DNA of 64,000 nucleotides from Thermodesulfobacteriota bacterium (GTDB taxonomy: Bacteria > Desulfobacterota > Binatia > Bin18): the NCBI GenBank assembly GCA_964291405.2, contig OZ219926.1, forward strand, positions 2,816,001 to 2,880,000, written 5' to 3'. A program made the translations under genes and the position numbers. This document shows, one piece after another, positions 1 through 64,000 of the stretch. Every line of letters starts with the position of its first letter. The first letter of the stretch is position 1. The notes under the pieces are model-generated. The model saw nothing but the letters and a program-made list of their open reading frames with translations, was not told the DNA's origin and searched no databases.

Positions 1-92
1 TTAGGCCGCACCGCAGCCTATCGTCTTACTGATGGAGCGCGCTCTGTCGCGGAGCGATAGCCACATCCGTGAGCACGACACAAGGAGGGCTT

Positions 93-305
93 ATGGTCGA
101 GAAAACGATTGAACTGACAGGTCTGTCTTCAACCAGTATTGAAGACGCGGTATCTCTTGCCGTCTCCCGGGCGGCCGTCACCGTTAGCGGGATCTACGAG
201 GTCCAGGTCTCAGACATTACCGCAGTGGTCGAAGACGGAGTGATAGCCCGCTGGAAGGTGAAAATAAAAGCCACATTTCCCATTAAGGACAGCATACACG
301 AATGA
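93..305 (+). CDS. Dodecin-family flavin-binding protein
   Basis: 70 aa, VEKTIELTGLSSTSIEDAV...W.V.IK.TF resembles the dodecin pattern; RBS AAGGAGG before ATG at 93. Confidence 0.8.
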   Translation: MVEKTIELTGLSSTSIEDAVSLAVSRAAVTVSGIYEVQVSDITAVVEDGVIARWKVKIKATFPIKDSIHE

Positions 306-1297
306 CACAGACCGAAACCAAGACCGAAGCCAAGATTCGCGAAGTTGCCTCCGGCGTCTACCAGCTGTTTCTGCCACTCCCGATGCGGCCGAGCATTGTC
401 AATGTCTATCTTGTCAGGGACGATGATGAATGGGCGTTGATCGATACGGGTATGCACACCGCAGACAGTATCGCCACGCTCAAGGCCGCTCTCAGCGCAG
501 TTGGCTGTGAACCGACCTCTATCCGCACCCTCATCTCAACCCACCATCACGCCGACCACTTTGGCACCTCACGCACATACCAGGAGTTGACCGGTGCCGA
601 GGTCTACCTGAATGAGTTAGAACTATCCCGGGTCGAGCGGCTGCAAGCGACCGAACGGCACCCCGAAGCGTTTGCGTTTTTTCAGCAACACGGCATTCCG
701 TTGGACTCGCCGGAGCAACTGCCGACCCCAGGCAGCTTTTACGGTTCTCGTTATATGCCGGCCAAACCGGATCATTTCATCCGTGATGGCGAATCCCTCT
801 ACGTAGGGAAACGTGAGCTGCGGGTCGTCTGGACGCCCGGTCATACACAAGGGCACTGCTGCATCTACCTGCCCGAGGATAAGGTCATGATCGTGGGCGA
901 TCATCTCCTGCCCAAGATTACGCCCCACGTTGGTGTGTACTACGCGGGGCCGGACAATCCGCTCCGGGATTTTCTCGACTCCCAGGAGAAGATTCAGGAC
1001 TTTGACGTGGAACTCGTGTTGCCCGCCCATGGTGGCGTGTTTAAGGATCATCGTTACCGTGCCAAGCAGATTATTCAGCATCATCGCTACCGTTTGGATG
1101 AGATGTACGACCTCATTCGTGGGAAAGCCTATTCGGCCTATGAAGTCGCGTCCAAGGTCTTTGATTTGAATTCCGGCCTGCCTATCTTTCATGTGTTTGC
1201 GGCCACGTTTGAAACCTTGGCTCATCTGCACCTGCTGATGTACGATGGGAAGGTGAAACGAGTCGAAGACGAACCCATCACGCGCTTTATCGCCTGA
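302..1297 (+). CDS. MBL-fold metallo-hydrolase with C-terminal winged-helix-like tail
   Basis: LIDTG, THHHADH, TPGHT, GDH and PAHG metallo-beta-lactamase motifs; ATGA overlap with the dodecin gene. Confidence 0.88.
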   Translation: MTQTETKTEAKIREVASGVYQLFLPLPMRPSIVNVYLVRDDDEWALIDTGMHTADSIATLKAALSAVGCEPTSIRTLISTHHHADHFGTSRTYQELTGAEVYLNELELSRVERLQATERHPEAFAFFQQHGIPLDSPEQLPTPGSFYGSRYMPAKPDHFIRDGESLYVGKRELRVVWTPGHTQGHCCIYLPEDKVMIVGDHLLPKITPHVGVYYAGPDNPLRDFLDSQEKIQDFDVELVLPAHGGVFKDHRYRAKQIIQHHRYRLDEMYDLIRGKAYSAYEVASKVFDLNSGLPIFHVFAATFETLAHLHLLMYDGKVKRVEDEPITRFIA

Positions 1298-1319
1298 AGC
1301 GGAGGCGCGGGCTTGGTGT

Positions 1320-1349
1320 CCCGGAGCGCATTTCACTCCGGGGGTTTTT
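1320..1349 (+). terminator. Possible intrinsic terminator hairpin
   Basis: CCCGGAG...CTCCGGG stem followed by GGTTTTT, downstream of the MBL gene stop. Confidence 0.35.
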
Positions 1350-1352
1350 CGT

Positions 1353-2093
1353 ATGCGCTACACCGTTTTCGATATTGAGACCCGCATCGACAAGAGCCTG
1401 GTGCGGGCCGTCTATTTCCCGCATGCGGAAGAAGAGGGCTTGTCGGACGACGATACTTACCGCCGGATGCAGCAACGCCTGCGCGAGGAACAGGGTAATG
1501 ATTTTTTCCCGCTGTCTTTTCATCTGCCTATTTCCATCGCTGTCGGGCAAGTGAATGAAGAGCGAGTGCTGACCGGAGTCGAGACGATTCCTACCGCGGA
1601 CACCGCTCAATCAGAGGCGGCCGAGGAAGCATTAATACGAGCGTTTTGGGAACGGCTGGAACGCTTCTCCGGGACCCTGGTCAGTTTCAATGGGCGGAAT
1701 TTCGACCTGCCCGTGTTGGAACTGCAAGCGCTCAAGCATGGCTGCCGCATTCCACGCTATTTTAGTGGCAAGGCCCGTTATCGATTCTCTGACGAAGGCC
1801 ACTACGATCTCTACGATTTTCTGACCAACTACGGAGTCCATCGTCTGCGGGGCGGCTTTAACGCCCTCGCCAAGCTGATCGGACTGCCGGGGAAAACCGA
1901 TATTGACGGATCGATGGTCCAGCAGTTGTGGGAAGACGGACGTTTGGACGATATCCACCGCTACTGTCGCACTGATGTCATCCAAACCTATTTTCTTTTT
2001 CTGCGGGTCGAGTTGATGCGCGGGCGGATAACCCAGCAGCAGTACGATACCGCTACCGAGCAGTCCGCGTCCTTTCTTGAGGAAGAAGCCTAG
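1353..2093 (+). CDS. 3'-5' exonuclease, PolB-exonuclease-like (DEDD) family
   Basis: VFDIET (ExoI), SFNGRNFDLP (ExoII), YCRTDV (ExoIII). Confidence 0.85.
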   Translation: MRYTVFDIETRIDKSLVRAVYFPHAEEEGLSDDDTYRRMQQRLREEQGNDFFPLSFHLPISIAVGQVNEERVLTGVETIPTADTAQSEAAEEALIRAFWERLERFSGTLVSFNGRNFDLPVLELQALKHGCRIPRYFSGKARYRFSDEGHYDLYDFLTNYGVHRLRGGFNALAKLIGLPGKTDIDGSMVQQLWEDGRLDDIHRYCRTDVIQTYFLFLRVELMRGRITQQQYDTATEQSASFLEEEA

Positions 2094-2193
2094 GGCGTGG
2101 CGGGACCTCGGCTCTCGACTCGCTCGTCAGTGGGTTTTCCGGCTGCCTGCGCAGAGGGAGTATGGGTCGATAACGCACGGCGCCTGCTACACC

Positions 2194-2532
2194 ATGGACA
2201 TTGCAAAGGGATATATTTTTCTCCTGCTCGGCGTAAGCCTCTCCCTGGGGTGTGTCTCGCACACGGAACGCGTACCGTACCGTCCACACCTGACGCAGCA
2301 AGATGAAGGGGTATGGGCTGAGGTGAAGCGTGAGTTTGGCTGGCAGTCGTCGCGCAAAACAACCAGGCCGAAAAAAAGACAGGCATCGTTCTATACAAGA
2401 ATGGTCCGGAGCGTCACAGGCTGGTTTACGGATAACGAGCGGCCTGTAGGACCGGACATCCACCCGCGCCAGTGGGAACGGATGCACCAGGAATACGAGC
2501 GGGAGCAGAAGAAGAGGTTGGGGCTGTACTAG
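2194..2532 (+). CDS. Hypothetical lipoprotein
   Basis: ATG at 2194 gives a hydrophobic signal ending in lipobox-like LSLGC; no recognisable domain. Confidence 0.5.
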   Translation: MDIAKGYIFLLLGVSLSLGCVSHTERVPYRPHLTQQDEGVWAEVKREFGWQSSRKTTRPKKRQASFYTRMVRSVTGWFTDNERPVGPDIHPRQWERMHQEYEREQKKRLGLY

Positions 2533-2587
2533 GGGCGGGGAGAAAGGCTATCGATACGGTCAGGGCTTTGAGAGGGAAAGGAGCGCC

Positions 2588-3691
2588 ATGAAAGCATTGG
2601 TTGTCGGAGGCACCGGACCGACCGGACCGTTTATTGTGAATGGCCTGATTGAGCGGGGCTATGAGGTCACGATTTTTCATCGTGGAACGCACGAAATTCC
2701 TGAAATTCCGCCTGAGGTCGAACATATTCACGGGGATCCGCATTTCCGAGAAACCATAGACGCCGCCCTGACTGGCCGTACGTTTGATCTGGCGGTCGTC
2801 ACCTACGGACGGATTCGTTTTCTTGCCGAAGCCCTGGTCGGTAAGATCGGGCGTTTTGTGGGCGTGGGTGGAGTAGCGAGTTACCGGGGGTATATGGACC
2901 CCTCGGTGCTGTCTCCCGTTGGGCTCAAAGTGGCGGTTGCCGAAGATGCACCCGTTGTTGAAAGTGAAGCGGAACTCCGCTTTGCCTATCTGATTGCCCA
3001 AACCGAACAAGCCGTGCTGGCCTGCCATCCCACCGCAGCCTATTTCCGGTATCCCTACGTCTACGGCCCCTATCAGCTCGTTCCACGCGAGTGGTGTGTG
3101 ATCCGGCGTATTCTTGACAAGCGCCCGCATATGATCGTCGCCGATGGTGGGCTGACGCTTTTTACCCACGGCTATGCTGCCAATCTGGCCCACGCGGTGC
3201 TGCTGGCGGTTGATCAGCCCGAGGCATCGGCTGGACAGTTATACAACTGTGGCGATGAAAGTCAGCTCACGATCCATCAGGCGATCGAAGTGATTTCCGG
3301 AGCCATGAATTATGAGTGGGACATTATCAGCATGCCCAACGACCTGGCGCGTCCCGCGCGACCCTACACCATGCAGGAAACCTCCCACCACCGCGTTGTT
3401 GACCTGACCAAGATCAAAAACCAACTGGGGTACACGGACCTCTATCCAGTCGAAGAGGCCATAGAAAAAACGGTCGCATGGTATCTGGCCAACCAGCCCG
3501 AACGGGGTGGAGAGATTGAAAGGCGCCTGCAAGACCCGTTTAACTATGAGGCTGAAGATCGCCTCATCGCCGCGTATCAGGACAGCATGCAGCGCTTAGC
3601 CGATATTCCCTTTGCGGTCCAAACGGACCGCCCGCATCCGTACGCCCACCCCAAGGAGCCGGGCCAGGAACGGGACCACCGGGAACGCTAG
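2588..3691 (+). CDS. NAD-dependent epimerase/dehydratase family (extended/atypical SDR)
   Basis: ALVVGGTGPTG Rossmann motif, FHRG, YVYGP; RBS AAGGAG. Confidence 0.85.
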   Translation: MKALVVGGTGPTGPFIVNGLIERGYEVTIFHRGTHEIPEIPPEVEHIHGDPHFRETIDAALTGRTFDLAVVTYGRIRFLAEALVGKIGRFVGVGGVASYRGYMDPSVLSPVGLKVAVAEDAPVVESEAELRFAYLIAQTEQAVLACHPTAAYFRYPYVYGPYQLVPREWCVIRRILDKRPHMIVADGGLTLFTHGYAANLAHAVLLAVDQPEASAGQLYNCGDESQLTIHQAIEVISGAMNYEWDIISMPNDLARPARPYTMQETSHHRVVDLTKIKNQLGYTDLYPVEEAIEKTVAWYLANQPERGGEIERRLQDPFNYEAEDRLIAAYQDSMQRLADIPFAVQTDRPHPYAHPKEPGQERDHRER

Positions 3692-3760
3692 AGGAGTCTT
3701 GTCGGGGCAGGAGGGTTATCACGTCTTTGTAAACGCCGATGGCGACGTAATAAAGAAAGC

Positions 3761-3847
3761 CTACTTCGTCCAGCGCAAGACATCGATGCCACAATAAATC
3801 AGCACCCCGATGAAGGTCAGAAAAACAATGGAAACGATGATATCCAT
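3761..3847 (-). CDS. Putative small membrane peptide (28 aa)
   Basis: Hand translation MDIIVSIVFLTFIGVLIYCGIDVLRWTK*, one hydrophobic helix, directly downstream of the dioxygenase on the same strand. Confidence 0.3.
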   Translation of the reverse strand: MDIIVSIVFLTFIGVLIYCGIDVLRWTK

Positions 3848-3886
3848 GTTGCAAATCCCGTAGCTATTGTCCTAGTGGTCCCGTCC

Positions 3887-4753
3887 TTACGCTGGCATCA
3901 GGCCGAAGTCGTACTCCAGCAAGGTGAAGGGTGTTGTCAGGCCATAGCGTTCGGCCAGGGTTGCGTCCTCACACTCCTTGAAGTCGGCCACGAGCGAGTC
4001 CTTGGTGGCAAAGACCGCGTCCGAGTCCAGATAGGCGTCACCCTTCACGAAGATGTGGGTAGTCAGGGGTCTGTAGCCGTCAGCGGAGAGCATGAAATGC
4101 ACATGCGCCGGACGCATCCCGTGCCGTCCGGTTGCATCCAGCATGCGGCCGACCGGGCCATCGGTTGGAATCGAATAGCTCACCGGGGTTTCAGAGATGA
4201 TCGCATAACCGCCGTCTTCTTCAGTCGTGAATCTCCCGCGCAGATTCCACTCAGGCGCGTCCTGGTCCTGAATATCGTACAGGCCGTTGGCCGAGGTCTG
4301 CCACACATCAACCGTCGCTCCTGCAATGGGTGCCCCCTCGGCGTCCGTGACCTTCCCTCTCATTAACGTTGGCCGTGCGCCAACGTCTCTGCGGATGACG
4401 GATGTGCCGTTCTTCTGTTCCGGTGCGTCCTCGACATAAAATGGACCCAAGACGGTCGATTCGGTCCCAAGACCCGTCTTGGGATGATTGAGCGTATCGA
4501 CCAGCATGGACACTCCCAGTGTGTCGGACAGCAGGATAAACTCCTGCCGTTTGTCGTCGCACATTTTGCCCGTAGCAGTCAGAAACTGGATGCCCGCAAA
4601 CCATTCATCCTCCGTGAGTTCAACCTCCTTCACAAAGGCGTGCATATGCTCGATGAGGCTGGTGATGATGCGCTGCATGCGTGGGTCCGAGGTCTTGCTC
4701 GCATATTCTTTCACAACCGCTTCGGTGATGTTGTCTGCTGTATAATCACGCAT
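3887..4753 (-). CDS. Intradiol ring-cleavage dioxygenase (hydroxyquinol/catechol 1,2-dioxygenase type)
   Basis: RQEFILLSDTLGVSMLVD, TVLGPFY, DVWQ...GLYD, YSIPTDGPVG, RPAHVHF (Fe ligands); RBS GAGGAGG. Confidence 0.92.
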   Translation of the reverse strand: MRDYTADNITEAVVKEYASKTSDPRMQRIITSLIEHMHAFVKEVELTEDEWFAGIQFLTATGKMCDDKRQEFILLSDTLGVSMLVDTLNHPKTGLGTESTVLGPFYVEDAPEQKNGTSVIRRDVGARPTLMRGKVTDAEGAPIAGATVDVWQTSANGLYDIQDQDAPEWNLRGRFTTEEDGGYAIISETPVSYSIPTDGPVGRMLDATGRHGMRPAHVHFMLSADGYRPLTTHIFVKGDAYLDSDAVFATKDSLVADFKECEDATLAERYGLTTPFTLLEYDFGLMPA

Positions 4754-4965
4754 ACTCTTCCCTCCTCTTGGCGTGGACAAGTCAAAGCCTGCTCGATACA
4801 GGGTTGGCTACCTCCAGGAATAGCGTAGCGGTGGCTTGTCGCATACCCCGCTATCATTCTCTTCTGTTGACATAACGTATCGGTTGATGAGCATATGATG
4901 TGTTTGAGGGACACCCATCCATTCGTAGATAAGTAAACGCGAGGGGAAAGAGAGGGATATCCTAT

Positions 4966-5886
4966 ATGGCACGCTTACGGAGGCTCGAGTACGGGTCCCC
5001 GGTCGACCAGTGGCCCACCACCTTGCGGTTAGGGATTGAGAAGGGATTCTTTGAGGAAGAAGGTCTTGATCTCTCGATCCGGGTCATCTTCGGGGGACCG
5101 CCGCTGGCGGCGGCCTTAGATGCCGGGGAGGTGCAGATTGGCGAGATTGGCTCACCCCCGGGCCTTACCGCGATCAGTCATGGGGCGCAGTTCAAGATTA
5201 TTGGCGGCGGGACACACCAGAAACTACTGTTTTATCTTGGCGTTCGGAGTGACATCCAAGATTTCCAGGGGTTGAAAGGCAAACGGTTTGGCCTGCTCTC
5301 CATGGGGAGCTGCGACGAGTGGGTGGGTCGCGCCATGTTCCTCAAGGGAGGACTGGATCCGGACCGGGATATTACCTTTATCCCCCTCTTGAACAAGTAT
5401 TCCCAGATTCTCTCGTTGATGAAGGAGGGAGAAGTCGATGCAGTACTCGGGGTAGAGCCAGATTTAGCCCTGGGCGAGAGTCAAGGGCTGCTCAGGACGT
5501 GGGCAGGCGCCTACGAAGAGTCCTACCTGCCGCGCTTCCAGTGGTCTATCATTGTTGCGCAAAACGATTTCATTGAGCGCGAGCCCGATGTGATCCAGGC
5601 GCTGCTACGGGCGTACCAGCGTTCGGCCCACTATGCTGCCGAGCATGTTGACGAGTGGGTGGATTTTGTCTCACGTTGGTACCGTATTGATCGGGCTGTG
5701 GCGCAGCGGGCCGTCGCGCGCGACCTTCCCCAATTCCACCTTGACTGCCAGATAGACCTGGTCGGGCTGCAGAAGGTCATTGAGCTCCAGCAGCGGATGG
5801 GCGTCATTACCCGTTCGCTGTCTACCGAGGAGGTTGTGAATCTACAGTTTGTGCCGAATCTAAGTGAACCGGTCGGGGCGCACTGA
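4966..5886 (+). CDS. ABC-type substrate-binding protein, SsuA/NMT1/THI5-like
   Basis: GIEKGFFEEEGLD, LKGKRFG, GLDPDRDI patterns; no obvious signal peptide. Confidence 0.8.
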   Translation: MARLRRLEYGSPVDQWPTTLRLGIEKGFFEEEGLDLSIRVIFGGPPLAAALDAGEVQIGEIGSPPGLTAISHGAQFKIIGGGTHQKLLFYLGVRSDIQDFQGLKGKRFGLLSMGSCDEWVGRAMFLKGGLDPDRDITFIPLLNKYSQILSLMKEGEVDAVLGVEPDLALGESQGLLRTWAGAYEESYLPRFQWSIIVAQNDFIEREPDVIQALLRAYQRSAHYAAEHVDEWVDFVSRWYRIDRAVAQRAVARDLPQFHLDCQIDLVGLQKVIELQQRMGVITRSLSTEEVVNLQFVPNLSEPVGAH

Positions 5887-5902
5887 CGAGGAGAGATCAC
5901 CC

Positions 5903-6910
5903 ATGAGATTAGGCTTCTGGCCGCCGGTATATGGGAACTGGATTATTTCGACGCAGCCGGAGACACGCAACGCATCGTTCGACTACACAAAGCGGGCAGC
6001 GTTGCTGGCTGAGCGGCTTGGATTCCAGACCTTGCTGCTCGCAGAACACTTCATGAACCCGGTTGCCCCTGAGCTGGAGCAACTCGATGCTTGGACGACG
6101 GCCAGCGCGCTGGCGGCTGTGACAGAGCGGATCGAGATCCTTGCAGCGGTCAAGCCCGGTTTCCGTGCCCCGGGGGTCATCGCCAAGATGGCGAGTAACA
6201 TAGATCATATCAGTCACGGGCGTTTTGCTGTGAATCTTGTCTCGGCCTGGTGGTTGCCGGAGTTTGAAATGCTGGGAGTGCCAGTGCTGCGCCACGACGA
6301 TCGCTATGCGCGTTCGGAAGAGTTCTTGACCGTTATCAAGGGGAGCTGGACCCAGGAGAAGTTCTCCTTTTCGGGGAGGTACTTTACGGTCAAAAATGCC
6401 ACCCTGTTTCCCAAGCCCGTGCAAAAGCCCCATCCGCCAATCTATATTGGGGGAGAGTCGGAGCAGGGGAGGCGGTTGGGAGCAAAGATGGCAGATATTT
6501 TCTTAATCAACGGTCGGCCACTGGGGGAGATTAAGGAGATCATTCAGGATGTCCAAGGACTGGCCGCGGAGCACGGACGCCAGCTTCGTTTTGGGATGTC
6601 TGCCTTTGTCATCTGCCGTGACACTGAGCGGGAAGCACTGGCCGAGTTTGAGCGGCTTGTGGCCCTCCGCAAGGCCGAGATCATTGGTGCAGACAAGGAG
6701 GTGGCGATGTTCAAGACGGTCCCCTACGCAACCCGAGAGGTCGGCACGAATGGAGGAATCGCAGCCGGGCTGGTTGGGACGGCTCCTCAGATTGCCGAGC
6801 GGATGCTAGCATTTGAGGCGATCGGCGTTGAGACCTTTTTGTTGCAGTTCCATCCGGTTCTGGAGGAGCTAGAGCGTTTTGGAGAGACCGTCGTGCCATT
6901 GCTCCGGTAG
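5903..6910 (+). CDS. LLM-class flavin-dependent monooxygenase (SsuD/SfnG-like)
   Basis: AERLGF, LDAWTTASALAAVTERIE, IDHISHGRFAVNLVS, PKPVQKPHPPIYIGG. Confidence 0.88.
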   Translation: MRLGFWPPVYGNWIISTQPETRNASFDYTKRAALLAERLGFQTLLLAEHFMNPVAPELEQLDAWTTASALAAVTERIEILAAVKPGFRAPGVIAKMASNIDHISHGRFAVNLVSAWWLPEFEMLGVPVLRHDDRYARSEEFLTVIKGSWTQEKFSFSGRYFTVKNATLFPKPVQKPHPPIYIGGESEQGRRLGAKMADIFLINGRPLGEIKEIIQDVQGLAAEHGRQLRFGMSAFVICRDTEREALAEFERLVALRKAEIIGADKEVAMFKTVPYATREVGTNGGIAAGLVGTAPQIAERMLAFEAIGVETFLLQFHPVLEELERFGETVVPLLR

Positions 6911-6919
6911 GTAGTCCCT

Positions 6920-8398
6920 ATGGCTGATGTGACAAGCGAATTGACAATAGGCCGTAAAGACTTCGTTGCTGAAGCCAACGCGTGGAGTGACGCCCAATCC
7001 GCTGCCGCTCAGCGTCTTCCAGCCCTGCTTGAGGAGCGCGGTATTAAAACGGTTCGCGTCGCGTACTGCGATCAGCACGGTTTGATGCGCGGCAAAAGTT
7101 TAACCGCACCACATTTCCTTTTAGCTTTGCGTAATGGGGTAACAGAGACGGTCGCCACGCTCGGTATGGATACCGCCAACACGATTTCCTTCCCGCTCTT
7201 TGAGCGTGATGGCGGCTTTGGCTTGGAGCAAATGGGTGGTGTTGGTGACCTCTTACTCGTGCCTGACCCCTCTACGCTGAAAGTCCTACCATGGGCACCT
7301 CAGACCGCCTGGATACTCTCTGACCTATATTTAAAAGATGGCAGCCGCTGCCCTTTTGATTGCCGCCATGTCATGCGTAGCGCTCTCAATGCACTCCAAG
7401 CTGAAGGTTATCACTTTGCCGCCGGACTAGAACTAGAGTTCTATATTTTCGACGTTGAGGATCAACGGCTGGCATTACAGGATTCTGGGCAGCCGGCCGA
7501 GCCGCCAGTGGTGCGTGCGCTCAATCATGGTTATCAATTGCACGGCAGTGGTCAGATCGACGTTCTTGAGCCCCTGGCAGATGAGTTGCGCGATGTAATG
7601 ACTGAACTTGGATTGCCGTTACGGACGATTGAAGTGGAATGGGGGCCGGGACAATTTGAGGTTACTTTTAATCCGCTCGTCGGCCTTGATGCGGCCGATA
7701 CGCTCCTCATGTTTCGCACGGCAACCAAGCATATGATGCGCCGCCAAGGCCGTCTGGCTAGTTTTATGACTAAACCGGCGTTACCCAATATCTATTCTAG
7801 TGGCTGGCACCTGCACCAGTCTTTGCAAGATGCAAACTCGGCCAGCAATGCCTTTACAGCTAATGACCCACAGACGTTGGTGAGTGATACTGGCCGCTAC
7901 TATATCGGTGGGCTGCTAGCGCATGCGGCCGCCGCGACAGCCTTTTCCAACCCAACCATTAATGGCTATAAGCGCCTGAACGCAAACCCTTTGGCTCCGA
8001 ACCGCGCCGTGTGGTCACACGACAACCGGGGGGCCATGTTACGCCTGATCGGTGGATACGGGGCTCCAGACACGCATATCGAGAATCGCAGTGGGGAGCC
8101 GTGCGCGAATCCCTATCTGTATATGGCCTCGCAGATCCATGCTGGCCTTGATGGCCTTCGCCATAAAACGGACCCTGGTGGCCCGATCCAAGATAATCCC
8201 TATGCTCAAACTGATAAGCCACCTCTACCCAACAGCTTGATGCAGGCAATTGATGCGCTTGATCAGTCTGCTGCGCTACGCGCCGGGTTCAGCGACCAGT
8301 TTGTGGACTATTACCTCAAGCTCAAACGATTCGAAATTGCTCGCTTCCTTTCCTATGTGACTGACTGGGAGCATAGGGAGTATTTTGAGCTATATTGA
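6920..8398 (+). CDS. Glutamine synthetase-like gamma-glutamylating enzyme (TdnQ/AtdA1-like)
   Basis: DQHGLMRGK, GLELEF, EWGPGQFE, SSGWHLHQSL, DNRGAMLR, IENRSGEP; adjacent to Rieske dioxygenase and GATase genes. Confidence 0.85.
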   Translation: MADVTSELTIGRKDFVAEANAWSDAQSAAAQRLPALLEERGIKTVRVAYCDQHGLMRGKSLTAPHFLLALRNGVTETVATLGMDTANTISFPLFERDGGFGLEQMGGVGDLLLVPDPSTLKVLPWAPQTAWILSDLYLKDGSRCPFDCRHVMRSALNALQAEGYHFAAGLELEFYIFDVEDQRLALQDSGQPAEPPVVRALNHGYQLHGSGQIDVLEPLADELRDVMTELGLPLRTIEVEWGPGQFEVTFNPLVGLDAADTLLMFRTATKHMMRRQGRLASFMTKPALPNIYSSGWHLHQSLQDANSASNAFTANDPQTLVSDTGRYYIGGLLAHAAAATAFSNPTINGYKRLNANPLAPNRAVWSHDNRGAMLRLIGGYGAPDTHIENRSGEPCANPYLYMASQIHAGLDGLRHKTDPGGPIQDNPYAQTDKPPLPNSLMQAIDALDQSAALRAGFSDQFVDYYLKLKRFEIARFLSYVTDWEHREYFELY

Positions 8399-8414
8399 TC
8401 GGGGGAGAATGCCA

Positions 8415-9764
8415 ATGAGTGTTACCACGCTCGCTAAAAACACACGCAACGCGGTCACTGATAAGTGGGCTTTCCTGGTCCAAGCGGATCGGGTCCACCG
8501 CTCAGTTTACACTGACAGTGATATTTTTAAGCGTGAAATGGTCAACATCTTTGGAAGCGCCTGGGTCTTTGTTGGGCATGAAAGCGAGATTCCCAGCGCG
8601 AATGACTTTGTCACTCGGCGTTTTGGTGGACGCCCCATTATCCTCACCCGGGACCGCGCTGGTGAGATTCATATCCTGCTCAACCGCTGCGCACACAAGG
8701 GGGCAAAGGTGTGTCGGGCCGATAAGGGCTCGGCCAAGATGTTTGTTTGTCCCTACCATGCGTGGTCGTATAATCTCAGTGGTCGGTCTGTATCCGTCCC
8801 ACTGAATGATGCCTACGCACACAATCCCAGCAGCCGCAGGTACAACTTACTCCAAGTGCCACGCGTGGCCACGTATCGTGGTTTTATTTTTGGGACGCTC
8901 AACGCGAAAGCGCCGGATATTGAAACCTATCTGACTGGGGTACGTGGCCCCTTTGACGATTGGATAGATCGCTATGATGGAGGTGAGATTAGAGTAACGG
9001 GAACGCCACGCTATCGGATGGCCGCCAACTGGAAATTCGTCACCGATAATCAAGGAGACGGCTATCATCCTGCCTACTCTCACCTCTCGCTGCTGGCGAT
9101 GACGAGTCAGCGCTATGGGGCCGACCGGGACATGTCGTATTTTGGTGGAAACGTTGATCAGTCCAGGATGTTCGTCAAATGCTTTGAGAACGGCCACTTC
9201 TATGCGGATCAACGCCCGGAGATGTTTGCCGACTCTGCCTGGGCCGTCCAACGCCCGCAACCAGGCCGTGAGCACTATGAAGCAAAGCTGTACCGCCGCT
9301 ATGGTGAGACAGAGGCGAAACGTTTACTTGAACTGGCAATTGGCGCAGGAATGAACCTGACTATTTTCCCCAATCTGCTGCTGATTGGGAATCAGATCCA
9401 ATTGGTTGACCCGATCGCGGTCGACCAGACGGACGTGTGGTGGTTGGCTACCAGCGTCGCGGACTTGCCCGACGAGATTAATACCCTCCGGATGCGGACC
9501 CAGGAAGATTTTCCAATGTTCGGGGAAGTTGACGACGTGGAAAACTTTGAGGCGTGCCAAGAAGGGCTCGGTATCGCAGAAGACGAGTGGGTTGATTGCA
9601 GCCGTCATTTGAACAGTCCGACAGAAGTCCAAGAAGCGGACGGGATACGCGCGCCCGTCACCAGTGATCTGACCATGCGGACCTTTTACCGAGAGTGGCA
9701 ACGTCTTATGCGTAGCGAGGTACACATCGACTTGAGTGATCAGCGTGAGGGAGAGAATGCATGA
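8415..9764 (+). CDS. Rieske aromatic ring-hydroxylating dioxygenase alpha subunit (TdnA1/AtdA3-like)
   Basis: Rieske CAH...CPYH, mononuclear Fe motif DGYHPAYSH; RBS GGGGAG; alternative ATG at 8409. Confidence 0.9.
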   Translation: MSVTTLAKNTRNAVTDKWAFLVQADRVHRSVYTDSDIFKREMVNIFGSAWVFVGHESEIPSANDFVTRRFGGRPIILTRDRAGEIHILLNRCAHKGAKVCRADKGSAKMFVCPYHAWSYNLSGRSVSVPLNDAYAHNPSSRRYNLLQVPRVATYRGFIFGTLNAKAPDIETYLTGVRGPFDDWIDRYDGGEIRVTGTPRYRMAANWKFVTDNQGDGYHPAYSHLSLLAMTSQRYGADRDMSYFGGNVDQSRMFVKCFENGHFYADQRPEMFADSAWAVQRPQPGREHYEAKLYRRYGETEAKRLLELAIGAGMNLTIFPNLLLIGNQIQLVDPIAVDQTDVWWLATSVADLPDEINTLRMRTQEDFPMFGEVDDVENFEACQEGLGIAEDEWVDCSRHLNSPTEVQEADGIRAPVTSDLTMRTFYREWQRLMRSEVHIDLSDQREGENA

Positions 9765-10369
9765 GTGCTGCCACCAGTACCAAGCGAAACCTGCTGCGCG
9801 AACAGCCAGGCCCTTCGACCTATGTGAATGATGCGTTGTACGAGCGACTGTTCCGGATTGCCGAGCAATGGTCAGAGGTCGGTCCTACGGTTCCCACCTC
9901 ACAGGCTGCCGTTGTGACTGCTTTGCTCAATCAAGAATGCCGTCTGCTTGATGACGAACGTTTCGAAGACTGGCTCGATCTCTTTGTCGAAGAGTGTGTG
10001 TATTGGATACCGAGCGATGTCGTGCCACAAGACCCCCGGCGCGAAATTACCTGGGAGCTGCAAGACCGGCGGCGCTTGGAAGACCGGGTTGCCCGAATAC
10101 GTACGGGTCAGGCCTTTTCGCAAATTCCACCAACGCGGACCCGACACTGTTTAAGCAATATTGAGATCTGGACGGCTGGTACTGACGAACTACGTGTGCG
10201 CACCAATCTGACCATTCATACCTATCGCAAGGGAGAACAGCAGACGTTGCCGTGCATGGGCGGATATGTGTTACAGCGCCAAGCCAACGACGCTTGGCTT
10301 ATCGAGCTGAAGCAGATTAATCTCATCGACGCGGATCAGGCCCAGGGCAATATTTCGTTCTTCCTCTAG
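9761..10369 (+). CDS. Aromatic ring-hydroxylating dioxygenase beta subunit
   Basis: ECRLLDDERFEDWLDLF...YWIP, RLEDRVARI, RTRH; ATGA overlap with alpha. Confidence 0.9.
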   Translation: MSAATSTKRNLLREQPGPSTYVNDALYERLFRIAEQWSEVGPTVPTSQAAVVTALLNQECRLLDDERFEDWLDLFVEECVYWIPSDVVPQDPRREITWELQDRRRLEDRVARIRTGQAFSQIPPTRTRHCLSNIEIWTAGTDELRVRTNLTIHTYRKGEQQTLPCMGGYVLQRQANDAWLIELKQINLIDADQAQGNISFFL

Positions 10370-10377
10370 GGACTCAT

Positions 10378-11127
10378 ATGAAACCTATTCTTATTCTCAA
10401 AACCGGAGAATTATCGCGGCGCATGATCTCGCAATTTGGCCGCGCGGAACAGGCTTTTTTTGATGTGCTAGGAGAAGAACGCTGTGCGGTGGTTGACGCG
10501 CGCAAGGAAACCCTGCCTGAACCGGATTGGGCTGGTATTGTTGTGACCGGCTCGATTGCCTCAGCCAACGATCCTGACCCCTGGATCGTAAAGAGCGAGG
10601 ATTTTCTGAAACGAGCTGCTGACCAGGCAGTTCCGATCTATGGCGTCTGTTTTGGGCATCAACATGTTGCCCGGACGTTTGGGGGTCGGGTTGAAAAAAA
10701 TCCTCGCGGCTGGGAGCTTGGTACGGCAACGGTCTCTTTGACTGAGGAGGGACAGCAGAACGAGCTTTTCTCGTCCGTACCCGAATCTTTTTTGGCTCAA
10801 GAGAGTCATGGAGAAATCGTAGCTGAGCTACCGCCCGGTGCGCGCGTGTTAGCCCATAATGACAACTGTGCCCATCAAGCATTTTCTCTTGACGATCGCA
10901 TCTGGGGTACCCAATTCCATCCGGAATATACGCCTGCGTATATGGAGGTATTGATCGCCCTCCACACCACCGCCCTGCCGCCTGAATCATTTCCGCACTG
11001 GCCTGTTGACGAGCACCCCCTTCAAGACTGGCTGCGCAAAACTGTTCGGAACACACCGGCAGCGCAGCGTTGTCTCACGAATTTTGCCTCGATTGTTATG
11101 GAGCGGCTACGGACGCAGGTAAGATAG
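10378..11127 (+). CDS. Class I glutamine amidotransferase-like hydrolase (TdnT/AtdA2-like)
   Basis: GVCFGHQ nucleophile elbow and QFHPE catalytic His-Glu. Confidence 0.88.
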   Translation: MKPILILKTGELSRRMISQFGRAEQAFFDVLGEERCAVVDARKETLPEPDWAGIVVTGSIASANDPDPWIVKSEDFLKRAADQAVPIYGVCFGHQHVARTFGGRVEKNPRGWELGTATVSLTEEGQQNELFSSVPESFLAQESHGEIVAELPPGARVLAHNDNCAHQAFSLDDRIWGTQFHPEYTPAYMEVLIALHTTALPPESFPHWPVDEHPLQDWLRKTVRNTPAAQRCLTNFASIVMERLRTQVR

Positions 11128-11850
11128 GCGCAGGCGGCCGGAGACAATCGCCTTGGTCGCCCGCTTTATGCCGTCCGAGTCATCAACGACCATCCACGGA
11201 CCCGAGTGAACAAAACTCTGTAGCGTTTCACCCCTGTGTATGAGCTGGGGATAGAGCTCGTGGGTTGTACTAAACGCGCGCCCCTCCGGCATATACTCAA
11301 AAATTCGTGGCTCCAACACCTGGCAGCCGGTAAACATGAACCGAGAAAGAGGTTCGTTGATCTCAATCTCGCTCGGCTCGCCTCGAATGCGCCGGACCGC
11401 GCCAGTCCGATCCGTTTCAATTAGGCCATACGTGGCCTCATTGGGATTCGATCTGAGCAGCAAGGTCCCAATGGCATGGGCCTGCTGGTGGGCGGCCAGG
11501 AAGGCGGTCAAATCGAAATCAAGGATCGTATCCGCATTCAAGACCAGAAACGGTTCACCGTCGAGAAACGGCTGGGCGTTCTTGATCCCGCCGCCAGTGT
11601 CCAGGATGGGGTCTTCCGGCGAATAGGTGATCCGCAGGCCGTAGGCACTTCCGTCGCCCAATGCGTCTCTGAGCAGATGCCCAAGATGGTGGAGGTTCAG
11701 CACGACCTCTTCGACGCCGTGGGATTTGACAAACAGGAGGGTGTATTCAATCAAGGGACGGCCGGCGACCGGCACCAGCGCTTTGGGAAGCGTATCCGTC
11801 AGCGGCCGCATCCGGGTCCCGAAGCCGGCCGCAAGAATCATGGCACGCAT
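11107..11850 (-). CDS. murU: Nucleotidyltransferase, MurU-like (MurNAc-1-P uridylyltransferase)
   Basis: AMILAAGFGTRMRPLT..PKAL, LDTGGGI, LNAD; translationally coupled to an upstream AmgK-like kinase. Confidence 0.7.
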   Translation of the reverse strand: MRAMILAAGFGTRMRPLTDTLPKALVPVAGRPLIEYTLLFVKSHGVEEVVLNLHHLGHLLRDALGDGSAYGLRITYSPEDPILDTGGGIKNAQPFLDGEPFLVLNADTILDFDLTAFLAAHQQAHAIGTLLLRSNPNEATYGLIETDRTGAVRRIRGEPSEIEINEPLSRFMFTGCQVLEPRIFEYMPEGRAFSTTHELYPQLIHRGETLQSFVHSGPWMVVDDSDGIKRATKAIVSGRLRLSYLRP

Positions 11851-12931
11851 CATGAGCCGGAGAAGTGCTCTGGAAAATGCTCCGCCAGAATGTCTTGCAG
11901 GTACCGATACTGCGGCAGACGGCCCAACACCCGGCGGATCGTTGCCAGTGTCGGCGGAATATAGCGCGTATAGCCGCTCTTGCCTTTTTCCAGCTCCAGA
12001 TAATAGAAACGACCGACAACCTTACAGGCTTTTTGGAGCAGGCACAGATTATACTCGTCCCACACGTATTCCGGTGCCAGCGAGTCACCGCCAGTGTGGT
12101 GCCACGCCTCGTGGTAGTAATTGACCAGCGCCTCTTCCAACTCCGGGGAGACGACTTCCGGCGTATCCCGGTCATTGAGCAGCGTGGCGAGATCATAGGT
12201 GGCCGGGGCGAGCAGGGCATCCTGAAAATCGATCACCCGGATGTGCTCCTGCTGCACGAATAAATTCCAACTGTGGTAATCGCGGTGGTTGAGAAAAAAG
12301 GTGGCCTGGTCGAGACGGGTGGAGATATCCTCAAAGATGCCACTCAGGGCCTGTGGGTCTCTGTCGGAGAGAGGGACTGCTTGCCGCGCTTGTCCAGGCC
12401 CCACTCGACAAAGTGCTCGAATTCCCACAAGAAGAGGCGCTTATCAAAGCGCTGCTGAAAGGCAATGCACCGCTCGTTTTTCTGACGGGTGCCCTCGATC
12501 TGGATGAGCAGCAACTGGTCGATGGCACGCCGATACCACTGTTCCACCTCGGCTCGGGGCACGTCCTGGACGGCATCACGCAAGGGCAGGTCGCCAATGT
12601 CTTCCAGGAGGAGAAAACCATCCTGATAGCCATCCGCGTAGAGCTCTGGGATACTCACTCCTAGAGGCTCAAGAAAGGCGTGCACGTTGAGATAGGGCAG
12701 CTCCTTGAGGGGTTCGTCGAATACGGCGAGCTCGTCCGATGAGAGCGCGAGACCACTTCCGGCCAGAATCATGACAACCGCCGAGGCCGGGCTGTCACCG
12801 CTCAGAGACAGCCGAACATAACTCCGGCTTGAGGCGTCTCCAGCCAGTGGATCAATCCGCGTAATCTGAGTTTCTCGCCCCCACTTTTCAGCAACGGCAG
12901 CGTCAAGCGCCTGGCGTAGTGTCACATCCAT
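11850..12931 (-). CDS. amgK: Aminoglycoside-phosphotransferase-family anomeric sugar kinase (AmgK-like), split by a frameshift near 12350-12360
   Basis: N-half GDASSRSYVR, LLLEDIGD; C-half in another frame HRDYHSWNL, VIDFQDA, YDLATLL; the halves join at ...SPTET|QALSGIF. Confidence 0.7.
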
Positions 12932-12941
12932 AGCTGACGAG

Positions 12942-12995
12942 AAAGAATGAACGTGTCCCGCTTTGATCGTGGTGGAAAGGACACGTTCATTCTTT
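12942..12995. repeat. 54-bp palindromic element, family A, copy 1
   Basis: Perfect 17-bp arms AAAGAATGAACGTGTCC / GGACACGTTCATTCTTT with a 20-nt spacer. Confidence 0.85.
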
Positions 12996-13083
12996 GTAAC
13001 AATCGGGTGAGGACTTGTCAAAAATGAACGTCCAGCACCAGCTCTGCGTTGCAAATCGTCTACGCCTGTGATGGAAAAAAGCA

Positions 13084-13314
13084 GTGGACTCTGACCTGGA
13101 TGTCACAGCATTATCGCACGACCAGCTGGTAACTCTGGTCTATGACTTGCGCCGGCAGCTGGCTGCCAGAGAGCGAGAAATCGCCCGGCTGCAACAGTCC
13201 GGTGCCGGGAAGTCCGCGCCGGGCGCTGAAGACCACGATGCGGAAGCAGAGCCGCCGCCCGGTACACAGGCGGCCCTCATGGCTCAGCTCGAGCAGATAT
13301 ACCCCGAAGACTAG
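13084..13314 (+). CDS. Small hypothetical coiled-coil protein
   Basis: 76 aa, GTG start, heptad-like LVTLVYDLRRQLAAREREIARL; fills the gap before the acyl-CoA dehydrogenase. Confidence 0.5.
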   Translation: MDSDLDVTALSHDQLVTLVYDLRRQLAAREREIARLQQSGAGKSAPGAEDHDAEAEPPPGTQAALMAQLEQIYPED

Positions 13315-13406
13315 GTCCGCCTTCACTCACAATACGCCCGCGTTCCCCTAATCTCTTTACCCTCAGATATGAAGCGGTTAAGGTAGGGCCGCGGAAGGAG
13401 ACGGGA

Positions 13407-14591
13407 ATGGATTTCAACTTTACCCCGGAAGAGGAGGCTTTCCGGCAAGAGCTGCGTACGTGGCTCCACAGCCATCTGCCTACGGGCTACGATCCTGAGC
13501 GTTTTGACGATATCGACGCGGACGCGCGCTTTGAGTATCAGCGGACGTGGCAAAAGACCGCTCACCAAGACCGTTGGGTGGGTATCCACTGGCCAGAGGA
13601 ATACGGAGGGCGCAACGCCAGCCTCATGGAGATGTTCATCTTCAATCAGGAGCTGCACCGAGTCCACGCCCCGCGGTTTGCCAATACGCTCGGGCTGATG
13701 ATGTCAGGTCCGACCCTGATTCATTGGGGGACTGAGGAGCAGAAGAAACGCTATCTGCCCCGGATTCTGTCTGGCGACGAAATTTGGTGTGAGGGACTGT
13801 CCGAGCCGGATGCGGGATCTGACCTGGCTTCGATGCAGACGCGAGCCGTAGAGGACGGCGACTATTTTGTGGTGAACGGCCAGAAAGTCTGGACCAGCTT
13901 TGCCCATCGGGCGGATTTCATCCAGCTCTTTGTCCGTACCGACCCCGACGCGCCCAAACACCGGGGGATAAGCTGTCTGGCCGTGGATATGAAAACGCCG
14001 GGAGTGACGGTTCGACCGCTGGTCCAGATGACGGGCGATTCCGAGTTCAACGAAGTCTTTTTTGAGGAAGTCCGGGTGCCCAAGACCAATCTGATCGGGC
14101 CCAAAAATGAAGGCTGGAAAGTCCTGGTCACCACCCTGATGCACGAACGCGCCGGGATTGGATCAGGCTTGCCCGTTCACCGTCAGTTCTCCGAGTTGCT
14201 CAAGGTCAGCAAAGAAGTGGAAATCAACGGTCGGCCCGCCTGTGAGGACCCTGCCGTGCGTCAGCAGTTGGCGCAGTTTGCCATTGAATGCAAAGCCATC
14301 ACCTACAATATGTTCCGCAGCTTCAGCAAACGCCTCAAAGGCAATCCGCCCGGACCGGAGGGATCGGTCAATAAGCTCGCCGGCTCGGAACTCAATATGC
14401 AGCTCGCCCGGTTTGCCACCGAGCTGCTCGGACCCTACGCCCAGCTTACGCAAGGCTCACACTACACGATTGATAACGGTCGCTGGCCGCGCGCCGCGTT
14501 GTGGTACCGTTTACTGACGATTGGTGGCGGAACCTCGGAAATACAGAAGAATATTTTGGGTGACCGGGTGCTCGGCCTGCCAAAAGGTTGA
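13407..14591 (+). CDS. Acyl-CoA dehydrogenase (FadE-like)
   Basis: WCEGLSEPDAGSDLAS, NGQKVWTS, FNEVFF, TIGGGTSEIQKN. Confidence 0.93.
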   Translation: MDFNFTPEEEAFRQELRTWLHSHLPTGYDPERFDDIDADARFEYQRTWQKTAHQDRWVGIHWPEEYGGRNASLMEMFIFNQELHRVHAPRFANTLGLMMSGPTLIHWGTEEQKKRYLPRILSGDEIWCEGLSEPDAGSDLASMQTRAVEDGDYFVVNGQKVWTSFAHRADFIQLFVRTDPDAPKHRGISCLAVDMKTPGVTVRPLVQMTGDSEFNEVFFEEVRVPKTNLIGPKNEGWKVLVTTLMHERAGIGSGLPVHRQFSELLKVSKEVEINGRPACEDPAVRQQLAQFAIECKAITYNMFRSFSKRLKGNPPGPEGSVNKLAGSELNMQLARFATELLGPYAQLTQGSHYTIDNGRWPRAALWYRLLTIGGGTSEIQKNILGDRVLGLPKG

Positions 14592-14623
14592 GGCTGCCAG
14601 GCCGCACCGTGAATCCATACACG

Positions 14624-14659
14624 AGGAGGCATCAGCATGGGAAAGCTTGACGGAAAAGT
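14624..14659 (+). repeat. 36-bp direct repeat, copy 1 (RBS plus first codons)
   Basis: AGGAGGCATCAGCATGGGAAAGCTTGACGGAAAAGT, identical at 16855-16890. Confidence 0.9.
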
Positions 14660-16787
14660 TGCTGTTGTCTCTGGTGGGGAAGAAAAATCCGTGGCCATGA
14701 TGCACTCCACGTACGACGCACCGACGCAGACGGTCGCCCTGCCGCCGGCATTGGCGAACATGAACAGCAATGTGCTGGATGACGCAATCCTGAAGAAGCT
14801 GGTCGACCCAGACATCTATTACGCTTTTGCGCGCTGTCGGGCGACCGGACTGCCGATGGACAAGGAGGATGCGAACGCGCTGGCGGAATCCATCCGGGAG
14901 TGGGCTCAGTCAAAGGGTTGCATCGGGTATTCGCACTGGTTCTCGCCGATGCGAGGACCGATTCACGGAGAGAAGCTCGAGACGTTCGTGGCGGTGGATT
15001 TCGCGACCGATCGGTTGATTATCAACCTGACCGGCTCTGAGCTGTTTCAGACTGAGACCGATGGGTCGTCGTTTCCAAACGGGGAGCTGCGCGAAACACA
15101 TAAGGCGGCGGCCTATATCGGCTGGGACACTGGATCTCCGCCCTTCGTCTACCGGGAGACGCTATATATCCCGTCTGCCTTTGTTTCCTGGACCGGCGAG
15201 GCGCTCGACCAAAAAACTCCGCTGTTGCGTGCCGACCTTGCAGTCGACGAGCAGAGCATGCGGCTGTTGGCACATCTCGGCGACACCGACACCCAGCAGG
15301 TCGTGTGCAATGTTGGTTGGGAGCAGGAGTTCTTTTTGATTGACCGAGAAAAATACTTAGCACGTCCAGACCTAGTGGCCACAGGACGCACTCTGCTGGG
15401 GGCCGCGCCGCTGCGCGGTCAGGAACTGTCGACCAACTATTTTGCTAGACTGTCGCCACGGGTGAACCGCTATATGGCCGAGGCGCGCGAGAAGATGTGG
15501 GAACTCGGGATTTCGATCCACTGCACCCACAACGAGGTCGCGCCAGCGCAACATGAGATATCGCCGATCTTCAATCTGGCCAACCTCGCCGCGGACACCA
15601 ATGTGCTGGCGATGGATGTGCTCCGCGACTTGGCCTTCGATCATGGTTTCGTCATCCTCTTCCATGAAAAGCCGTTTGCCGGCATCAACGGAAGCGGCAA
15701 ACACAACAACTGGGGCCTGAACACCGATACCGGTGTCAACCTGTTCGTGCCAGGGGACACCGAAAACGATAACCGCCGCTTCATCGCGTTTGTCGCAGCC
15801 CTGTTGCGTGGGGTGAACAAGCATGGCGACTTGCTGCGTTGTGGGGTGTCGACCGCCGGTAACGATCACCGGTTGGGTGCGCAGGAGGCGCCACCAGCGA
15901 TCATCACGCTCCACCTCGGCGAGCGCCTGGAAGCGCACGTGAAGAAGGTCGCCGAGGGCGGTAAATTCACCGCCTACGAAACGCAGCACAAGCAGATCGA
16001 GATATCGGCGCCAGTGGCCGACATCCGGGCCAGTCTGGAAGACCGCAACCGCACCGCGCCATTCCCTTGGTGCGGTAACCGGTTCGAGTTTCGCGCGGTG
16101 GGTGGAAACCAGCATATCGCCTTCCCGCTGACGATGGTCAACGCGGCGCTAGCGGACAGCCTGAAGCATATGTGCGATGAGATCGAAGCCGGCAAGGAAG
16201 TTGATCAAGTCATCCGTGAAACCATCAAGCAGAATCAGGGCGCCCTCTTCAGTGGAAACGGCTACTCCGAGGAGTTGTATGCACACGCCGAAAAATCTAC
16301 CCTGATCCACCTGAAGAGCAGCCCCGAGGCATACCAGGCGCTGACGTCGGCCAAGAATGTCAAGCTCTTTGGTGACTTGGGTATCTTCAACGAACGAGAG
16401 ATTGCGGCGCGTCAGGGCGTCCTCCAAGAAGCCTACGCGACGGAGCTTTGGATCGAGGCACGGACTCTCCTGAATATCCTGCGGACCCTGATCATTCCCG
16501 TCGCCATCGAGGATGCCCGTGTGGGCACCGAATCTGGCTATTCGTCCAAGCTTTTCGACGAAAAGGCGAATCTCGTTCAGCAATTGCTGACTGAAACCGA
16601 AAAACTGGCTGTGGCGTTCGACGACTTTCCCGACGATGATCCTGTGCAATCGGCGTCTTACGCCCACGAAACTATAAAACCGCTGATGCAGTCCGCAAGG
16701 ACCGTAGCGGATCGGCTGGAAGCGGTAGTGGATGGCCGCCTCTGGCCATTGCCGACCTATTCCGAGTTGCTGCACGGGCATCAATGA
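14637..16787 (+). CDS. Glutamine synthetase type III (GlnN-like)
   Basis: 716 aa; SHWFSP, ETDGSSFPNG, GWEQEFFL, HNEVAPAQHE, HEKPFAGINGSGKHNNW, HRLGAQEAPPAI, DRNRT, NRFEFRAVG, WPLPTYSELL. Confidence 0.92.
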   Translation: MGKLDGKVAVVSGGEEKSVAMMHSTYDAPTQTVALPPALANMNSNVLDDAILKKLVDPDIYYAFARCRATGLPMDKEDANALAESIREWAQSKGCIGYSHWFSPMRGPIHGEKLETFVAVDFATDRLIINLTGSELFQTETDGSSFPNGELRETHKAAAYIGWDTGSPPFVYRETLYIPSAFVSWTGEALDQKTPLLRADLAVDEQSMRLLAHLGDTDTQQVVCNVGWEQEFFLIDREKYLARPDLVATGRTLLGAAPLRGQELSTNYFARLSPRVNRYMAEAREKMWELGISIHCTHNEVAPAQHEISPIFNLANLAADTNVLAMDVLRDLAFDHGFVILFHEKPFAGINGSGKHNNWGLNTDTGVNLFVPGDTENDNRRFIAFVAALLRGVNKHGDLLRCGVSTAGNDHRLGAQEAPPAIITLHLGERLEAHVKKVAEGGKFTAYETQHKQIEISAPVADIRASLEDRNRTAPFPWCGNRFEFRAVGGNQHIAFPLTMVNAALADSLKHMCDEIEAGKEVDQVIRETIKQNQGALFSGNGYSEELYAHAEKSTLIHLKSSPEAYQALTSAKNVKLFGDLGIFNEREIAARQGVLQEAYATELWIEARTLLNILRTLIIPVAIEDARVGTESGYSSKLFDEKANLVQQLLTETEKLAVAFDDFPDDDPVQSASYAHETIKPLMQSARTVADRLEAVVDGRLWPLPTYSELLHGHQ

Positions 16788-16824
16788 CCCAGTGAGAACA
16801 CACACTGCCAAAGGGATAAGATTG

Positions 16825-16845
16825 GTAGGGGCTCCGTGTCCCTAC
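16825..16845. repeat. Short GTAG-type REP-like hairpin
   Basis: GTAGGGGC-TCCGT-GTCCCTAC in the GSIII-SDR intergenic region. Confidence 0.4.
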
Positions 16846-16854
16846 AGAAAAAGA

Positions 16855-16890
16855 AGGAGGCATCAGCATGGGAAAGCTTGACGGAAAAGT
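16855..16890 (+). repeat. 36-bp direct repeat, copy 2
   Basis: Identical to 14624-14659; forms the native RBS and start of the SDR. Confidence 0.9.
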
Positions 16891-17764
16891 GGCAGTCGTC
16901 ACCGGCTCGGGCCGGGGTATTGGGCGGGGTATTGTCCAACTCATGGCCAAAGAAGGGGCGAAGGTCGTGGTGAACGACCTGGGCGGCAGTGTCGACGGCG
17001 AGGGGGAAAATAAAGCTCCGGCGCAGCAGGTGGTTGAAGAAATACAGGCGGCAGGCGGAGAGGCCGTGGCCAACACGGACAATATTGCCACCGTGCAGGG
17101 TGGAGAAAACCTGATTCAGACCGCAGTGGATGCGTTTGGTCAGCTCGACATTCTGGTCAACTGCGCCGGTATCCTGCGCGACCGGATGATCTTCAATATG
17201 ACCGAAGAAGAGTGGGATGCGGTGGTGGCAGTCCATCTCAAGGGTCACTACTGTACGATTCGTCCGGCATCGGCCCTGATGCGTCGCCAGAAGAGCGGGC
17301 GGATTATCAACTTCTCTTCCGGGTCTGCCCTGGGTGCTCCGGGACAGCCGAACTACGCTGCGGCAAAGGCCGGCATCCTTGGACTGACGTATAGCAGCGC
17401 CAACGCCCTGGCAAAATATAATATTACCTGCAACGCTATACTGCCCGGCGCAGCCACCCGCATGACCGATACGATTCCGGCCAACTTTGCGCAGGAAATG
17501 GGCTTGTCGGAGAGCAGTGGTGCTGCCCAGGGGAGTCCGCTTGATCCCTCCAACGTGGCTCCGATCGTTATTTTCCTGGCCAGCGATGAAGCCCAATATG
17601 TCAACGGGCAGGCCTTTGGGGCGAGTGGCTATAAAATCTCTCTGTATTCCCATCTCAAGCCCGAAAGGACGATTTACAGTCAGGGGCCGTGGGACCTCGA
17701 TCATCTCTTCAAAGTCTTCAAGGGCACCTTGGGCTCCAATCTGAAGCCCCCGCGTATGGAGTGA
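16868..17764 (+). CDS. Short-chain dehydrogenase/reductase (3-hydroxyacyl-CoA dehydrogenase/MFE-2-like)
   Basis: TGSGRGIG, VVVNDLGG, NCAGILRD, NYAAAK. Confidence 0.92.
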   Translation: MGKLDGKVAVVTGSGRGIGRGIVQLMAKEGAKVVVNDLGGSVDGEGENKAPAQQVVEEIQAAGGEAVANTDNIATVQGGENLIQTAVDAFGQLDILVNCAGILRDRMIFNMTEEEWDAVVAVHLKGHYCTIRPASALMRRQKSGRIINFSSGSALGAPGQPNYAAAKAGILGLTYSSANALAKYNITCNAILPGAATRMTDTIPANFAQEMGLSESSGAAQGSPLDPSNVAPIVIFLASDEAQYVNGQAFGASGYKISLYSHLKPERTIYSQGPWDLDHLFKVFKGTLGSNLKPPRME

Positions 17765-17843
17765 TGCTCGAAGTGTGCTATGCTGGCGGCCAGCCCGACG
17801 CACTTACGGGCGGGTCTCTGGCAACGTTTGTGGAACGGCACTC

Positions 17844-17889
17844 AGGGCACGAGGATCAAACGGAGGTATCCTCGTGCCCTTCTTTTTTT
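17844..17889 (+). terminator. Intrinsic terminator
   Basis: 13-bp stem AGGGCACGAGGAT / ATCCTCGTGCCCT followed by TCTTTTTTT. Confidence 0.7.
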
Positions 17890-17903
17890 GAGGAGGAAAG
17901 GAC

Positions 17904-18443
17904 ATGCAGGCCAGACGGTACGGGAACGGGAAGAGACGGACTCTCTTCACGACAGTGAGTCTGGCGCTCATGCTGATCATCTTCGGACCTGCCCCTGGAG
18001 ACGCGCAGGAGACGGTTGCTGACGGCAAGCGCGTGTCGCTCGAATATACCGTGACATTTGAAGATAAGACGGTCTTTGACTCGAACGTCGGCAAGGAGCC
18101 GCTGGTGTATATCCATGGCTCAGAGAAACGAGTCCCTTTCTTCTCCAAGCATCTGACCGGACTCAAGGCGCAAGAGACGAAACAGTTCGCCATGCCGCCT
18201 GAGGACGTCTACGGCCCGGACGATCCTGAACGGATTCTCGAAGTGCCGAAAGACAGTATTCCTGAAGACCGGCGGAAAGTCGGTGAGAAGCTGGAGGGAA
18301 GAAGTCCAGAGGGCCGGCCACTCTATGCGGAGGTTCTCGAGGTCAAGGCGGAGACGGTGGTCATCGATACCAACCATCCGCTCGCCGGAGAGACATTATT
18401 CTTCGATGTGAAAATACTGCAGGTGGAGACAGCGTCTGAGTAG
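17904..18443 (+). CDS. FKBP-type peptidyl-prolyl isomerase (SlyD-like) with signal peptide, paralog 1
   Basis: VSLEYT, FDSN...PLVYIHG, DTNHPLAGETLFFDVKIL; N-terminal basic plus hydrophobic segment. Confidence 0.88.
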   Translation: MQARRYGNGKRRTLFTTVSLALMLIIFGPAPGDAQETVADGKRVSLEYTVTFEDKTVFDSNVGKEPLVYIHGSEKRVPFFSKHLTGLKAQETKQFAMPPEDVYGPDDPERILEVPKDSIPEDRRKVGEKLEGRSPEGRPLYAEVLEVKAETVVIDTNHPLAGETLFFDVKILQVETASE

Positions 18444-18518
18444 CAGTGAGGCCTTTGCTCCATGGCGATAAATCCAATAGCGAACACAATACGGACGATA
18501 GAAGGAAGGATATTCTCG

Positions 18519-19097
18519 ATGGAAACGACACGCTATAGGCAGGGAAAACGGAGAATTTTTATTATCACGCTCGGTCTTGGGTTCCTGTTGGTGACCTCAG
18601 GCTACGCCCAAGACACGGTCGGCGAGGGTAAGCGCGTATCGCTCGAATATACGCTCACCCTCGAAGACCAGACGGTTATTGATACGAATGTGGGGAAAGA
18701 CCCATTAGTCTATACGCATGGTGCCCAGGATATCATTCCGGGCCTGGAGAAACAGCTGATAGGCTTAAAAGTCGGGGATACCAAGAACGTCGAAGTCGCG
18801 CCTGCGGACGGGTATGGCGAGGTTGACCCGAGTCGTGTCCAAGAAGTGCCCAAGGAGAATATCCCCGAAGAGGCGTGGGGTGTCGGAAAAAGACTCCAAG
18901 GACAAGGCCCGGATGGCGGGATGATATTTGCCGAAGTCACGGAGGTGAAGGAGAACACAGTTATTGTTGATCTGAATCATCCGATGGCCGGCAAGACGTT
19001 GTTCTTTGCCGTCAAAGTCCTCAAGATTGAAACAGCCGAGGCGCAAAAGGTGGAGATGCCGGGGATGCCATCGGCCCCCGCAGAAGCGGGAGAATAG
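18519..19097 (+). CDS. FKBP-type peptidyl-prolyl isomerase (SlyD-like) with signal peptide, paralog 2
   Basis: VSLEYTL, IIPGLEKQL.G, P.DGYG, DLNHPMAGKTLFF; signal ending GYA-Q. Confidence 0.9.
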   Translation: METTRYRQGKRRIFIITLGLGFLLVTSGYAQDTVGEGKRVSLEYTLTLEDQTVIDTNVGKDPLVYTHGAQDIIPGLEKQLIGLKVGDTKNVEVAPADGYGEVDPSRVQEVPKENIPEEAWGVGKRLQGQGPDGGMIFAEVTEVKENTVIVDLNHPMAGKTLFFAVKVLKIETAEAQKVEMPGMPSAPAEAGE

Positions 19098-19185
19098 ATA
19101 GCCAGGAACCATCCCCTGAGCAAGACTGACGGGGGACCGTGGTAGCGGTTCCGTTTCCCGCTTTTCCTGGCTAGACTAAAAGGTC

Positions 19186-19809
19186 ATGGCGGAGCATTCG
19201 GTCAAGACAACAGCCCTCCTTCCGTCCGACCACCGGCCGTTTAATTTTGCCCACCTCCTTACCAGCGTGCGACTCGTCCTGACCCCGGTGTTTCTCCTCG
19301 CTATTGAATGCAGCATACAGCAGCCAAGTCTGTTCCGCACGGGCTGTGTGGGTGGGCTCTTTGTGGTGATCTGCGCCAGCGATTACTATGACGGTCCGAT
19401 TGCCAGGGCGCTGGGCTTGAGTTCGGACTGGGGCAAGATACTCGATAATCTGGCGGATATCACCTTCCTGCTCGTGACCCTGACCTATTTGGCGTATAGC
19501 GGTATCGTGCCGTGGTGGATTCCGTGTGCGGTTGGCTGCGCCTTTGGCCAGTATACGCTTGACTCGTGGTGGCTCTCCAGACGAGACACGGCTATCGCGC
19601 TCGTGTCCAATCCCATCGGCCACTGGGCGGGTGTGCTGAATTATGTCGGCACCGGTCTGATGGCATGCCACGCCGCCCTCCAGCGGCAGCTTCTTCCCTT
19701 CCCTCTTGACCAGGCTGTGCTCTTCTTGTGGCTCGGCTATCTGTTACTGGCAATGGGCATGCGATTCCGGTTTTTTTGCCGTGCGCAACGGACGATTATT
19801 CACAACTAG
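19186..19809 (+). CDS. CDP-alcohol phosphatidyltransferase family protein
   Basis: D(x)2DG(x)2AR...G(x)3D(x)3D: SDYYDGPIARALGLSSDWGKILDNLAD; multi-pass membrane. Confidence 0.88.
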   Translation: MAEHSVKTTALLPSDHRPFNFAHLLTSVRLVLTPVFLLAIECSIQQPSLFRTGCVGGLFVVICASDYYDGPIARALGLSSDWGKILDNLADITFLLVTLTYLAYSGIVPWWIPCAVGCAFGQYTLDSWWLSRRDTAIALVSNPIGHWAGVLNYVGTGLMACHAALQRQLLPFPLDQAVLFLWLGYLLLAMGMRFRFFCRAQRTIIHN

Positions 19810-19823
19810 CGCGTACATTATCT

Positions 19824-20291
19824 ATGGAGAGAAAAATTGTCGGATTTCATCGTGATCCGAAAAACGATTGGGCCGCCGATCTCGCCTGTGGTCATGGGCA
19901 GCATGTGCGCCACAACCCGCCGTTTGAAAACCGACCCTGGGTCGTCACCGAAGACGGCCGCGCGTCCAAGCTTGGCGTGACTCTCAACTGCGTTCGGTGT
20001 GACGCGCTCGAACTGCCCGACGACTTCAGGCCGTACAAGCGAACGGCTGTTTTTCAGGCCGAGTCCGTTCCGGCCGGACTGACCTCATCCCACTCCACGA
20101 AACCGGGTGTGTGGGCAAAGATTCAGGTCCTGGCCGGACAGCTCAGGTACGTTGTGACAGAGCCCATCAACCAGGCGTTTCTCCTGGATTCTGAGCATGT
20201 CGGGATTATTGCTCCCGAAGTTGTCCATTATGTCCAGCCCGAAGGGGCGGTTCGATTTTACGTTGAATTTTATCGCAAACCCGAAGCGTAG
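19824..20291 (+). CDS. DUF3565 plus DUF1971 (TehB-N-like cupin) two-domain protein
   Basis: WAADLACGHGQHVRHNPP...RPWV...LNCVRC followed by YKRT..F...VPAGL...HSTKPGVWAKI...FYVEFY. Confidence 0.7.
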   Translation: MERKIVGFHRDPKNDWAADLACGHGQHVRHNPPFENRPWVVTEDGRASKLGVTLNCVRCDALELPDDFRPYKRTAVFQAESVPAGLTSSHSTKPGVWAKIQVLAGQLRYVVTEPINQAFLLDSEHVGIIAPEVVHYVQPEGAVRFYVEFYRKPEA

Positions 20292-20506
20292 CGACAAAGC
20301 GATGATCTTCGGACGTTCCTTCTTCTCGTGTCAAAGCCATGACCCCAGCCATTCACGCCCTCAAACGCGCCCGGATTCTCTTCTTTGGAGGAGAGGTGCC
20401 GAACCGCCTTGCGGGTTGACGGACTGACTATTTTGGAGTGAAATCGAACTCTTATCGGGCCACGCGCTTGTGACTCGATCAGCACGAAGGCTCTTGCCGA
20501 GAAGAC

Positions 20507-22158
20507 ATGCCAATCAGATCACTCACACTGTTGTTTCCGGTAATCGTCGGCTGTCTCATCTCCTCTTGCTCCCTGACACCAAATCGAATGCCCCCGATTC
20601 TCGAAGCAGCGATGGAGTTACCCGACGAGTTTGCCGAAAGTGAAGTTGCCGGCTCATACGAGCCGCTGGAGTGGTGGAAGGCGTTCGCCGACCCGGTTCT
20701 CGACCAGGTCATCGAAGCGGTGCTGGCCTCGAACTTCGACCTCGCCGAGGCGGTCGCCCGGGTCGACCAGGCCAGGGCGCGGGAGCGTATCGTCAAAGCC
20801 CCGGCGTTTCCGCTGCTTCAGCCTTCGGTGGAGATCACCGATATGGAGACATCTACCAATGCGGGTATTGCCGCGTACCTGGACGAATTGGGGGTGGGTT
20901 CCGACGTATACCGCGATTTTGGCTTCGAGATTCCCGATCGGATCGGCCTGACGACCTACGACCTGGGTCTTGACATCTCCTACGAACTTGACTTCTGGGG
21001 CCGCAATCGCAACGACGCGCATGCCGCCGGTGCCGAGCGGCGGGCTTCGGAGTCGGACTACCTGACAGCCCGCATGGGGTGCTGGCCGAAACCGTGCGCA
21101 CCTACCTGGAGATCGTCGACCTGCGCCACCAACGGCGGCTGGCCGGCGAAGTCGTGGAAATCTTTCAGCAGCGGGAGTCCTTGGCCGAGTCTCGTTACGA
21201 CCGCGGGCTGACCGGTGCACGCGCCCTCTATACGGCGCGGCAGAACCTGAGCAACGCGCAAACCAGGGTGCCGCAAATCGAGGCGCTGTTGGCGGACGCG
21301 AAAGGCCGACTTTGGGTGCTCCTGGGGGGGTACCATGCGGACCTCGCGGGCATATTGCCCGATTCCCTGACGCCCTCCGCCGCGCTCGACCCGGTTCCGG
21401 CAGGCATTCCGGCCGACCTCCTGGCACAACGGCCTGACGTCAACGCGGCAAGGCAGCGGATGGAAGCAGCCCGCTACACCGTTGGCGCACGCCGCGCGGA
21501 TTTGCTGCCGAGCTTATCCCTGTACGGTTCCATCGGGCTGCAAAGTGCCGAGGCGGGCGAGTGGTTCGACCCGGATCAATGGTTCCGGAACCTGAGCTTC
21601 AACTTGCTTGGCCCCGCATTTCAAGGTTCACGGCTGCGCAGCAACGTTGATCTCGCCGAGGCCCGGTGGAATGAAGCTGCCGCCGCCTACGGGCGTTCCG
21701 TGGTCAGCGCGGTCAACGAAGTCGAGGCCGCCCTGGCGGGGCTGGAGGCCAACCGCCGCCGGCATTCCCTGCTGGCTTCCAGGACGCAAGAGGCTCAGGC
21801 CGAAACGGTGTTGCAGGAACGGCGTTATGCCTCCGGAGTAGGTAGCTATGAGGATTTCCTGACGGCGACGCACACCCTCCTGGGCGCGCAATCCGCGCTG
21901 GCAGCGGCGCAGCGTGACCTGGGGCACGCGCGTCTTGTCCTGCATCGCGCGCTGGGGGGCGCGTGGACTGCAAAGAGTAAACGTGTCCTCCAATCACACA
22001 AAAAAGCGGGACACGTTTACTCTTTCAACGAAGGGGAAGCCATCCAGCAGAGTAACCTAGCTCCTGACACCAAGGAGGGAACGTGTCCTTCCTCGACCGG
22101 CAGATGCGGGACACGGTCCCTCTTTCAACCGCGTCGGCTTGTGAGCGCCCCGGAGTAA
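20507..22158 (+). CDS. Efflux outer-membrane lipoprotein (NodT/TolC family), frameshifted at about 21076-21080
   Basis: Lipobox ISSC, WWKAF.DP.LD, SYELDFWG; then in another frame LAETVRTY, PADLLAQRPDV, LHRALGGAW; the G-run ATGGGGTG lacks one base. Confidence 0.82.
21972..22025. repeat. 54-bp palindromic element, family A, copy 2
   Basis: Perfect 17-bp arms AAAGAGTAAACGTGTCC / GGACACGTTTACTCTTT, 20-nt spacer. Confidence 0.85.
22072..22125. repeat. 54-bp palindromic element, family A, copy 3
   Basis: AAGGAGGGAACGTGTCC-N20-GGACACGGTCCCTCTTT, exactly 100 bp after copy 2. Confidence 0.8.
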
Positions 22159-22164
22159 ATCACC

Positions 22165-23379
22165 ATGTCCCGCATTTTCAGCTTTGTCATTGCCGGCGCC
22201 ATCCTCAGTGTTTCAGTGGCGTTGGCGGCTTTTCTCATTTCACTGGCACCCGAACCGACCCGCACTGAACCCCCGCCCCAGATCCCGTTCGCGCAGACGG
22301 AACTGGTTTCGGCCGGCACCGGTCCCATACCGGTCTACGGGTCCGGTACCGTGAGGCCGAGCGCTGAGATCGGTATCGCACCGCAGGTGGGGGGGAAAAT
22401 CGACTGGGTGGACCCGGGATTCCAGAGCGGGGGACGGGTAACGGCGGGCCAGACGCTCATCCGCATAGAAGAGGCGGACTTTCTGTACCGGGTGCGGGAA
22501 GCCGAGGCCAATCTCGCCGCCCGGCGGGTAGCCCTCCTTGAGGAGGAGGAAAAAGCCGAAATTGCCCGAGTCCAATACGAACTGTATATCGCCGGCCAGG
22601 GAGATGCGGATGCGACGTCAGCCGCGAATCCCCTCACGCTGAGAGAGCCTCAATTGAACGCGGCGCGTGCCGCAGTGAGCCGCGACGAGGCCCGGCTCGC
22701 TGAAGCCAATCTTGCCCTGTCCAGGACCCGGGTCACGGCACCGTTCGACGGCTTCGTACGCGAAGAATCCGTGGACGTGGGACAAGTCGTCGCCGTCGGC
22801 CAGACCGTCGGCCTGCTTTTCGCTGCGGAGGCCGTGGAGGTGGTCGTGCCCTTGTCCGATTCCGACGCGGCACTGATCGCGGGACTTTGGGATCTCAGGG
22901 CGGGTGACGGGGTGCGACGGGTGGCGGCCCGTGTGGTCGCCCAGTACGGGGACGGGAGCTACGCCTGGGAGGGGTATGTGGATCGGGGCGAGCTATCCCT
23001 GGACAAACAAACGCGAACGATAGACGTGATCGTGCGTGTACCCGAACCGTTTACAACTGGTGTCCGGACGGACGGCTCCGATGTTGTCGGTGAGCGCCCT
23101 CCCTTGCTGGTAGGCAAGTTCGTAGATGTGGAAATCCACGGCCATGAATTGGATGGATACTACCGGGTGCCGCGAGCGGCATTACAATCTGGCAACGAGG
23201 TTTGGATTGTGAATGATGGCGGCGTGGTGAGTATCGTTCCGGTACAGGTCCTACAACGGACCAACGACGAGGTATATGTGACCGGCACCCTTGAAAGCGG
23301 CCAGACCGTCATCACCGGTGGAATCCGGTTTGCCACAGAAGGCATGCGCGTCCTGACGGCAGCTGACCCGACACCATGA
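22165..23379 (+). CDS. RND efflux periplasmic adaptor (membrane fusion protein)
   Basis: N-terminal TM, GTVRP..EI.IAPQVGGKI, TRVTAPFDG, TRTIDV, VPRAAL. Confidence 0.9.
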   Translation: MSRIFSFVIAGAILSVSVALAAFLISLAPEPTRTEPPPQIPFAQTELVSAGTGPIPVYGSGTVRPSAEIGIAPQVGGKIDWVDPGFQSGGRVTAGQTLIRIEEADFLYRVREAEANLAARRVALLEEEEKAEIARVQYELYIAGQGDADATSAANPLTLREPQLNAARAAVSRDEARLAEANLALSRTRVTAPFDGFVREESVDVGQVVAVGQTVGLLFAAEAVEVVVPLSDSDAALIAGLWDLRAGDGVRRVAARVVAQYGDGSYAWEGYVDRGELSLDKQTRTIDVIVRVPEPFTTGVRTDGSDVVGERPPLLVGKFVDVEIHGHELDGYYRVPRAALQSGNEVWIVNDGGVVSIVPVQVLQRTNDEVYVTGTLESGQTVITGGIRFATEGMRVLTAADPTP

Positions 23380-26300
23380 GTCCTGACAACGGCCCTCACA
23401 CGGAACCATCCGGCCCGATCGCCTACATGGCTGGCAACAGTGTCGCTGCCAATCTGTTGATGTGGGCCATCATCGCCGCCGGGCTGGTGTCACTGACCGG
23501 TCTGGAGCGCGAAGCGTGGCCCACGGTCCCATTCTACCATGTCGAAGTTTCAATGCCCTATCCCGGCGCCACCCCGGAAGAGGTGGAGGAGTCGATCATC
23601 GCCAAGATCGAGGACCAGGTCAGCGGGTTGGATGATGTCAAGGCGGTCAAGTCCGTCGCGGCCCCAGGTATGGCATCCGTGCGTATTCAAATGGATTCCC
23701 GTACGGACATGGATCGAGCGTTGGACGATATCGAGTCTGCCGTCAATCGTATAGAGTCTTTCCCGGCTGGTGCCGACCGTCCCCAATTCAGGGAGATGAC
23801 CAACCGCCAGAGCATGATGCGGCTCATCGTGTATGGCGATGTGCCCGAGCGCTCGCTCAAGGAATTGGCGTACCAGATCGAGGACGAACTCACGACACTT
23901 CCCTCCGTGTCCCAGGTCGAGGTCAGTGGTGTTCGGAAATACGAGATCTCTATCGAGGTACCGCTGCATCGGCTGAGAGCCCTTGGACTGACACTCCCCG
24001 GCATCGCCACCACGATTCATCGCAGTTCCCTGGACCTTTCTGCCGGCAGTATCGATACCAGGGAATCCCAGGTGCGGGTCCGGACCCTCGGCCAGAACTA
24101 TGACCAACAGGATTTCGAAGAGATCGTCCTTCTCAGCGGCAGTGACGGCACGGTATTGCGCCTCGGCGACATCGCCGAGGTCCGCGACGGTTTTCAGGAA
24201 ACCGACCTGATTGTCCGGCACCAGAACCATCCCGCCGTATTCGTCGAAGTCTACCGGGCCGATGATGAGCACGTGATGGATGTCGCCACGACCGTCCGAG
24301 AGCACCTGACGAACGAGGTGGTCCCGGCTCTGCCGGACGGTGTGGGCATCACCATCTGGAATGACGAATCCCAGGCCTATGAGGAACGCGCCGCTCTTCT
24401 CCTCAAGAACGGAGTTCTGGGCCTGTTGCTGGTGTTGATCGCCCTGAGCTTGTTTCTCGAAATTCGGCTCGCCCTGTGGGTCGCCGCCGGCATCGCCATT
24501 TCGGGTATCGGCACCCTGGCCGCCATGCTGGTACTCGACTATGCAATCAACACCATCAGCCTGTTTTCGTTTGTCCTCGCCATCGGTATTGTCGTCGACG
24601 ACGCGATCGTCGTAGCCGAGCACATTCAAGTACGAACGCAAGCGGGGAACACCCGGAGTCGCGGCGGCGATCCGCGGCGTCACGTCGGATCAAAGTGCCG
24701 TTGACATTCGCGGTGCTCACTTCGGTGGTGGCGTTCGTCCCACTACTATTTATCCCTGGTGGCGTCGGTAAGGTATGGGAGGCACTGCCGGTCATCATGA
24801 TCGCCATGCTGCTGGTTTCTCTGGTCGAATCGCTGTTCGTGTTGCCCAACCACCTATCCCACCTTCCCGGCCCGGACTGGGTGCCGACCAGCGCCTTCGA
24901 TCGGTTCTTCGCACGGATTCAGAGTTGTGTAAACGAATTGCTGAACAAGTTCGTACAAGGCCCCTTGGGTCGGGCGCTACAGTTTGCGACGGACCAGCCT
25001 GCGGTGACGATGGCGGGGGCAGTGGGAATGCTCATATTAAGTATCTCTCTGTTACCGGCGGGTATCGTCCCTACCACATTGGCCGCTGACGTCGAGGGGG
25101 ATTTCGCAACGGTCACTCTGGACATGCCCGATGGGACGACCGCGCCGAGGACATACGAGGTGGCGAAGGAACTGGAGGCCGCGGGCCACCGGGTCATCGA
25201 ACGACTGTCGCGCGGCCGACCCGAGGATGCACCTCCGTTGCTGACCGGCGTCACGGTGACCGTCGGACAGGGGCCGAGACTTGAGGGTGGGGGACTGAAT
25301 CCCGAGCCCACCCTCAATCCGCGGGCCAATATCGCCACCATCGAATTCAAACTCCTGGGCGCACAGCAGAGACAGCTCTCCACCAGAGAGGTCGTGCAGG
25401 CATGGCGCGAGGAGGTGGGAGTGCTGCCCTACGTGCGCGGTATCACCTTCAGCGGCGAGCTCATCGACCTGGGCAATCCGGTCGAGGCCGTGCTGTCGCA
25501 TCCTGACCCGGAGCGCCTCGCCCAGATCGCAGACTCCGTGGTCGATGGTCTCCGTGGAGTGAGAGGCATCTACGACATCCGTTCGGATCACACCCCAGGC
25601 ATCCCGGAAATACAGCTCGAACTGCGGCCGGAAGCGCGGACCCTGGGTCTCACGCTTGAAGAGTTGGCCGGGCAGACGCGCGCCGCATTTTTTGGAGCAG
25701 AGGCCGTCCGGGTGCAACGCGGCCGGGAAGAGGTCCGGGTCTACGTGCGTCTGCCCGCCGATGAGCGGAATGCCATCACCGATGTCGAAGGATATCTGCT
25801 CCGTACGCCGAGCGGGGCCGAGGTCCCGGTTACCAGTGTGGCCGTGCTGAACCCAGGCGTATCGCCGCCGGCCGTTCGACGGAGGGATGGTCAGCGCGTC
25901 GTCACGGTCACGGCGGACGTGGACCCCACGGTGATTTCCGGCGACGAAGCCAACAGCATTCTGACCAATTCGATCCTCGCGGACTTGACCGCCGTGTACC
26001 CGGACCTGACATACACGTTTGGAGGTGAACAACAAGAGCAACTCGAGTCCGTAGGTGCGCTGTATCGCGGGTTTGCGATTGCCTTACTCATGATTTTCGT
26101 GCTGCTCGCCATCCCCCTACGCTCCTATACCAAACCGTTCATCATCATGGCCGTTCTCCCGTTCGGGTTCATCGGCGTGATCCTGGGTCACTGGGTCCTG
26201 GGAGTAGCCCTGAGCGCAGTATCCTTTATGGGTATCTTCGGCCTCAGCGGCGTGGCTGTGAACGATTCCCTCGTCATGATCGATTTCATCGATCAGAAAC

Positions 26301-26614
26301 TCAGAGAAGGGGTCCCGATGCGCACGGCAATCATAGAGGGTGCTAAAGGGCGCTTTCGTCCGATCATGCTCACTTCCGTGACGACTTTCCTGGGCTTCAC
26401 CCCTCTCATTCTGGAACGCTCCATTCAGGCCCAGTTCCTGATCCCCTTTGCCGCGTCGCTCGGTTTCGGCATTCTCTTCACCACGGCCATCCTTATGATG
26501 GTCGTTCCGGCGTTATACGCGATCCAATTCCGGCTGATTTCTTCGCGTGGTAATTCTGGTGTCCCCGACACCTCGGTACACGCCCGATCCGCGAGCGAGA
26601 GCCTGCACGCGTAA
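23376..26614 (+). CDS. RND efflux permease (AcrB/AcrD/AcrF-like), with two apparent +1 indels at about 24629 and 24682
   Basis: YPGATPEEVEE, GIVVDDAIVVAEHI (TM4), GVAVNDSLVMID, RFRPIMLTSVTT; bridging segment YERKRGTPGVAAAIRGV lies in the third frame. Confidence 0.88.
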
Positions 26615-26759
26615 GCAAGCGTACGAACTCTGGACTGTAGACGATGTTCCTACTGAAGGACATTTTTCTACAGTTTTGCTATACAAGCGATCAGGCGCTG
26701 TGTATCTTCCATCAGAGACTCCTTAAAAAGTGCGCACAATGGAGGTGACACCCTTGGAA

Positions 26760-28754
26760 ATGAGGACTCTGAGCTTCGCTGAAGACTTTTGTTTGCTGAT
26801 GTTTGACGACGCCTCCGGAGGCCTCTGCCCGCTCCGGGGGCGAACGATGGACTTCGGTTTGGCGGCCGCCGTCCTGTTGGAGTTGGCTCAGCACAATCGT
26901 ATCGAGACCAAGCCCAACAGTCTCTCTGTGGTCGATGCATCGCCGATTGGCGATCCCGTGGCGGACCCGGTGCTGGCCCAGGTCGCGTCGAGCGGACGGT
27001 CCGGCTCTCCGGAATACTGGGTACAGCGCATAGGGCTTCAGTCGGGCTCGCAGATAGCCGAGGCCAGCTTGGATCGGCTCGTAGAGCGCGGAATCCTGGA
27101 GCGGATCACGGGTGGCCTCTTCTTCCTCACCTCTGAGGTGGCACGTTCGCGACGCTACCCCAGGGCAACAGGCCGCGGCGCGGACGAAGTCCGCGTCCGG
27201 GTGATGCGGACACTCTTCAGCGGCGAGGCTCCGGACCCTTGGGATGCTGATCTGATAGGGCTCGCCGAGGCCTGCGGTGTCTTCAGGCTTATCCTGAGCG
27301 CGGCCGAGTTCGACAACGTGAGAGGTCGAGTCGAGAAGATGCGGCCGCCTAACCCGCTCTGCCACGCCGCTCAGCAGGTAGCCGCTGACGATTTGGCCAC
27401 GCAAGAGCCTTCGCGCCGAGAATTCAAGCCGATACCGGAGGTGCCGGGACTGCCGATCCTCGGCAATGCCCTGGGCATGAGCGGCGACCTGCAGGCATAC
27501 CTCGACGGGCTGTACAAACAGTACGGGCCGATTTTCAGTCTTCGAGCGCCTGGCCTCCGGGTAGTAGTCATGGGAGGCAAGGAGGCGATAGCGTTCGCGA
27601 TGAGGTATTCGCAGACGCACCTGCGTAGCAACCGGTCGTTCGCCGTCTTCTGCGAGGCGATGGAGACCGACCGGTCGATCATCTCCATGGACGGTCACGA
27701 TCATATCAAACTCCGGCGCCTCGCCCACGCCGGCTACGCCAGGATGACGGTCACGGACAACTTGGCGACGATCATCGACGTCGCCCGTCGCGTCGTTGCG
27801 TCCTGGCCCGTCGCCCAACCCCTTTCGGTCTATCCGGCAATGCAGGAGATTGCGATTCCGCAACTCGGAACTGTTGCAACCGGGCTCGCGCCGACTGAAT
27901 TCGTCGACGATCTCAGGTACTGGTTCGACTCGCTCGTCATCGCCATGCGTCAGGATCGGCCGAAGTTCATGCGTGACTACCGGTTGCGAAAGGTGCGTCC
28001 CAGAATCAAGGAACTCTTTCGCCAAGCCGTGGAACTACACGATCCGCAGCGTCGCGAGGGGTGTCCCCGCGATCTGATCGATGAGTTCCTGGAGTTGCAC
28101 AGGCGCGATCCGCAGTTCCTCCCGGAGACCGATCTCATCTCCTCGGTGGTCGCCCCATACATCCAGGCCCTGGACCCCATCGCCGGCACCCTGGGGTTCG
28201 CTTTGCTTCGCTTGCTGGCAGAACCACGGTACGCCGAAATACTCCAAAACGAGGCGGATGAAGCGTTTGCCTCGGGGCTGGCCGATGCCGACGACATTCA
28301 CGGACTGGATATGACATACGCGTTCCTTGCCGAGGTCATGCGCTGCCGCACCATCACGCCGATCATCCTGCGCACGGCGTGTAACTCCTTCGAGTTCGAG
28401 GGTCACTGGGTACCCGCCGGTACGCCGCTGTGGCTGGCTCCGGGGGTGGTCCACAACGACCCGGACTACTACCCGAACCCCGACCGATTCGAACCCGAGC
28501 GGCACTTGCCGCCACGGCTCGAATCCCAGCAGAAGGGCGCTTTCGTTCCCTTTGGAATCGGTCCGCATTCCTGCCTCGGAGATTCATTTTCCAGAGATCA
28601 GATGGCGGTGACGCTGGCCACGCTTCTGCACTGTGCCGAATTCGGCCGCTATCCGGTTGGAGACAGTCGCGTGAGAATCACCTCATACCCGTCGCTCCGT
28701 CCGCACGGCAAGTGCCGCATTCAGATAAAGCGTCACCGGCTCGCCGCTCAGTAA
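26760..28754 (+). CDS. GPP34(GOLPH3/Vps74)-like domain fused to cytochrome P450, paralog 1
   Basis: N-terminal about 210 aa LSFAEDFCLL.FDD..G, GLAAAVLLELA...RI, GDPVAD, LDRLVERGIL, RYP; C-terminal P450 with PGLPILG, EVMR, FEPER, FGIGPHSCLG. Confidence 0.82.
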   Translation: MRTLSFAEDFCLLMFDDASGGLCPLRGRTMDFGLAAAVLLELAQHNRIETKPNSLSVVDASPIGDPVADPVLAQVASSGRSGSPEYWVQRIGLQSGSQIAEASLDRLVERGILERITGGLFFLTSEVARSRRYPRATGRGADEVRVRVMRTLFSGEAPDPWDADLIGLAEACGVFRLILSAAEFDNVRGRVEKMRPPNPLCHAAQQVAADDLATQEPSRREFKPIPEVPGLPILGNALGMSGDLQAYLDGLYKQYGPIFSLRAPGLRVVVMGGKEAIAFAMRYSQTHLRSNRSFAVFCEAMETDRSIISMDGHDHIKLRRLAHAGYARMTVTDNLATIIDVARRVVASWPVAQPLSVYPAMQEIAIPQLGTVATGLAPTEFVDDLRYWFDSLVIAMRQDRPKFMRDYRLRKVRPRIKELFRQAVELHDPQRREGCPRDLIDEFLELHRRDPQFLPETDLISSVVAPYIQALDPIAGTLGFALLRLLAEPRYAEILQNEADEAFASGLADADDIHGLDMTYAFLAEVMRCRTITPIILRTACNSFEFEGHWVPAGTPLWLAPGVVHNDPDYYPNPDRFEPERHLPPRLESQQKGAFVPFGIGPHSCLGDSFSRDQMAVTLATLLHCAEFGRYPVGDSRVRITSYPSLRPHGKCRIQIKRHRLAAQ

Positions 28755-28908
28755 AGTCCCCATCGACGCGAGTTTCTCTTGCCCGGGAACGAGTGTCAAC
28801 GGTGGCAGGATTAGGAGTTGAACTACTCCGGCTTTCGGCCGAGCACAGAGTACATTGGCGTGAATATCCCCAACCGGTCGGATTCTGCAGACACTACCAA
28901 GATAAGAC

Positions 28909-28938
28909 TTGTCCCTCCCTAAACCGGAGAGCTATAAT
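28909..28938 (+). promoter_or_regulatory. Putative sigma70 promoter for the P450-2/sterol operon
   Basis: TTGTCC-N18-TATAAT, about 20 nt upstream of ATG 28958. Confidence 0.45.
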
Positions 28939-28957
28939 ACAGCAAGGGCGAAGACCT

Positions 28958-30982
28958 ATGACTGTTACTCAAGAGGGTGCGACAACCCAACCCCTAACTT
29001 TGACCCAAGAACTCATCCTGATGCTCCTCAACGAGGAGACCGGCTACTTCCACCAAGTGCCCGGCTGGGATCTGAACTGCGCCGTGATCGGTGCCGTGCT
29101 CGCGGAGCTTTCCCTCAGACGTCGCATTGACACGGATGAGGAATCCCTGTTCCTTGTGGACGGGACGGAAACGGGCAACCCCGTTCTGGACCCCATCCTG
29201 AAGGAAATTGCAGCTGAACCGGTTCAACGGAACACCCAGTACTGGATCGAACGGCTCGCTCCCCGTGCGGAGTCGATCATTGATGCGGTTCTGGATCGCT
29301 TGGTTGAGCTAAAGGTCCTGGAACACCACGAAGGCGGGTTCTATACGCTGGCTCGCGCTGCCTGGCAGACGGAAGTGTTCGACAGCTCCTCAGAAGGCAC
29401 GGCGATTCAATTCGTCAAGACGCGCATCAGCAATGCAATTTTCAACAATGATATCCCTGACCCGAGAGATATCATCATTATCTGTCTCATCAACACGTGC
29501 GACGTCTTTCGCTTCATGTTTCAACTTGATGACGAGGCAGAGGAGCGCATCGAGTTCATCTGCAAGATGGATTTGATCGGCCGGTCCATCGCTGCTGCGG
29601 TCTCCCACAACCTTGCCGGCCCGCTGCTTCGACATTCCGCCCTGACTAAGAAGATTCCGGCTGTCTCCCTGAGCAAGTTGCTGTTCAATCCCCATATTCG
29701 CAGCGGCAATATTCCCGCGCTCTTTGCGGATCTTACGCAAGAGTACGGCCCGGTATTTGAAATCCGTCCTCCGTTTGCCGAGCCCATGATTTTCCTGGCC
29801 GGGCCACGGACAAACCGCTGGGTACATCGGCACGGGCGGATGTACCTGAGGGCCAAGGACTATTTTGCCGACTTCGAGAAAGTCTACGGTGCGTCTGGCG
29901 TACTCCCTTCCCTGGATGGCGCCGATCATTTCCGGCTTCGCAAGGCGATGGGGCCGGCCTATTCACGCGGGAGACTGGGAGGTCAGTTGGACCAGGTCTA
30001 CCATTATGCTCGTAAATATATGGCGGATTGGACGGTTGGAGACTCCCTCTCTGCAACGCGCCTGTGCCGACGCATGATTAACGCGCAAATCTCACCTCTC
30101 CACCTCAGCGTTGACTCGCAAGATATCATCGACGATCTAGTCGTCTACAAGGAACGAGCGCTCAACACCCACATCCTAAAAGCCCTGCCCAAATTCATGC
30201 TGAAAACCCCAGGGATGAGCCGCCGGGCAAAAATTATCGACACCTTGCTGGAACGGGTCCAGGGGGTCCACACGCCGGCCCAGCGGTCCGGATGTCCGCG
30301 GGACCTTGCGGATGACTGGTTAAGCCTGCACGCGAGCGATCCGCAATTGATGCCGGAGTCGAATCTGCGTTTCGCTCTTTCAGTCGCGCTGGTTGCCAGC
30401 GTCTACCTTGGCGATGCGTTCAGCTTCGCTTTGTACGCCATGGCGTCACAACCGGCGCTCTACTCCAAAATCCAAAGTGAGGCCGATGCCCTGTTCGATA
30501 ACGGTGATCCGGAGGGCGAGGACTTCACCCCAGCCGCAATCGACGTCACGCACCGCTTCCTCATAGAGTGCCTACGCATGTATCCGATTGTCCCGATGTC
30601 TGTACGAACCGTGATGAATTCGTGCGTGGTCGAGGGCTACGAACTACCGGTGGGGTCACAGCTCTACATTGCCCAGACAGCCGCGCATTATATGGACGAC
30701 GTCTTCCCTGACCCCTTCTCTTTCGATATCGACCGCTATCTGCCTCCGCGTAATGAGCACCTCAGTTCCGGGTACGCACCCTACGGGCTGGGTACGCACA
30801 CCTGTCTGGGCTCCCGATGGATGGACCTGCAACTGGCCGTCAATGTGCTTATGGTTGCGCACTACTTTACGCTCAAGGTCCCCACGAACTACAAGTTCCG
30901 GTTCAGCCCGTTGCCGTCAATGAAACCGAGCAAGAAGCTGAAATTCCACATCACCGAACAGAGGCGCGACTTGCCCGTCTGA
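28958..30982 (+). CDS. GPP34-like domain fused to cytochrome P450, paralog 2
   Basis: LTLTQELILMLLNEETG, AVIGAVLAELSLRRRI, TGNPVLD, LDRLVELKVL, PDPRD; P450 with ECLR, FDIDR, YGLGTHTCLG. Confidence 0.82.
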   Translation: MTVTQEGATTQPLTLTQELILMLLNEETGYFHQVPGWDLNCAVIGAVLAELSLRRRIDTDEESLFLVDGTETGNPVLDPILKEIAAEPVQRNTQYWIERLAPRAESIIDAVLDRLVELKVLEHHEGGFYTLARAAWQTEVFDSSSEGTAIQFVKTRISNAIFNNDIPDPRDIIIICLINTCDVFRFMFQLDDEAEERIEFICKMDLIGRSIAAAVSHNLAGPLLRHSALTKKIPAVSLSKLLFNPHIRSGNIPALFADLTQEYGPVFEIRPPFAEPMIFLAGPRTNRWVHRHGRMYLRAKDYFADFEKVYGASGVLPSLDGADHFRLRKAMGPAYSRGRLGGQLDQVYHYARKYMADWTVGDSLSATRLCRRMINAQISPLHLSVDSQDIIDDLVVYKERALNTHILKALPKFMLKTPGMSRRAKIIDTLLERVQGVHTPAQRSGCPRDLADDWLSLHASDPQLMPESNLRFALSVALVASVYLGDAFSFALYAMASQPALYSKIQSEADALFDNGDPEGEDFTPAAIDVTHRFLIECLRMYPIVPMSVRTVMNSCVVEGYELPVGSQLYIAQTAAHYMDDVFPDPFSFDIDRYLPPRNEHLSSGYAPYGLGTHTCLGSRWMDLQLAVNVLMVAHYFTLKVPTNYKFRFSPLPSMKPSKKLKFHITEQRRDLPV

Positions 30983-31004
30983 CAAATCGAACCAGGACGT
31001 TGGG

Positions 31005-32096
31005 ATGACCCTACCCGTTGTCCGATTCGCGGCGATTGAGGGTCTCGTGCTCGAGGCGGCGGCCATGCTGTTGGTGTTTGTCGGCGTTTTGTTTCTGGGT
31101 TCTATACTCCTGCCCGGCCGTCGGGTTGCAGGGCCGGATCTCGAGGGAAAATCACGCACCTACAAGCTCAACGGCCTCGCCTTGTTCCTGATTGTCGTGA
31201 TGGTGGCATGCCTCGCCCAAGTCTCCGGCTGGTTCTCACTTTCCGTGCTGCATACCCACTTTGCCGCTTTGTTCGTGGTGGCAAACGGATTCGCATTTGC
31301 TCTTTCCGGCTGGCTGTATTGCCGTGGAGCCTGGGCCGGAGAGGCATCACCAGGAGTCTGGCGAGGATTTTTCTTTGGCTCGGAGCTCAGTCCGACCTGG
31401 CTCGGGGTGGACTTGAAGCTTTTCAGCTACCGCCCTTCCCTCATCGCCCTGGCACTGTTCAACGCATCGTTTGCCGTCGTGCAGTACGAAACCTACGGCG
31501 GGCTGACCCTGGCCATGGCGCTCTATCAGATCTTCACCTTCTTGTACGTGCTCAACTACTTCCAGTTCGAATACGGGATGACCCACACCTGGGACATGGT
31601 CAGTGAGCGCTTCGGGTGGATGTTGATTTGGGGCGACTATGTGCTGGTGCCGTTCTTCTATAGCCTCGCGGGCTGGTGGCTGGTTCACGCAACGGAACCG
31701 CTGTCTCCCATGGCCGCCGGCGCGCTCGTCTTGTTGTTCGCCTTTGGCTTCTGGCTCTTTCGCGGCGCCAACGAGCAAAAGCACCGCTTCAAGCATGACC
31801 CTGCGGTCACGATTTGGGGACAACCCGCCCGGTCCCTGGACGGGCGCCTGCTGGTCTCCGGATTTTGGGGTATTGGACGACATCTCAACTATACCGGCGA
31901 GGTCTGCGTCTACCTCGCGTTCACCCTGACCACTGGACTCGCCTCCTGGGTGCCATACCTGTTACCCGCGTGGCTGGCGGGTCTGTTGTGGCATCGATCG
32001 AGACGTGATGAGCGCCGCTGTCGCGCCAAGTATGGCGAGCTGTGGGAACGCTACACGCAGCAGGTGCGTTATTCGATGCTGCCGTTTGTTTATTGA
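31005..32096 (+). CDS. Sterol reductase, ERG24/ERG4/DHCR7 family (probably C14 reductase)
   Basis: YKLNG, FFFGSELSP, DLKLF..RP, ERFGWMLIWGD, LLVSGFWG..RH.NY.GE, RDERRCRAKYG..W..Y. Confidence 0.92.
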   Translation: MTLPVVRFAAIEGLVLEAAAMLLVFVGVLFLGSILLPGRRVAGPDLEGKSRTYKLNGLALFLIVVMVACLAQVSGWFSLSVLHTHFAALFVVANGFAFALSGWLYCRGAWAGEASPGVWRGFFFGSELSPTWLGVDLKLFSYRPSLIALALFNASFAVVQYETYGGLTLAMALYQIFTFLYVLNYFQFEYGMTHTWDMVSERFGWMLIWGDYVLVPFFYSLAGWWLVHATEPLSPMAAGALVLLFAFGFWLFRGANEQKHRFKHDPAVTIWGQPARSLDGRLLVSGFWGIGRHLNYTGEVCVYLAFTLTTGLASWVPYLLPAWLAGLLWHRSRRDERRCRAKYGELWERYTQQVRYSMLPFVY

Positions 32097-32104
32097 AGGC
32101 AGGG

Positions 32105-33514
32105 ATGGCACAACAGTCTCACAATCTGGCAACCCGGCGTTCGGTGCAGCTCTCGCCAGCGGCGGCAAAAGCCGTTCCCGAGCTCGCGGGTGGGTGGCCG
32201 TTAATTGGTCATCTGCTGGATTTTCAAAAGGATCCGGTCTCGATGTTGAGCCGCGGTTGGCGCGAGCGGGGCGAACTCGTCCGGTTCCGGCTCGGTCCCC
32301 GCGAGTTTGTTCTCTTCACCGGACCCGAAGCCCACGACGTGTACTTCAGCGCGCCCGAGGATCAGCTGAACGCCAAAGCCGTCTATCAGTTCACGGTCCC
32401 CATCTTCGGCCGCGGCGTGGCGTACGACGCCGCCCCCGAGCTCATGGACGAGCAACTCGGATTCCTGTTTCCGGCGCTTCGCGAAGCCGCGATGCGCCGG
32501 TTTGCCCGCGTCATGTTCGAGGAGACCAGCCAGTTCGCCGACACGCTCGGCGAGGACGGGGAAGTCGATCTGCCGCTCGCGCTGAACGAGCTGACCGTCA
32601 AGATCGCCAGTCGTTGCCTCATTGGAGAGGAAGTTCGGGAGCAGGTGGACGCGGGTTTTGCCGAGGCGTATCACGATCTGCAAAAAGGCATCAACACCCT
32701 GGGATTTTTTCTCCCCAGACTTCCCACCCCAGCGCATCGAAGCCGCGACCGGGCCCGGCGACAAGTGGCCGCGCTCTTTAGCCGGATCATGACGGCCCGC
32801 CGGCTTTCCGGGGCCCGGCCCGACGATTTCATGCAGACACTCATGCACGCCCGTTACAGGGATGGCCGCGTCTTGGACGACGACGAGATTACCGGAATCC
32901 TGTTGACGGTGTTGTTCGCGGGCCAGCACACCAGCGCGGTGCTCGCAACCTGGACCGGTCTGGAGCTCCTGAGGACGCCATCATACCTGACGCGGGTAAG
33001 AGACGAGATACAAGACGTCTACCGCGAGGCAGGAGCCATGAGCCTGGCGAGTCTCAAACGACAAGAGGCGCTGGAACACGCCGTACGTGAGTGCGAGCGG
33101 CTGCACCCGCCATTGATAATGCTGATCCGCAAGGTCCTCAAACCCGTGCGTTACCGAGACTATATCGTGCCGGCCGACACCCTGGCCATGGTGTCGCCGG
33201 CGGTCTCTCACCGGTTGCCCCACGTGTTTGCCAACCCGGAGCGGTTTGCTCCGGACCGCTTTGCTGCCCCCGCTTGCGAGGACAAACAACACCAGTACGC
33301 CTTGATCGGTTTTGGCGGCGGCAAACACCGCTGCATGGGGAAACATTTTGCGTACCTGCAGCTGAAAGCGATCTGGACCGTGCTGCTCGATCGCTTCGAT
33401 TTTCATCTCGACACCGCGTTTCCCGCCCCGAATTACGGGAGCTGGGTGACGGGCCCCGAGACACCCTGCCGGCTCCGCTACCGCCGCCGCTCGCAAGGGA
33501 GCCTTGTCCGATGA
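32105..33514 (+). CDS. cyp51: Sterol 14-alpha-demethylase (CYP51)
   Basis: CYP51 signatures VYQFTVPIFGRGVAYD and FAGQHTS; ECERLHPP; FGGGKHRCMG. Confidence 0.9.
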   Translation: MAQQSHNLATRRSVQLSPAAAKAVPELAGGWPLIGHLLDFQKDPVSMLSRGWRERGELVRFRLGPREFVLFTGPEAHDVYFSAPEDQLNAKAVYQFTVPIFGRGVAYDAAPELMDEQLGFLFPALREAAMRRFARVMFEETSQFADTLGEDGEVDLPLALNELTVKIASRCLIGEEVREQVDAGFAEAYHDLQKGINTLGFFLPRLPTPAHRSRDRARRQVAALFSRIMTARRLSGARPDDFMQTLMHARYRDGRVLDDDEITGILLTVLFAGQHTSAVLATWTGLELLRTPSYLTRVRDEIQDVYREAGAMSLASLKRQEALEHAVRECERLHPPLIMLIRKVLKPVRYRDYIVPADTLAMVSPAVSHRLPHVFANPERFAPDRFAAPACEDKQHQYALIGFGGGKHRCMGKHFAYLQLKAIWTVLLDRFDFHLDTAFPAPNYGSWVTGPETPCRLRYRRRSQGSLVR

Positions 33515-36500
33515 GCGGCACCACGCTTCGGCCCTACGACGTCGCCATCGTCGGTGCGGGTCCGGTCGGTAGCGTGTGCGCGCTCGCTCACGCGCGCAAA
33601 GGTGCCCGGGTGGCTCTGCTCGAAGCAAATCCCAAAGCGTCCAGACGACTGGCGGGCGAATGGCTGCATCCGCCTGCTGTACAGATGTTACGTGATGTTG
33701 GAGTAGAGCTCGATACGCAGCCCCGCAGCGCCGCGGGTAAAGGATTTGTGGTGTTCCCGGAAGACGGCTCAGAGCCGATAGTGCTGCCTTATCCGGACGG
33801 AGTCCAGGGTTTGGTATGCGAGCATGCAGCACTCGTCTCGCGGCTGCGTGAAGCTATCGAAAACGAATCGGGTGTCGACTGTATGCTCCACGCGCGGGTC
33901 CGTGCGGTCGAAGACGGGCGGGTCACTTTTGCCCGGAACGGCGCCGATGAATCCGTGACCGCGGCACGGATTGTCGGTGCCGACGGCCGGGCCTCAATCG
34001 TGCGTCAGTCGCTGGGTTTATCGACACGCCCGATGACCTGCTCGCGGATGGTAGGGGTCATACTAAGGGGGGTGAGTTTACCGCTAGAGGGGTATGGGCA
34101 TGTGCTGTGTGGTGGACCGGGTCCAGTGCTCATATACCGTCTGGGAGAGCATTACGTCCGGGTCATCGTCGATGTCCCAATGGCCGGCTGGACCCCCGGG
34201 GACCGGATTGGCTTCCTGTCGGATGCGTATGCCGGTGTGTTGCCGGAAACAATGAGACCTGCGTTTATCGAAGCGCTGCGGGGGGGACAATTCAGCGTCG
34301 CGGTCAATAATTTGAGCCTGCGCGTCACATACGGGAGTCCACATCGAGTGCTTATTGGCGATGCGGCCGGGCACTACCATCCCCTGACGGCGGTGGGAAT
34401 GACCCTCGGTTTCGGCGATGCGCTTACGCTGGCCGAGGGCGAGAACTTTCACGACTTCACCGCTAAGCGTTTGCAGGCGACCCGCGCTCCGGAGTTCCTC
34501 GCCATGGGGTTCTACGAGGTCTTTGCCGATCATCGGGCCGAGGTGGTGGCGATCAGACACGCGGTCTACCGGCGTTGGCGGGCAAAATCCACGGTTCGCG
34601 ACCGGACCATGCGTTTACTCGCCTGTGAAGACACCTCGGCGGCCCATCTGGGTCGCGAGTTTGGCGTGACGATGGCCCGGGCGGTTGCCGGGGAGATGCC
34701 GCGATCCTCCGACCAGCTCGCTTGGCGCCGAGCCCGCGACATCGTTTATGCGACCGCTGTGCGCCTCTGGTGGCTCCTGCGTGGCCTTCGGCAGTTACAC
34801 AAGGCGAGAAGCGCGGGCGGAGAAAAAGACGGGCGATTTCGGGACACCTTGGCCCTCGCGTTTCCGGTCTCTATGCCATCGAGAGTGAGTGACCCCCAGC
34901 CCAGCCGCCCGAGGGAGGTTGCGTCACCCGAGGCCGGTCCGGCCTTGCGGCGGGCGAGCGCGCGCTTGTTACATCTCCAGGATGAGGAGGGCGGCTGGGA
35001 AGGTGAGATGGTTTGGTGTCCCATGCTGACCGCGCAATATGTGCTGTTGCACCACATTCTGGAGCGGCCGCTCGAGCCCGGCCGGCGTCGGCGTGTGCTG
35101 CGCTCCTTCGAACGGACCCGTCTCGAAGGGGGCTTATGGGGTTTACACGAGCACGCACCACCCTCCCTGTTTGTCACCACCCTGGTGTACGTCGCGACGA
35201 GATTACTCGGTATCGAGCGGGATGATCCGTTCATCGAGCCGGCCCGGCGATTCCTGCAAGCAGAGGGGGTTCTCGGTATCCCGAGCTGGGGAAAGTTCTG
35301 GCTGGCGCTCCTCAACCTCTACGACTGGCGCGGGGTAAACGCCATCCTACCGGAGCTGTGGAGCTTACCGCGCTGGATCGCGTTACATCCCTCGAACTGG
35401 TACTGCCATACTCGGCTCATCTACATGGCGATGGCGGCGATTTATCCGCATCGGTTCCAGGCCCCCGTCCCGCCCTCGATCGCGTCGCTGCGAGAGGAGC
35501 TATTCCCCCAGGGCTTTGCCAACGTCGATTTTTCCGCCGGCCGCAATCGCTTGCGAGATGCCGACCTCTACGCGCGACCCAGTGTGTGGCTCCGAGCCGG
35601 ATATGAGTGTGCGCGGTTAGTCGAACGGTTCCACGCCAAACGTCTGCGCACCCGATGTATGGAAGCGATCATCCGGCACATCAAATGGGAGTTGCAAACC
35701 ACCAACCATACGAGCATCTCTCCGGTCAGCGGTCTTCTCAACATCCTGGCCTTGTGGCTGCGCGATCCTCACGACACCGATGCCGCCCAGGCGCTCGCGA
35801 AGCTGGATGACTGGATCTGGGAAGACGAGGAGGGTGGAGCGCGCGTTACCGGAGCGAGAAGTACCTCGTGGGATACCGGATTCTCTCTGCAAGCGCTGGC
35901 GACAGTGCCCGAGCTTGACGGGGTTCAAAGCGCCCTCCAACGCGGCGCCGACTTCCTGCGCCGGCAACAAATCGGCACCAGTTTCGCAGGATTCCGCGAG
36001 GCATATCGGATCGACCCCAAAGGCGGCTGGTGTTTTGCCGGGGGATGGCATGGCTGGCCGGTGACGGACTGTACCGCGGAAGCGGTGCTCGGGCTTATCG
36101 CCGCCGACCGCGAGGCCACGAGCCCGGCAGCGCTCGGCGAAGCGATTCGGTTCATGTTGCGTGGTCAGAACCGCGATGGCGGTTTTGGCAGCTATGAGGC
36201 ACAGCGCTCCGTGGTTGGCCTCGAGTGGCTGAATCCGGCCGAGATGTTTGGCGACTCGATGACCGAGCATTCCTATGTCGAGTGCACCGCGTCCTGCCTC
36301 GCGGCGCTCGCCGCCTGTCAGGAGCACTTCCCGCAAATCACGAATGGGGCGGTGAGGCGCGCCATCGCACGGGCTGACACTTGGCTGCGCCGGACCCAGG
36401 CGAGCGATGGGTCGTGGCGCGGCGTGTGGGGCGTGCAGTTCATCTATGGCACTTTCTTCGGGGTCAGGGGGCTGCTTGCTGCCGGGGCTCGTCCCGGCGA

Positions 36501-36912
36501 CCCGGCGCTACGTCTGGCCTGCCGGTGGCTGCTGGACCGCCAGCATGAAGACGGGGGATGGGGTGAGCATCACAGCGGTTGCCTGACCGGCCGCTATGTC
36601 GCACATGAGGAAAGTCAGGTCATCCAAACCGCGTGGGCAATGATCGCGCTCCTCGAGGCAGACGATGCGGACTGGACCGCGATTGCGCGGGGTGCCCGGT
36701 TCTTGCTCAGCACCCAGGAGGCGGATGGGACATGGCCCAAGCAAGACATGGCCGGGGTCTTTTTTCGTACGGCGCTACTGGACTATGTCCTATATCGACA
36801 GTATTTTCCCCTGCACGCGCTCAGTCTCTACGAGCAGCGACGCCAAGCCCGGCTGGATCCGACGTCCCCCGTTCCACTTACCGCCGACGCGACTGGCTGG
36901 AGATGTTCTTAA
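33511..36912 (+). CDS. Squalene epoxidase (monooxygenase)-oxidosqualene cyclase fusion
   Basis: N-terminal GAGPVG, RLAGEWLHP, GADG, IGDAAGHYHPLTAVGMT; C-terminal QW repeats, SWGKFWL, WYCHTR, catalytic VTDCTAE, YVECT; ATGA overlap with cyp51. Confidence 0.88.
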   Translation: MSGTTLRPYDVAIVGAGPVGSVCALAHARKGARVALLEANPKASRRLAGEWLHPPAVQMLRDVGVELDTQPRSAAGKGFVVFPEDGSEPIVLPYPDGVQGLVCEHAALVSRLREAIENESGVDCMLHARVRAVEDGRVTFARNGADESVTAARIVGADGRASIVRQSLGLSTRPMTCSRMVGVILRGVSLPLEGYGHVLCGGPGPVLIYRLGEHYVRVIVDVPMAGWTPGDRIGFLSDAYAGVLPETMRPAFIEALRGGQFSVAVNNLSLRVTYGSPHRVLIGDAAGHYHPLTAVGMTLGFGDALTLAEGENFHDFTAKRLQATRAPEFLAMGFYEVFADHRAEVVAIRHAVYRRWRAKSTVRDRTMRLLACEDTSAAHLGREFGVTMARAVAGEMPRSSDQLAWRRARDIVYATAVRLWWLLRGLRQLHKARSAGGEKDGRFRDTLALAFPVSMPSRVSDPQPSRPREVASPEAGPALRRASARLLHLQDEEGGWEGEMVWCPMLTAQYVLLHHILERPLEPGRRRRVLRSFERTRLEGGLWGLHEHAPPSLFVTTLVYVATRLLGIERDDPFIEPARRFLQAEGVLGIPSWGKFWLALLNLYDWRGVNAILPELWSLPRWIALHPSNWYCHTRLIYMAMAAIYPHRFQAPVPPSIASLREELFPQGFANVDFSAGRNRLRDADLYARPSVWLRAGYECARLVERFHAKRLRTRCMEAIIRHIKWELQTTNHTSISPVSGLLNILALWLRDPHDTDAAQALAKLDDWIWEDEEGGARVTGARSTSWDTGFSLQALATVPELDGVQSALQRGADFLRRQQIGTSFAGFREAYRIDPKGGWCFAGGWHGWPVTDCTAEAVLGLIAADREATSPAALGEAIRFMLRGQNRDGGFGSYEAQRSVVGLEWLNPAEMFGDSMTEHSYVECTASCLAALAACQEHFPQITNGAVRRAIARADTWLRRTQASDGSWRGVWGVQFIYGTFFGVRGLLAAGARPGDPALRLACRWLLDRQHEDGGWGEHHSGCLTGRYVAHEESQVIQTAWAMIALLEADDADWTAIARGARFLLSTQEADGTWPKQDMAGVFFRTALLDYVLYRQYFPLHALSLYEQRRQARLDPTSPVPLTADATGWRCS

Positions 36913-37643
36913 TGGAATTTGAATCCGATGCGGCGCACGACAGCACAGGAGGCAAATTGGAATCGACCATGCGGGTAGCGGTATTGACTGGATTGGTGAT
37001 TGCCGTAACCACGGCAGCCTCTATCGGCTTCGGCTATGCCGTGCACGGCAATCTGAACGCTTACTACGGCCTGCTGAGCCTGTTTTTCTGCATCAACCTG
37101 CCGATCTGCTACTGGGAGATCTGCCTGTTCCTGCGACGCGACGCCGTCGAGCGACGTGCGGACTACTGGCGCGCCAGACGAAGAAAGACTGGTCGAACGC
37201 CGGCCGTTGAGTTTCTGTTGAGTGAGATTCCGCTGAGCAAGGCATTGTCCCCGATCGTCTGGGCGGACGTGTGGGCCACCTATAGCATGTACGACGGATC
37301 CTATGCCGACCGACGCACGTTCGGCTTCAACGCAGATATCGCCAACGGCTTTTTCACGCCAATCCCGGCCCTGGTTCTGCACGCGACCTTTGCGGTCGGT
37401 TTTTTGCCTGCCCTACTGGCGGGCATCCTGGGTGTGATGCTGTTTTGGCAGTGGACCTACGTCACGTCGGTTTACTTGGTGAGCTTTTTCGTAGCCAGGC
37501 GGCATAAGCAAATCGCGCGGGGCGATCTGTGGCTCTACATCTGGAGTACGAACTCGCCGTGGGTGCTCTTCGCGCTTCTGGGGCTCTATGTTTCCGTTCG
37601 ACTGATTGTCGATGGCGATTACGAGGTTCTGGGCCACCGGTAA
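36912..37643 (+). CDS. Membrane protein, EBP/EXPERA-like (candidate sterol delta8-delta7 isomerase)
   Basis: About 5 TM helices; WADVWATYSMYDGSY resembles EBP W..Y...D.RY; C-terminal N.PW; TAATG-coupled to the cyclase; alternative ATG at 36969. Confidence 0.55.
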   Translation: MEFESDAAHDSTGGKLESTMRVAVLTGLVIAVTTAASIGFGYAVHGNLNAYYGLLSLFFCINLPICYWEICLFLRRDAVERRADYWRARRRKTGRTPAVEFLLSEIPLSKALSPIVWADVWATYSMYDGSYADRRTFGFNADIANGFFTPIPALVLHATFAVGFLPALLAGILGVMLFWQWTYVTSVYLVSFFVARRHKQIARGDLWLYIWSTNSPWVLFALLGLYVSVRLIVDGDYEVLGHR

Positions 37644-37782
37644 CGTCCCGTTAGGCCACGCTCATTGCCTTCCTGCTCCCGACCCCGCGCGTGCGGCCCG
37701 AAAAAGCCGCAGTCCTCGGCGGATGCTTACGATGGGAATGGGCGACCTCGTGGAGGAACTCGGGGTCGAAAACCTACTTCGT

Positions 37783-38814
37783 TCAGTCTCCCGAGCGCCG
37801 GGGTTTACGGGCCAGGAAGAAATACATCGGTGTAAAAATACCGGACTCGCCACCGTCGACCAAGGCGTCCGCCGCCCTGTTTAACAGCGTGCTGACCGAG
37901 GCGGCGCCCTCCGGAAACACCCGCAACTTCTCGCCAACCCTCAACACCAGATTGGTCAAGGCGCGGCCAACGGGTGTGCGCGGAATACTCTTGAGACTGA
38001 GGTCGCGACCCTGCAAGGCGCGGTACCAGGGCGTTTCCGGATGCGATTCGGGGGCAAGGTCGTGGGATTCCAGGAGTTCGAATCCGGCCCCGCGCAATGC
38101 GGTGCATATCTCCGACGAGAAGGCGATATCCGGTAGTGCATCCCCCGCCATGATATCTTCCTTGATCCGCAGGTGCTCTGCGTTCCTCGGATCGAATTTC
38201 TCCGTGAGACACCAGTCGTAGCCCGCGAAACAAGCCCCCGGACGCAGGACGCGGAAGATCTCCCGGAACGCGGCAGTCTTGTCCGGTGCGTGGGGCATGG
38301 ACTCGATGGCAATGGCGGCATCGTAGTGGTCGTCACCTTCGGGAACGTGCATGTAGTCGCCGTGGATGAAACGGCACAACGACTGGACATCTCGGGTGTG
38401 CACTTTCGCGCGCTCGATCTGATAGGCGTTAGTGTTGATCCCGACGAAGCTGGCCCCGGAATAGCGGGCCAGATTGCCCATGGGCCCGCCTACCCCGCAC
38501 CCCGCATCGAGCACTTGCATCTCCGGTCCCAGGGACAGCCGATCGGCGAGAAAACGCTGGTGCCTGAGCAGCGACGCCTTGAAGCTCTCGCTCCGGCGCC
38601 GGGGAGCAAAGTGCCAGGACTGACCCCAGCCGAACTCGTAGAAATCGGTCACCAAGTCGTAGTAGTGATTGACGAGCAACTGATACCGCTCTTTTCTCCG
38701 CTCCGAGCCAGCATCGTGGAGCCCGGTGTATTGATCGACCACGGATTTCACTTCATCCGGGGCGAGATTCGCGAGGGAACGAGAGCTCGATCGTTTGGCG
38801 GGCGTACGGGTCAT
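37783..38814 (-). CDS. smt: Sterol 24-C-methyltransferase (SMT/ERG6-like)
   Basis: NHYYDLVTDFYEFGWGQSWHFAP (region I), LDAGCGVGGP (SAM), IESMPHAP, YDWC, GGESGIFTPMY. Confidence 0.93.
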   Translation of the reverse strand: MTRTPAKRSSSRSLANLAPDEVKSVVDQYTGLHDAGSERRKERYQLLVNHYYDLVTDFYEFGWGQSWHFAPRRRSESFKASLLRHQRFLADRLSLGPEMQVLDAGCGVGGPMGNLARYSGASFVGINTNAYQIERAKVHTRDVQSLCRFIHGDYMHVPEGDDHYDAAIAIESMPHAPDKTAAFREIFRVLRPGACFAGYDWCLTEKFDPRNAEHLRIKEDIMAGDALPDIAFSSEICTALRGAGFELLESHDLAPESHPETPWYRALQGRDLSLKSIPRTPVGRALTNLVLRVGEKLRVFPEGAASVSTLLNRAADALVDGGESGIFTPMYFFLARKPRRSGD

Positions 38815-38818
38815 TCGA

Positions 38819-39907
38819 TCATTCTCCGCTCTCCGTCCCGCGCGTCAAATACTCCCGCCACTTCCGCACCGTCACTTTTTGAAAAGCCCGGACCACCGGA
38901 TTGAGCTCGATAGGAGGGGCGTCCCAATGTCTCTCGTACCCCTGCTGCTCCGCTTCGACCGCAAATCGATCCTGGGCGAGTAAAGGGCCGATGAGCAGAC
39001 GGTTCGCGATCTTCAAAACCGTGGTCATGGCGAAACGGGGAATACGTACCGGCAGCAAAGGTATCTTCAGCGACTTGAAGTAGAACAGGAAGAACGTCCG
39101 GGTGGTCCGCTCATCGATTGGCAGCACAAAAAGCCAGTGTTTTATCTCGTCATCGGTGTTCGACCACTGATAGGGGTATTGAAAGCACAGCTCTATGTGA
39201 TTGGTGTCGAGCCGGTTGTGATCGACAAACAGCCCGGAGATACGCCCGCGTCCGACCCGCGTATCGTAGGCGAGGTGCACGTTGTCACCGACAGTCTCGC
39301 AACGGGTGAGGGTGGCGCCTTCGAAGGGACGGTATCGACGGTGCAGATGGGCGTGGGAGAAGTCGCTCACGTTGTCGATCACCATCGAGTGGTGGGCCGA
39401 CCAGGTGAAGCTGAGCGGGACACAGGCCCACCGCGCGGGTCCTTCGAGCTCGGGGATGTCCGGGATCTGGCGCCGCTGTGCCTGCTCCGGTTTCCCAGGG
39501 AACAACCAGATCAGACCGTAACGGACCGTCACGGGATAGGTCCTCAGCGAGACCTTCGGGAGACCTCGTCCGAAGCGGTCGTGGGGGATCTCGGCAAGGC
39601 GCCCGTTTTCATCATACTGCCAGCCATGGTAGGCGCACACGAGCCGGCAGCCTTGCACCTCGCCCAGGGAGAGTTTGAGCTGGCGATGCGCACAGCGATT
39701 CTCGACCGCGTGAAACGAGCCATCTATCCCGCGAAATAACGCAATGGAACGTTTCCAGAAAATGATCTCGACCACTGTGCCCGGTTTGACTCGGTGCGCT
39801 TCTTCAACCGCGTACCAGTAATCCGGGTCCAGACCCGCGGCGCGCGCTTGCTGACGCAAGCTGCCGGCCTCCTCGAAGCCGGAGGGCGCACTCGGTGCCG
39901 GGCTCAT
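38819..39907 (-). CDS. Rieske non-heme iron oxygenase (SdmA-like sterol C-4 demethylase candidate)
   Basis: WYAV, NRCAHR...CAYHGW, DNVSDFSHAHLH, QD; coupled to an upstream NAD-dependent reductase within the sterol cluster. Confidence 0.75.
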   Translation of the reverse strand: MSPAPSAPSGFEEAGSLRQQARAAGLDPDYWYAVEEAHRVKPGTVVEIIFWKRSIALFRGIDGSFHAVENRCAHRQLKLSLGEVQGCRLVCAYHGWQYDENGRLAEIPHDRFGRGLPKVSLRTYPVTVRYGLIWLFPGKPEQAQRRQIPDIPELEGPARWACVPLSFTWSAHHSMVIDNVSDFSHAHLHRRYRPFEGATLTRCETVGDNVHLAYDTRVGRGRISGLFVDHNRLDTNHIELCFQYPYQWSNTDDEIKHWLFVLPIDERTTRTFFLFYFKSLKIPLLPVRIPRFAMTTVLKIANRLLIGPLLAQDRFAVEAEQQGYERHWDAPPIELNPVVRAFQKVTVRKWREYLTRGTESGE

Positions 39908-41049
39908 TTCGGACCCCCAACGGAAGGCATCTGTATGCCTTGGCTCGGTATGAGGTTTTCCACTTGTTCCGTGGCGTTCACGCGCGGGCGTTTCGCGAGC
40001 GGATTCGTGATCGCGTTGCGGTGGTAGTGAAAGGCGTAGGCCTCATGAACCGCAGCCTGGATACTGGTTGGCTGATAGCCGAGCTCCCGTCTCGCTTTGC
40101 CGGTGTCGGCGTGACGGCGCTTTTGTAACAGGCGGATGGCGCCAGGGGTAAAACGCTGGGGAAAGCTCGGATGAAACCGGCTCAGATAAAAGCTCGCCGC
40201 TTCCGAAAAGACGAGCATCAGGCGGGTCGGGATTCGCCGGTGCGGTCGCGGCACGCCTGAGACCTCCTCGAACAGATCCAAGATGTCCGAGATGGTCTTG
40301 TACTCGCTGCTAAAGATGTACTTTTCGCCCGAGCGTCCTCGGTGCATGCACAACAGATGTCCTTCGACAATGTCCCGTGCCGCGACAAACTCGAAACCGC
40401 CATCAACGTACGCATAGAGCTTGCCGTTCGTGTAATCGCATAAGGTCCTGCCCAACCGCGAGGGGAAAAAATCGCTGCCCCCGACCACCGCACAACACGT
40501 TGCGACCACAACATCTTGTCCCGCCGCCGCGGCGCGCCAGCACTCGTGCTCGACGAGTGCCTTGCTACGCTCGTAGGGCATCGTGCGTTCCATGGGATAG
40601 AACTGCATCGTCTCGTCGCTGGGCGCGGACGGATCATCCAAATCATAACCGACCGCACTGAAAGAGCCCGTCACCACCACCCGGCCGGCCCCCGCCTCCC
40701 GCGCCGCTTGCAGCACGTTGCGGGTACCGAGAACGTTGCACTCGAATACTTCCCGGCGATGAGCGCGGTTGCCTTCGATGGTTGAAACCTTGGCCGCGCA
40801 GTGATAGACGCCTTGACAGCCCGTGAGCGCATGCCTGGCGGCATTCAAATCTCGGATGTCACCAAACGCGCGTTCAACCTCGAGGCCTTCCAGTGCTTCG
40901 TTGTTGTCCTCGTGTCTCAGCAACACCCGGACTCGAACGCCGTCGTCGAGCAGTCGGCGCACGAGATTGGCGCCCACATGCCCGGCCGCGCCGGTGACGA
41001 GAACGGGTGGCGTCGATGAGCCAGCAGATGTGCTTGATCGTGAGGTCAT
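39904..41049 (-). CDS. NAD(P)-dependent 3-beta-hydroxysteroid dehydrogenase/decarboxylase-like extended SDR (SdmB-like)
   Basis: VLVTGAAGHVG, GDIRD, YHCAA, NVLGT, YERSK; ATGA overlap with the Rieske gene. Confidence 0.75.
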   Translation of the reverse strand: MTSRSSTSAGSSTPPVLVTGAAGHVGANLVRRLLDDGVRVRVLLRHEDNNEALEGLEVERAFGDIRDLNAARHALTGCQGVYHCAAKVSTIEGNRAHRREVFECNVLGTRNVLQAAREAGAGRVVVTGSFSAVGYDLDDPSAPSDETMQFYPMERTMPYERSKALVEHECWRAAAAGQDVVVATCCAVVGGSDFFPSRLGRTLCDYTNGKLYAYVDGGFEFVAARDIVEGHLLCMHRGRSGEKYIFSSEYKTISDILDLFEEVSGVPRPHRRIPTRLMLVFSEAASFYLSRFHPSFPQRFTPGAIRLLQKRRHADTGKARRELGYQPTSIQAAVHEAYAFHYHRNAITNPLAKRPRVNATEQVENLIPSQGIQMPSVGGPK

Positions 41050-41239
41050 CTCGTCTAGTGTACTGCTTCCAAAGATACCGCCTCCTTGAGGCCGGGTCAA
41101 TACGTGGGTAAACGGGGTAGTAGGTCAAGTTTGCGATGTAAGTTATTGTTTCTACTGGCTAAAAAATTTCAAAGCATGTAGCCAACGGGCGAGGAACGCG
41201 CTATCTTTCTCCCATGCGATACGACTGGAGAAAAGAATA

Positions 41240-42606
41240 GTGCCGCGGCGCATAGCCATTGTCGGCGGCGGCATATCAGGGCTGGCGGCCGCGTGGGCGC
41301 TGGATCACGACCCGGACCGATTCGATTTTCGGCTGTTTGAGGCGCAGGACCGGATTGGCGGAAACGCGATCACTGCCGATATGCCGCAGGATGACGGCAG
41401 CTTCATTCCTTTCGATATTTCCGTCACCGCTTGCATTTCGTCGGGGTACCACCACATCCTGCTGTTGATGAAAAAGTTCGGCATCGAACTGCTCGATACC
41501 AGATTCAGCTACAGTGTGAAGTACCGTGGCGGCGTGTACGCCCACGATTTCGACTCCGACATCCGAGAGCAACTGCAATCCGAAATTGCGAAGTTTCAAC
41601 GAATCCTGAGGCGTCTGAAGTGGTTCGGTTGGCTGAGCCGGTCCCAATCGAAGTTTCTGAACGCCCTCAATCCGTTCAACTACATCAGCATGGGGACGGT
41701 CCTGAATCTGGCCGGTTTCTCCGGGGACTTCCGGTACAAGATACTGAAGCCCATGTTCGTCAACTTCCTGATGGCGACCAATGTGTTCGATATGCCTGCA
41801 TCTCTCTTTACGCGGTATCTCGAATTCTTTGATATCGAAAGCGCCACGCCCATGCAGACGTGGGACCGGGGAACACGACGTATCTACGAAAACCTGTCGG
41901 CCAATTTCCGGGACAAGATATGCCTCAACCGGCCTGTCCGAAAGGTGTATCGCCAGTCGTCCGGCATCGTGGTCGAGGACGAGGACGGTGTACAGGAGAC
42001 GTTCGACGAGGTGATCTTCGCCTGCAATGCGAACCAGACGCTGATGATCCTCGACAACCCCACGATGCTGGAGCGCTATATTCTCTCGTCGATCCGGTAC
42101 GAGAGCGAACTGCACAACCATACGGTCGTGCATTCGGACGCCTCAGTCCTTCCGGACAACGCAGTGCAGCCCCTGAAAACGCGGAGCAATCATATCGAGC
42201 AATACGGCGCCCGACCGGACAATTATGAAATCACCTACATCATGCACAACCAGCAGCCGTGGGCCAATCGGTCTGACAAGCCTTGTCTGGTAACCTACAA
42301 CCCCATCAGCGAAATCGATGGGAAGAAGATTATCGGAAAGTGGTGGTTCCAGCACATTGTGCATGACGTGCGCCACGTCGCCCTGCTCGTTCCTTTGTTC
42401 CGCTTCATTCAGGGCAAGAAAGGCAAACCTGGCACTGTGGCGCCCATACGCTGATCAACAGCCAGGAAACCTGCTTTGTCAGCGGGCTCGCCGCTGCAAC
42501 ACAGATCGGTGTGGATTATCCCTTCGACGATCCCGGGGCGCGGCGGGCGTTCAACCATTACGGGAGTATCATGTATGGTCGGGGGTTCAGGAAGGCGAAG
42601 GGCTGA
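41240..42606 (+). CDS. FAD-dependent oxidoreductase (COG2907/amine-oxidase-like), frameshifted at about 42420
   Basis: IAIVGGGISG, FEAQDRIGG; +1 frame continues QG.RQTWHCGAHTLINSQETCFVSGLAAA..IG..YPF to TGA at 42604-42606. Confidence 0.78.
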
Positions 42607-42642
42607 AGACCGGTACGACCGCATCCGCCACAGGATCACGGC

Positions 42643-43722
42643 TCACGGATGGGTGGATTTGACCTTGCCCGATTCCAGCCTTTCCGGCTGAAGCTCCGGA
42701 TAGAACTGCCGACAATAGCGACGGTATTTCCCTATGGGGCCGTCCGTCTGGCACAGCCGCGGGGAAGACCGATGCCGCTTCCGGTCCCAGATCACCACGT
42801 CCTGCAGCACCTCCCGTTTTTGCCATGAAAGCAGAATGTGTTTCATCAGCCTTTGGCGCAACTTCATCGGTACGAAACCCAGACCCGAGATGAACCGTCG
42901 GGGCTTGCGGATTTCCCGCAGTTGGCCGACCAGCACAAGATCGATGAGGGTGCCATCGATGGGTGTGGGAAGTACCCACAATCTCGCATCCATATCGATG
43001 GTTTTCTCGTGGATTTCGACGAAGGAGTAGCCCAGTCCATAGATGTGAGTGACGGCCGAGACGTCATACACGAGGTCTTTTACACCCAGGAGCCTGTGAA
43101 CGCTTTTGAAGTCGAAGCAACTCTTCAGGTAGGCGCCGTCCACTGTTACCGAACCGACCGGACTCACATTGTCGTAGCCGTGTACGTGGCCCAGGTGTCC
43201 GAGGTCCACGGAATTCTCCGCTGTTTCCTGGGGATGGCCGCGGAATCGGAGGGTCCGGAATCCCAACTCGCTCCACTCCGCACCGGTGGGTGGGTCACCT
43301 GGAAGGTCCCAATGCGGAGGCCGGCCGCCGCTCCCGAACCAGGCGAAGACCAGACCGAGGATTTCTCTGGTCTGGTATACCTTCAGTTTCGCGGCTCTGG
43401 GTGCCGGGGCGTTCGGAGTCGCAACGCATTGGCCGGTCGTATCGTACTCAAACCCGTGAAACGGACAGACGAGGCGACCGTTGCATACCTGGCCGCCAGC
43501 CTCCGGCCCCAGGTACGAGCCCAGGTGCGGACAGACCGCGTCGGCCACGCAGACACGGCCATCCTCGTCGCACCAGGCGACGATTTCCTCGCCCAGCCAC
43601 GTCTTCTCGATCAGTTTCTCTCGCAGAATGGACTCGCGGCTTGCGACGAAATACCACCCCTCAGGGAACGCTGGTAGCTCATCCATGCTAGTCATGGACA
43701 GTCTTTTGGTGTTCCTAGTCAT
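42643..43722 (-). CDS. Rieske oxygenase, Neverland/DAF-36/KshA-like (steroid desaturase/hydroxylase)
   Basis: FPEGWY, CPHLG...CPFHG, ENSVDLGHLGHVH, C-terminal DVVIWDRK...P.L...DGPI..YRRY..QFY; start may be 43695. Confidence 0.8.
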   Translation of the reverse strand: MTRNTKRLSMTSMDELPAFPEGWYFVASRESILREKLIEKTWLGEEIVAWCDEDGRVCVADAVCPHLGSYLGPEAGGQVCNGRLVCPFHGFEYDTTGQCVATPNAPAPRAAKLKVYQTREILGLVFAWFGSGGRPPHWDLPGDPPTGAEWSELGFRTLRFRGHPQETAENSVDLGHLGHVHGYDNVSPVGSVTVDGAYLKSCFDFKSVHRLLGVKDLVYDVSAVTHIYGLGYSFVEIHEKTIDMDARLWVLPTPIDGTLIDLVLVGQLREIRKPRRFISGLGFVPMKLRQRLMKHILLSWQKREVLQDVVIWDRKRHRSSPRLCQTDGPIGKYRRYCRQFYPELQPERLESGKVKSTHP

Positions 43723-43967
43723 GAGTCCAGAGCTCCTTTCAAATTCACAACTCTCTCATCCGCTCCACACCCAACTCCTCCAGGCGCGTCGCCATCGTTT
43801 ACCCAGCGCTGGAAACGACGATGGCAGGTCTGGTAGGAGGATAGGGGTCGGGGAGGTCGTGCCACGGAGCACCTATTCTGAGTATCTACAGTATACCACT
43901 CAGCACCTCCCGGCTCGACCGCTACGGGCGATTATTCACAACGAGAGCGTTCATTCCCGGTAAAGCC

Positions 43968-44450
43968 ATGACGCCAGCCATTCAGGCCCTCAAACATGCT
44001 CGGATTCCCTATCGCCTGTATGAATATCATCACGACCCGGCTGCCTCGTCTTACGGGCTGGAGGCTGCTGAAGCGCTCGGCGTTGACGCGGCTCAGGTCT
44101 TGAAAACGCTCATCGTCAAACCCGCTGCCAGCGCGCTTGTTGCTGCACTGATCCCCGTCTCCACTCAGCTCAACCTCAAGGCGGTCGCCCAGGCAGTTGG
44201 GGTAAAGAAAGCCATCTTAGCCGACCCAAGAGAAGCCGAACGGGCAACCGGCTATGTGGTTGGTGGCATCAGTCCGCTCGGCCAACGCCGTGACCTCGTC
44301 ACGCTGATAGACGAGTCAGCACTCAGCCACGCCAGCGTCTACGTCAGCGCCGGGCGCCGTGGACTCGATATTGCCCTGAGCCCGCAGGATTTGATTCAAC
44401 TGACCCAGGCACGGATCGCCCGTATCGCAGTGTGGCGTGGAGCGGGGTAG
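43968..44450 (+). CDS. ybaK: Cys-tRNA(Pro) deacylase
   Basis: MTPAI, YHHDP, VLKTL, TGYVVGGISPLGQ, SAGRRG. Confidence 0.92.
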   Translation: MTPAIQALKHARIPYRLYEYHHDPAASSYGLEAAEALGVDAAQVLKTLIVKPAASALVAALIPVSTQLNLKAVAQAVGVKKAILADPREAERATGYVVGGISPLGQRRDLVTLIDESALSHASVYVSAGRRGLDIALSPQDLIQLTQARIARIAVWRGAG

Positions 44451-44562
44451 AAGCGGTCCAGCATCCTGGGTCCCGGAAAAATCCTTTCCCCCATTTACAT
44501 CTGCTGCCACAGCGCTAGAGTGAGTACAAGAAGACCCACATGTTTCTTCATGGAGGACGCTT

Positions 44563-45984
44563 ATGGCAGATCACGCATTTCCTCCCATGACGAGCGGCGG
44601 CGTTCCCGTTCTGGGACACGCGCTTCAATTCCTACGCGACCCGACGGCCCTCATAGAACGGGGCTATCATGAGCACGGCTCGATTTTCTCCTTCCAACTC
44701 GGGCTGAAACGGGCGGTCGTTCTGGTCGGACCGGAGAACAATCGCTTCTTTTTTAGTGAGACAGACAAATTGCTCTCCATCCGCGAGAGCTATCCCTTCT
44801 TCATCAAGATGTTCCACGAACGCTTCTATGTCTTCGCCGAGTTCGAGGAATACCTGGAACAGCGAGCCATTATCATGCCGCGGTTTCAGCCCCAGCAGAT
44901 GCACCAGTATGTCACCACCATGGCTAACGAAACGTTTGCCCTGATGGAACGTCTGGGCGAGGAGGGGTCCTGTGATCTGATTCCAACCCTGGGTCCACTG
45001 GTGATGCATATTGCCGCGCACGCCTTTCTGGGCGACGATTTTCGACAGCGTCTGGGCAGTCATTTCTTCCAGGACTTCCGCAATTTTTCGGGAGGGATAG
45101 AGCCGCTTCTACCCCTCTGGCTGCCACTGCCTAGACTGATTCGGAGTCAACGGGCCAAAAGAAAATTGCACAAAATCCTGGGCGAACTCATAGAAGAGCG
45201 CCGTCACAGTCCGGTCGACCCGCCGGATTTTTTACAGACGTTGATTGCGTCCCACTACTCTGACGGGAGGCCGATTGACGACGTGTTAATTATTAATCTG
45301 ATCCTCCTGCTGGTATGGGCCGGACACGAGACAACCGCCGGGCATATCAGCTGGGGTCTGATTGACCTGCTCCTCCACCCGACCTATCTCCAGTCTGTGC
45401 GCGACGAACAGGCTGATATTCTTGACAATGGCCGGGATCTCTCGATGACAGAGGTGCGTCAACTGCGACGGATTGAGTGGGCGCTCAAAGAAACCGAGCG
45501 GCTCCATCCGGTCGCCTTTGTCCTCATGCGCAAGGCCGCCGAGACCTTTGCCTGGCAGGGCTTCCGCATTCCTCAGGACGCCATGGTGTTTATTGCCCCG
45601 CTTCTCTCGCATCGGATGCCCGAGATATTCCCGGACCCCGACCAGTATCGTCCGGAACGGTTCTCCCCGGAGCACGATGAGTCTCGTCAGCCCCATAGCC
45701 TGATTGGGTTTGGAGGGGGCGTGCACCGTTGCGCTGGGGTTCATTTTGCCTATCTTGAGATGAAAATCGTCCTCTCCCTCCTCCTCCAGCAGTATGAATT
45801 CACCCTGCTTGACCCCGAGCCCAAACCGGTCAGCGGAACAAAAACGAAATGGCCGTCCAGTCCGTGTCGGGTCCAATACCGGCGACGGGCTGACATGCCA
45901 CCCAAGGTGCCGCGTCATTTGCCTCCCGTTGGGGAAGCCCACCCCGTCGGCCCACCGGCAGCGCACTGTCCGGTTCCGCACTAA
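44563..45984 (+). CDS. Cytochrome P450, CYP51-related
   Basis: WAGHETT I-helix, ETERLHP, PERF, FGGGVHRCAG; overall architecture similar to the CYP51 at 32105. Confidence 0.85.
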   Translation: MADHAFPPMTSGGVPVLGHALQFLRDPTALIERGYHEHGSIFSFQLGLKRAVVLVGPENNRFFFSETDKLLSIRESYPFFIKMFHERFYVFAEFEEYLEQRAIIMPRFQPQQMHQYVTTMANETFALMERLGEEGSCDLIPTLGPLVMHIAAHAFLGDDFRQRLGSHFFQDFRNFSGGIEPLLPLWLPLPRLIRSQRAKRKLHKILGELIEERRHSPVDPPDFLQTLIASHYSDGRPIDDVLIINLILLLVWAGHETTAGHISWGLIDLLLHPTYLQSVRDEQADILDNGRDLSMTEVRQLRRIEWALKETERLHPVAFVLMRKAAETFAWQGFRIPQDAMVFIAPLLSHRMPEIFPDPDQYRPERFSPEHDESRQPHSLIGFGGGVHRCAGVHFAYLEMKIVLSLLLQQYEFTLLDPEPKPVSGTKTKWPSSPCRVQYRRRADMPPKVPRHLPPVGEAHPVGPPAAHCPVPH

Positions 45985-46063
45985 GCGTTTTCGTGCTTAG
46001 CTAGGGATTCCGCCATCCGCTGCATGATAAGGATGGGTGTGTGCGAAGCACGGGAGGAGACGT

Positions 46064-47215
46064 ATGAGCATCAAAGGAAAAGCGGCAATCTCCGGGTTTG
46101 CCGAAATGCCGCCCCAAAAAGGCGCCGGGAATATTACGCCGCTGGGGATTATTGCCAATGTGGCGCGTGAGGCAATCGCCGATGCCGGTCTGGAAAAGAG
46201 CGATATTGATGGGCTGCTGACCGGCTGGGCGCTGAGCGACTATAGCGTGCTGTGGCCTTCGGTGGTGGCCGACTACCTGCAAATCCGCCCCACCTATTTT
46301 AATCAGGTCGAGCTGGGCGGCGCCTCTGCCGCCGGTATGGTCTGGCGGGCAGCGGCCGCCATTGAAGCCGGGATGTGCAACTCCGTGCTGTGCGTCGTGG
46401 GTGACCGGCGGGCCCGGGCGCGACAGATGCCGCCCTTCCCGAGCATTGAGGCGGAATTCGATGCACCCTACGGCCTGATTGCCGCCAACCCCGGCTATGC
46501 GCTCATCGCCCAACGCCATAAATATGAATACGACACCACCGCGGAACAAATGGCCAAGGTTGCGGTAGACCAACGCAAGAGCGCCTGCCAAAACCCGAGC
46601 GCCTTATTCGGGAACAAAGAAATCGACATTGATGACGTGCTGAACTCCCGCATGATTGTTGACCCCCTACACCTGCTTGAGATCGTCAGTCCGTGTACCG
46701 GGGGCGGCGCGTTTATTGTCACCAGTACCGAACGCGCCAAAGACGGCCCTCACAAGCCCGTAGTCTTGCTCGGAGCGGGTGAGGCCGGCGGCCATTCGAG
46801 CATTACCCATGCGCGCAGCCTGACGACGTCGTTAGTCAAACCGGCTGCGGAATCTGCCTTTCACATGGCCGGAGTCACACCGCAGGATATGGACTTTGTG
46901 CAACCCTACGACTGCTACACCATCACCGTGATCGTGACTCTTGAAGACGCCGGCTTTTGTGAAAAAGGCGAGGGGGGTCGGTTTGTTGAAGACCACGACC
47001 TGTCATACGCGGGCGACTTTCCGTGCAATACCCACGGCGGCCAACTGTCTTTTGGGCAACCGGGGCTCGCCGGTGGTATGAGCCATGTTATTGAGGGCGC
47101 ACGGCAGCTCATGGGACGCGGGGAAGGGCGGCAGGTCAAAGATGCCTCTATCGGCTATGTGAACGGTAACGGTGGAATCATGGCCGAGCAGTGCAGCCTC
47201 GTCTTGGGTGTGTAG
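46064..47215 (+). CDS. SCP-x-type thiolase-like protein (Ltp2-like)
   Basis: DAGLEKSDIDGL, ELGGAS (no N-terminal Cys), YDCYTI, NTHGGQLS. Confidence 0.85.
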   Translation: MSIKGKAAISGFAEMPPQKGAGNITPLGIIANVAREAIADAGLEKSDIDGLLTGWALSDYSVLWPSVVADYLQIRPTYFNQVELGGASAAGMVWRAAAAIEAGMCNSVLCVVGDRRARARQMPPFPSIEAEFDAPYGLIAANPGYALIAQRHKYEYDTTAEQMAKVAVDQRKSACQNPSALFGNKEIDIDDVLNSRMIVDPLHLLEIVSPCTGGGAFIVTSTERAKDGPHKPVVLLGAGEAGGHSSITHARSLTTSLVKPAAESAFHMAGVTPQDMDFVQPYDCYTITVIVTLEDAGFCEKGEGGRFVEDHDLSYAGDFPCNTHGGQLSFGQPGLAGGMSHVIEGARQLMGRGEGRQVKDASIGYVNGNGGIMAEQCSLVLGV

Positions 47216-47233
47216 CGGACGGAAAGGAAAACC

Positions 47234-47641
47234 ATGGGCGAGTATAACAAACCCCTCCCTCATCCCAATGAGATCTCTCAGCCCTTTTGGGATGCGGCCA
47301 AACGGCACGAACTCCAGATCCAACGCTGCAATGCGTGTGGGACTCATATCTTTTACCCGCGCGAAGCCTGCTCGGAATGCTTGGCCGCCGACCTCGTCTG
47401 GATTCCCGTATCCGGCAAGGGCAAGCTGTATTCCTACACCATTGCCCAGGCTCCGACGCACCCGGCCTTTGCCGATGATGTGCCCTACGTTATTGCCATT
47501 GTTGAGCTCGCAGAAGGTCCGCATATCACCACCAATCTGGTCGGCTGCCAGCCCGACCAGGTGACTATAGGCATGCCGGTTTTGGCATCCTTTGAGGATG
47601 TGAGTGAGGAAATGACCCTGGTCAAGTTCCGGCCCGAATAG
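47234..47641 (+). CDS. Zn-ribbon OB-fold protein (DUF35, ChsH2-like)
   Basis: PFWDA, QRCNAC...YPREAC..C, SGKG.LYSYT, PYV.AIVEL.EGP. Confidence 0.9.
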   Translation: MGEYNKPLPHPNEISQPFWDAAKRHELQIQRCNACGTHIFYPREACSECLAADLVWIPVSGKGKLYSYTIAQAPTHPAFADDVPYVIAIVELAEGPHITTNLVGCQPDQVTIGMPVLASFEDVSEEMTLVKFRPE

Positions 47642-47716
47642 GCAGGGGCAGGACGGGAAAAGACGACTGAAGGGAGTTGTAAAAATAGTCGCGCGGCAAT
47701 AGGCAATGCCGGCGGA

Positions 47717-47824
47717 TTAGTGTTTGTGCTGCCTATTGGCCGTTTTGTCCTGCACGTAGATATACAGGCTAAGTGCGAGGACAATGATGGTGCCGACGAA
47801 GAATATCCAGCCGATAGCGGTCAT
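47717..47824 (-). CDS. Putative small membrane protein (35 aa) downstream of batE
   Basis: Hand translation MTAIGWIFFVGTIIVLALSLYIYVQDKTANRQHKH*; AAGGA RBS-like sequence; starts 8 nt after the batE stop. Confidence 0.45.
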   Translation of the reverse strand: MTAIGWIFFVGTIIVLALSLYIYVQDKTANRQHKH

Positions 47825-47832
47825 GGTTCCTT

Positions 47833-48627
47833 TTATAGCTCTTCAAGGGCATCCTTTTCTATCCATCCGCGCCGCCCATCGCAGCGGGCGACCTGCCACC
47901 AGCCTTCTCGGACATCGAGCAGTCGGACCCGCGTGCCCTGGGGGACGGAGAAATGGACCGTGCCGCTCGGAGCCGGCTCAAAACGCACTGGAGTATCCTC
48001 TTGTTTGAGTACCACAGCGTGTCGCTGCCAATCGCTCGTCCGTAGCTGCTGTACCAGCGAGAGCGTTATTACCACCAGGCAGGCAGTGACCCCCCAGCCC
48101 ACGGAGAGGAGCCATTGGGGCTGCCGCGGCCACAGACGGTACACGGCAAAAACCCCGAAGAGCAATGTATAGGCCGCACTAGTGAGCCACACCAATTGGT
48201 CTGTCGCGACTCGATGGGCAAGCGGAAAGACAAGGCGTTGCCAGAGGGGCGGCTGGCAGACTTCAGCGTCCGTGAGTGAGTGGGCGAAGCGCAGGTTGGC
48301 TTCCAGGTCCGGGTCACTGGGGAGGAAGCGCCGTGCCCGCTCGTAATTCAGAATGGCCTTTCCCACTCGTCCTGCCTTGAAATAGGCGTTGCCGAGGTTG
48401 AAATAGAGATTGCCGCTGACGAAGCCGGACTGAAGCACGGCTTCGTAGGCCTCCACTGCCTCGGCGTACTGACCTTGCGTGTAGAGCGTATTCGCATGAA
48501 AAAAAGCGGTCTGAGGGGTTGTTGGCGCCGCGGCTGCCAGGGAGGGCGCCCAGCAGAGACAGACACCGCAAAGAGTAAATCGCAAGCCTCGAAATGGCCG
48601 AAGTCGGAGAAATTGCGGCAGCCTCAT
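47833..48627 (-). CDS. batE: BatE-like TPR plus SH3 protein
   Basis: TPR LYFNLGNAYFK...AILNYERA, two TMs, C-terminal SH3b (GTRV..L..REGWWQV...GWI). Confidence 0.82.
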   Translation of the reverse strand: MRLPQFLRLRPFRGLRFTLCGVCLCWAPSLAAAAPTTPQTAFFHANTLYTQGQYAEAVEAYEAVLQSGFVSGNLYFNLGNAYFKAGRVGKAILNYERARRFLPSDPDLEANLRFAHSLTDAEVCQPPLWQRLVFPLAHRVATDQLVWLTSAAYTLLFGVFAVYRLWPRQPQWLLSVGWGVTACLVVITLSLVQQLRTSDWQRHAVVLKQEDTPVRFEPAPSGTVHFSVPQGTRVRLLDVREGWWQVARCDGRRGWIEKDALEEL

Positions 48628-50534
48628 GGTCCTGTAATGCTAAGCGGCTTGCGTCGCCCCCCTTTTTTGGGGGGCTGCCGAAGGCGAGGGGGCAAAACAA
48701 CAAACTGGCGGTGAGTGCGTTCAAGCTGGTCAATAATCTGACGGACGAGGGATAGGGTCTCGTGACTCTTGTCCCGCATGGATGCCGGTGTTCCTTGGGC
48801 GAAACGCACCTGCTCGCAGGTCTCCTCAACTCGTTCAATCTGATCCAGGCTCGTCTGAGAGACGCCACGCTCGCGGAGCGCCTGTGTATCAACGCCACCA
48901 GGGGGCAGATCGAACTTGGCGGATATATAGGCTTGGAGCGTACGAGCCAGCATTGTGTACAAGGCGGGATACTCCTCCTGGGTGAGATGGTGCTCCGCTT
49001 GGGCCAGGCTCTGCCGTGCCTGTTTCCCCGCCACTGTAAAACGGGCATAGCGACTATCGGCGTGCAGTCGGCGACGACGCTGGTCGTACCACCAGACACC
49101 CAGGAAGAGCAGCACCGGCAGGGGCTGCCACAGGAGAAAACCAAGGCTGCGATACCACGGCCCGGCGTGCGGAACCAGAGAGCCGGGCTCGTCTTTGATA
49201 TAGACAATGTCCTGACCCAGTGCTTCCTGCTCGTCCTGACTGCGTGCCGATGGTGCGCCCGGGTGGCCGGTTACGACTGTTTTTCGTGTTGTAGTTTTCG
49301 GGGGACGAACGACAAGGGCAACAGGCTGGCTTTCGAGCGTCCGGTAGCGCCGGGCCTGAGGATCAAAATAACTGAACTGAGCCGCGGGAACGGCATCCAG
49401 GGTCTGGTCCTGTGGAATGAGCACCTGCTCAAAGGATTTTGTTGACCCCTGCGTTTTCCCGGCAAGCGGTTCATACACACGGAAACCATCAGTCTGCACA
49501 AATGCGGGCGCGGCGGCATCGGCAAGATAGCCCGTGCCTTCGATGCGCATATGGACAGTAATCGGGTCTCCGACAGGAAGGTCCTGCGGAGTTGCTTTCA
49601 CGTCCAACTCAAACGAGCCGACCGCGCCTGAAAAATTGTCCGGTCTGCTGGTTGCCGGTAGCGGTTGCACGCTGAGCGTCAGGGAATCGGAACGCAGGGT
49701 GAGCTGCCGCCGCTCGGAGGAAAACGTCGAAAAGAAGTCACTCTGAAAAAAACGATCAAAGAACGGGTCGCTGAAAGGCGAACCGCCCCGGCGGCGCGTG
49801 AGGACGTTGAGCTGGAGGCTCGCCGGTCCGAGCGCCAGGCTCCCGGAGCGGAGGGGAATAACCTCGGTGTCAAAATGCAAAACAGTGAATGTCTGTCCGT
49901 CCAGCGTCTGTTGCTGTTGTGTGGGTTCGGAAAACGGCTCGACAGAGAACCCGTCTTTACTGAATTGCGGATACTGAACATCGGATACGCGGGCCGCCCC
50001 AATATAAAGCTTGACCACAATGGGAACACGCTCGTGGAGATAGACTTCGTGGCGTGGAACGGAAAGCTGAAGACTCAGCCCGTTTTGGCCGCTCGTGGCT
50101 TGAGGACGTTGTTGAGCCGGAGAGGACGGTCTGCCCGACGGAGAAGGTGATGGCTGGGCGGCCGCAATCGTGACGTTAAGCGGGCCGGTGTAATACTGCC
50201 GCCCTTGATATTCCACGGGAAATGGACCCAGGGTGAACTGTCCTGGCTCGAGCGGGAGGAGAGAGTAGCGATGCTGCACAGACGCCGCGACTTGCCCATC
50301 CCTGATAGACACCTGAGTCGAGGGACCGAGATAGCGACTCTCGAAGCCGTCGATATCGAGAGTCGGGGCCGGCGTGTCCTGAGCCCCCCTGACCTGAATG
50401 GACAGCGTCAACGCTTCACCGAGCGTCGCACGCTGCGGGTGAATGGAGGCGTGGACACTCACCTCCGAGGCATCAGCCGGACAAACCAGCCCGAACAGCA
50501 GGCAGAGGAAAGGAATACACGCGCTCCTTCTCAT
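48624..50534 (-). CDS. batD: BatD-like protein
   Basis: Signal peptide, repeated Ig-like segments, F.GAVG.F, FSYFDP....Y, C-terminal TM; bat operon context. Confidence 0.8.
   Translation of the reverse strand: MRRSACIPFLCLLFGLVCPADASEVSVHASIHPQRATLGEALTLSIQVRGAQDTPAPTLDIDGFESRYLGPSTQVSIRDGQVAASVQHRYSLLPLEPGQFTLGPFPVEYQGRQYYTGPLNVTIAAAQPSPSPSGRPSSPAQQRPQATSGQNGLSLQLSVPRHEVYLHERVPIVVKLYIGAARVSDVQYPQFSKDGFSVEPFSEPTQQQQTLDGQTFTVLHFDTEVIPLRSGSLALGPASLQLNVLTRRRGGSPFSDPFFDRFFQSDFFSTFSSERRQLTLRSDSLTLSVQPLPATSRPDNFSGAVGSFELDVKATPQDLPVGDPITVHMRIEGTGYLADAAAPAFVQTDGFRVYEPLAGKTQGSTKSFEQVLIPQDQTLDAVPAAQFSYFDPQARRYRTLESQPVALVVRPPKTTTRKTVVTGHPGAPSARSQDEQEALGQDIVYIKDEPGSLVPHAGPWYRSLGFLLWQPLPVLLFLGVWWYDQRRRRLHADSRYARFTVAGKQARQSLAQAEHHLTQEEYPALYTMLARTLQAYISAKFDLPPGGVDTQALRERGVSQTSLDQIERVEETCEQVRFAQGTPASMRDKSHETLSLVRQIIDQLERTHRQFVVLPPRLRQPPKKGGRRKPLSITGP
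48656..48693. repeat. GC-rich palindromic REP-like element, family B, in the batD 3' end
   Basis: GCCCCCCTTTTTTGGGGGGCTGCCGAAGGCGAGGGGGC; similar to 53603-53648. Confidence 0.55.
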
Positions 50535-50543
50535 TCTTCTTCC

Positions 50544-51335
50544 CTACCAATCCCGTAAGGGTTCGGCCACGCCGCCGCGTTGGGCCTGCCGGGCAAACTC
50601 CTCCGGGCTGAGTTCTTCGTTACGGGCCGTATCGATCACTGACTGCGCTTCGTCCGTGGACATCTCGTTGGGCTGGTCTTGTCCAGCCTGTCTTTCCTGC
50701 TCCGCCCCAGAGGGAGCCTCTGGCTGTTCTCCGGCGTGTTGCTGGTCTTGTCCGTTCTGCTGCTGTTGCCCGTCGTCTTGTTCGGCTTGTGGCCGCTCTT
50801 CTTGTTCGGGTTGATTTGGCTGGCTGGGTTGGGGTTGATGCTCAAGTTTCTCTTGCAGGGCTTCAAGCCTTTTGGTCACAAACTCATAGTTGAACTTTAC
50901 ATCCTGATCTGTCGGGTCGGCACCAAGCGCCCGCCGATACGCGGCCAAGGCGTTGGTATAGGCGGTGAGAGCTGCCTGCGGATTCTGTTCCTCTGCCTGC
51001 GCGCCCATTTTATACTGGGTATTCCCCATGTTATAGGCGGTCCTGGCGGCCCGTTCGGCATCCTTATCGGAGTCTTCAGGGCTTGCCTGCACGCGTGAGA
51101 AAGAGGACAGCGCTTGCGTGTACTTGCCCGCTTTATAGTGCGCTGTTCCCATATTGAAATTGAGAAGCGGGGAATCGGGATGATCGACTAATGCCTGGCC
51201 ATACGATTCGGTCGCATCACTAAATTTGCCTTCGGAGAATAATCGGTTTCCCTCGACAACTTGGCTGCGCAGACTATCAGTCCAGGCGACACAGAGGAGG
51301 GCACAGCTCAGCAGCAGTCGCTGTACGGTGTTCAC
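50544..51335 (-). CDS. batC: BatC-like TPR protein
   Basis: TPRs (NFNMGTAHYK, YNMGNTQYK), Q/E-rich linker, C-terminal DW. Confidence 0.8.
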   Translation of the reverse strand: MNTVQRLLLSCALLCVAWTDSLRSQVVEGNRLFSEGKFSDATESYGQALVDHPDSPLLNFNMGTAHYKAGKYTQALSSFSRVQASPEDSDKDAERAARTAYNMGNTQYKMGAQAEEQNPQAALTAYTNALAAYRRALGADPTDQDVKFNYEFVTKRLEALQEKLEHQPQPSQPNQPEQEERPQAEQDDGQQQQNGQDQQHAGEQPEAPSGAEQERQAGQDQPNEMSTDEAQSVIDTARNEELSPEEFARQAQRGGVAEPLRDW

Positions 51336-52402
51336 GACTCGTTCTCCCTTTCTCTCGGGAATAAGGAGCGACTCAACTGCTCGGGAGGCGCTCCGTCTCC
51401 GACCGCTTGTGAACGCCGGTTCCGGATACAGGCTTCCAGGACGAGGAGGAGAAGGCCCACGGCGAGCGGGAGCTGAAAGCGCTCCGCATAGCGACGCTCC
51501 AGGGTTGAGGTGAGGTCTCGCTTCTCGAGCTGGCTCAGATAGCGCGTATAGATTTCCTCCAGACCCAGACTCGGGCCGGTATCGTAGACATAGGCGCCGC
51601 CCGTTGTCAGCGCAATCTGCTGCAAAGTCTCCGTATCCAAACGCGACTTGACGACCTGCCCCTGGCGGTCTTTCAGAAAACTGCGTCTTCCATCCACGTT
51701 GAGCGGAATCAGTTCGCCTTCCGGGCTGCCGACCCCGACGGTGTAGATTTTGATTCCTTTTGCGGCTGCCTGCTGACTGGCCGCCTGAATCTGTCCGTCA
51801 TGGTCTTCACCATCGGTGATAATCAGCAGGGCGTGATGGTGACCGGGCTGGTTCTCAAAGGCCGCCAGCCCGGTTCTGATGGCCTCGCCCAAGGCGGTTC
51901 CGCCCTTGGGGATAATACCGACCGTGACGGAACGCAGGCTCTCTAAAAATGCTCCGTAATCCAGCGTCAAGGGGCACTGGATAAAAGCCGAGCCCGCAAA
52001 AGCGACCAGTCCAATCCGGTCTCCCTGAAGGTGCTGTACGAAATCCCGAAGGGCGAGTTTAGCACGATCCAGCCGTGTCGGGGTGATATCCGTTGCGAGC
52101 ATGCTGCGCGAGGTGTCAAGCGCGACAACGATATCCGCCCCCTCACGGCGCACCTCTTCCCACTGAAACCCCCAGCGCGGCCCTGCCAGGGCAAGGATCA
52201 GGAAGGTGAGCGCCCCGACCAACAGGCCGACTCGCCAGCGGTGGCCGCGCTGATCCGTATCAGGCGTCAGAACGGGTAGGAGACTGGCCTGGGCGAATTG
52301 TTCCAAGGCGCGCCGTCGCCGTCGCAGGGCCCATATCAGGAGGCCGGCAACAAGCGGAACGCAGAACAACAGCCACAGAAACTGCGGGGTACGCCAAACC
52401 AT
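51332..52402 (-). CDS. batB: BatB-like vWA domain protein
   Basis: ALAGPRWG, MIDAS DTSRSM, GLVAFAG, PLTLD, ITDGED. Confidence 0.85.
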   Translation of the reverse strand: MVWRTPQFLWLLFCVPLVAGLLIWALRRRRRALEQFAQASLLPVLTPDTDQRGHRWRVGLLVGALTFLILALAGPRWGFQWEEVRREGADIVVALDTSRSMLATDITPTRLDRAKLALRDFVQHLQGDRIGLVAFAGSAFIQCPLTLDYGAFLESLRSVTVGIIPKGGTALGEAIRTGLAAFENQPGHHHALLIITDGEDHDGQIQAASQQAAAKGIKIYTVGVGSPEGELIPLNVDGRRSFLKDRQGQVVKSRLDTETLQQIALTTGGAYVYDTGPSLGLEEIYTRYLSQLEKRDLTSTLERRYAERFQLPLAVGLLLLVLEACIRNRRSQAVGDGAPPEQLSRSLFPRERENES

Positions 52403-53397
52403 TAGGGCAGCTTTCGGAGGAGAGTGTGATTCAGGCCCGTTTCCAGACCAGCCAGGGTAAGCGCCAACAGAAGACACCAGGGATAGAGCTCGTCATAATC
52501 GAGGTATAGGGGAGCCCGAAACGGAGTGCGCTCCAACTGGCTAATTGTTTCGTAAACGGCCTGGAGGCTGGCCGTGTCCGTTGCGCGGAAATAGCGCCCT
52601 CCCGTGGTCTGCGCAATATTCGACAGCGTCTCCTCGTCAATATCAACCTGGATGGGACGATAGACGGTATTGCCAAACAGATCCCGGGTCGGATAGGGCG
52701 CCATGCCGCGGGTGCCCGCCCCTATGGTGTATACTTTGATGCCCAGAGTGTGGGCCGCGTCCGCCGCGGTCAGTGGAGAGATCCGGCCCGCATTGTTCTG
52801 TCCATCGGTGAGCAGAATCACGAGCTTGCTCTTGGCCTCCGAGTGCTCCAGACGACCGGTCGCGGTGGCCAGGGCAGAGCCAATGGCTGTACCATCCTCA
52901 ATCATCCCAATCTCGGCTCGGTCCAAATTCTGCAACAGCCAGCCATGATCAAGGGTGAGCGGACACTGGGTATAGGGACGGGCGCTGAACAGGACCAGCC
53001 CAATCCGATCCCCGCCCCGGGCGGTCACAAAATCCCTGACCACAGACTTCACCACCTCCAGCCGATTGGCTCGACCGGTATCCAGACTGAAGTCTTCGGA
53101 CAGCATGCTGCTCGAAATATCAACGGCCAGCACGATATCGATACCTTCACCGTAAGACTGACTCTCGGCTTTGCCGAGTTGCGGACGGGCAAGGGCGAGG
53201 ACGAGGAGAAAGAGGACCGTCCCCCGCAACACCGGTAAAATCCAACGCCAGTTTCGTTTCCCCATATGTGTCAGGGAACGCAGGACAACCAAGCTGGGAT
53301 AACGGACTGCTGCCCCCTGGGTACCCCGCCGTTGGAACCAGAAGACGAGCGGGATGAGGAGCCAGATCAGCAGCACCCAGGGATCATGCAGCCGCAT
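52402..53397 (-). CDS. batA: BatA-like vWA domain protein
   Basis: ALARPQ, DISSSM, DRIGLV.F, GTAIG, LLTDGQNN, TGGRYFRA. Confidence 0.88.
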   Translation of the reverse strand: MRLHDPWVLLIWLLIPLVFWFQRRGTQGAAVRYPSLVVLRSLTHMGKRNWRWILPVLRGTVLFLLVLALARPQLGKAESQSYGEGIDIVLAVDISSSMLSEDFSLDTGRANRLEVVKSVVRDFVTARGGDRIGLVLFSARPYTQCPLTLDHGWLLQNLDRAEIGMIEDGTAIGSALATATGRLEHSEAKSKLVILLTDGQNNAGRISPLTAADAAHTLGIKVYTIGAGTRGMAPYPTRDLFGNTVYRPIQVDIDEETLSNIAQTTGGRYFRATDTASLQAVYETISQLERTPFRAPLYLDYDELYPWCLLLALTLAGLETGLNHTLLRKLP

Positions 53398-54520
53398 GTC
53401 GCTCCTCCTGTGGCCAGTCGCGCTCGTCAGCAAGTGCCTGAGCGTTCTCTGGTCGTGTTTCGTCCACAAAGCGTTTAGCCGCCTCATAGGCGACATCGCT
53501 CTCGTCCAGGCTGGGTCGATGCCGGGCGAATTTGACTAAATCCGCCTGGGCTAAGAACGTACCGAGCAGGTGCTGGTGGGTCGACGGGAGACGGCTGGGG
53601 TGGCCCCCCCTTCCCTTGGGGGGCCGCCGAGCGGAGCGAGAGCGAGGGACAGAAGAATCGCGTGTGACTGCCATCAGGAATTCTTCGGTTGTCATTTCCG
53701 GGGCGCGTACCTGGAGTCCGTCTTCCAGATAGGTCCGAACAATAGCGGACAGGGCAACATAATACGCCTCGAACTGACCGGCTTGCGGGAGGCGCTTGGC
53801 ACGCAGGTGGGACAGGGCCTCAAGTGCGACCTCGTGAGCCGGCCGGGGTGGAAGAACCGCTGCTCGACGGAATCGGTTCAGAAAATAGTAGAGGGCAAGA
53901 CCAATGCCAATCAGCGCGACCAGGATCGCTCCGCCCACGAGGACAGGCCGCCAGTTAAAGGGGACGTCTTCAGGTGGTTTGATATCGCGGATATCGGTCG
54001 GTTGCCCTTCCTGCGTAAGCAAGCTCGCCACATGAACCCGGAGCGCCTCGCCTGTGGTCTCGTGCTGGGTGCCGTCAGACGTTGTATAGGATACGCGCGG
54101 TGCCGGGAGCAGATGATAGCCTGTGGTGAAAATGGTGAGCGTATACCACTGGGTGATGGTGGTTCGTTCCGCCTGCGGCTGGTCTGGCACCCGACCAAAG
54201 TCGATAATATCAAAGTCGCCGATGCGCTCGTGGAACAGTGGGACGGAGACGTCCACGCCCGTCTCCGCGCTGATCGTAATCGTATAGCGAAGATGGTCAC
54301 CTATGGTGATTTCGTCCCGATCGACGCTGGTTTGAAGGTCAACCGGGCCGGTTGGTTTCTCTCCGTCCATAGCGGCCCGGACCACAGATGGCAGATTGAG
54401 GAGGGGCCACGCGGCGATCAGCAGAGCCAGCAGTACTTCTCGGGCAAAAAGAGTAAACGTGCCAGCAGCTTTGTATAACTTGGAGGGCACGTTCACTCTT
54501 TCACGGGGGGGGTGTCTCAT
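53384..54520 (-). CDS. Bat-operon membrane protein (DUF4381/BatD-like) with repeat-derived insertions
   Basis: DIRDIKP, TM, PAHE.AL..L, EMTTEEFL, ADLVKFA; start uncertain. Confidence 0.7.
   Translation of the reverse strand: MRHPPRERVNVPSKLYKAAGTFTLFAREVLLALLIAAWPLLNLPSVVRAAMDGEKPTGPVDLQTSVDRDEITIGDHLRYTITISAETGVDVSVPLFHERIGDFDIIDFGRVPDQPQAERTTITQWYTLTIFTTGYHLLPAPRVSYTTSDGTQHETTGEALRVHVASLLTQEGQPTDIRDIKPPEDVPFNWRPVLVGGAILVALIGIGLALYYFLNRFRRAAVLPPRPAHEVALEALSHLRAKRLPQAGQFEAYYVALSAIVRTYLEDGLQVRAPEMTTEEFLMAVTRDSSVPRSRSARRPPKGRGGHPSRLPSTHQHLLGTFLAQADLVKFARHRPSLDESDVAYEAAKRFVDETRPENAQALADERDWPQEERHAAA
53603..53648. repeat. GC-rich palindromic REP-like element, family B, inside a CDS
   Basis: GCCCCCCCTTCCCTTGGGGGGCCGCCGAGCGGAGCGAGAGCGAGGG. 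Confidence 0.55.
54448..54501. repeat. 54-bp palindromic element, family A, copy 4
   Basis: AAAGAGTAAACGTGCC-N22-GGCACGTTCACTCTTT; same total length as the other copies. Confidence 0.8.
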
Positions 54521-54529
54521 GAGGAACTT

Positions 54530-55405
54530 CTAATGCCGCTGTTCGCGCCTGCGAAAAAAGCGCAGCAAAGCGTCTACATACGGCTGGTCAGTGCGCACCG
54601 TAATGGTATCCGTATGCGCACGCTGCAACATGCGCGCTCTGTCGTCCCGGGCCGCTGCCGCCTGCCGGGCGAACTCTTCCCGGACACGCCGGTCACCAGT
54701 ATCGACCAGCTCTCGCTCTCCGGTTTCGGCATCTTGGAGCTCAATCAGACCGATGTTCGGCAGGGTCAGCTCGCGAGGGTCGTCTAACACAATGGCAATC
54801 ACGTCATGGCGACGATTGGCAATAGTGAGCGCAAAGGCGGCGTGCGGGTCGAGCCAATCGGAAATGAGAAAGACCACTGCGCGTCGCTTGCTGACATGAT
54901 TCAGATGTTCCAGGGCGGCCGTAATCTTTGTGCCGCGCTGCTGACTCTGGAAGGAGAGCACCTCACGAATTACCCGTAGAACGTGGCGGAGCCCCTTCTT
55001 CGGCGGGAGCGACAGCTCGACTTCGTTACTGAATATCACCAGCCCGACTTTGTCATTATTGGTGATGGCCGAGAAGGCAAACAGGGCCGCCATCTCTGCT
55101 GCCATCGTACTCTTTAGCTGAGACACGGTTCCAAACCGAGTCGAGGCGCTGGCGTCCACCAAGAGCATTACCGTGAGTTCTCGCTCTTCGCTAAACCGTT
55201 TGACGTGCGGGACGCCCGTCCGGGCGGTGACGTTCCAGTCTATGGTCCGGACATCATCACCGGGGAAGTATTGTCGGACCTCGGCAAACTCCATGCCGTG
55301 GCCCTTGAATGCGCTCTGGTACTGGCCGGCAAACATATCGTTGACCAAATGGCTGGTCCGAATATGAATCTTACGGACCGCTTTGAGTTGTTCCGAAGTG
55401 AGCAT
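54530..55405 (-). CDS. DUF58 domain protein
   Basis: G.GMEFAEVRQY.PGDDVRTIDWNVTAR, EERE, VDASAS, ISDW. Confidence 0.92.
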   Translation of the reverse strand: MLTSEQLKAVRKIHIRTSHLVNDMFAGQYQSAFKGHGMEFAEVRQYFPGDDVRTIDWNVTARTGVPHVKRFSEERELTVMLLVDASASTRFGTVSQLKSTMAAEMAALFAFSAITNNDKVGLVIFSNEVELSLPPKKGLRHVLRVIREVLSFQSQQRGTKITAALEHLNHVSKRRAVVFLISDWLDPHAAFALTIANRRHDVIAIVLDDPRELTLPNIGLIELQDAETGERELVDTGDRRVREEFARQAAAARDDRARMLQRAHTDTITVRTDQPYVDALLRFFRRREQRH

Positions 55406-55408
55406 AAG

Positions 55409-56398
55409 CTAGGGTACGGGCACGCCGTCAAAGATGTGTTTCAGGACGCTGTCCGCGGTCAGCTCTTCGGCCTCGGCCTCATAGGTAATAATGACCCGGT
55501 GGCGTAGAATATCCGGGCCGATGGATTTTACATCCTGCGGCGTGACGTAGCCGCGTCCCTGGAGCAAGGCATACGCTTTGGCGGCGACGGTCAATGACAA
55601 GGTGGCTCGCGGTGAAGCGCCGTACTGAATAAAACGCTGGACATCGATGTCGTAGGCCGCGGGATCGCGCGTGGCAAAGACCAGATCAATAATGTAGTCC
55701 TTGATTTTATCGTCCAGATAAATCTGGTCGGTCAGGGCACGCAACCGCACAACGTCCTCCGTGCTCAGTACGGGACTGGCGGCGGCGGGCTGAGCGGTGG
55801 ATGCCATACGGTCCAAGATCTGCCGCTCTTCTGCCTTCGAAGGATAGGTGACCCACAGCTTCAGCATGAAACGATCGACCTGGGCCTCTGGCAGGGGATA
55901 CGTGCCTTCCTGCTCAATGGGATTCTGGGTGGCCAGAACGAGGAAGGGCGCTGGCAGGAGATGGGTCTCCTCACCTATGGTGACCTGACGTTCCTGCATA
56001 GCCTCCAACAAGGCGCTTTGAACCTTGGCCGGTGCCCGGTTAATCTCATCCGCCAGAACGATATTGGCAAAGACCGGCCCTTTCTTGGTGGTAAACGTCC
56101 CCTCGCGAGGATTGTAAATCAGCGTCCCGATAAGGTCTGCGGGCAGGAGGTCCGGGGTAAATTGGAGCCGCTGAAAGCGGGCGCTGATTGCTTGGGCTAG
56201 GGTCTTCACCGACAGGGTCTTGGCCAGGCCGGGGACACCTTCCAACAGGACGTGACCGTTTGCCAACAGACCGACAATCAAGCGGTCCACGAGATACTGC
56301 TGACCGATAATGACCTGGCCAATAGCGTCTCGTAAGCGCGCCAGTGATGCCGCTTCTTCTCTCACGCGTTCGTTCAGAGCCGAAATATCTCCGTCCAT
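55409..56398 (-). CDS. moxR: MoxR-family AAA+ ATPase
   Basis: EGVPGLAKT, QFTPDLLPAD, LADEINRAPAKVQSALLEAMQERQVT, ATQNPIEQEGTYPLPEAQVDRF. Confidence 0.95.
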   Translation of the reverse strand: MDGDISALNERVREEAASLARLRDAIGQVIIGQQYLVDRLIVGLLANGHVLLEGVPGLAKTLSVKTLAQAISARFQRLQFTPDLLPADLIGTLIYNPREGTFTTKKGPVFANIVLADEINRAPAKVQSALLEAMQERQVTIGEETHLLPAPFLVLATQNPIEQEGTYPLPEAQVDRFMLKLWVTYPSKAEERQILDRMASTAQPAAASPVLSTEDVVRLRALTDQIYLDDKIKDYIIDLVFATRDPAAYDIDVQRFIQYGASPRATLSLTVAAKAYALLQGRGYVTPQDVKSIGPDILRHRVIITYEAEAEELTADSVLKHIFDGVPVP

Positions 56399-56662
56399 GT
56401 CTCTGGATGTTCTCCTCAGTCGGGGCTGTCACAGGTAATCTGTAGACGGTAATAGACGATGACAAGCCTGAATTTCTTCATTGATTTGAGTTGTTTGTTT
56501 GTCCGAGACTGCCCGTCTCTGATGCGGAAAAGTAAGAACCGAAACCACGGGTGTCAAGGGTACTCAAGAAGAGCAGGACTCTTGAGCCACAGCCAATAAA
56601 TAGGCTATGTTTCTGTCCTTCAAGCCTTTTTGACAAGGGCTCTGGTCCGGGCAGGGGAGATA

Positions 56663-58354
56663 ATGAAACAGAACGGGGAGCGCGGCAGAAAACGTCCACG
56701 GGGTCTTCGCACTCGGCCGAAAGGGCGCAGTGTTGACCCTCAGGCCCTCCGAGAAGTCCAAACGTTGCTGGCCGATGCCCCACGCCGGCGGGACCTCCTG
56801 ATCGAACATCTGCATCTCATCCAGGATCGCTATGGCCACCTGTCTGCGGCTCACTTGGTTGCCCTCGCCCACGAAATGCAGCTCGCTCCAGTCGAAGTGT
56901 ACGAGGTTGCCAGCTTTTACCATCATTTCGATGTGGTCAAAGAAGGAGAGACCCCGCCACCGGCGCTCACCGTTCGCGTGTGTGACTCGGTCAGTTGTGA
57001 GTTGGCCGGAGCAGAGCAATTGATTCCCGCCCTAGAGCGAGAATTCGGTAAAACGGTGCGGGTCCAGCGCGTTCCCTGCGTAGGTCGGTGTGAAACCGCA
57101 CCGGTCGCGGTGGTCGGCCAGAACCCAATCGGTACGGCCAGCCTGGAGCAGGTGAGACAAGCCATCGAACACAAGGCGACCCAAGCCAGCTTGCCGGCGG
57201 ACACGGTTGACTATCAGGCCTATCAGGCGGCCGGCGGATATCATATCCTGGGTGAGTGTCTCAACGGCAGCCGCGATGTCGATTCAGTTTTGCGCGCTCT
57301 GGAGGATTCCGGCTTACGCGGCCTTGGCGGTGCCGGCTTTCCCGCCGGACGCAAGTGGCGCATCGTCCGTGGTTACGAGGGGCCGCGCCTCTTGGCGGTC
57401 AATATTGACGAGGGCGAGCCAGGCACCTTTAAGGACCGCTATTATCTTGAACGCGACCCGTGTCGTTTTCTGGAAGGGATGTTGATCGCTGCTTGGGCGG
57501 CTGAAATCGATACCATCTATATCTATATCCGGGATGAATACCCGGCCTGTCTTCAGATTCTCAAGAACGCGATTGCCGCCCTGGAGGCCGACCCGCCGAT
57601 GGCGCTCCCCGCTATCCATCTCCGCCGTGGGGCGGGTGCGTATATCTGTGGCGAAGAGTCGGGCATGATCGAGTCCATCGAGGGCAAACGCGGCATGCCG
57701 CGGCTACGGCCACCGTATGTGGCCGAGGTCGGCTTGTTCGGACGCCCGACACTGGAGCATAATTTTGAAACCCTGTATTGGGTGCGCGATATTCTGGAGC
57801 GCGGACCGGAGTGGTTTGCGAGTCAGGGGCGGAGAGGGCGTAAGGGGCTCCGTTCGTTTTCCGTCAGCGGTCGCGTCCAAAAGCCGGGGGTGCACTTGGC
57901 CCCGGCCGGCATCAGTCTGCGTGAGCTGATCGACGAGTATTGCGAGGGTATGCTGCCCGGACACGAGCTGTACGCCTACTTTCCCGGTGGCGCGTCCGGC
58001 GGTATTTTGCCCGCCACGCTGGCCGACCTACCGCTCGACTTCGACACCCTGCAACCCTACGGCTGTTTCATCGGCTCCGCGGCGATTATCGTTTTGTCCG
58101 ATAAAGACAGCGCCAAGACCGCGGCGCTCAATGCCATGCGCTTTTTCTCGCATGAATCCTGCGGGAAATGTACGCCGTGTCGCGTGGGGACACGGAAAGC
58201 AGCCGGGCTAATGGCGCAAGACCGCTGGGATGTGCCCCTGCTTGAGGAGTTGGCTCAAGTCATGGGCGACGCCTCGATCTGTGGCCTAGGCCAGGCCGCG
58301 CCCAACCCGCTACGCAGCATCATCCAACACTTCTCAGAGGAGCTTGCCTCATGA
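56663..58354 (+). CDS. NAD-dependent formate dehydrogenase beta (diaphorase) subunit, NuoE+NuoF fusion
   Basis: 2Fe-2S (VCDSVSC...CVGRC), GLRGLGGAGFP, DEGEPGTFKD, GAGAYICGEE, ESCGKCTPCR, ICGLG. Confidence 0.9.
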   Translation: MKQNGERGRKRPRGLRTRPKGRSVDPQALREVQTLLADAPRRRDLLIEHLHLIQDRYGHLSAAHLVALAHEMQLAPVEVYEVASFYHHFDVVKEGETPPPALTVRVCDSVSCELAGAEQLIPALEREFGKTVRVQRVPCVGRCETAPVAVVGQNPIGTASLEQVRQAIEHKATQASLPADTVDYQAYQAAGGYHILGECLNGSRDVDSVLRALEDSGLRGLGGAGFPAGRKWRIVRGYEGPRLLAVNIDEGEPGTFKDRYYLERDPCRFLEGMLIAAWAAEIDTIYIYIRDEYPACLQILKNAIAALEADPPMALPAIHLRRGAGAYICGEESGMIESIEGKRGMPRLRPPYVAEVGLFGRPTLEHNFETLYWVRDILERGPEWFASQGRRGRKGLRSFSVSGRVQKPGVHLAPAGISLRELIDEYCEGMLPGHELYAYFPGGASGGILPATLADLPLDFDTLQPYGCFIGSAAIIVLSDKDSAKTAALNAMRFFSHESCGKCTPCRVGTRKAAGLMAQDRWDVPLLEELAQVMGDASICGLGQAAPNPLRSIIQHFSEELAS

Positions 58355-61104
58355 CCGCCGTTCCCGAAAGCGCAAAGCCGACCTCCTTTCTCCTGGACGG
58401 GCGGGCGGTCGACGCCCTGCCTGGCGAAACCATTCTCCAGGCCGCCCGTCGTCATGGCGTTGATATTCCTCATCTGTGCTATAAAGACGGGCTCCGACCG
58501 GACGGAAATTGTCGCGCCTGTGTGGTGGAAGTGAAGGGGGAGCGTCCCCTTGCGCCGGCCTGCTGCCGGACACCGCAGGAGGGCATGGAGGTGGCGAGCA
58601 CGAGTGAGCGCGCCCGCCTCTCCCAGAAGATGGTGCTCGAACTGCTGCTCTCGGACGTTGTCGACACCCCCTATACCCGCGACTCCGAACTGGCGACCTG
58701 GGCACGCGTACTGGAAGTCGGCCCACCGCGCTTCGCCCCGCGCCGGCAGCCGCAAGCGGATGGGTCTCACCCGGCCATCGCCGTGAATCTCGACGCCTGT
58801 ATTCAGTGCACCCGTTGTCAGCGTGCCTGTCGTGAGGAGCAGGTGAACGATGTCATTGGCTACGCCCTGCGCGGCAGCCAGGCTAAGATCGTCTTTGATG
58901 TGGACGACCCCATGGGCAGCAGCTCCTGCGTTGGCTGTGGTGAATGTGTCCAGGCCTGTCCCACGGGTGCGCTCATGCCAGCCAAGGAGGTGGGACTGGT
59001 TGAGCCGGACAAAACAGTGGATTCCGTGTGCCCCTATTGCGGAGTGGGCTGTCTGCTCACCTATCACGTCAAAGACAACACAATTCTACAGGTCACCGGG
59101 CGTGACGGCCCGTCCAACCACGGCCGGCTGTGCGTAAAAGGCCGCTACGGCTTTGACTATATCACCCATCCGCACCGGCTCACCCAACCCTTGATACGAA
59201 AACCGGGGGTCCCCAAGTCTACCGAGATCACGATCGACCCGGCTGATCCTTCGGATGTCTTTCGTGTAGCCTCCTGGGAAGAGGCGCTCGACTGTGCTGC
59301 GAGTGGCCTTAAAAAAATCCGTGACGAAAAGGGCGGTCAGGCGCTGGCCGGATTTGGCTCGGCCAAAGGCAGCAATGAAGAAGCCTATCTTTTCCAAAAG
59401 CTGGTGCGGACCGGATTCGGGACGAACAACGTCGATCACTGCACGCGGCTGTGCCACGCCTCGTCGGTCGCCGCTCTGCTGGAAGGCATCGGGTCGGGCG
59501 CGGTTTCCAACCAAGTGGCAGACGTGGCGCAGGCGGAGTGCATTATCGTCATTGGCTCCAACGCCTCGGAGAACCATCCGGTTGCGGCGACCTTTATGAA
59601 GAATGCGGCCAAAGCGGGTAAGACGCTGGTGGTCATGGACCCCCGTCGGACCGAGCTCGCCCGCCACGCGTCATATTATCTCCAGTTCAAACCGGACACT
59701 GATGTGGCCCTGCTCAACGCCATGATGCACACCATCATCGAGGAAGGCTTGGTACACCGGGAATTTATCGAGCAGCGCACTGCCGGGTTTGAGCTCATCA
59801 AGCAAAACGTGGCCGGTTTTAGCCCCGAAGAGATGGAGCCCGTATGCGGGATTGCCGCCGAGACCATTCGAGAAGTTGCTCGTCGCTATGCTACCGCGTC
59901 CGGTTCCATGATTTTCTGGGGGATGGGCGTTTCGCAACATATCCACGGCACGGACAACGCGCGCTGTCTCATCGCGCTCGCGCTGATGACCGGACAGATC
60001 GGTCGTCCTGGGACCGGACTCCATCCGTTACGCGGCCAAAACAATGTCCAGGGGGCGTCTGACGCCGGCCTGATTCCCATGATGTTCCCCGACTACCAGC
60101 GGGTCGATAACGAGGAGATACGTCAGCGCTTCGAGGCCCTGTGGGACGTCTCCCTGGACCCGCAAGCCGGTCTGACCGTGGTCGAGATCATGGACGCCAT
60201 TCTCGACGACCGGCTGCACGGCATGTACATCATGGGCGAAAACCCGGCCATGTCCGACCCCAACCTGCACCACGCGCGGCAAGCGTTGGCCAAGCTCGAC
60301 CATCTGGTCGTGCAGGATTTGTTTCTGACCGAGACCGCGGCGTTTGCCGACGTGGTCCTGCCGGCGTCCGCACTCCCGGAGAAGACCGGCACGTTCACCA
60401 ACACCGACCGGCGCGTCCAGCTCGCCCGTAAAGCGCTTGACCCGCCAGGCCAGGCCCGTCAGGACCTGGACATCATTCAAGACATGGCCCGCCGTCTGGG
60501 ACTGGACTGGCAGTACCGCGACACCGCGGCGGTCTACGAAGAGATGCGTCAGGCTATTTCCGCCCTCGGGGGGATCAGCTGGTCGCGGCTCGAAAGCCAA
60601 GACTCCGTCACCTACCCCTGCTGGACCGAAGACGACCCGGGCCGGCCGGTGGTGTTTCAAAAGAATTTTCCGACCTCGGACGGCATAGGCCGGTTCGTCC
60701 CCGCGCGCCTGATTCACGCCGACGAACTGCCTGATACCGAGTTTCCGTTTGTACTGATTACCGGCCGCCAGCTCGAACACTGGCATACCGGCGCGATGAC
60801 CCGCCGGGCAAGCGTCCTGGACGCCATCGAACCGCAGCCCGTGATCAACGTCCATCCTGAAGACCTGGTCGCGCTGGACGGAGCGGAAGGAGACCTCCTG
60901 ACCATTGCCTCCCGCCGGGGTGAGATTACCGCCTACGCACGAGTGGATGCCGGCCTGCAACGCAACGAGATTTTCATCCCCTTCTGCTATCAGGAAGCCG
61001 CCGCAAACCTGCTGACGAACGAAGCGCTGGACCCCTACGGGAAAATTCCCGAGTTCAAATACTGCGCGGTCCGAGTCAGCGTCAATCGCACCGCGGAAGC
61101 CTGA
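58351..61104 (+). CDS. Formate dehydrogenase alpha subunit (Mo/W-bisPGD, Cys ligand)
   Basis: N-terminal Fe-S clusters, CPYCGVGC, LCVKG, DHCTRLCH, LRGQNNVQG, PEFKYCAV. Confidence 0.93.
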   Translation: MTAVPESAKPTSFLLDGRAVDALPGETILQAARRHGVDIPHLCYKDGLRPDGNCRACVVEVKGERPLAPACCRTPQEGMEVASTSERARLSQKMVLELLLSDVVDTPYTRDSELATWARVLEVGPPRFAPRRQPQADGSHPAIAVNLDACIQCTRCQRACREEQVNDVIGYALRGSQAKIVFDVDDPMGSSSCVGCGECVQACPTGALMPAKEVGLVEPDKTVDSVCPYCGVGCLLTYHVKDNTILQVTGRDGPSNHGRLCVKGRYGFDYITHPHRLTQPLIRKPGVPKSTEITIDPADPSDVFRVASWEEALDCAASGLKKIRDEKGGQALAGFGSAKGSNEEAYLFQKLVRTGFGTNNVDHCTRLCHASSVAALLEGIGSGAVSNQVADVAQAECIIVIGSNASENHPVAATFMKNAAKAGKTLVVMDPRRTELARHASYYLQFKPDTDVALLNAMMHTIIEEGLVHREFIEQRTAGFELIKQNVAGFSPEEMEPVCGIAAETIREVARRYATASGSMIFWGMGVSQHIHGTDNARCLIALALMTGQIGRPGTGLHPLRGQNNVQGASDAGLIPMMFPDYQRVDNEEIRQRFEALWDVSLDPQAGLTVVEIMDAILDDRLHGMYIMGENPAMSDPNLHHARQALAKLDHLVVQDLFLTETAAFADVVLPASALPEKTGTFTNTDRRVQLARKALDPPGQARQDLDIIQDMARRLGLDWQYRDTAAVYEEMRQAISALGGISWSRLESQDSVTYPCWTEDDPGRPVVFQKNFPTSDGIGRFVPARLIHADELPDTEFPFVLITGRQLEHWHTGAMTRRASVLDAIEPQPVINVHPEDLVALDGAEGDLLTIASRRGEITAYARVDAGLQRNEIFIPFCYQEAAANLLTNEALDPYGKIPEFKYCAVRVSVNRTAEA

Positions 61105-61149
61105 CCGGCACTCCTCGTCACGCGCCGTTCAGGCACCGGAAGGGCCTCC

Positions 61150-61521
61150 CTAATGCAGGTCCCGGGCGTATTCTTTCAGCAGCGCCAGGGGAATATGTTC
61201 GAGGGTGGCCTCGTGGGTGGAGGCTAGTATCACGACGGGTGCGGCCCCGGCCTCATAGGCTTCTTTCCAGCGCAGCGCACACAGACACCAGCAGTCTCCG
61301 GGCTGGAGGCCGGCAAAGCCAAGCTCCGGGCGGGGCGTGCTCAGGTCGTTGCCCTTCGCCTTGGAGAAGGCCAGAAATTCTTCGGTAACTTGGGTACACA
61401 CGGTATGCAGGCCGACATCTTCCCTGCCGGTATTGCAGCAGCCGTCTCGATAAAAACCGGTTAACGGCCGCGAACTGCACACTTCAAGTTTTTCGCCTAA
61501 GACATTTTTTGATTCGTACAT
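61150..61521 (-). CDS. DUF2237 family protein
   Basis: NVLG..L..C...P.TGFYRDGCC, H.VC, GNDLSTP, GD.WCLCA.RW. Confidence 0.9.
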   Translation of the reverse strand: MYESKNVLGEKLEVCSSRPLTGFYRDGCCNTGREDVGLHTVCTQVTEEFLAFSKAKGNDLSTPRPELGFAGLQPGDCWCLCALRWKEAYEAGAAPVVILASTHEATLEHIPLALLKEYARDLH

Positions 61522-61575
61522 AATGAAGATATCTCTCCCATGCTCCGTGTATGAACATCTTTCTCAGAGACACAA

Positions 61576-61698
61576 CTATTGCGTTGGTTTCTCAGGTTTC
61601 TGAGGGGATGATTTGCGGGCATGGGAAATCGCCTCGCCGGCCACGATACCGAGACCGGTCAGAAAGACGGCAAAAGCAAAGATGACAAGCCAGTCCAT
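61576..61698 (-). CDS. Putative small membrane protein (40 aa)
   Basis: MDWLVIFAFAVFLTGLGIVAGEAISHARKSSPQKPEKPTQ*; TAATG-coupled to the upstream small ORF. Confidence 0.45.
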   Translation of the reverse strand: MDWLVIFAFAVFLTGLGIVAGEAISHARKSSPQKPEKPTQ

Positions 61699-61925
61699 TA
61701 CAGGTCCTCCAGTTCGTCAATTTTTCGATATGCAATGTGGTTGACTCATACAGTCCCAAGGGTAACGCCGACGACCGCAAGAACACAAGCCAGGACGAGT
61801 GCGGAACTGGCTTGACCCACGTTCTGGACGAGCCATGCGATCATGGAAATGTCGGTAGCCACAAAAATACCAAAAACGACCTTGAGCCAGCCGATTTCTT
61901 CCTTCAGTCTTTCTGCCTTTGACAT
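61698..61925 (-). pseudogene. Small two-TM hypothetical protein with an in-frame TGA at codon 60
   Basis: MSKAERLKEEIGWLKVVFGIFVATDISMIAWLVQN...GTV*VNHIAYRKIDELEDL*; the frame continues to a TAATG junction. Confidence 0.5.
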
Positions 61926-61930
61926 TGACT

Positions 61931-63733
61931 TCAGAGCCCTAATTCCCGTTTTTTCTCTTCCCTGACCAATCCCTCTTCGTTCCAGCCTCGGGCGGCATAA
62001 TAGCTTTGAATCATCAGGCGGAGCTCATCCGGGGTCAGGCTCACTCCCTGAACAACGCCGCTCGACAACGGCTCGGTTAAGAGGCGGGGCGGCAGCCAGT
62101 CGTCCTCGGGCTGCCAGCCCTCGCGCATATTAAACAATTTCTTGATCGTATTGATACGTTCGCCAACCTGTCTGAGGTCTGCGGAAGTATACTTCCAGCC
62201 CGTCACCGCGCTCATAAGCCGGGCTGCTTCGACGTAAAAATCATCGAAACACTTGCGTAAAAACTTACACACAATCAGTGAGTCCAGGACCGCGGAGAAG
62301 TCCTCGGACGCGGCAACCAGCGCTCCGCGACCCGTATCGGCTTGTAGGCGATCAACCTGGCCCGAGAAATCCGCCTCATACGCTCCTGAGCGGTTATGGC
62401 AGGCTCCGCGTGGGCTGACCGCCAAACCGAGCGCCATGGTCTTGAGGCTGCGCGGCTCGTAGCCCGGCAACTCCATACCTTTGACATGCATGGCGAAGCT
62501 CTCGGCTTCTGCCCCGATGTGGGTAGCCGCCCGCCGCGAGCCCTCGGCCAGAACCGCCCCCACTCCTCGTCTGTGGGCAATATCCGCAATCAGACCGAGA
62601 AACGCCTCCGCCTTGCCGAAGGCCAGCCCTGTCGCGCGCAGCTCGGGCCAGAGGTCCTTGTCCGCACATTCCGCCGCCCAGGCGATGGTGCCGCCGGTAC
62701 TAATAGTGTCCAGTCCGTACTGGTCACATAGCCGGGCGGCCCGCAGGACCGCGTCCGGCTCCTCGATGCCGCACAGCGGACCAAGTGCAAAGAGGGTCTC
62801 ATATTCAAGCCGTTGGGCCTCGCCACTCAGGGATCGAAAGAGGCGCTCACAGCGAATCGTGCACGCAGCGCAGCCGTGCGTCTGGCTGAAACTATTGGTG
62901 ATAAAAGATTCTCCGCTGAGCGCTTCCGCCTGGGCGAGTGGGGCATTCTGGAAGTTATAGGTCGGCAGACTCCCCAGCCGATCGAAGACCGCCAGGTTCG
63001 CCACCGTTCCAATTTCGCGGTATTTTGCCGTCTGCGGTCCCACACTCCGCTTGCGTAATGTGGCGGCAATTTTTTCCACCGCCTCCGTATCGGCCACTGC
63101 CACCCGACAATGACCCCGCAGGGCCACGGCCTTGAGTTTCTTGGCGCCAAACACCGCTCCGACGCCACCCCGTCCGGCGTGCCGACCCTCGTTGCTGAGG
63201 GTCGCAAACCGCACGAGATGTTCTCCCGCCCGCCCGATGGCGGCCACCCGGGTCTCCGTCTCTTTTTCCGTGCGTTCTGCGAGTCGAATACGTTCTTCGG
63301 TTTCTTGGGCGCTCAGCCCCGTCAGATGGCTTGCCGTTCGGAACTCGACTCCATCGTCCGTTATCAGGAGATAGGTGGGCCGCTCGGCCGCGCCGGTAAT
63401 CACCAGCGCATCGACCCCGACCCGCTTGAGCTCCAGGGCGAAAAAACTGGAGGAGAGCGAGTCCGCAATAAAACCGGTCAGGGGTGATTTGGTGACAACC
63501 GCATACTTGGCGGTAGTGGTCAGGCCCGTTCCGACCAACGGGGCGCTGGTAAAAATGAGCGGATTGTCGGCCGAGAACGGCTCCACGCCAGGAGGTGCGT
63601 GATCGTACAACAGAGACGCGCCCAGGCCCACACCGCCCAGCACCGCGGTAAGCCTGGACGCTTCGATGTCCTGCCAGGTGTACGACTGCGTGGTGAGGTC
63701 TATACGGAGCAGACGACCGTGGAAACCGTACAT
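61931..63733 (-). CDS. aor: Aldehyde:ferredoxin oxidoreductase (tungstopterin AOR family)
   Basis: LLRIDLT, KSPLTG, AGRGGVGAV.G.K.LKA, C..C...C, EYET, CDQYGLDTIS, VKG.ELP.Y.PR, RGACH, YY..RGW. Confidence 0.93.
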   Translation of the reverse strand: MYGFHGRLLRIDLTTQSYTWQDIEASRLTAVLGGVGLGASLLYDHAPPGVEPFSADNPLIFTSAPLVGTGLTTTAKYAVVTKSPLTGFIADSLSSSFFALELKRVGVDALVITGAAERPTYLLITDDGVEFRTASHLTGLSAQETEERIRLAERTEKETETRVAAIGRAGEHLVRFATLSNEGRHAGRGGVGAVFGAKKLKAVALRGHCRVAVADTEAVEKIAATLRKRSVGPQTAKYREIGTVANLAVFDRLGSLPTYNFQNAPLAQAEALSGESFITNSFSQTHGCAACTIRCERLFRSLSGEAQRLEYETLFALGPLCGIEEPDAVLRAARLCDQYGLDTISTGGTIAWAAECADKDLWPELRATGLAFGKAEAFLGLIADIAHRRGVGAVLAEGSRRAATHIGAEAESFAMHVKGMELPGYEPRSLKTMALGLAVSPRGACHNRSGAYEADFSGQVDRLQADTGRGALVAASEDFSAVLDSLIVCKFLRKCFDDFYVEAARLMSAVTGWKYTSADLRQVGERINTIKKLFNMREGWQPEDDWLPPRLLTEPLSSGVVQGVSLTPDELRLMIQSYYAARGWNEEGLVREEKKRELGL

Positions 63734-63736
63734 GGT

Positions 63737-64000
63737 TTATCCGCCCGCATCGCTCGACAAGATCAACAGGCTGTCACCCGCCCGGAGACGGGTGTGCGCG
63801 TCCCGAACAAAATCTTTCCCATTGATGTTGCAGGTATATCCGCTCCGTAAGCTGGTATGTCCCGTATCATCCGCGGACAGCACCGTGCCCAGGAGGGCGG
63901 GACATTCCGCCCCTAAGACAGCCAGTGCGTCACCCAGGGTTGCCTCGGCCGAAAGGGTCAACGGGACGCGTGGGGTGCGGGCGGTCAGGCGCGCAACGCC
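63737..64000 (-). CDS. MoaD/ThiS-family sulfur carrier (5' end outside the window)
   Basis: Ubiquitin-like, ING, L..GD.L.I, C-terminal AGG; immediately upstream of aor. Confidence 0.8.
   Translation of the reverse strand, partial: GVARLTARTPRVPLTLSAEATLGDALAVLGAECPALLGTVLSADDTGHTSLRSGYTCNINGKDFVRDAHTRLRAGDSLLILSSDAGG

Follow-up and report, generated by a model that had tools for sequence, protein, structure and literature searches.

A sterol gene cluster of the sponge-symbiont type joined to a putative tailoring and export module in a Binatia-like genome

Introduction

Sterol gene clusters resembling the one analyzed here have been described from sponge symbionts. The msb locus belongs to a gammaproteobacterial symbiont of Melophlus sarasinorum (Mohanty et al. 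2020, PMC7074536). In MAGs from Ircinia sponges, 'clusters of steroid genes' (CSG) with an ERG24-CYP51-LSS operon were reported in 115 of 537 MAGs from 10 phyla, Binatia included, together with horizontal transfer, purifying selection, and an oppositely oriented SMT or FDFT1 (Kelly et al. 2022, PMC9531527). Sponge-symbiont SMT was found clustered with sdmAB and a fused SMO/OSC, and in vitro these enzymes attach between one and three carbons at C-24 (Brown et al. 2023, PMC10070321). A protein joining GPP34 and P450 domains, GPP34_L, occurs in multiple divergent copies per genome in sponge symbionts only; it was proposed to be a secreted PI4P-binding effector, and flanking genes were analyzed for the short form only (Microbiome 2025, PMC11706023). 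The Methylococcus capsulatus pathway comprises CYP51, SdmAB and an NTF2-fold 8,14-Bsr (Lee et al. 2026, PMC13277303), and its BstABC transporters were described in eLife in 2024.

Here we analyze a cluster within a stretch of 64,000 nucleotides (the window). We conclude, with a probability of roughly 0.8, that the region encodes a sterol pathway that moves horizontally among sponge-associated bacteria, together with a proposed accessory tailoring and export module, carried in a Binatia-like genome. The sterol core is of a known kind; the accessory module, and the connection drawn here between it and sterols, appear to be undescribed.

Results

Gene content and the sterol core

Pfam and NCBIfam profile scans of the window located every gene family named in a first-pass annotation within 20507-43722 (Table 1), the EBP-like ORF being recognized by its predicted fold instead. 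The gene overlaps are also real and would fit the translational coupling claimed there: 4-nt overlaps join MFP to RND, CYP51 to SE-OSC and SdmB to SdmA, and the EBP-like start overlaps the SE-OSC stop by 1 nt (TAATG). The contig, whose placement had been left for checking, is bacterial and non-chimeric, with the same gene order in four Binatia MAGs. The implied novelty of the cluster was overstated, as the cluster type, with its fused epoxidase/cyclase, SdmAB and SMT, and its spread over sponge-symbiont phyla, Binatia among them, are already in print (Mohanty 2020, Kelly 2022, Brown 2023).

Table 1. Features of the cluster in window coordinates, with the basis of each assignment.
Feature	Position	Strand	Basis
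Outer-membrane factor (OMF), TolC/OEP type	20507-22158	+	Pfam OEP on both pieces
Membrane-fusion protein (MFP), HlyD type, intact	22165-23379	+	Pfam HlyD_3, HlyD_D23
RND inner-membrane transporter, AcrB/MexB type	23376-26614	+	Pfam ACR_tran on both pieces
GPP34-P450 fusion no. 1, 674 aa, clade A	26730-28754	+	Pfam GPP34 118 bits, p450 165 bits
GPP34-P450 fusion no. 2, 674 aa from ATG 28958, clade B	28958-30982	+	Pfam GPP34 101.6 bits, p450 111 bits
ERG4/ERG24-family sterol reductase, presumed C-14 reductase	31005-32096	+	Pfam ERG4_ERG24 235.9 bits
CYP51 sterol 14-alpha-demethylase	32105-33514	+	Pfam P450; 350 bits to Methylococcus capsulatus CYP51
Fused squalene epoxidase/oxidosqualene cyclase (SE-OSC), 1133 aa	33511-36912	+	Pfam SE, FAD_binding_3, SQHop_cyclase_N, SQHop_cyclase_C, single ORF
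EBP/EXPERA-fold membrane protein, 243 aa, candidate delta8-delta7 isomerase	36912-37643	+	Predicted fold
Sterol C-24 methyltransferase (SMT)	37783-38814	-	Pfam Sterol_MT_C 77.9 bits, methyltransferase domains
SdmA-like Rieske oxygenase, C-4 methyl oxidation	38819-39907	-	NCBIfam 4beta-methylsterol monooxygenase 410.2 bits
SdmB-like NAD(P)-dependent SDR, C-4 demethylation partner	39904-41100	-	NCBIfam SdmB 309.5 bits; Pfam Epimerase, 3Beta_HSD
Amine-oxidase-family flavoprotein	41240-42454	+	Pfam Amino_oxidase 65 bits
KshA/Neverland-class Rieske oxygenase	42643-43722	-	Pfam Rieske, KshA_C 78 bits

The core (ERG24-type reductase, CYP51, SE-OSC, EBP-fold protein, SMT and SdmA/SdmB) is the published sponge-symbiont sterol cluster type. 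Comparisons between loci refer to 80 kept related loci, namely those encoding an SE-OSC relative, and all sampled genomes were chosen for carrying SE-OSC. The ERG24-CYP51-SE/OSC order with SdmAB and SMT recurs in 62-71 of the 80, and the ERG4/ERG24 gene lies immediately upstream of CYP51 in 68. SE-OSC relatives are 68-94% identical across all 80 loci; 79 align from query residue 1-10 onward, and one ends at a contig edge. The 80 loci include MAGs named in the style of the CSG study (PMC9531527).

Conserved motifs accompany these matches. CYP51 aligns best, over its full length, with the Methylococcus capsulatus structures (6mcw/7jj1), followed by other CYP51 structures, and carries YQFTVPIFGRGVAYD and GQHTS, which we take to be CYP51 signatures. 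SE-OSC has the DCTAE catalytic motif and two QW motifs; its H...V signature is, in our understanding, mixed, and its product is not assignable. The SMT, with motifs YEFGWG and LDAGCGVGGP, is the sole match genome-wide; an ORF at 37691-38221 was rejected as a separate gene, being merely its antisense shadow. The SdmA-like protein, with Rieske and iron motifs present, and the SdmB-like protein both score below their NCBIfam equivalog cut-offs of 600, and their genes occur in 70 and 68 of the 80 loci. By ORF reading, all sterol genes are intact in this assembly, unlike OMF and RND.

A candidate sterol isomerase recognized by fold

The EBP-like ORF has no sequence match in Pfam, NCBIfam or PDB. 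The Pfam EBP profile itself gave no match on this protein and weak matches in just 2 of 51 relatives. The lead came from an Atlas cluster with EBP on 20% of its members. An AlphaFold (AF2) model of high confidence (pLDDT 94.7), searched with Foldseek against PDB, returned human EBP at ranks 1-2 (TM 0.51-0.63, E 0.012), with further matches below 0.25. The gene is present in 29 of the 80 loci at 50-94% identity, and the protein has 270 homologues in a representative library. The modeled fold makes it a candidate sterol delta8-delta7 isomerase.

Signs of horizontal transfer

Across MAGs whose names refer to roughly a dozen higher taxa, SE-OSC identity runs at 68-94%, and outside Binatia at 68-83%. 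In contrast, the housekeeping protein Dxr reaches only 40-56% identity in 34 non-Binatia genomes (39 genomes searched, of which three Binatia relatives matched at 94-98% and two had no match to this query). Because SE-OSC identity across taxa is far above that of Dxr, horizontal transfer of the sterol cluster is indicated from these sequence comparisons. GC content is 0.61-0.63 in the pump and core blocks of the cluster versus 0.54-0.59 in the left flank.

GPP34-P450 fusions and the accessory module

Both of the genome's fused GPP34-P450 genes with an intact ORF lie within the cluster. The first, with heme motif FGIGPHSCLG, has no orthologue at the equivalent position in Binatia relatives; of its 94 homologues (best identity 84-89%), 92 are recorded with GPP34 and P450 and the other 2 only with P450. 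The second is 89% identical in related locus L003 and 68-79% identical in Nitrospirales and Opitutales loci. In 23 of the 80 loci, SE-OSC has an ORF with a GPP34 domain no more than 10 kb away, and in four more that ORF is cut by the locus edge; we estimate that random placement would yield fewer than one.

This association is concentrated in clade B of the family tree, where 41 of 43 sampled members adjoin the sterol core or a repeatedly found set of AcrB-type pump, KshA-like Rieske, flavoprotein and second SMT (22 the core, 18 accessory genes, plus window copy 2) and 2 adjoin neither. Among 30 GPP34-P450 neighborhoods far from the core, at least one accessory gene was found in 18: RND (at least 65% identity) in 11, KshA-like in 14, flavoprotein in 4 and a second-type SMT in 4. 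The KshA-like copies there are 60-67% identical and partner clade-B GPP34-P450. The flavoprotein copies there are 80-84% identical, and the gene also occurs in 22 of the 80 core loci (66-97%). In many other phyla the accessory module lies elsewhere in the genome, while in the window it is joined to the core.

The closest solved relative of the KshA-like protein is KshA (84 bits), and its Atlas clusters include 'cholesterol 7-desaturase family'. For the flavoprotein it is LkcE (76 bits), with 2b9w, a putative aminooxidase that we take to be a fatty-acid double-bond isomerase, at 32 bits.

The proposal that these fusions are secreted PI4P-binding effectors against sponge phagocytosis would place them near sterol genes through horizontally shared 'symbiosis' DNA. 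It fits the clear Pfam GPP34 domain and the report, in the accessible text of PMC11706023, that GPP34-P450 is expressed and exclusive to sponge symbionts. Furthermore, 12 of 52 sampled long copies have no sterol or accessory gene nearby, and in 5 of 9 genomes of a deliberately mixed sample the single long copy lies 0.14-2.5 Mb from the core. However, a P450 requires heme and cytoplasmic redox partners, and by eye neither window copy has an obvious signal peptide at its N-terminus. Clade A directly adjoins a sulfotransferase in 8 of 9 loci, the usual hydroxylate-then-sulfate layout, and GPP34 is also found fused to Rieske, sulfotransferase and MFS domains. The words sterol, steroid, efflux and RND are absent from the main text of PMC11706023, and our literature search found no paper tying GPP34-P450 fusions to sterols. 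We consider the effector role distinctly unlikely here; gene neighborhoods make it more likely that the fusions are lipid (sterol) tailoring enzymes.

A tripartite pump with three frameshifts

A one-base deletion near 21078 breaks the OMF gene into two ORFs (20507-21211 and 21079-22158): the gene is 96% identical to its counterpart in related locus L005, a single ORF of about 550 aa, and the sole 1-nt gap between them falls at 21078. Two single-base insertions, near 24631 and 24680, divide RND between the ORFs 23376-24704 and 24476-26614, which cover Pfam ACR_tran profile positions 9-413 and 421-1019. In related locus L004 RND is an intact ORF of 1058 aa, relative to which the window has two extra bases. 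MFP is 90-91% identical in L004 and L005. The same pump occurs intact in other genomes, in company with GPP34-P450 and the KshA-like gene.

It is possible, at a little short of an even chance, that the frameshifts are assembly consensus errors and that the strain's pump is intact and exporting. All three are absent from related MAGs, L004 and L005 among them, and from four public runs, in which every covering contig has the in-frame version (an extra base at 21074/21075 in OMF, one base fewer at each RND site). MFP and all sterol genes are intact, and two sites resemble typical long-read miscalls: a G4 versus G5 run against the X1 variant in OMF, and AA versus A against the closest X1 contig at one RND site. 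But the runs lack the window's own strain (at most 0.73 of sampled words shared; 6 mismatches in 274 bases for the nearest run contig at the RND site), so their in-frame contigs cannot test the three sites. The 6 kb of pump genes contain three frame changes, and the roughly 17 kb of sterol genes none. A decayed sulfotransferase/GPP34-P450 locus elsewhere in the genome, with stops and several frame changes (86-87% nucleotide identity versus 93% in its upstream flank), indicates that accessory-gene decay occurs in this lineage.

A further question is whether the pump is a general multidrug efflux system, without a sterol role, that incidentally lies next to the cluster. The best solved relatives of the L004 RND are AcrB, MexB and MdtB (253 bits), a class of broad-range efflux pumps; the pump adjoins SE-OSC in only 5-6 of the 80 loci and, with three frameshifts, is seemingly dispensable in this assembly. 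Against this, 11 of the 30 off-core loci, from several phyla, also have this pump beside the KshA-like gene and a clade-B GPP34-P450, with identities of 65-78% for RND, 49-76% for OMF and 56-69% for MFP. RND copies from different phyla are much more alike than Dxr, and RND therefore moves with the module. An incidental multidrug pump is unlikely.

Proposed pathway and product

From homology and synteny, one fused protein would epoxidize and cyclize squalene, CYP51 would remove the C-14 methyl with subsequent delta-14 saturation by the ERG24-type reductase, SdmA/SdmB would demethylate C-4, and the single SMT would methylate C-24. The EBP-fold membrane protein following the cyclase may shift the double bond from delta8 to delta7. 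Gene neighborhoods suggest an accessory module of clade-B GPP34-P450, KshA-like Rieske, flavoprotein and AcrAB-TolC-type pump, in which the P450 and the Rieske enzyme could oxidize the sterol. The N-terminal GPP34 domain might keep an otherwise soluble P450 at the membrane or pass lipid to it. The pump might carry the product to the envelope or outside the cell, which is doubtful for this strain. The first-pass annotation had proposed both manufacture and export of sterols. Homology and synteny bear out a pathway starting at squalene with demethylation at C-14 and C-4, C-14 reduction and methylation at C-24, whereas export finds no support in this assembly because OMF and RND read as frameshifted.

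The recommended search for squalene synthase or HpnCDE found two SQS_PSY genes (one above the HpnD cut-off), along with a squalene-hopene cyclase, all elsewhere in the genome. Such squalene-synthase-family genes weigh against the cluster remodeling sponge-host sterols instead of making them de novo, as do SE-OSC, CYP51, the C-14 reductase and the C-4 demethylases, which are only sensible on a squalene-derived pathway. Remodeling would accord with a homologue of CYP204-type steroid side-chain-cleaving P450 and a lipid-transfer-type thiolase just downstream, and with the acceptance of desmosterol and 24-methylenecholesterol by the SMTs in the accessible text of Brown et al. (PMC10070321). We regard it as very unlikely. 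The genome search found no clear homologue of ERG3 (C-5 desaturase) or DHCR24 (delta-24 reductase), so the pathway may stop at a simpler 24-methyl sterol of the delta-8 or delta-7 type. Outside the cluster the genome has a further ERG4/ERG24 gene, of divergent sequence.

Comparison with known systems

As far as the accessible text of PMC7074536 goes, the msb locus has the same six core genes (overlapping SdmB/SdmA, sterol reductase, C-14 demethylase, epoxidase/cyclase and SMT), and in both genomes squalene synthase lies elsewhere. The msb locus ends in genes unlike sterol genes, whereas in the window the core is flanked by two GPP34-P450 genes, the pump, the EBP-fold protein, the flavoprotein and the KshA-like oxygenase, with SdmAB and SMT downstream on the opposite strand. 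The accessible CSG text (PMC9531527) annotates no SdmAB, EBP-fold gene, GPP34-P450, KshA-like gene, flavoprotein or pump, all of which the window has. In the main text of Brown et al. (PMC10070321) the words P450, Rieske and transporter do not occur; the window genome has one SMT, and relatives have two to four copies.

The window fusions share the two-domain architecture of GPP34_L as given in the accessible part of PMC11706023, but here the long forms have sterol genes, a Rieske oxygenase, a pump and sulfotransferases as their neighbors. Likeness to Methylococcus capsulatus, so far as its published accounts are accessible, extends to CYP51 (the closest solved relative), SdmAB-type C-4 demethylation and sterol genes adjoining transport genes. 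The window differs in having an ERG24-type reductase rather than the NTF2-fold 8,14-Bsr (PMC13277303), a CYP51 without fused or adjacent ferredoxin, and a pump that is a tripartite AcrB-type system.

Results

Sterol genes of the cluster and their identities

The first-pass annotation had described a cluster of about 23 kb for making, modifying and exporting C-24-alkylated sterols. ORF listing and profile scans recovered every gene family of its inventory within that region, laid out as in the table below, with overlaps of 1-4 nt between four gene pairs. The genes for the ERG24-type reductase, CYP51 and the cyclase are consecutive on one strand, with gaps of 8 and -4 nt, and their order was the same in the related loci inspected. 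Squalene epoxidase and oxidosqualene cyclase are fused in a single ORF (SE-OSC) carrying SE and SQHop_cyclase domains, and the cluster also contains an SMT gene and an overlapping SDR/Rieske pair (SdmB/SdmA). A scan of the fused cyclase against one genome per prokaryotic species returned 416 stretches with relatives, of which the best 80 were kept. Among these best 80 of 416, SE-OSC relatives aligned from query residue 1-10 onward in 79/80, the motif xxHGWPV[ST]DCTAE was present in 79/80, SdmA in 70/80, SdmB in 68/80 and SMT in 62/80.

Table. Positions of features in the window and of loci elsewhere that are discussed in the text (G000, genome of the window; L003, L004, Binatia MAG loci; other L-numbers, loci from related genomes or MAGs)
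Feature	Position	Strand	Remarks
Sterol cluster	20507-43722		about 23 kb
Outer-membrane factor (OMF), membrane-fusion protein (MFP), RND transporter	first in 20507-43722	+	from profile scans
OMF frame change	near 21078
RND frame changes	near 24631 and near 24680
GPP34-P450 no. 1	26730-28754	+	after pump genes; 674 aa; GPP34 N-terminal, P450 C-terminal; clade A
GPP34-P450 no. 2	28958-30982	+	after pump genes; 674 aa; GPP34 N-terminal, P450 C-terminal; clade B
ERG4/ERG24-family reductase, P450 (CYP51), SE-OSC	31005-36912	+	after GPP34-P450 pair; SE-OSC 1133 aa
P450 (CYP51)	32105-33514	+
Membrane protein (EBP-fold)	36912-37643	+	243 aa
SMT, Rieske oxygenase (SdmA-like), SDR (SdmB-like)	downstream of 243-aa gene	-
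Rejected ORF	37691-38221	+	176 aa
Amine-oxidase-family flavoprotein	end of region	+
Rieske/KshA_C oxygenase (KshA-like)	end of region	-
Neighbouring P450	44563-45984		about 850 bp past cluster
Neighbouring P450 and thiolase	44563-47215
Glutamine-synthetase-like gene, then ring-hydroxylating Rieske oxygenase alpha subunit	6920-9764		left flank
Type III glutamine synthetase	14637-16787		left flank
Second Rieske/KshA_C oxygenase of relatives	L003:4090-5094; L004 about 6146-7150
Decayed sulfotransferase/clade-A/MFS locus	G000:C3:3016383-3021205		outside window
Squalene-hopene cyclase	G000:C3 about 3660100-3662100 (L086:6088-8124)
Clade-A loci with Sulfotransferase_3 neighbour	L091, L092, L093, L095, L101, L102, L103, L114

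By sequence, the P450 between reductase and cyclase is a CYP51. It matches the Methylococcus capsulatus enzyme (6mcw) over its full length at 350 bits, ahead of other solved CYP51s; the first 56 solved structures among the matches listed are CYP51/14-alpha-demethylases except 9wat, and the next class follows at 136 bits. Its translation contains YQFTVPIFGRGVAYD and GQHTS, which we take to be the CYP51 B'-helix and helix-I signatures, and both are absent from the neighbouring P450 past the cluster.

The cyclase carries HGWPVTDCTAE at residue 853 and no DxDDT; DCTAE is the catalytic motif of oxidosqualene cyclases, and DxDD that of squalene-hopene cyclases. At the product-specifying positions it has His where lanosterol synthases have Cys/Gln, and Val where cycloartenol synthases have Ile, a signature that is presumably neither cleanly lanosterol nor cleanly cycloartenol. 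The text of Mohanty et al. takes the corresponding Val as a sign of lanosterol (PMC7074536).

SdmA is the best NCBIfam family for the Rieske oxygenase (410.2 bits), and SdmB for the SDR (309.5 bits). These are by far the best-scoring families, yet neither protein reaches the equivalog cut-off of 600 bits that each family has, and we therefore call them SdmA-like and SdmB-like rather than equivalogs. The SMT scores 77.9 bits against Sterol_MT_C (cut-off 21.7) and contains a SAM-binding motif together with YEFGWG, the sterol-binding motif of sterol C-24 methyltransferases. The 176-aa ORF opposite this gene was rejected as an antisense shadow of the SMT; its 'homologues' in 60 loci coincide with SMT genes everywhere. 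Homology of the core genes thus bears out sterol synthesis and C-24 methylation as originally read; the 'highly processed' product of that reading is putative.

A probable isomerase with the EBP fold

The 243-aa membrane protein encoded after the cyclase had no useful match by sequence in Pfam (E up to 10), NCBIfam or the PDB, and a PDB search with a profile of 51 relatives also gave none. The Pfam EBP family (PF05241) had 0 matches on the protein at E up to 10 and none genome-wide; 2/51 relatives matched it weakly (E 0.003). The representative library holds 270 relatives, and an AlphaFold model built on them reached a pLDDT of 94.7 and a pTM of 0.90. In a Foldseek search of the PDB with this model, human EBP, the sterol delta8-delta7 isomerase, took ranks 1-2 (probability 1.00, TM 0.51-0.63 over 215-217 columns, E 0.012 and 0.21). 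Another EXPERA protein, the sigma-2 receptor, appeared at ranks 37 and 47, the next unrelated matches had TM < 0.25, and a protein-atlas lead agreed with the fold search. D128, N145, Y188 and W217 are invariant in the family and E69 is nearly so. An apparent confinement of the ORF to Binatia was rejected, as a trimmed-protein search finds the gene after the cyclase in 29/80 of the related loci (best 80 of 416). From the modelled fold, the product is probably an EBP-type isomerase.

Squalene supply and further sterol steps

The genome has two squalene/phytoene-synthase-family genes outside the window, one adjoining dxr and scoring above the HpnD cut-off, the other a divergent 379-aa form; squalene should thus be available. 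The genome also encodes a squalene-hopene cyclase (NCBIfam equivalog, 688 bits). Hopanoid and sterol cyclases therefore occur in the same genome, and the organism, judged from its genes, probably makes hopanoids too.

No convincing ERG3 or DHCR24 was found genome-wide; one FA_hydroxylase protein was not accepted as ERG3, being fused to a rhodanese domain. A second, divergent ERG4/ERG24 protein (123 bits) lies elsewhere in the genome in an unrelated neighbourhood. 8,14-Bsr (NTF2 fold) was set aside as an identity for the unassigned genes, none of which belongs to that family. The flavoprotein is distant from its solved relatives (LkcE 76 bits, 2b9w 32 bits).

A horizontally shared cluster in sponge-associated bacteria

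The contig to which the window belongs is 4.9 Mb long, and the genome is 97.5% complete. Among the kept 80 loci, the closest cyclase relatives come from MAGs titled Candidatus Binatia (89-94%), with the same gene order. Other kept relatives, 68-83% identical, come by MAG title from Nitrospirales, Gamma- and Alphaproteobacteria, Acidimicrobiales, Bryobacterales, Vicinamibacterales, Opitutales, Nitrospinaceae, Syntrophobacterales, Rhodothermales, Longimicrobiales and others, and several cyclase-bearing MAGs have sponge-derived names (Porisulfidus, Poriferihabitaceae). As a housekeeping control we used Dxr as the query against 39 of the cyclase-bearing genomes: the three Binatia genomes gave identities of 94-98%, 34 others gave 40-56%, and two of the 39 had no match. 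The cluster is thus present in sponge-associated bacteria of many phyla at a gene identity above the housekeeping (Dxr) level.

GC content is 0.61-0.63 in the pump and core versus 0.54-0.59 in the left flank. Runs labelled 'sponge metagenome' contain 0.24-0.40 of sampled pump-region words, and one of them (X9) has contigs at 90-99% identity to the region; six RNA runs contain 0.05-0.09 of the sampled words. From the relatives, the Dxr control, the GC content and the sponge runs, we conclude that the contig is bacterial and not chimeric, as the first-pass interpretation requires, and that the cluster is horizontally shared among sponge-associated bacteria.

GPP34-P450 fusions sit beside sterol genes

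In both window copies GPP34 lies N-terminal to the P450 within one ORF, and 92/94 homologues have both domains. A GPP34-domain ORF occurs within 10 kb of the fused cyclase in 23/80 loci (best 80 of 416), and is cut by the locus edge in four more. With one to few copies per 2-7-Mb genome, we estimate that chance would give <1 such locus.

We then located GPP34 matches in 39 cyclase-bearing genomes and fetched 30 neighbourhoods of long copies (GPP34 plus P450) that lie away from the core. An RND transporter 65-78% identical to that of the window was present in 11/30, with OMF and MFP also in ten of the 11; a KshA-like oxygenase (60-67% identical) in 14/30; the flavoprotein (80-84%) in 4/30; and a second-type SMT (42-48%) in 4/30. 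Altogether, 18/30 contained at least one of these four. In several loci the KshA-like gene lies right next to the fusion on the same strand, and the window's KshA-like protein has the Rieske domain, the KshA_C catalytic domain and the metal motifs. One further gene family, found in 5 accessory loci and absent from the window, proved to be a transketolase and is probably ordinary flanking DNA.

A maximum-likelihood tree of 54 long fusions (quick search, midpoint root) splits into two clades, each with an SH-aLRT of 99. Of the 43 fusions in clade B, 22 adjoin the core, 18 adjoin accessory genes and 2 adjoin neither; the remaining one is window copy 2. Clade A (n=11) comprises window copy 1 and 10 fusions with none of the core or accessory genes. 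A hand tally of 53 long GPP34 copies in the 39 genomes, less reliable than these scripted counts, counted 21 close to the core, 19 accompanied by accessory genes and 13 with neither. All sampled genomes were chosen for carrying the cyclase. The short GPP34 gene of the window's genome adjoins a thiolase and a CoA-transferase, with no sterol genes.

Clade-A fusions pair with sulfotransferases

A sulfotransferase lies directly beside the clade-A fusion, on the same strand, in 8/9 clade-A loci; the ninth (L112) has no Sulfotransferase_3 neighbour. An MFS transporter follows the fusion in Binatia, and one locus (L103) also has a fused NAD_binding_4 reductase-sulfotransferase. Homologues of fusion no. 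1 with extra domains combine these functions in single proteins, namely sulfotransferase+GPP34+P450 (P0179, 649 aa) and GPP34+MFS+P450 (P0223, 953 aa). The clade-A/sulfotransferase pairs suggest a lipid pathway of hydroxylation followed by sulfation.

In the genome of the window, the sulfotransferase/clade-A/MFS locus has decayed: fragments of the sulfotransferase are spread over three frames, two in-frame stops interrupt the fusion, whose GPP34 half is scrambled, and MFS is intact (94%). The same locus is intact in relatives L091-L093.

Interrupted frames in the pump genes

The OMF, MFP and RND genes are adjacent, as in an AcrAB-TolC-type tripartite pump, and the RND protein is AcrB/MexB-like. 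The OMF has one frame change and the RND two, and each reads as two ORFs. Compared with Binatia MAG L005, whose OMF is a single ORF of about 550 aa, the window lacks one base; compared with L004, whose RND is a single 1058-aa ORF, it has one extra base at each of two sites. No other uncompensated mid-gene frame change was found across the locus in comparison with four Binatia relatives.

Whether these changes are consensus errors of the assembly or real decay stands at near even odds. At two of the three sites the difference may be one of run length (G4/G5, AA/A), as is typical of consensus errors, whereas an unmistakably decayed locus, that of the sulfotransferase and clade-A fusion, exists elsewhere in the same genome. 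Contigs of four public runs covering the pump region were all in-frame at all three sites; these runs share <=73% of sampled words with the window, and the nearest run contig at the RND site has 6 mismatches in 274 bases, so that the window's own strain is absent from them and the comparison is not decisive. Whether the frame changes reflect decay or error, they do not allow export by this pump to be claimed for this strain. The genes that the first-pass annotation had taken for an exporter are indeed present, but with the OMF and RND frames interrupted, export itself is doubtful here.

Turnover of tailoring genes, and the flanks

The stretch from pump to reductase varies among Binatia. The window has a clade-A and a clade-B fusion; L003 has a second KshA-like oxygenase and a clade-B fusion, L004 the oxygenase only, and L005 nothing. 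This second Rieske/KshA_C oxygenase is ~25% identical to the window's KshA-like protein and occupies the position of the window's clade-A fusion. A third fusion separates the flavoprotein gene from the KshA-like gene in L003, L004 and L006, an interval of 188 nt in the window. The window has a single SMT, L003, L005 and the related locus L075 have two each (in tandem in L003 and L075), and L004 has three or four; in other phyla the accessory module comes with a second, divergent type of SMT (42-48% identical). Within the cluster it is clearly the tailoring genes that change fastest.

The P450 past the cluster scores 552 bits to CYP204A3 (PDB 9WAT); it shares 34% identity with the CYP51 of the window, whose motifs it lacks. 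In 2025 the bacterial CYP204 family was shown to cut off sterol side chains, with pregnenolone or progesterone as the products. The P450 is followed by a lipid-transfer-type thiolase; L006 has both genes in synteny, whereas loci of other phyla lack them next to the cluster, and the pair probably belongs to the native flank. On the left, the glutamine-synthetase-like and Rieske alpha-subunit genes and the type III glutamine synthetase showed no relation to the sterol genes.

Discussion

We propose, at a probability of roughly 40%, that the GPP34-P450 fusions act as tailoring enzymes in a sterol pathway that bacteria share by horizontal transfer. Clade B, together with the KshA-like Rieske oxygenase, the flavoprotein and a dedicated AcrB-type pump, would oxidise and export symbiont-made 24-alkyl sterols, while clade A, together with sulfotransferases and MFS exporters, would make sulfated derivatives. 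In eukaryotes GPP34 is a helical domain that binds lipid headgroups, and microsomal P450s have an N-terminal membrane anchor. The GPP34 domain of the fusions may likewise tether a soluble bacterial P450 to the membrane, or may present lipid to it.

A 2025 study in Microbiome proposed a different role for GPP34 proteins, as effectors that are secreted, bind PI4P and keep phagosomes from maturing (PMC11706023). Its main text counts 656 GPP34+P450 proteins, all from sponge symbionts, describes a flanking-gene analysis limited to the short GPP34 form, and mentions rare GPP34+Rieske fusions, which fit a metabolic role; the words sterol, steroid, efflux, RND and methyltransferase are absent from that main text. 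In the genomes studied here the P450 lies beside an oxygenase, a methyltransferase, a sulfotransferase or an exporter, in or next to the sterol pathway, and this positional evidence favours the metabolic role, with the effector role as a less probable alternative. Gene neighbourhoods, in genomes all selected for the cyclase, thus suggest the link between GPP34 and sterols. A literature search with main-text word counts found no paper tying the two together; the supplementary tables of Kelly 2022, Brown 2023 and PMC11706023 may list some of the accessory genes.

Our results join two separate published observations, sterol clusters and sponge-specific GPP34-P450 fusions. Judged by gene position, the fusions, the KshA-like oxygenase, the flavoprotein, the pump and the sulfotransferases may be the missing tailoring and export steps, and the link provides concrete candidate genes for a bacterial delta8-delta7 isomerase and for later oxidation steps. 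A metabolic role is also a testable alternative to the phagocytosis-effector idea, and offers a way to ask if symbionts deliver modified sterols to their host. If the proposal is true, some of the unusual oxidised or sulfated sterols of sponges could come from bacteria of a dozen phyla, and a P450 would have acquired the eukaryote-like GPP34 domain as a module that targets it to lipids or membranes.

C-24-alkylated steranes are interpreted as fossil traces of early animals and algae, an interpretation that is weakened by a complete bacterial route in sponge symbionts, as the main text of Brown et al. already argues in drawing its biomarker conclusion from symbiont SMTs that methylate C-24 up to three times in vitro (PMC10070321). 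The text of Mohanty et al. 2020 describes an msb locus with exactly the same six core genes, including the bifunctional epoxidase/cyclase (PMC7074536), and the main text of Kelly et al. 2022 reports an ERG24-CYP51-LSS operon in 115/537 Ircinia MAGs of 10 phyla, including Binatia, with horizontal transfer and purifying selection on the operon (PMC9531527). The central idea of the first-pass annotation is therefore sound but not new, its core having been published in 2020-2023, and the window adds one more well-assembled example. What appears to be new is the accessory module and the suggested link of GPP34-P450 fusions to sterol, and sulfo-lipid, metabolism. The core itself shares four features with the known msb/CSG systems: a consecutive reductase, CYP51 and cyclase, the SE-OSC fusion, the SdmB/SdmA pair with SMT, and a spread across many phyla of sponge bacteria.

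Follow-up and report, generated by a model that had tools for sequence, protein, structure and literature searches.

In this work, we describe two adjacent genes, here called A and B, each coding for a GPP34 (GOLPH3/Vps74-like) domain joined to a cytochrome P450, in a window of 64,000 nucleotides from a Binatia genome. We propose, with a probability of about 60%, that both are sterol-tailoring P450s of a horizontally spread gene cassette. Our results show the architecture, fold, residue conservation, gene linkage and distribution of these fusions, whose close linkage to sterol-modifying genes appears to be unreported so far. The two genes and their domains are:

26730..28754, + strand: gene A, GPP34–P450 fusion (674 aa from GTG 26730, 664 aa from ATG 26760)
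26778..27359, + strand: GPP34 domain of A, aa 17-210 (Pfam PF05719, E 6.4e-34)
27438..28631, + strand: cytochrome P450 domain of A, aa 237-634 (Pfam PF00067, E 3.7e-48)
28958..30982, + strand: gene B, GPP34–P450 fusion (ATG start, 674 aa)
29000..29602, + strand: GPP34 domain of B, aa 15-215 (Pfam PF05719, E 5.7e-29)
29696..30895, + strand: P450 domain of B, aa 247-646 (Pfam PF00067, E 3.6e-32)

Besides the GTG at 26730, gene A has alternative ATG starts at 26739 and 26760, and the two proteins are 29% identical end to end (666 aligned positions, E 5e-90). The first-pass annotation had read two paralogous fusions of about 665-675 aa from the letters alone and expected PF05719 in their N-domains, as Pfam finds; the match in A scores 118 bits against a cut-off of 29.1. 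The N-terminal motifs, ExxR and heme Cys that it listed are all present, as GAVLAELSLRRRI, LDRLVELKVL, PDPRD, ECLR and Cys616 in B, and with LDRLVERGIL, PDPWD, EVMR and Cys615 in A. Its view that the fusion is no indel artefact is upheld by short-read contigs from two runs, which cover 26446/26461..29023 and differ by 1 and 0 letters, and by the presence of both Pfam domains in 120/120 relatives of B (76-95% identical, among the matches listed) and in 92/99 relatives of A. The unfused P450s nearest to the A clade are only ~26% identical, and A-clade P450s are essentially always fused to GPP34.

The architecture, taken as undescribed in the first reading, has already been published: a GPP34 domain N-terminal to a P450 was reported in 2025 in Microbiome as 'GPP34_L', accounting for 656 of 663 long forms, in sponge symbionts (PMC11706023). 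A and B are members of this class, with the identical PF05719–PF00067 order, which occurs in many bacterial phyla. In that paper the long form is said to be restricted to sponge symbionts and is assigned a host PI4P/phagosome role as a secreted PI4P-binding effector, and flanking genes were analysed for the short form only; its available text holds no description of a tandem of two subfamilies such as A/B. Unlike in that picture, the long form described here lies within or is linked to sterol genes, and is without the PI4P pocket.

In the published proposal, GPP34 proteins, long form included, are secreted effectors that bind host PI4P and stop phagosome maturation, allowing the symbiont to persist in sponge cells. 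In its favour are the homology to PI4P-binding GOLPH3/Vps74, the reported confinement of the long form to sponge symbionts and expression of both forms in A. aerophoba metatranscriptomes (PMC11706023), and a strong cross-phylum conservation that fits host-directed selective pressure. The GPP34 fold, already recognised in the first-pass annotation, is established by the agreement of Pfam, of the N-domain profile against GOLPH3 (E 4e-18) and of Foldseek, where the top 8 matches to the AF2 model of the B domain (pLDDT 83) are all GOLPH3/Vps74 (TM 0.67-0.68, E 8e-9). The domain shares with the eukaryotic proteins (PDB 3KN1, 9QPQ, 2ZIH) the fold and the position of a hydrophobic β-hairpin; unlike them it is bacterial, enzyme-fused and net acidic, and its PI4P residues are not conserved. 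In GOLPH3 these residues are W81, R90, R171 and R174, and mutation of R90 leads to loss of PI4P-dependent localisation (PMC13408441). Their equivalents are P35, I44, E105 and I108 in B and R, A, S and A in A. Among 59 fused proteins the R90 equivalent is never basic (0/59; Ala, Val or Ile in 56/59), Trp never stands at the W81 position and the R171 position is mainly acidic; the R90 position is likewise non-basic in 28/28 sequences of an N-domain/stand-alone set, with one further row gapped.

These substitutions argue against an effector, as does a hydropathy scan in which A and B contain neither a TM segment nor a signal-peptide-like N-terminus, the peak 19-residue values (1.46 in A, 1.78 in B) both falling within the GPP34 core. 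A haem P450 has to be loaded with its cofactor in the cytoplasm and served by an NAD(P)H redox chain, a further point against secretion. B is, moreover, translationally packed with ERG24–CYP51–SE/OSC and has SMT, KshA-like and SSD-transporter genes as linked neighbours. The available text of PMC11706023, in which 'sterol', 'signal peptide' and 'binding site' each occur 0 times, gives neither signal peptides nor binding-site conservation, and we regard the effector role as very improbable for A and B.

The N-domain is net acidic in 58/59 fused proteins (median -14), which disfavours electrostatic docking on anionic bilayers; together with the lost PI4P residues, this leaves the earlier suggestion of anionic-lipid docking by the GOLPH3 mechanism unsupported. 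The β-hairpin (aa 121-131 in B) has a hydrophobic second strand (consensus GG-[LF]-[FVWY]-F-L), a feature in common with the FLLF hairpin of GOLPH3, which inserts into the membrane (PMC13408441). In sum, the domain keeps the GOLPH3 fold and hydrophobic hairpin and is without the PI4P pocket. We propose that GPP34 may be an accessory module taking an otherwise soluble P450 to a membrane-embedded sterol or membrane partner, and that membrane contact would be made by the conserved hairpin rather than by a PI4P pocket.

The genes surrounding A and B in the window, identified by Pfam unless stated, are:

20507..26614, + strand: OEP–HlyD–RND efflux/transport genes, upstream of A
28909..28938, + strand: sigma-70-like promoter match, TTGTCC-18-TATAAT, 10 of 12 (motif scan)
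31005..32096, + strand: sterol C-14 reductase family gene ERG4/ERG24 (PF01222, E 1e-69)
32042..33514, + strand: CYP51-like P450, likely ATG 32105 (p450, E 4.4e-56)
33091..36912, + strand: squalene epoxidase and oxidosqualene cyclase in a single frame (SE, SQHop_cyclase_N, SQHop_cyclase_C)
37783..38814, - strand: sterol methyltransferase with Sterol_MT_C
38819..39907, - strand: SdmA-like Rieske oxygenase (also NCBIfam SdmA, E 6e-123)
39904..41100, - strand: SdmB-like reductase (also NCBIfam SdmB, E 4e-92)
41240..42454, + strand: FAD amine-oxidase-family enzyme ('AmOx')
42643..43722, - strand: Rieske oxygenase with KshA_C domain
46037..47215: thiolase-C-like gene

The five genes from A through B, ERG24 and CYP51 to SE/OSC share one strand, at successive gaps of 204, 22, 8 and -4 nt, and the last three of these gaps bear out the placing of the fusions at the head of the sterol operon. 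The 1133-aa SE/OSC frame, whose likely ATG at 33511 overlaps the CYP51 stop, contains a VTDCTAE motif, and SE and OSC form one frame at 5 other loci too. The promoter match falls within the 204 nt that separate A from B, 20 nt 5΄ of the start of B; it is the best of 6 in 17.5 kb, where 4.6 are expected by chance, so that a promoter before B is only suggestive. The SdmA-like and SdmB-like genes (38819..41100), both scoring under the NCBIfam equivalog cut-offs, we take to be a C-4 demethylation pair. The closest solved structure to AmOx is LkcE (E 2e-20). The OEP and RND genes are in two frames apiece in the window, probably because of assembly indels.

Steroid gene clusters with ERG24–CYP51–LSS (PMC9531527) and SMT clusters (PMC10070321) have been described in sponge symbionts, with the same core operon, phyla including Binatia, evidence of horizontal transfer, and SMT and SdmAB neighbours. 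In the available texts GPP34 occurs 0 times in either paper, 'P450' occurs 0 times in PMC10070321 and once in PMC9531527, within a cited title, and a tailoring cassette of genomes in which no OSC orthologue is found is not described in either.

Such a cassette is what the neighbours of B elsewhere suggest. We found 557 relatives of B in species genomes, and the B-type orthologues, whose record titles bear at least 9 phylum- or class-level labels, are 72–90% identical. At 80 B-type loci from species genomes (51 of them Chloroflexota/Dehalococcoidia), the ±10 kb flanks hold a KshA-like Rieske oxygenase (at least 50% identity) at 65, an SMT-like sterol methyltransferase at 60, a sterol-sensing-domain MMPL at 46, AmOx at 45 and an RND pump at 20 (both at least 70% identity), an OSC at only 4, and one or more of these six at 78, although these counts are not independent events, since the loci are related through inheritance or transfer of the entire block. 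Pfam identifies the sampled neighbours as Sterol_MT_C, Rieske with KshA_C, and MMPL with Sterol-sensing/Patched domains. In 10 carrier genomes, 7/13 Sterol_MT_C genes lie ~2 kb or less from B, and none of the 10 yielded an OSC orthologue, so any sterol in them must come from outside. The linkage to sterol clusters expected in the first-pass annotation thus holds mostly for sterol-tailoring genes, in genomes where no OSC orthologue turned up, rather than for de novo clusters, while its idea of a lipid-related role gains ground: a sterol/lipid role for the GPP34–P450 fusions is strongly suggested by the conserved neighbours in other phyla.

We propose that B is the conserved core of a small sterol-tailoring cassette spread by horizontal transfer, in which the GPP34–P450 is accompanied by a KshA-like Rieske oxygenase, one or two sterol methyltransferases, AmOx, and an RND pump or MMPL-SSD transporter. 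Here the cassette would have been joined to a full de novo pathway (ERG24–CYP51–SE/OSC, SMT, SdmAB). The same genes could instead serve catabolism, host sterols being imported through MMPL-SSD or RND transporters and degraded for carbon by a CYP125-like P450 and a KshA-like Rieske, and the frequency of KshA_C-type Rieske and SSD-type MMPL genes, the thiolase-C-like gene in the window and the carriers in which no OSC was found are in keeping with it. Sterol methyltransferases, present at 60/80 loci, build rather than degrade, however; the cassette is joined to the biosynthetic operon wherever OSC is present, and KstD, Hsa, Mce4 and a β-oxidation set were unseen by Pfam in selected ORFs of a few sampled flanks. 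We consider this catabolic use unlikely.

For the tailoring that we favour, A and B would be cytoplasmic haem-thiolate P450s of the GPP34_L class, most likely oxidising sterols. The P450 domain may carry out ring or side-chain hydroxylation or desaturation in cooperation with the methyltransferase; P450 sterol side-chain desaturation has precedent among eukaryotic sterol P450s. At the I-helix Thr position B has Tyr and A has Pro, so that hydroxylation of the classical kind cannot be taken for granted. The sampled modules showed neither a ferredoxin nor a reductase. The model of the complete B protein (pLDDT 88.5, pTM 0.82) suggests, from its pTM, a defined two-domain arrangement. The P450 fold of B is nearest to P450 BM3 and CYP184A1 (TMt 0.80-0.83), which are fatty-acid hydroxylases (CYP184A1 with oleate) and not sterol enzymes, with CYP51 merely one among many distant matches. 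A CYP51 identity of A and B was rejected (23-27% identity, partial alignments of 111-230 aa).

These nearest folds could point to a non-sterol lipid substrate such as a fatty acyl chain, or a hopanoid or other terpenoid, with the linkage reflecting a shared membrane-lipid island. An SHC-type cyclase in 3/5 Dehalococcoidia carriers (DIDD(T/S)A motif in 2 of those 3), a fatty-acid-desaturase-family gene between A and B in another carrier genome (G011), and other fusion subfamilies outside sterol contexts agree with this. Nevertheless, Sterol_MT_C, KshA_C and the sterol-sensing domain recur beside B in phyla sharing little else, and in Binatia B is packed within the OSC operon, which makes a non-sterol substrate quite improbable.

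How the GPP34 domain acts is a separate question. It could be a protein adaptor, tethering the P450 to the basic cytoplasmic tail of a membrane partner (the transporter and the ERG24-type reductase are candidates) in a metabolon that hands over sterol, on the model of the acidic GOLPH3 groove. The acidic N-domain, the basic P450 domain of the fused proteins (median +8) and the transporters constant among the neighbours accord with such an adaptor, as do the negatively charged groove with which GOLPH3 recognises basic tails of Golgi enzymes (PMC13408441) and, in two actinobacterial groups, the P450 genes that 8/13 and 17/19 genomes carry at most 5 genes from stand-alone GPP34 (PMC11706023). Against it, the stand-alone GPP34 gene of the present genome adjoins STAS and thiolase genes and no P450 or transporter. 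We hold the adaptor to be doubtful, and prefer delivery of the P450 through the hairpin, to membrane-embedded sterol or a membrane partner, as part of sterol tailoring. Microsomal eukaryotic sterol P450s (CYP51, CYP61/CYP710) carry an N-terminal TM anchor, and A and B may be analogous to them in having an N-terminal module that could set the catalytic domain at a sterol-bearing membrane, although they have no TM helix and the membrane role of GPP34 is conjectural. The CYP51–ferredoxin fusion of Methylococcus capsulatus is likewise a bacterial sterol-pathway P450 naturally fused to an accessory domain; its partner is a C-terminal redox domain, whereas that of A/B is an N-terminal, non-redox GOLPH3-like domain (PMC7947880).

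Within the genus, the fused paralogues found among sterol genes are B (3 loci), D-type (3) and A (1); for 7/14 fused paralogues examined there, no recognisable sterol gene lies within ~9 kb, and the neighbours of these include a sulfotransferase, a Mo-hydroxylase and a TonB receptor. The B-type is widespread and highly conserved, and the A-type is a rare subfamily, with orthologues (89-90% identical) in only 2/18 other genomes of the genus. A may be the less common paralogue, placed by insertion between transporter and B; both of its orthologues again adjoin an RND pump and B.

Our results show that two neighbouring genes on the + strand, A and B, each encode a GPP34 domain and a cytochrome P450, and the best-supported reading of both is that they are sterol-tailoring P450s. 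Their frames are the following:

26730..28754, + strand: gene A, 674-codon frame with a GTG start and in-frame ATGs at 26739 and 26760
28958..30982, + strand: gene B, 674-codon frame

With a start at 26760, A has 664 aa, matching its nearest relatives. Pfam finds GPP34 (PF05719, cut-off 29.1) at aa 17–210 of A (E 6.4e-34, 118.2 bits, profile positions 2–190 of 201) and at aa 15–215 of B (E 5.7e-29, 102 bits, profile positions 1–198 of 201), and p450 (PF00067) at aa 237–634 of A (E 3.7e-48) and aa 247–646 of B (E 3.6e-32). The two proteins share 29% identity end to end (E 5e-90); the haem-thiolate loop (FxxGxxxCxG) reads YGLGTHTCLG in B (C616) and FGIGPHSCLG in A (C615), the ExxR motif is ECLR in B and EVMR in A, and both proteins lack a signal-peptide-like N-terminus and any hydrophobic stretch of TM grade. 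Since indel-type frame breaks occur elsewhere in the window's assembly, the fusion was checked independently. Contigs of two public runs span 26446/26461..29023 with 1 and 0 letters differing from the window, and both Pfam domains are found in 120 of the 120 listed relatives of B and in 92 of the 99 of A, with lengths of about 655–690 aa. The tandem fusions reported by the first-pass annotation, with both domains far above the curated cut-offs, are therefore real and not an indel artefact. Its claim that such a fusion was undescribed does not stand, because the available sections of a recent paper (PMC11706023, Microbiome 2025) already describe a class, GPP34_L, in which a GPP34 domain is coupled to a P450 in 656 of 663 long forms. 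A and B, with a GPP34 domain and then a P450 domain on a single polypeptide, fit this definition. According to the same sections, the long form occurs exclusively in sponge symbionts, which belong to many phyla, and its expression is seen in metatranscriptomes of A. aerophoba.

In print, GPP34–P450 proteins have so far been read solely as PI4P effectors directed at the host, GPP34 being proposed in those sections to be secreted, to bind PI4P and to block phagosome maturation; the gene context described here points to sterol chemistry. The sections make no mention of 'sterol', 'signal peptide' or 'binding site', and analyse flanks for the short form only. That the N-domain belongs to the GPP34 family and has the GOLPH3-type fold, as first annotated, is borne out by the Pfam match above cut-off and by an AF2 model (pLDDT 83), for which the top 8 Foldseek matches in the PDB are all GOLPH3/Vps74 (TMq 0.54–0.68, probability 1.00; next match E 0.087); its profile matches GOLPH3 at E 4e-18. 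According to the available part of PMC13408441, GOLPH3 binds PI4P through W81, R90, R171 and R174, which we mapped by HMMER profile alignment.

Residues aligned with the PI4P-binding positions of GOLPH3 (the mapping is of high confidence for R90 and R174 and of moderate confidence for W81 and R171)
W81: P35 in B, R in A; no Trp among 59 fused proteins
R90: I44 in B, A in A; no basic residue among 59 fused proteins (Ala 47, Val 6, Ile 3)
R171: E105 in B, S in A; no Arg among 59 fused proteins
R174: I108 in B, A in A; Arg in 31 of 59 fused proteins

Judging from these alignments, the PI4P-binding pocket of GOLPH3 is not conserved in A and B; in short GPP34 relatives, too, the R90 position is taken by Ala, Val or Ile. 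We consider the effector model unlikely for the fused form, because the pocket is missing from these proteins, the cofactor needs of a P450 are cytoplasmic, and A and B lie in an operon context.

What the fused domains do seem to retain is the hydrophobic β-hairpin of GOLPH3 (residues 190–201), whose FLLF tip has been shown for GOLPH3 to insert into the bilayer (PMC13408441, in the part available). It is predicted at residues 121–131 of B, with FYTL as its hydrophobic second strand and LFFL in A, the family majority being L/F, F/V/W/Y, F, L. Of the 59 fused proteins, 58 have an N-domain with a net acidic charge (median -14), the P450 domain being basic (median +8), and the full-length two-domain model (pTM 0.82) suggests a fixed inter-domain arrangement. 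The acidity of the domain is a real obstacle to the idea of its simple docking on membranes. The membrane-anchor role first suggested for GPP34 can be maintained only in a modified form: most likely GPP34 would bring the soluble P450 within reach of sterol in the membrane, or of a partner there, without depending on PI4P. The domain may instead be an adaptor.

The sterol reading is carried by the genes around A and B. From 20507 to 36912 every gene lies on the + strand, in the order OEP–HlyD–RND, A, B, ERG4/ERG24, CYP51-like P450 and squalene epoxidase plus oxidosqualene cyclase in one frame (SE+OSC), as assigned by Pfam, and further sterol genes follow:

20507..22158, + strand: OEP
23376..26614, + strand: RND
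33091..36912, + strand: SE+OSC in a single frame, 1133–1273 aa; likely start 33511, an ATG overlapping the CYP51 stop (ATGA)
41240..42454: AmOx, a FAD amine-oxidase-family gene
42643..43722: Rieske oxygenase with a KshA_C domain
44563..45984: second CYP51-like P450, 0.8 kb past the KshA-like gene and 34% identical to the cluster's CYP51
46037..47215: thiolase-C-like gene, after the second CYP51-like P450

Measured from likely starts, the gaps are 22 nt (B–ERG24) and 8 nt (ERG24–CYP51), followed by a 4-nt ATGA overlap (-4) between CYP51 and SE/OSC, so that the window holds the tight, co-directional arrangement of OSC, CYP51 and C-14 reductase that defines a bacterial sterol operon. Convergent to it and farther on come a sterol methyltransferase (SMT), a Rieske oxygenase resembling SdmA and a reductase resembling SdmB (Pfam/NCBIfam, with NCBIfam scores under the equivalog cut-offs), together with the genes listed above from AmOx onwards. 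Gene order, strand and spacing, together with the sterol genes beyond, confirm that A and B head a large sterol cluster. The order B–ERG24–CYP51–SE/OSC recurs in a congener (loci L006/L107), but across all 80 B-type loci such an operon context is found in only 4. Within the 204-nt A–B gap falls the region's best sigma-70-like match (10/12), the 6 matches found against 4.6 expected being at chance level. Among the public runs listed, none of RNA covers 26730..30982. SE+OSC is likewise one continuous frame of 1217–1315 aa in L006, L022, L040, L057 and L107 (Binatia, Opitutales and Nitrospirales). OEP and RND are each split into two overlapping frames in the window. Their breaks are probably assembly indels rather than marks of pseudogenes, since the genes are intact in the orthologous loci L006 and L007, and short-read contigs at the organism's depth have one base fewer at 24628 and at 24682 and one extra after 21075.

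The P450 domain itself is remote in sequence from solved structures (best E 1.5e-18), and its predicted fold is nearest to BM3/CYP184A1 (TMt 0.80–0.83). The closest unfused P450s in a large database are only about 26% identical, and for this reason the fused P450s are to be regarded, from sequence comparison, as a distinct clade that is almost always fused. The one sign that this clade might be an offshoot of CYP51 is that the best unfused match for A, at 26%, is a 'sterol 14-demethylase'. By P450 nomenclature, membership in the CYP51 family takes at least about 40% identity. A and B were rejected as CYP51s: in partial alignments of 111–230 aa with the window's CYP51, their P450 domains reach 24–27% identity, and PDB CYP51s match them at E 1e-13 or weaker; NCBIfam gives them sub-threshold generic P450 names only. 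In P450s, an acid–alcohol pair with a conserved Thr in the I-helix serves O2 activation. In the MAFFT alignment, from which alone this column is taken, the 59 fused proteins have Thr in 38, Tyr in 12, B included, and Pro in 3, A included, and this replacement hints at non-classical oxygen activation in A and B.

To follow B across bacteria, we scanned species genomes (one genome per species) with an 8-sequence alignment of close relatives as profile. The best 80 loci among the 557 relatives found are 72–90% identical to B over its full length and, by the titles of their records, belong to Chloroflexota/Dehalococcoidia (51), Latescibacterota (8), the Gemmatimonadota group (7), Nitrospirales (4), Binatia (2), Opitutales/Opitutia (2), Rhodothermaceae (1), Alphaproteobacteria (1) and Arenicellales (1), with 3 unlabelled; the closest relative (90%) is in a Candidatus Binatia MAG, on a contig placed in the window's genus. 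Because many of these 80 loci are complete chromosomes, mis-binning cannot account for the cross-phylum spread, and transfer can. Neighbours were counted within ±10 kb of B by local tblastn at a query coverage of at least 50%, using the window's proteins as queries and, for the MMPL transporter, a protein of locus L016.

Neighbours of B in the best 80 loci, which share ancestry as a block, so that the counts are not 80 independent events
KshA-like Rieske: 65 of 80, at least 50% identity
SMT-like: 60 of 80, at least 40% identity
MMPL with sterol-sensing domain: 46 of 80, at least 64% identity to the L016 protein
AmOx: 45 of 80, at least 70% identity
RND: 20 of 80, at least 70% identity
ERG24: 5 of 80
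SdmA: 5 of 80
OSC: 4 of 80
CYP51: 4 of 80

At least one of them is present in 78 of the 80 loci, the exceptions being L078, where a LolA-like gene is found, and a contig of 2.9 kb. Among sampled neighbours, Pfam assigns Sterol_MT_C to three methyltransferases, of which L016 has two and L036 one, and also finds Rieske with KshA_C, and MMPL with Sterol-sensing/Patched domains; selected ORFs of three B-modules include no ferredoxin or reductase. AmOx and the KshA-like Rieske oxygenase travel with B and equal it in conservation across phyla, with identities of 74–95% and up to 91%, respectively, among the loci examined; the nearest solved relative of AmOx is LkcE, with a weaker match to a 'putative aminooxidase' (2b9w). 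Four Chloroflexota loci (L032, L034, L035 and L046) have two tandem ERG4/ERG24-family genes about 4–9 kb upstream of B and adjoining AmOx, 30–31% identical to the window's ERG4/ERG24, in flanks with no OSC match.

Whole-genome searches with the window's OSC found no orthologue in 10 genomes carrying a B-type gene, and no match of any kind in 6 of the 10. Three Dehalococcoidia carriers gave matches at 29–30% only; two of the three have the motif DIDD(T/S)A, which we take to be of the squalene-hopene-cyclase type. The alphaproteobacterial carrier MAG (L124, G008:C1:2938000-2953999) has at 6625..7951 no more of an OSC than a 58-aa remnant (59% identity to the OSC of the window), which converges with a canonical SMT that shares 76% identity with the SMT of the window. 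Going by these sequences, it looks as though the cyclase has decayed there and the methyltransferase has been retained. Seven of the 10 carriers hold 13 Sterol_MT_C genes, 7 of which lie at most about 2 kb from B.

On the best-supported reading, B is a member of a horizontally mobile cassette of oxygenases, SMT, FAD enzyme and sterol transporter. In genomes that have an OSC (the window's, Nitrospirales and Opitutales) the cassette would act on sterols made de novo, and elsewhere presumably on exogenous, host-derived sterols. In the fullest form of this reading, to which we give roughly one chance in three and which is thus tentative, GPP34–P450, SMT(s), the KshA-like Rieske, the FAD amine-oxidase-like enzyme and a sterol-sensing-domain/RND transporter would have spread at 72–90% protein identity over at least nine bacterial phyla/classes of animal-associated (sponge) communities, mostly into genomes unable to make sterols. 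Such symbionts would take up sterols from the host, introduce double bonds or hydroxyl groups and alkylate the side chains. They would in this way have a share in the unusual sterols, and in the sterane biomarkers, that are ascribed to sponges, and their GPP34 domain would act not as a host effector but as a PI4P-independent membrane or sterol-access module. The cassette may instead have a catabolic role. In the sections available, PMC9531527 describes ERG24–CYP51–LSS sterol clusters, with HGT, in sponge symbionts that include Binatia, and PMC10070321 describes functional symbiont SMTs; GPP34 is absent from both, and 'P450' occurs once, in a cited title, in the former and 0 times in the latter. 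Our literature searches found nothing that combines GPP34–P450 with sterol genes, though neighbours of this kind may be listed in Fig. S11 and the data sets of PMC11706023 or in Supplementary Data 1 of PMC10070321. A context of sterol chemistry would give bacterial GPP34 domains a lipid-related role open to testing. The same context suggests that SMTs and oxygenases are carried by many symbionts with no detected OSC orthologue, and that these enzymes could remodel host sterols. This matters for the question of which organisms make the unusual side-chain-alkylated sterols of sponges, and hence for the interpretation of 24-isopropylcholestane-type biomarkers; heterologous sterol-production systems able to test each element of this reading already exist.

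The A type is rare, with three protein clusters at least 84% identical and then a drop to 71–75% and below. Orthologues (89–90%) occur in 2 of 18 other genomes of the genus: in G011, where A again follows the RND pump and is separated from B by a gene of the fatty-acid-desaturase family, and in G028, about 3 kb from a B-type match. A looks like a recent insertion, since the closest congener carries other genes at its position, and read depth agrees: about 34 and 4.6 over the A segment in samples X1 and X2, against 100–1100 and about 13–60 for the RND and B segments, summed, whose higher depth arises because many organisms in these samples carry near-identical copies. A scan of metagenome contigs with an A-type alignment gave no orthologue, only generic P450s at 22–28%, and five Latescibacterota genomes gave only paralogues at 28–39%.

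Three congeners have a D-type, 42–43% identical to B and absent from the window, which is flanked by AmOx on one side and the KshA-like gene on the other. Seven more paralogues in the genus (33–39%) have no recognisable sterol neighbour, and one adjoins a sulfotransferase. The linkage of this architecture to sterol clusters is thus strong for the B, D and A types and does not extend to the whole fused class, nor is an OSC near B in more than the 4 of 80 loci. The P450 domain of A and B may instead have a non-sterol substrate. In L106, a sulfotransferase gene (7861..8994) lies immediately upstream of a fused paralogue, and two database proteins, P0301 and P0345, have further fusions by Pfam, one being sulfotransferase+GPP34+P450 and the other GPP34+MFS+P450. 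A third paralogue in the window's own genome (G000:C3:3017493-3019145; L005 9182..11149) has an intact P450 in a 472-aa frame, 34% identical to A and B, while its GPP34 match covers only 56 aa and falls in another frame, of 167 aa, so that either the fusion is broken or the assembly is frameshifted there; nearby lie genes for an MFS transporter, an FMN-dependent dehydrogenase and luciferase-like monooxygenases, and a piece of a TonB receptor. Within the genus, four species have a paralogue in which a single in-frame TAG interrupts an otherwise open 673-codon GPP34–P450 frame, 36–37% identical to A (G011:C1:873989-875974, G014:C3:4398833-4400818, G025:C5:1322411-1324396 and G028:C1:1177631-1179616). 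The window's own genome also has a stand-alone GPP34 protein (G000:C3:1240794-1241393; L128 7753..8406) of 217 aa (Pfam E 3e-47), conserved in most of the genus, whose gene is lined up on the minus strand with a thiolase gene and two genes for STAS-domain proteins; by local tblastn, the nearest P450 is about 84 kb away or farther.
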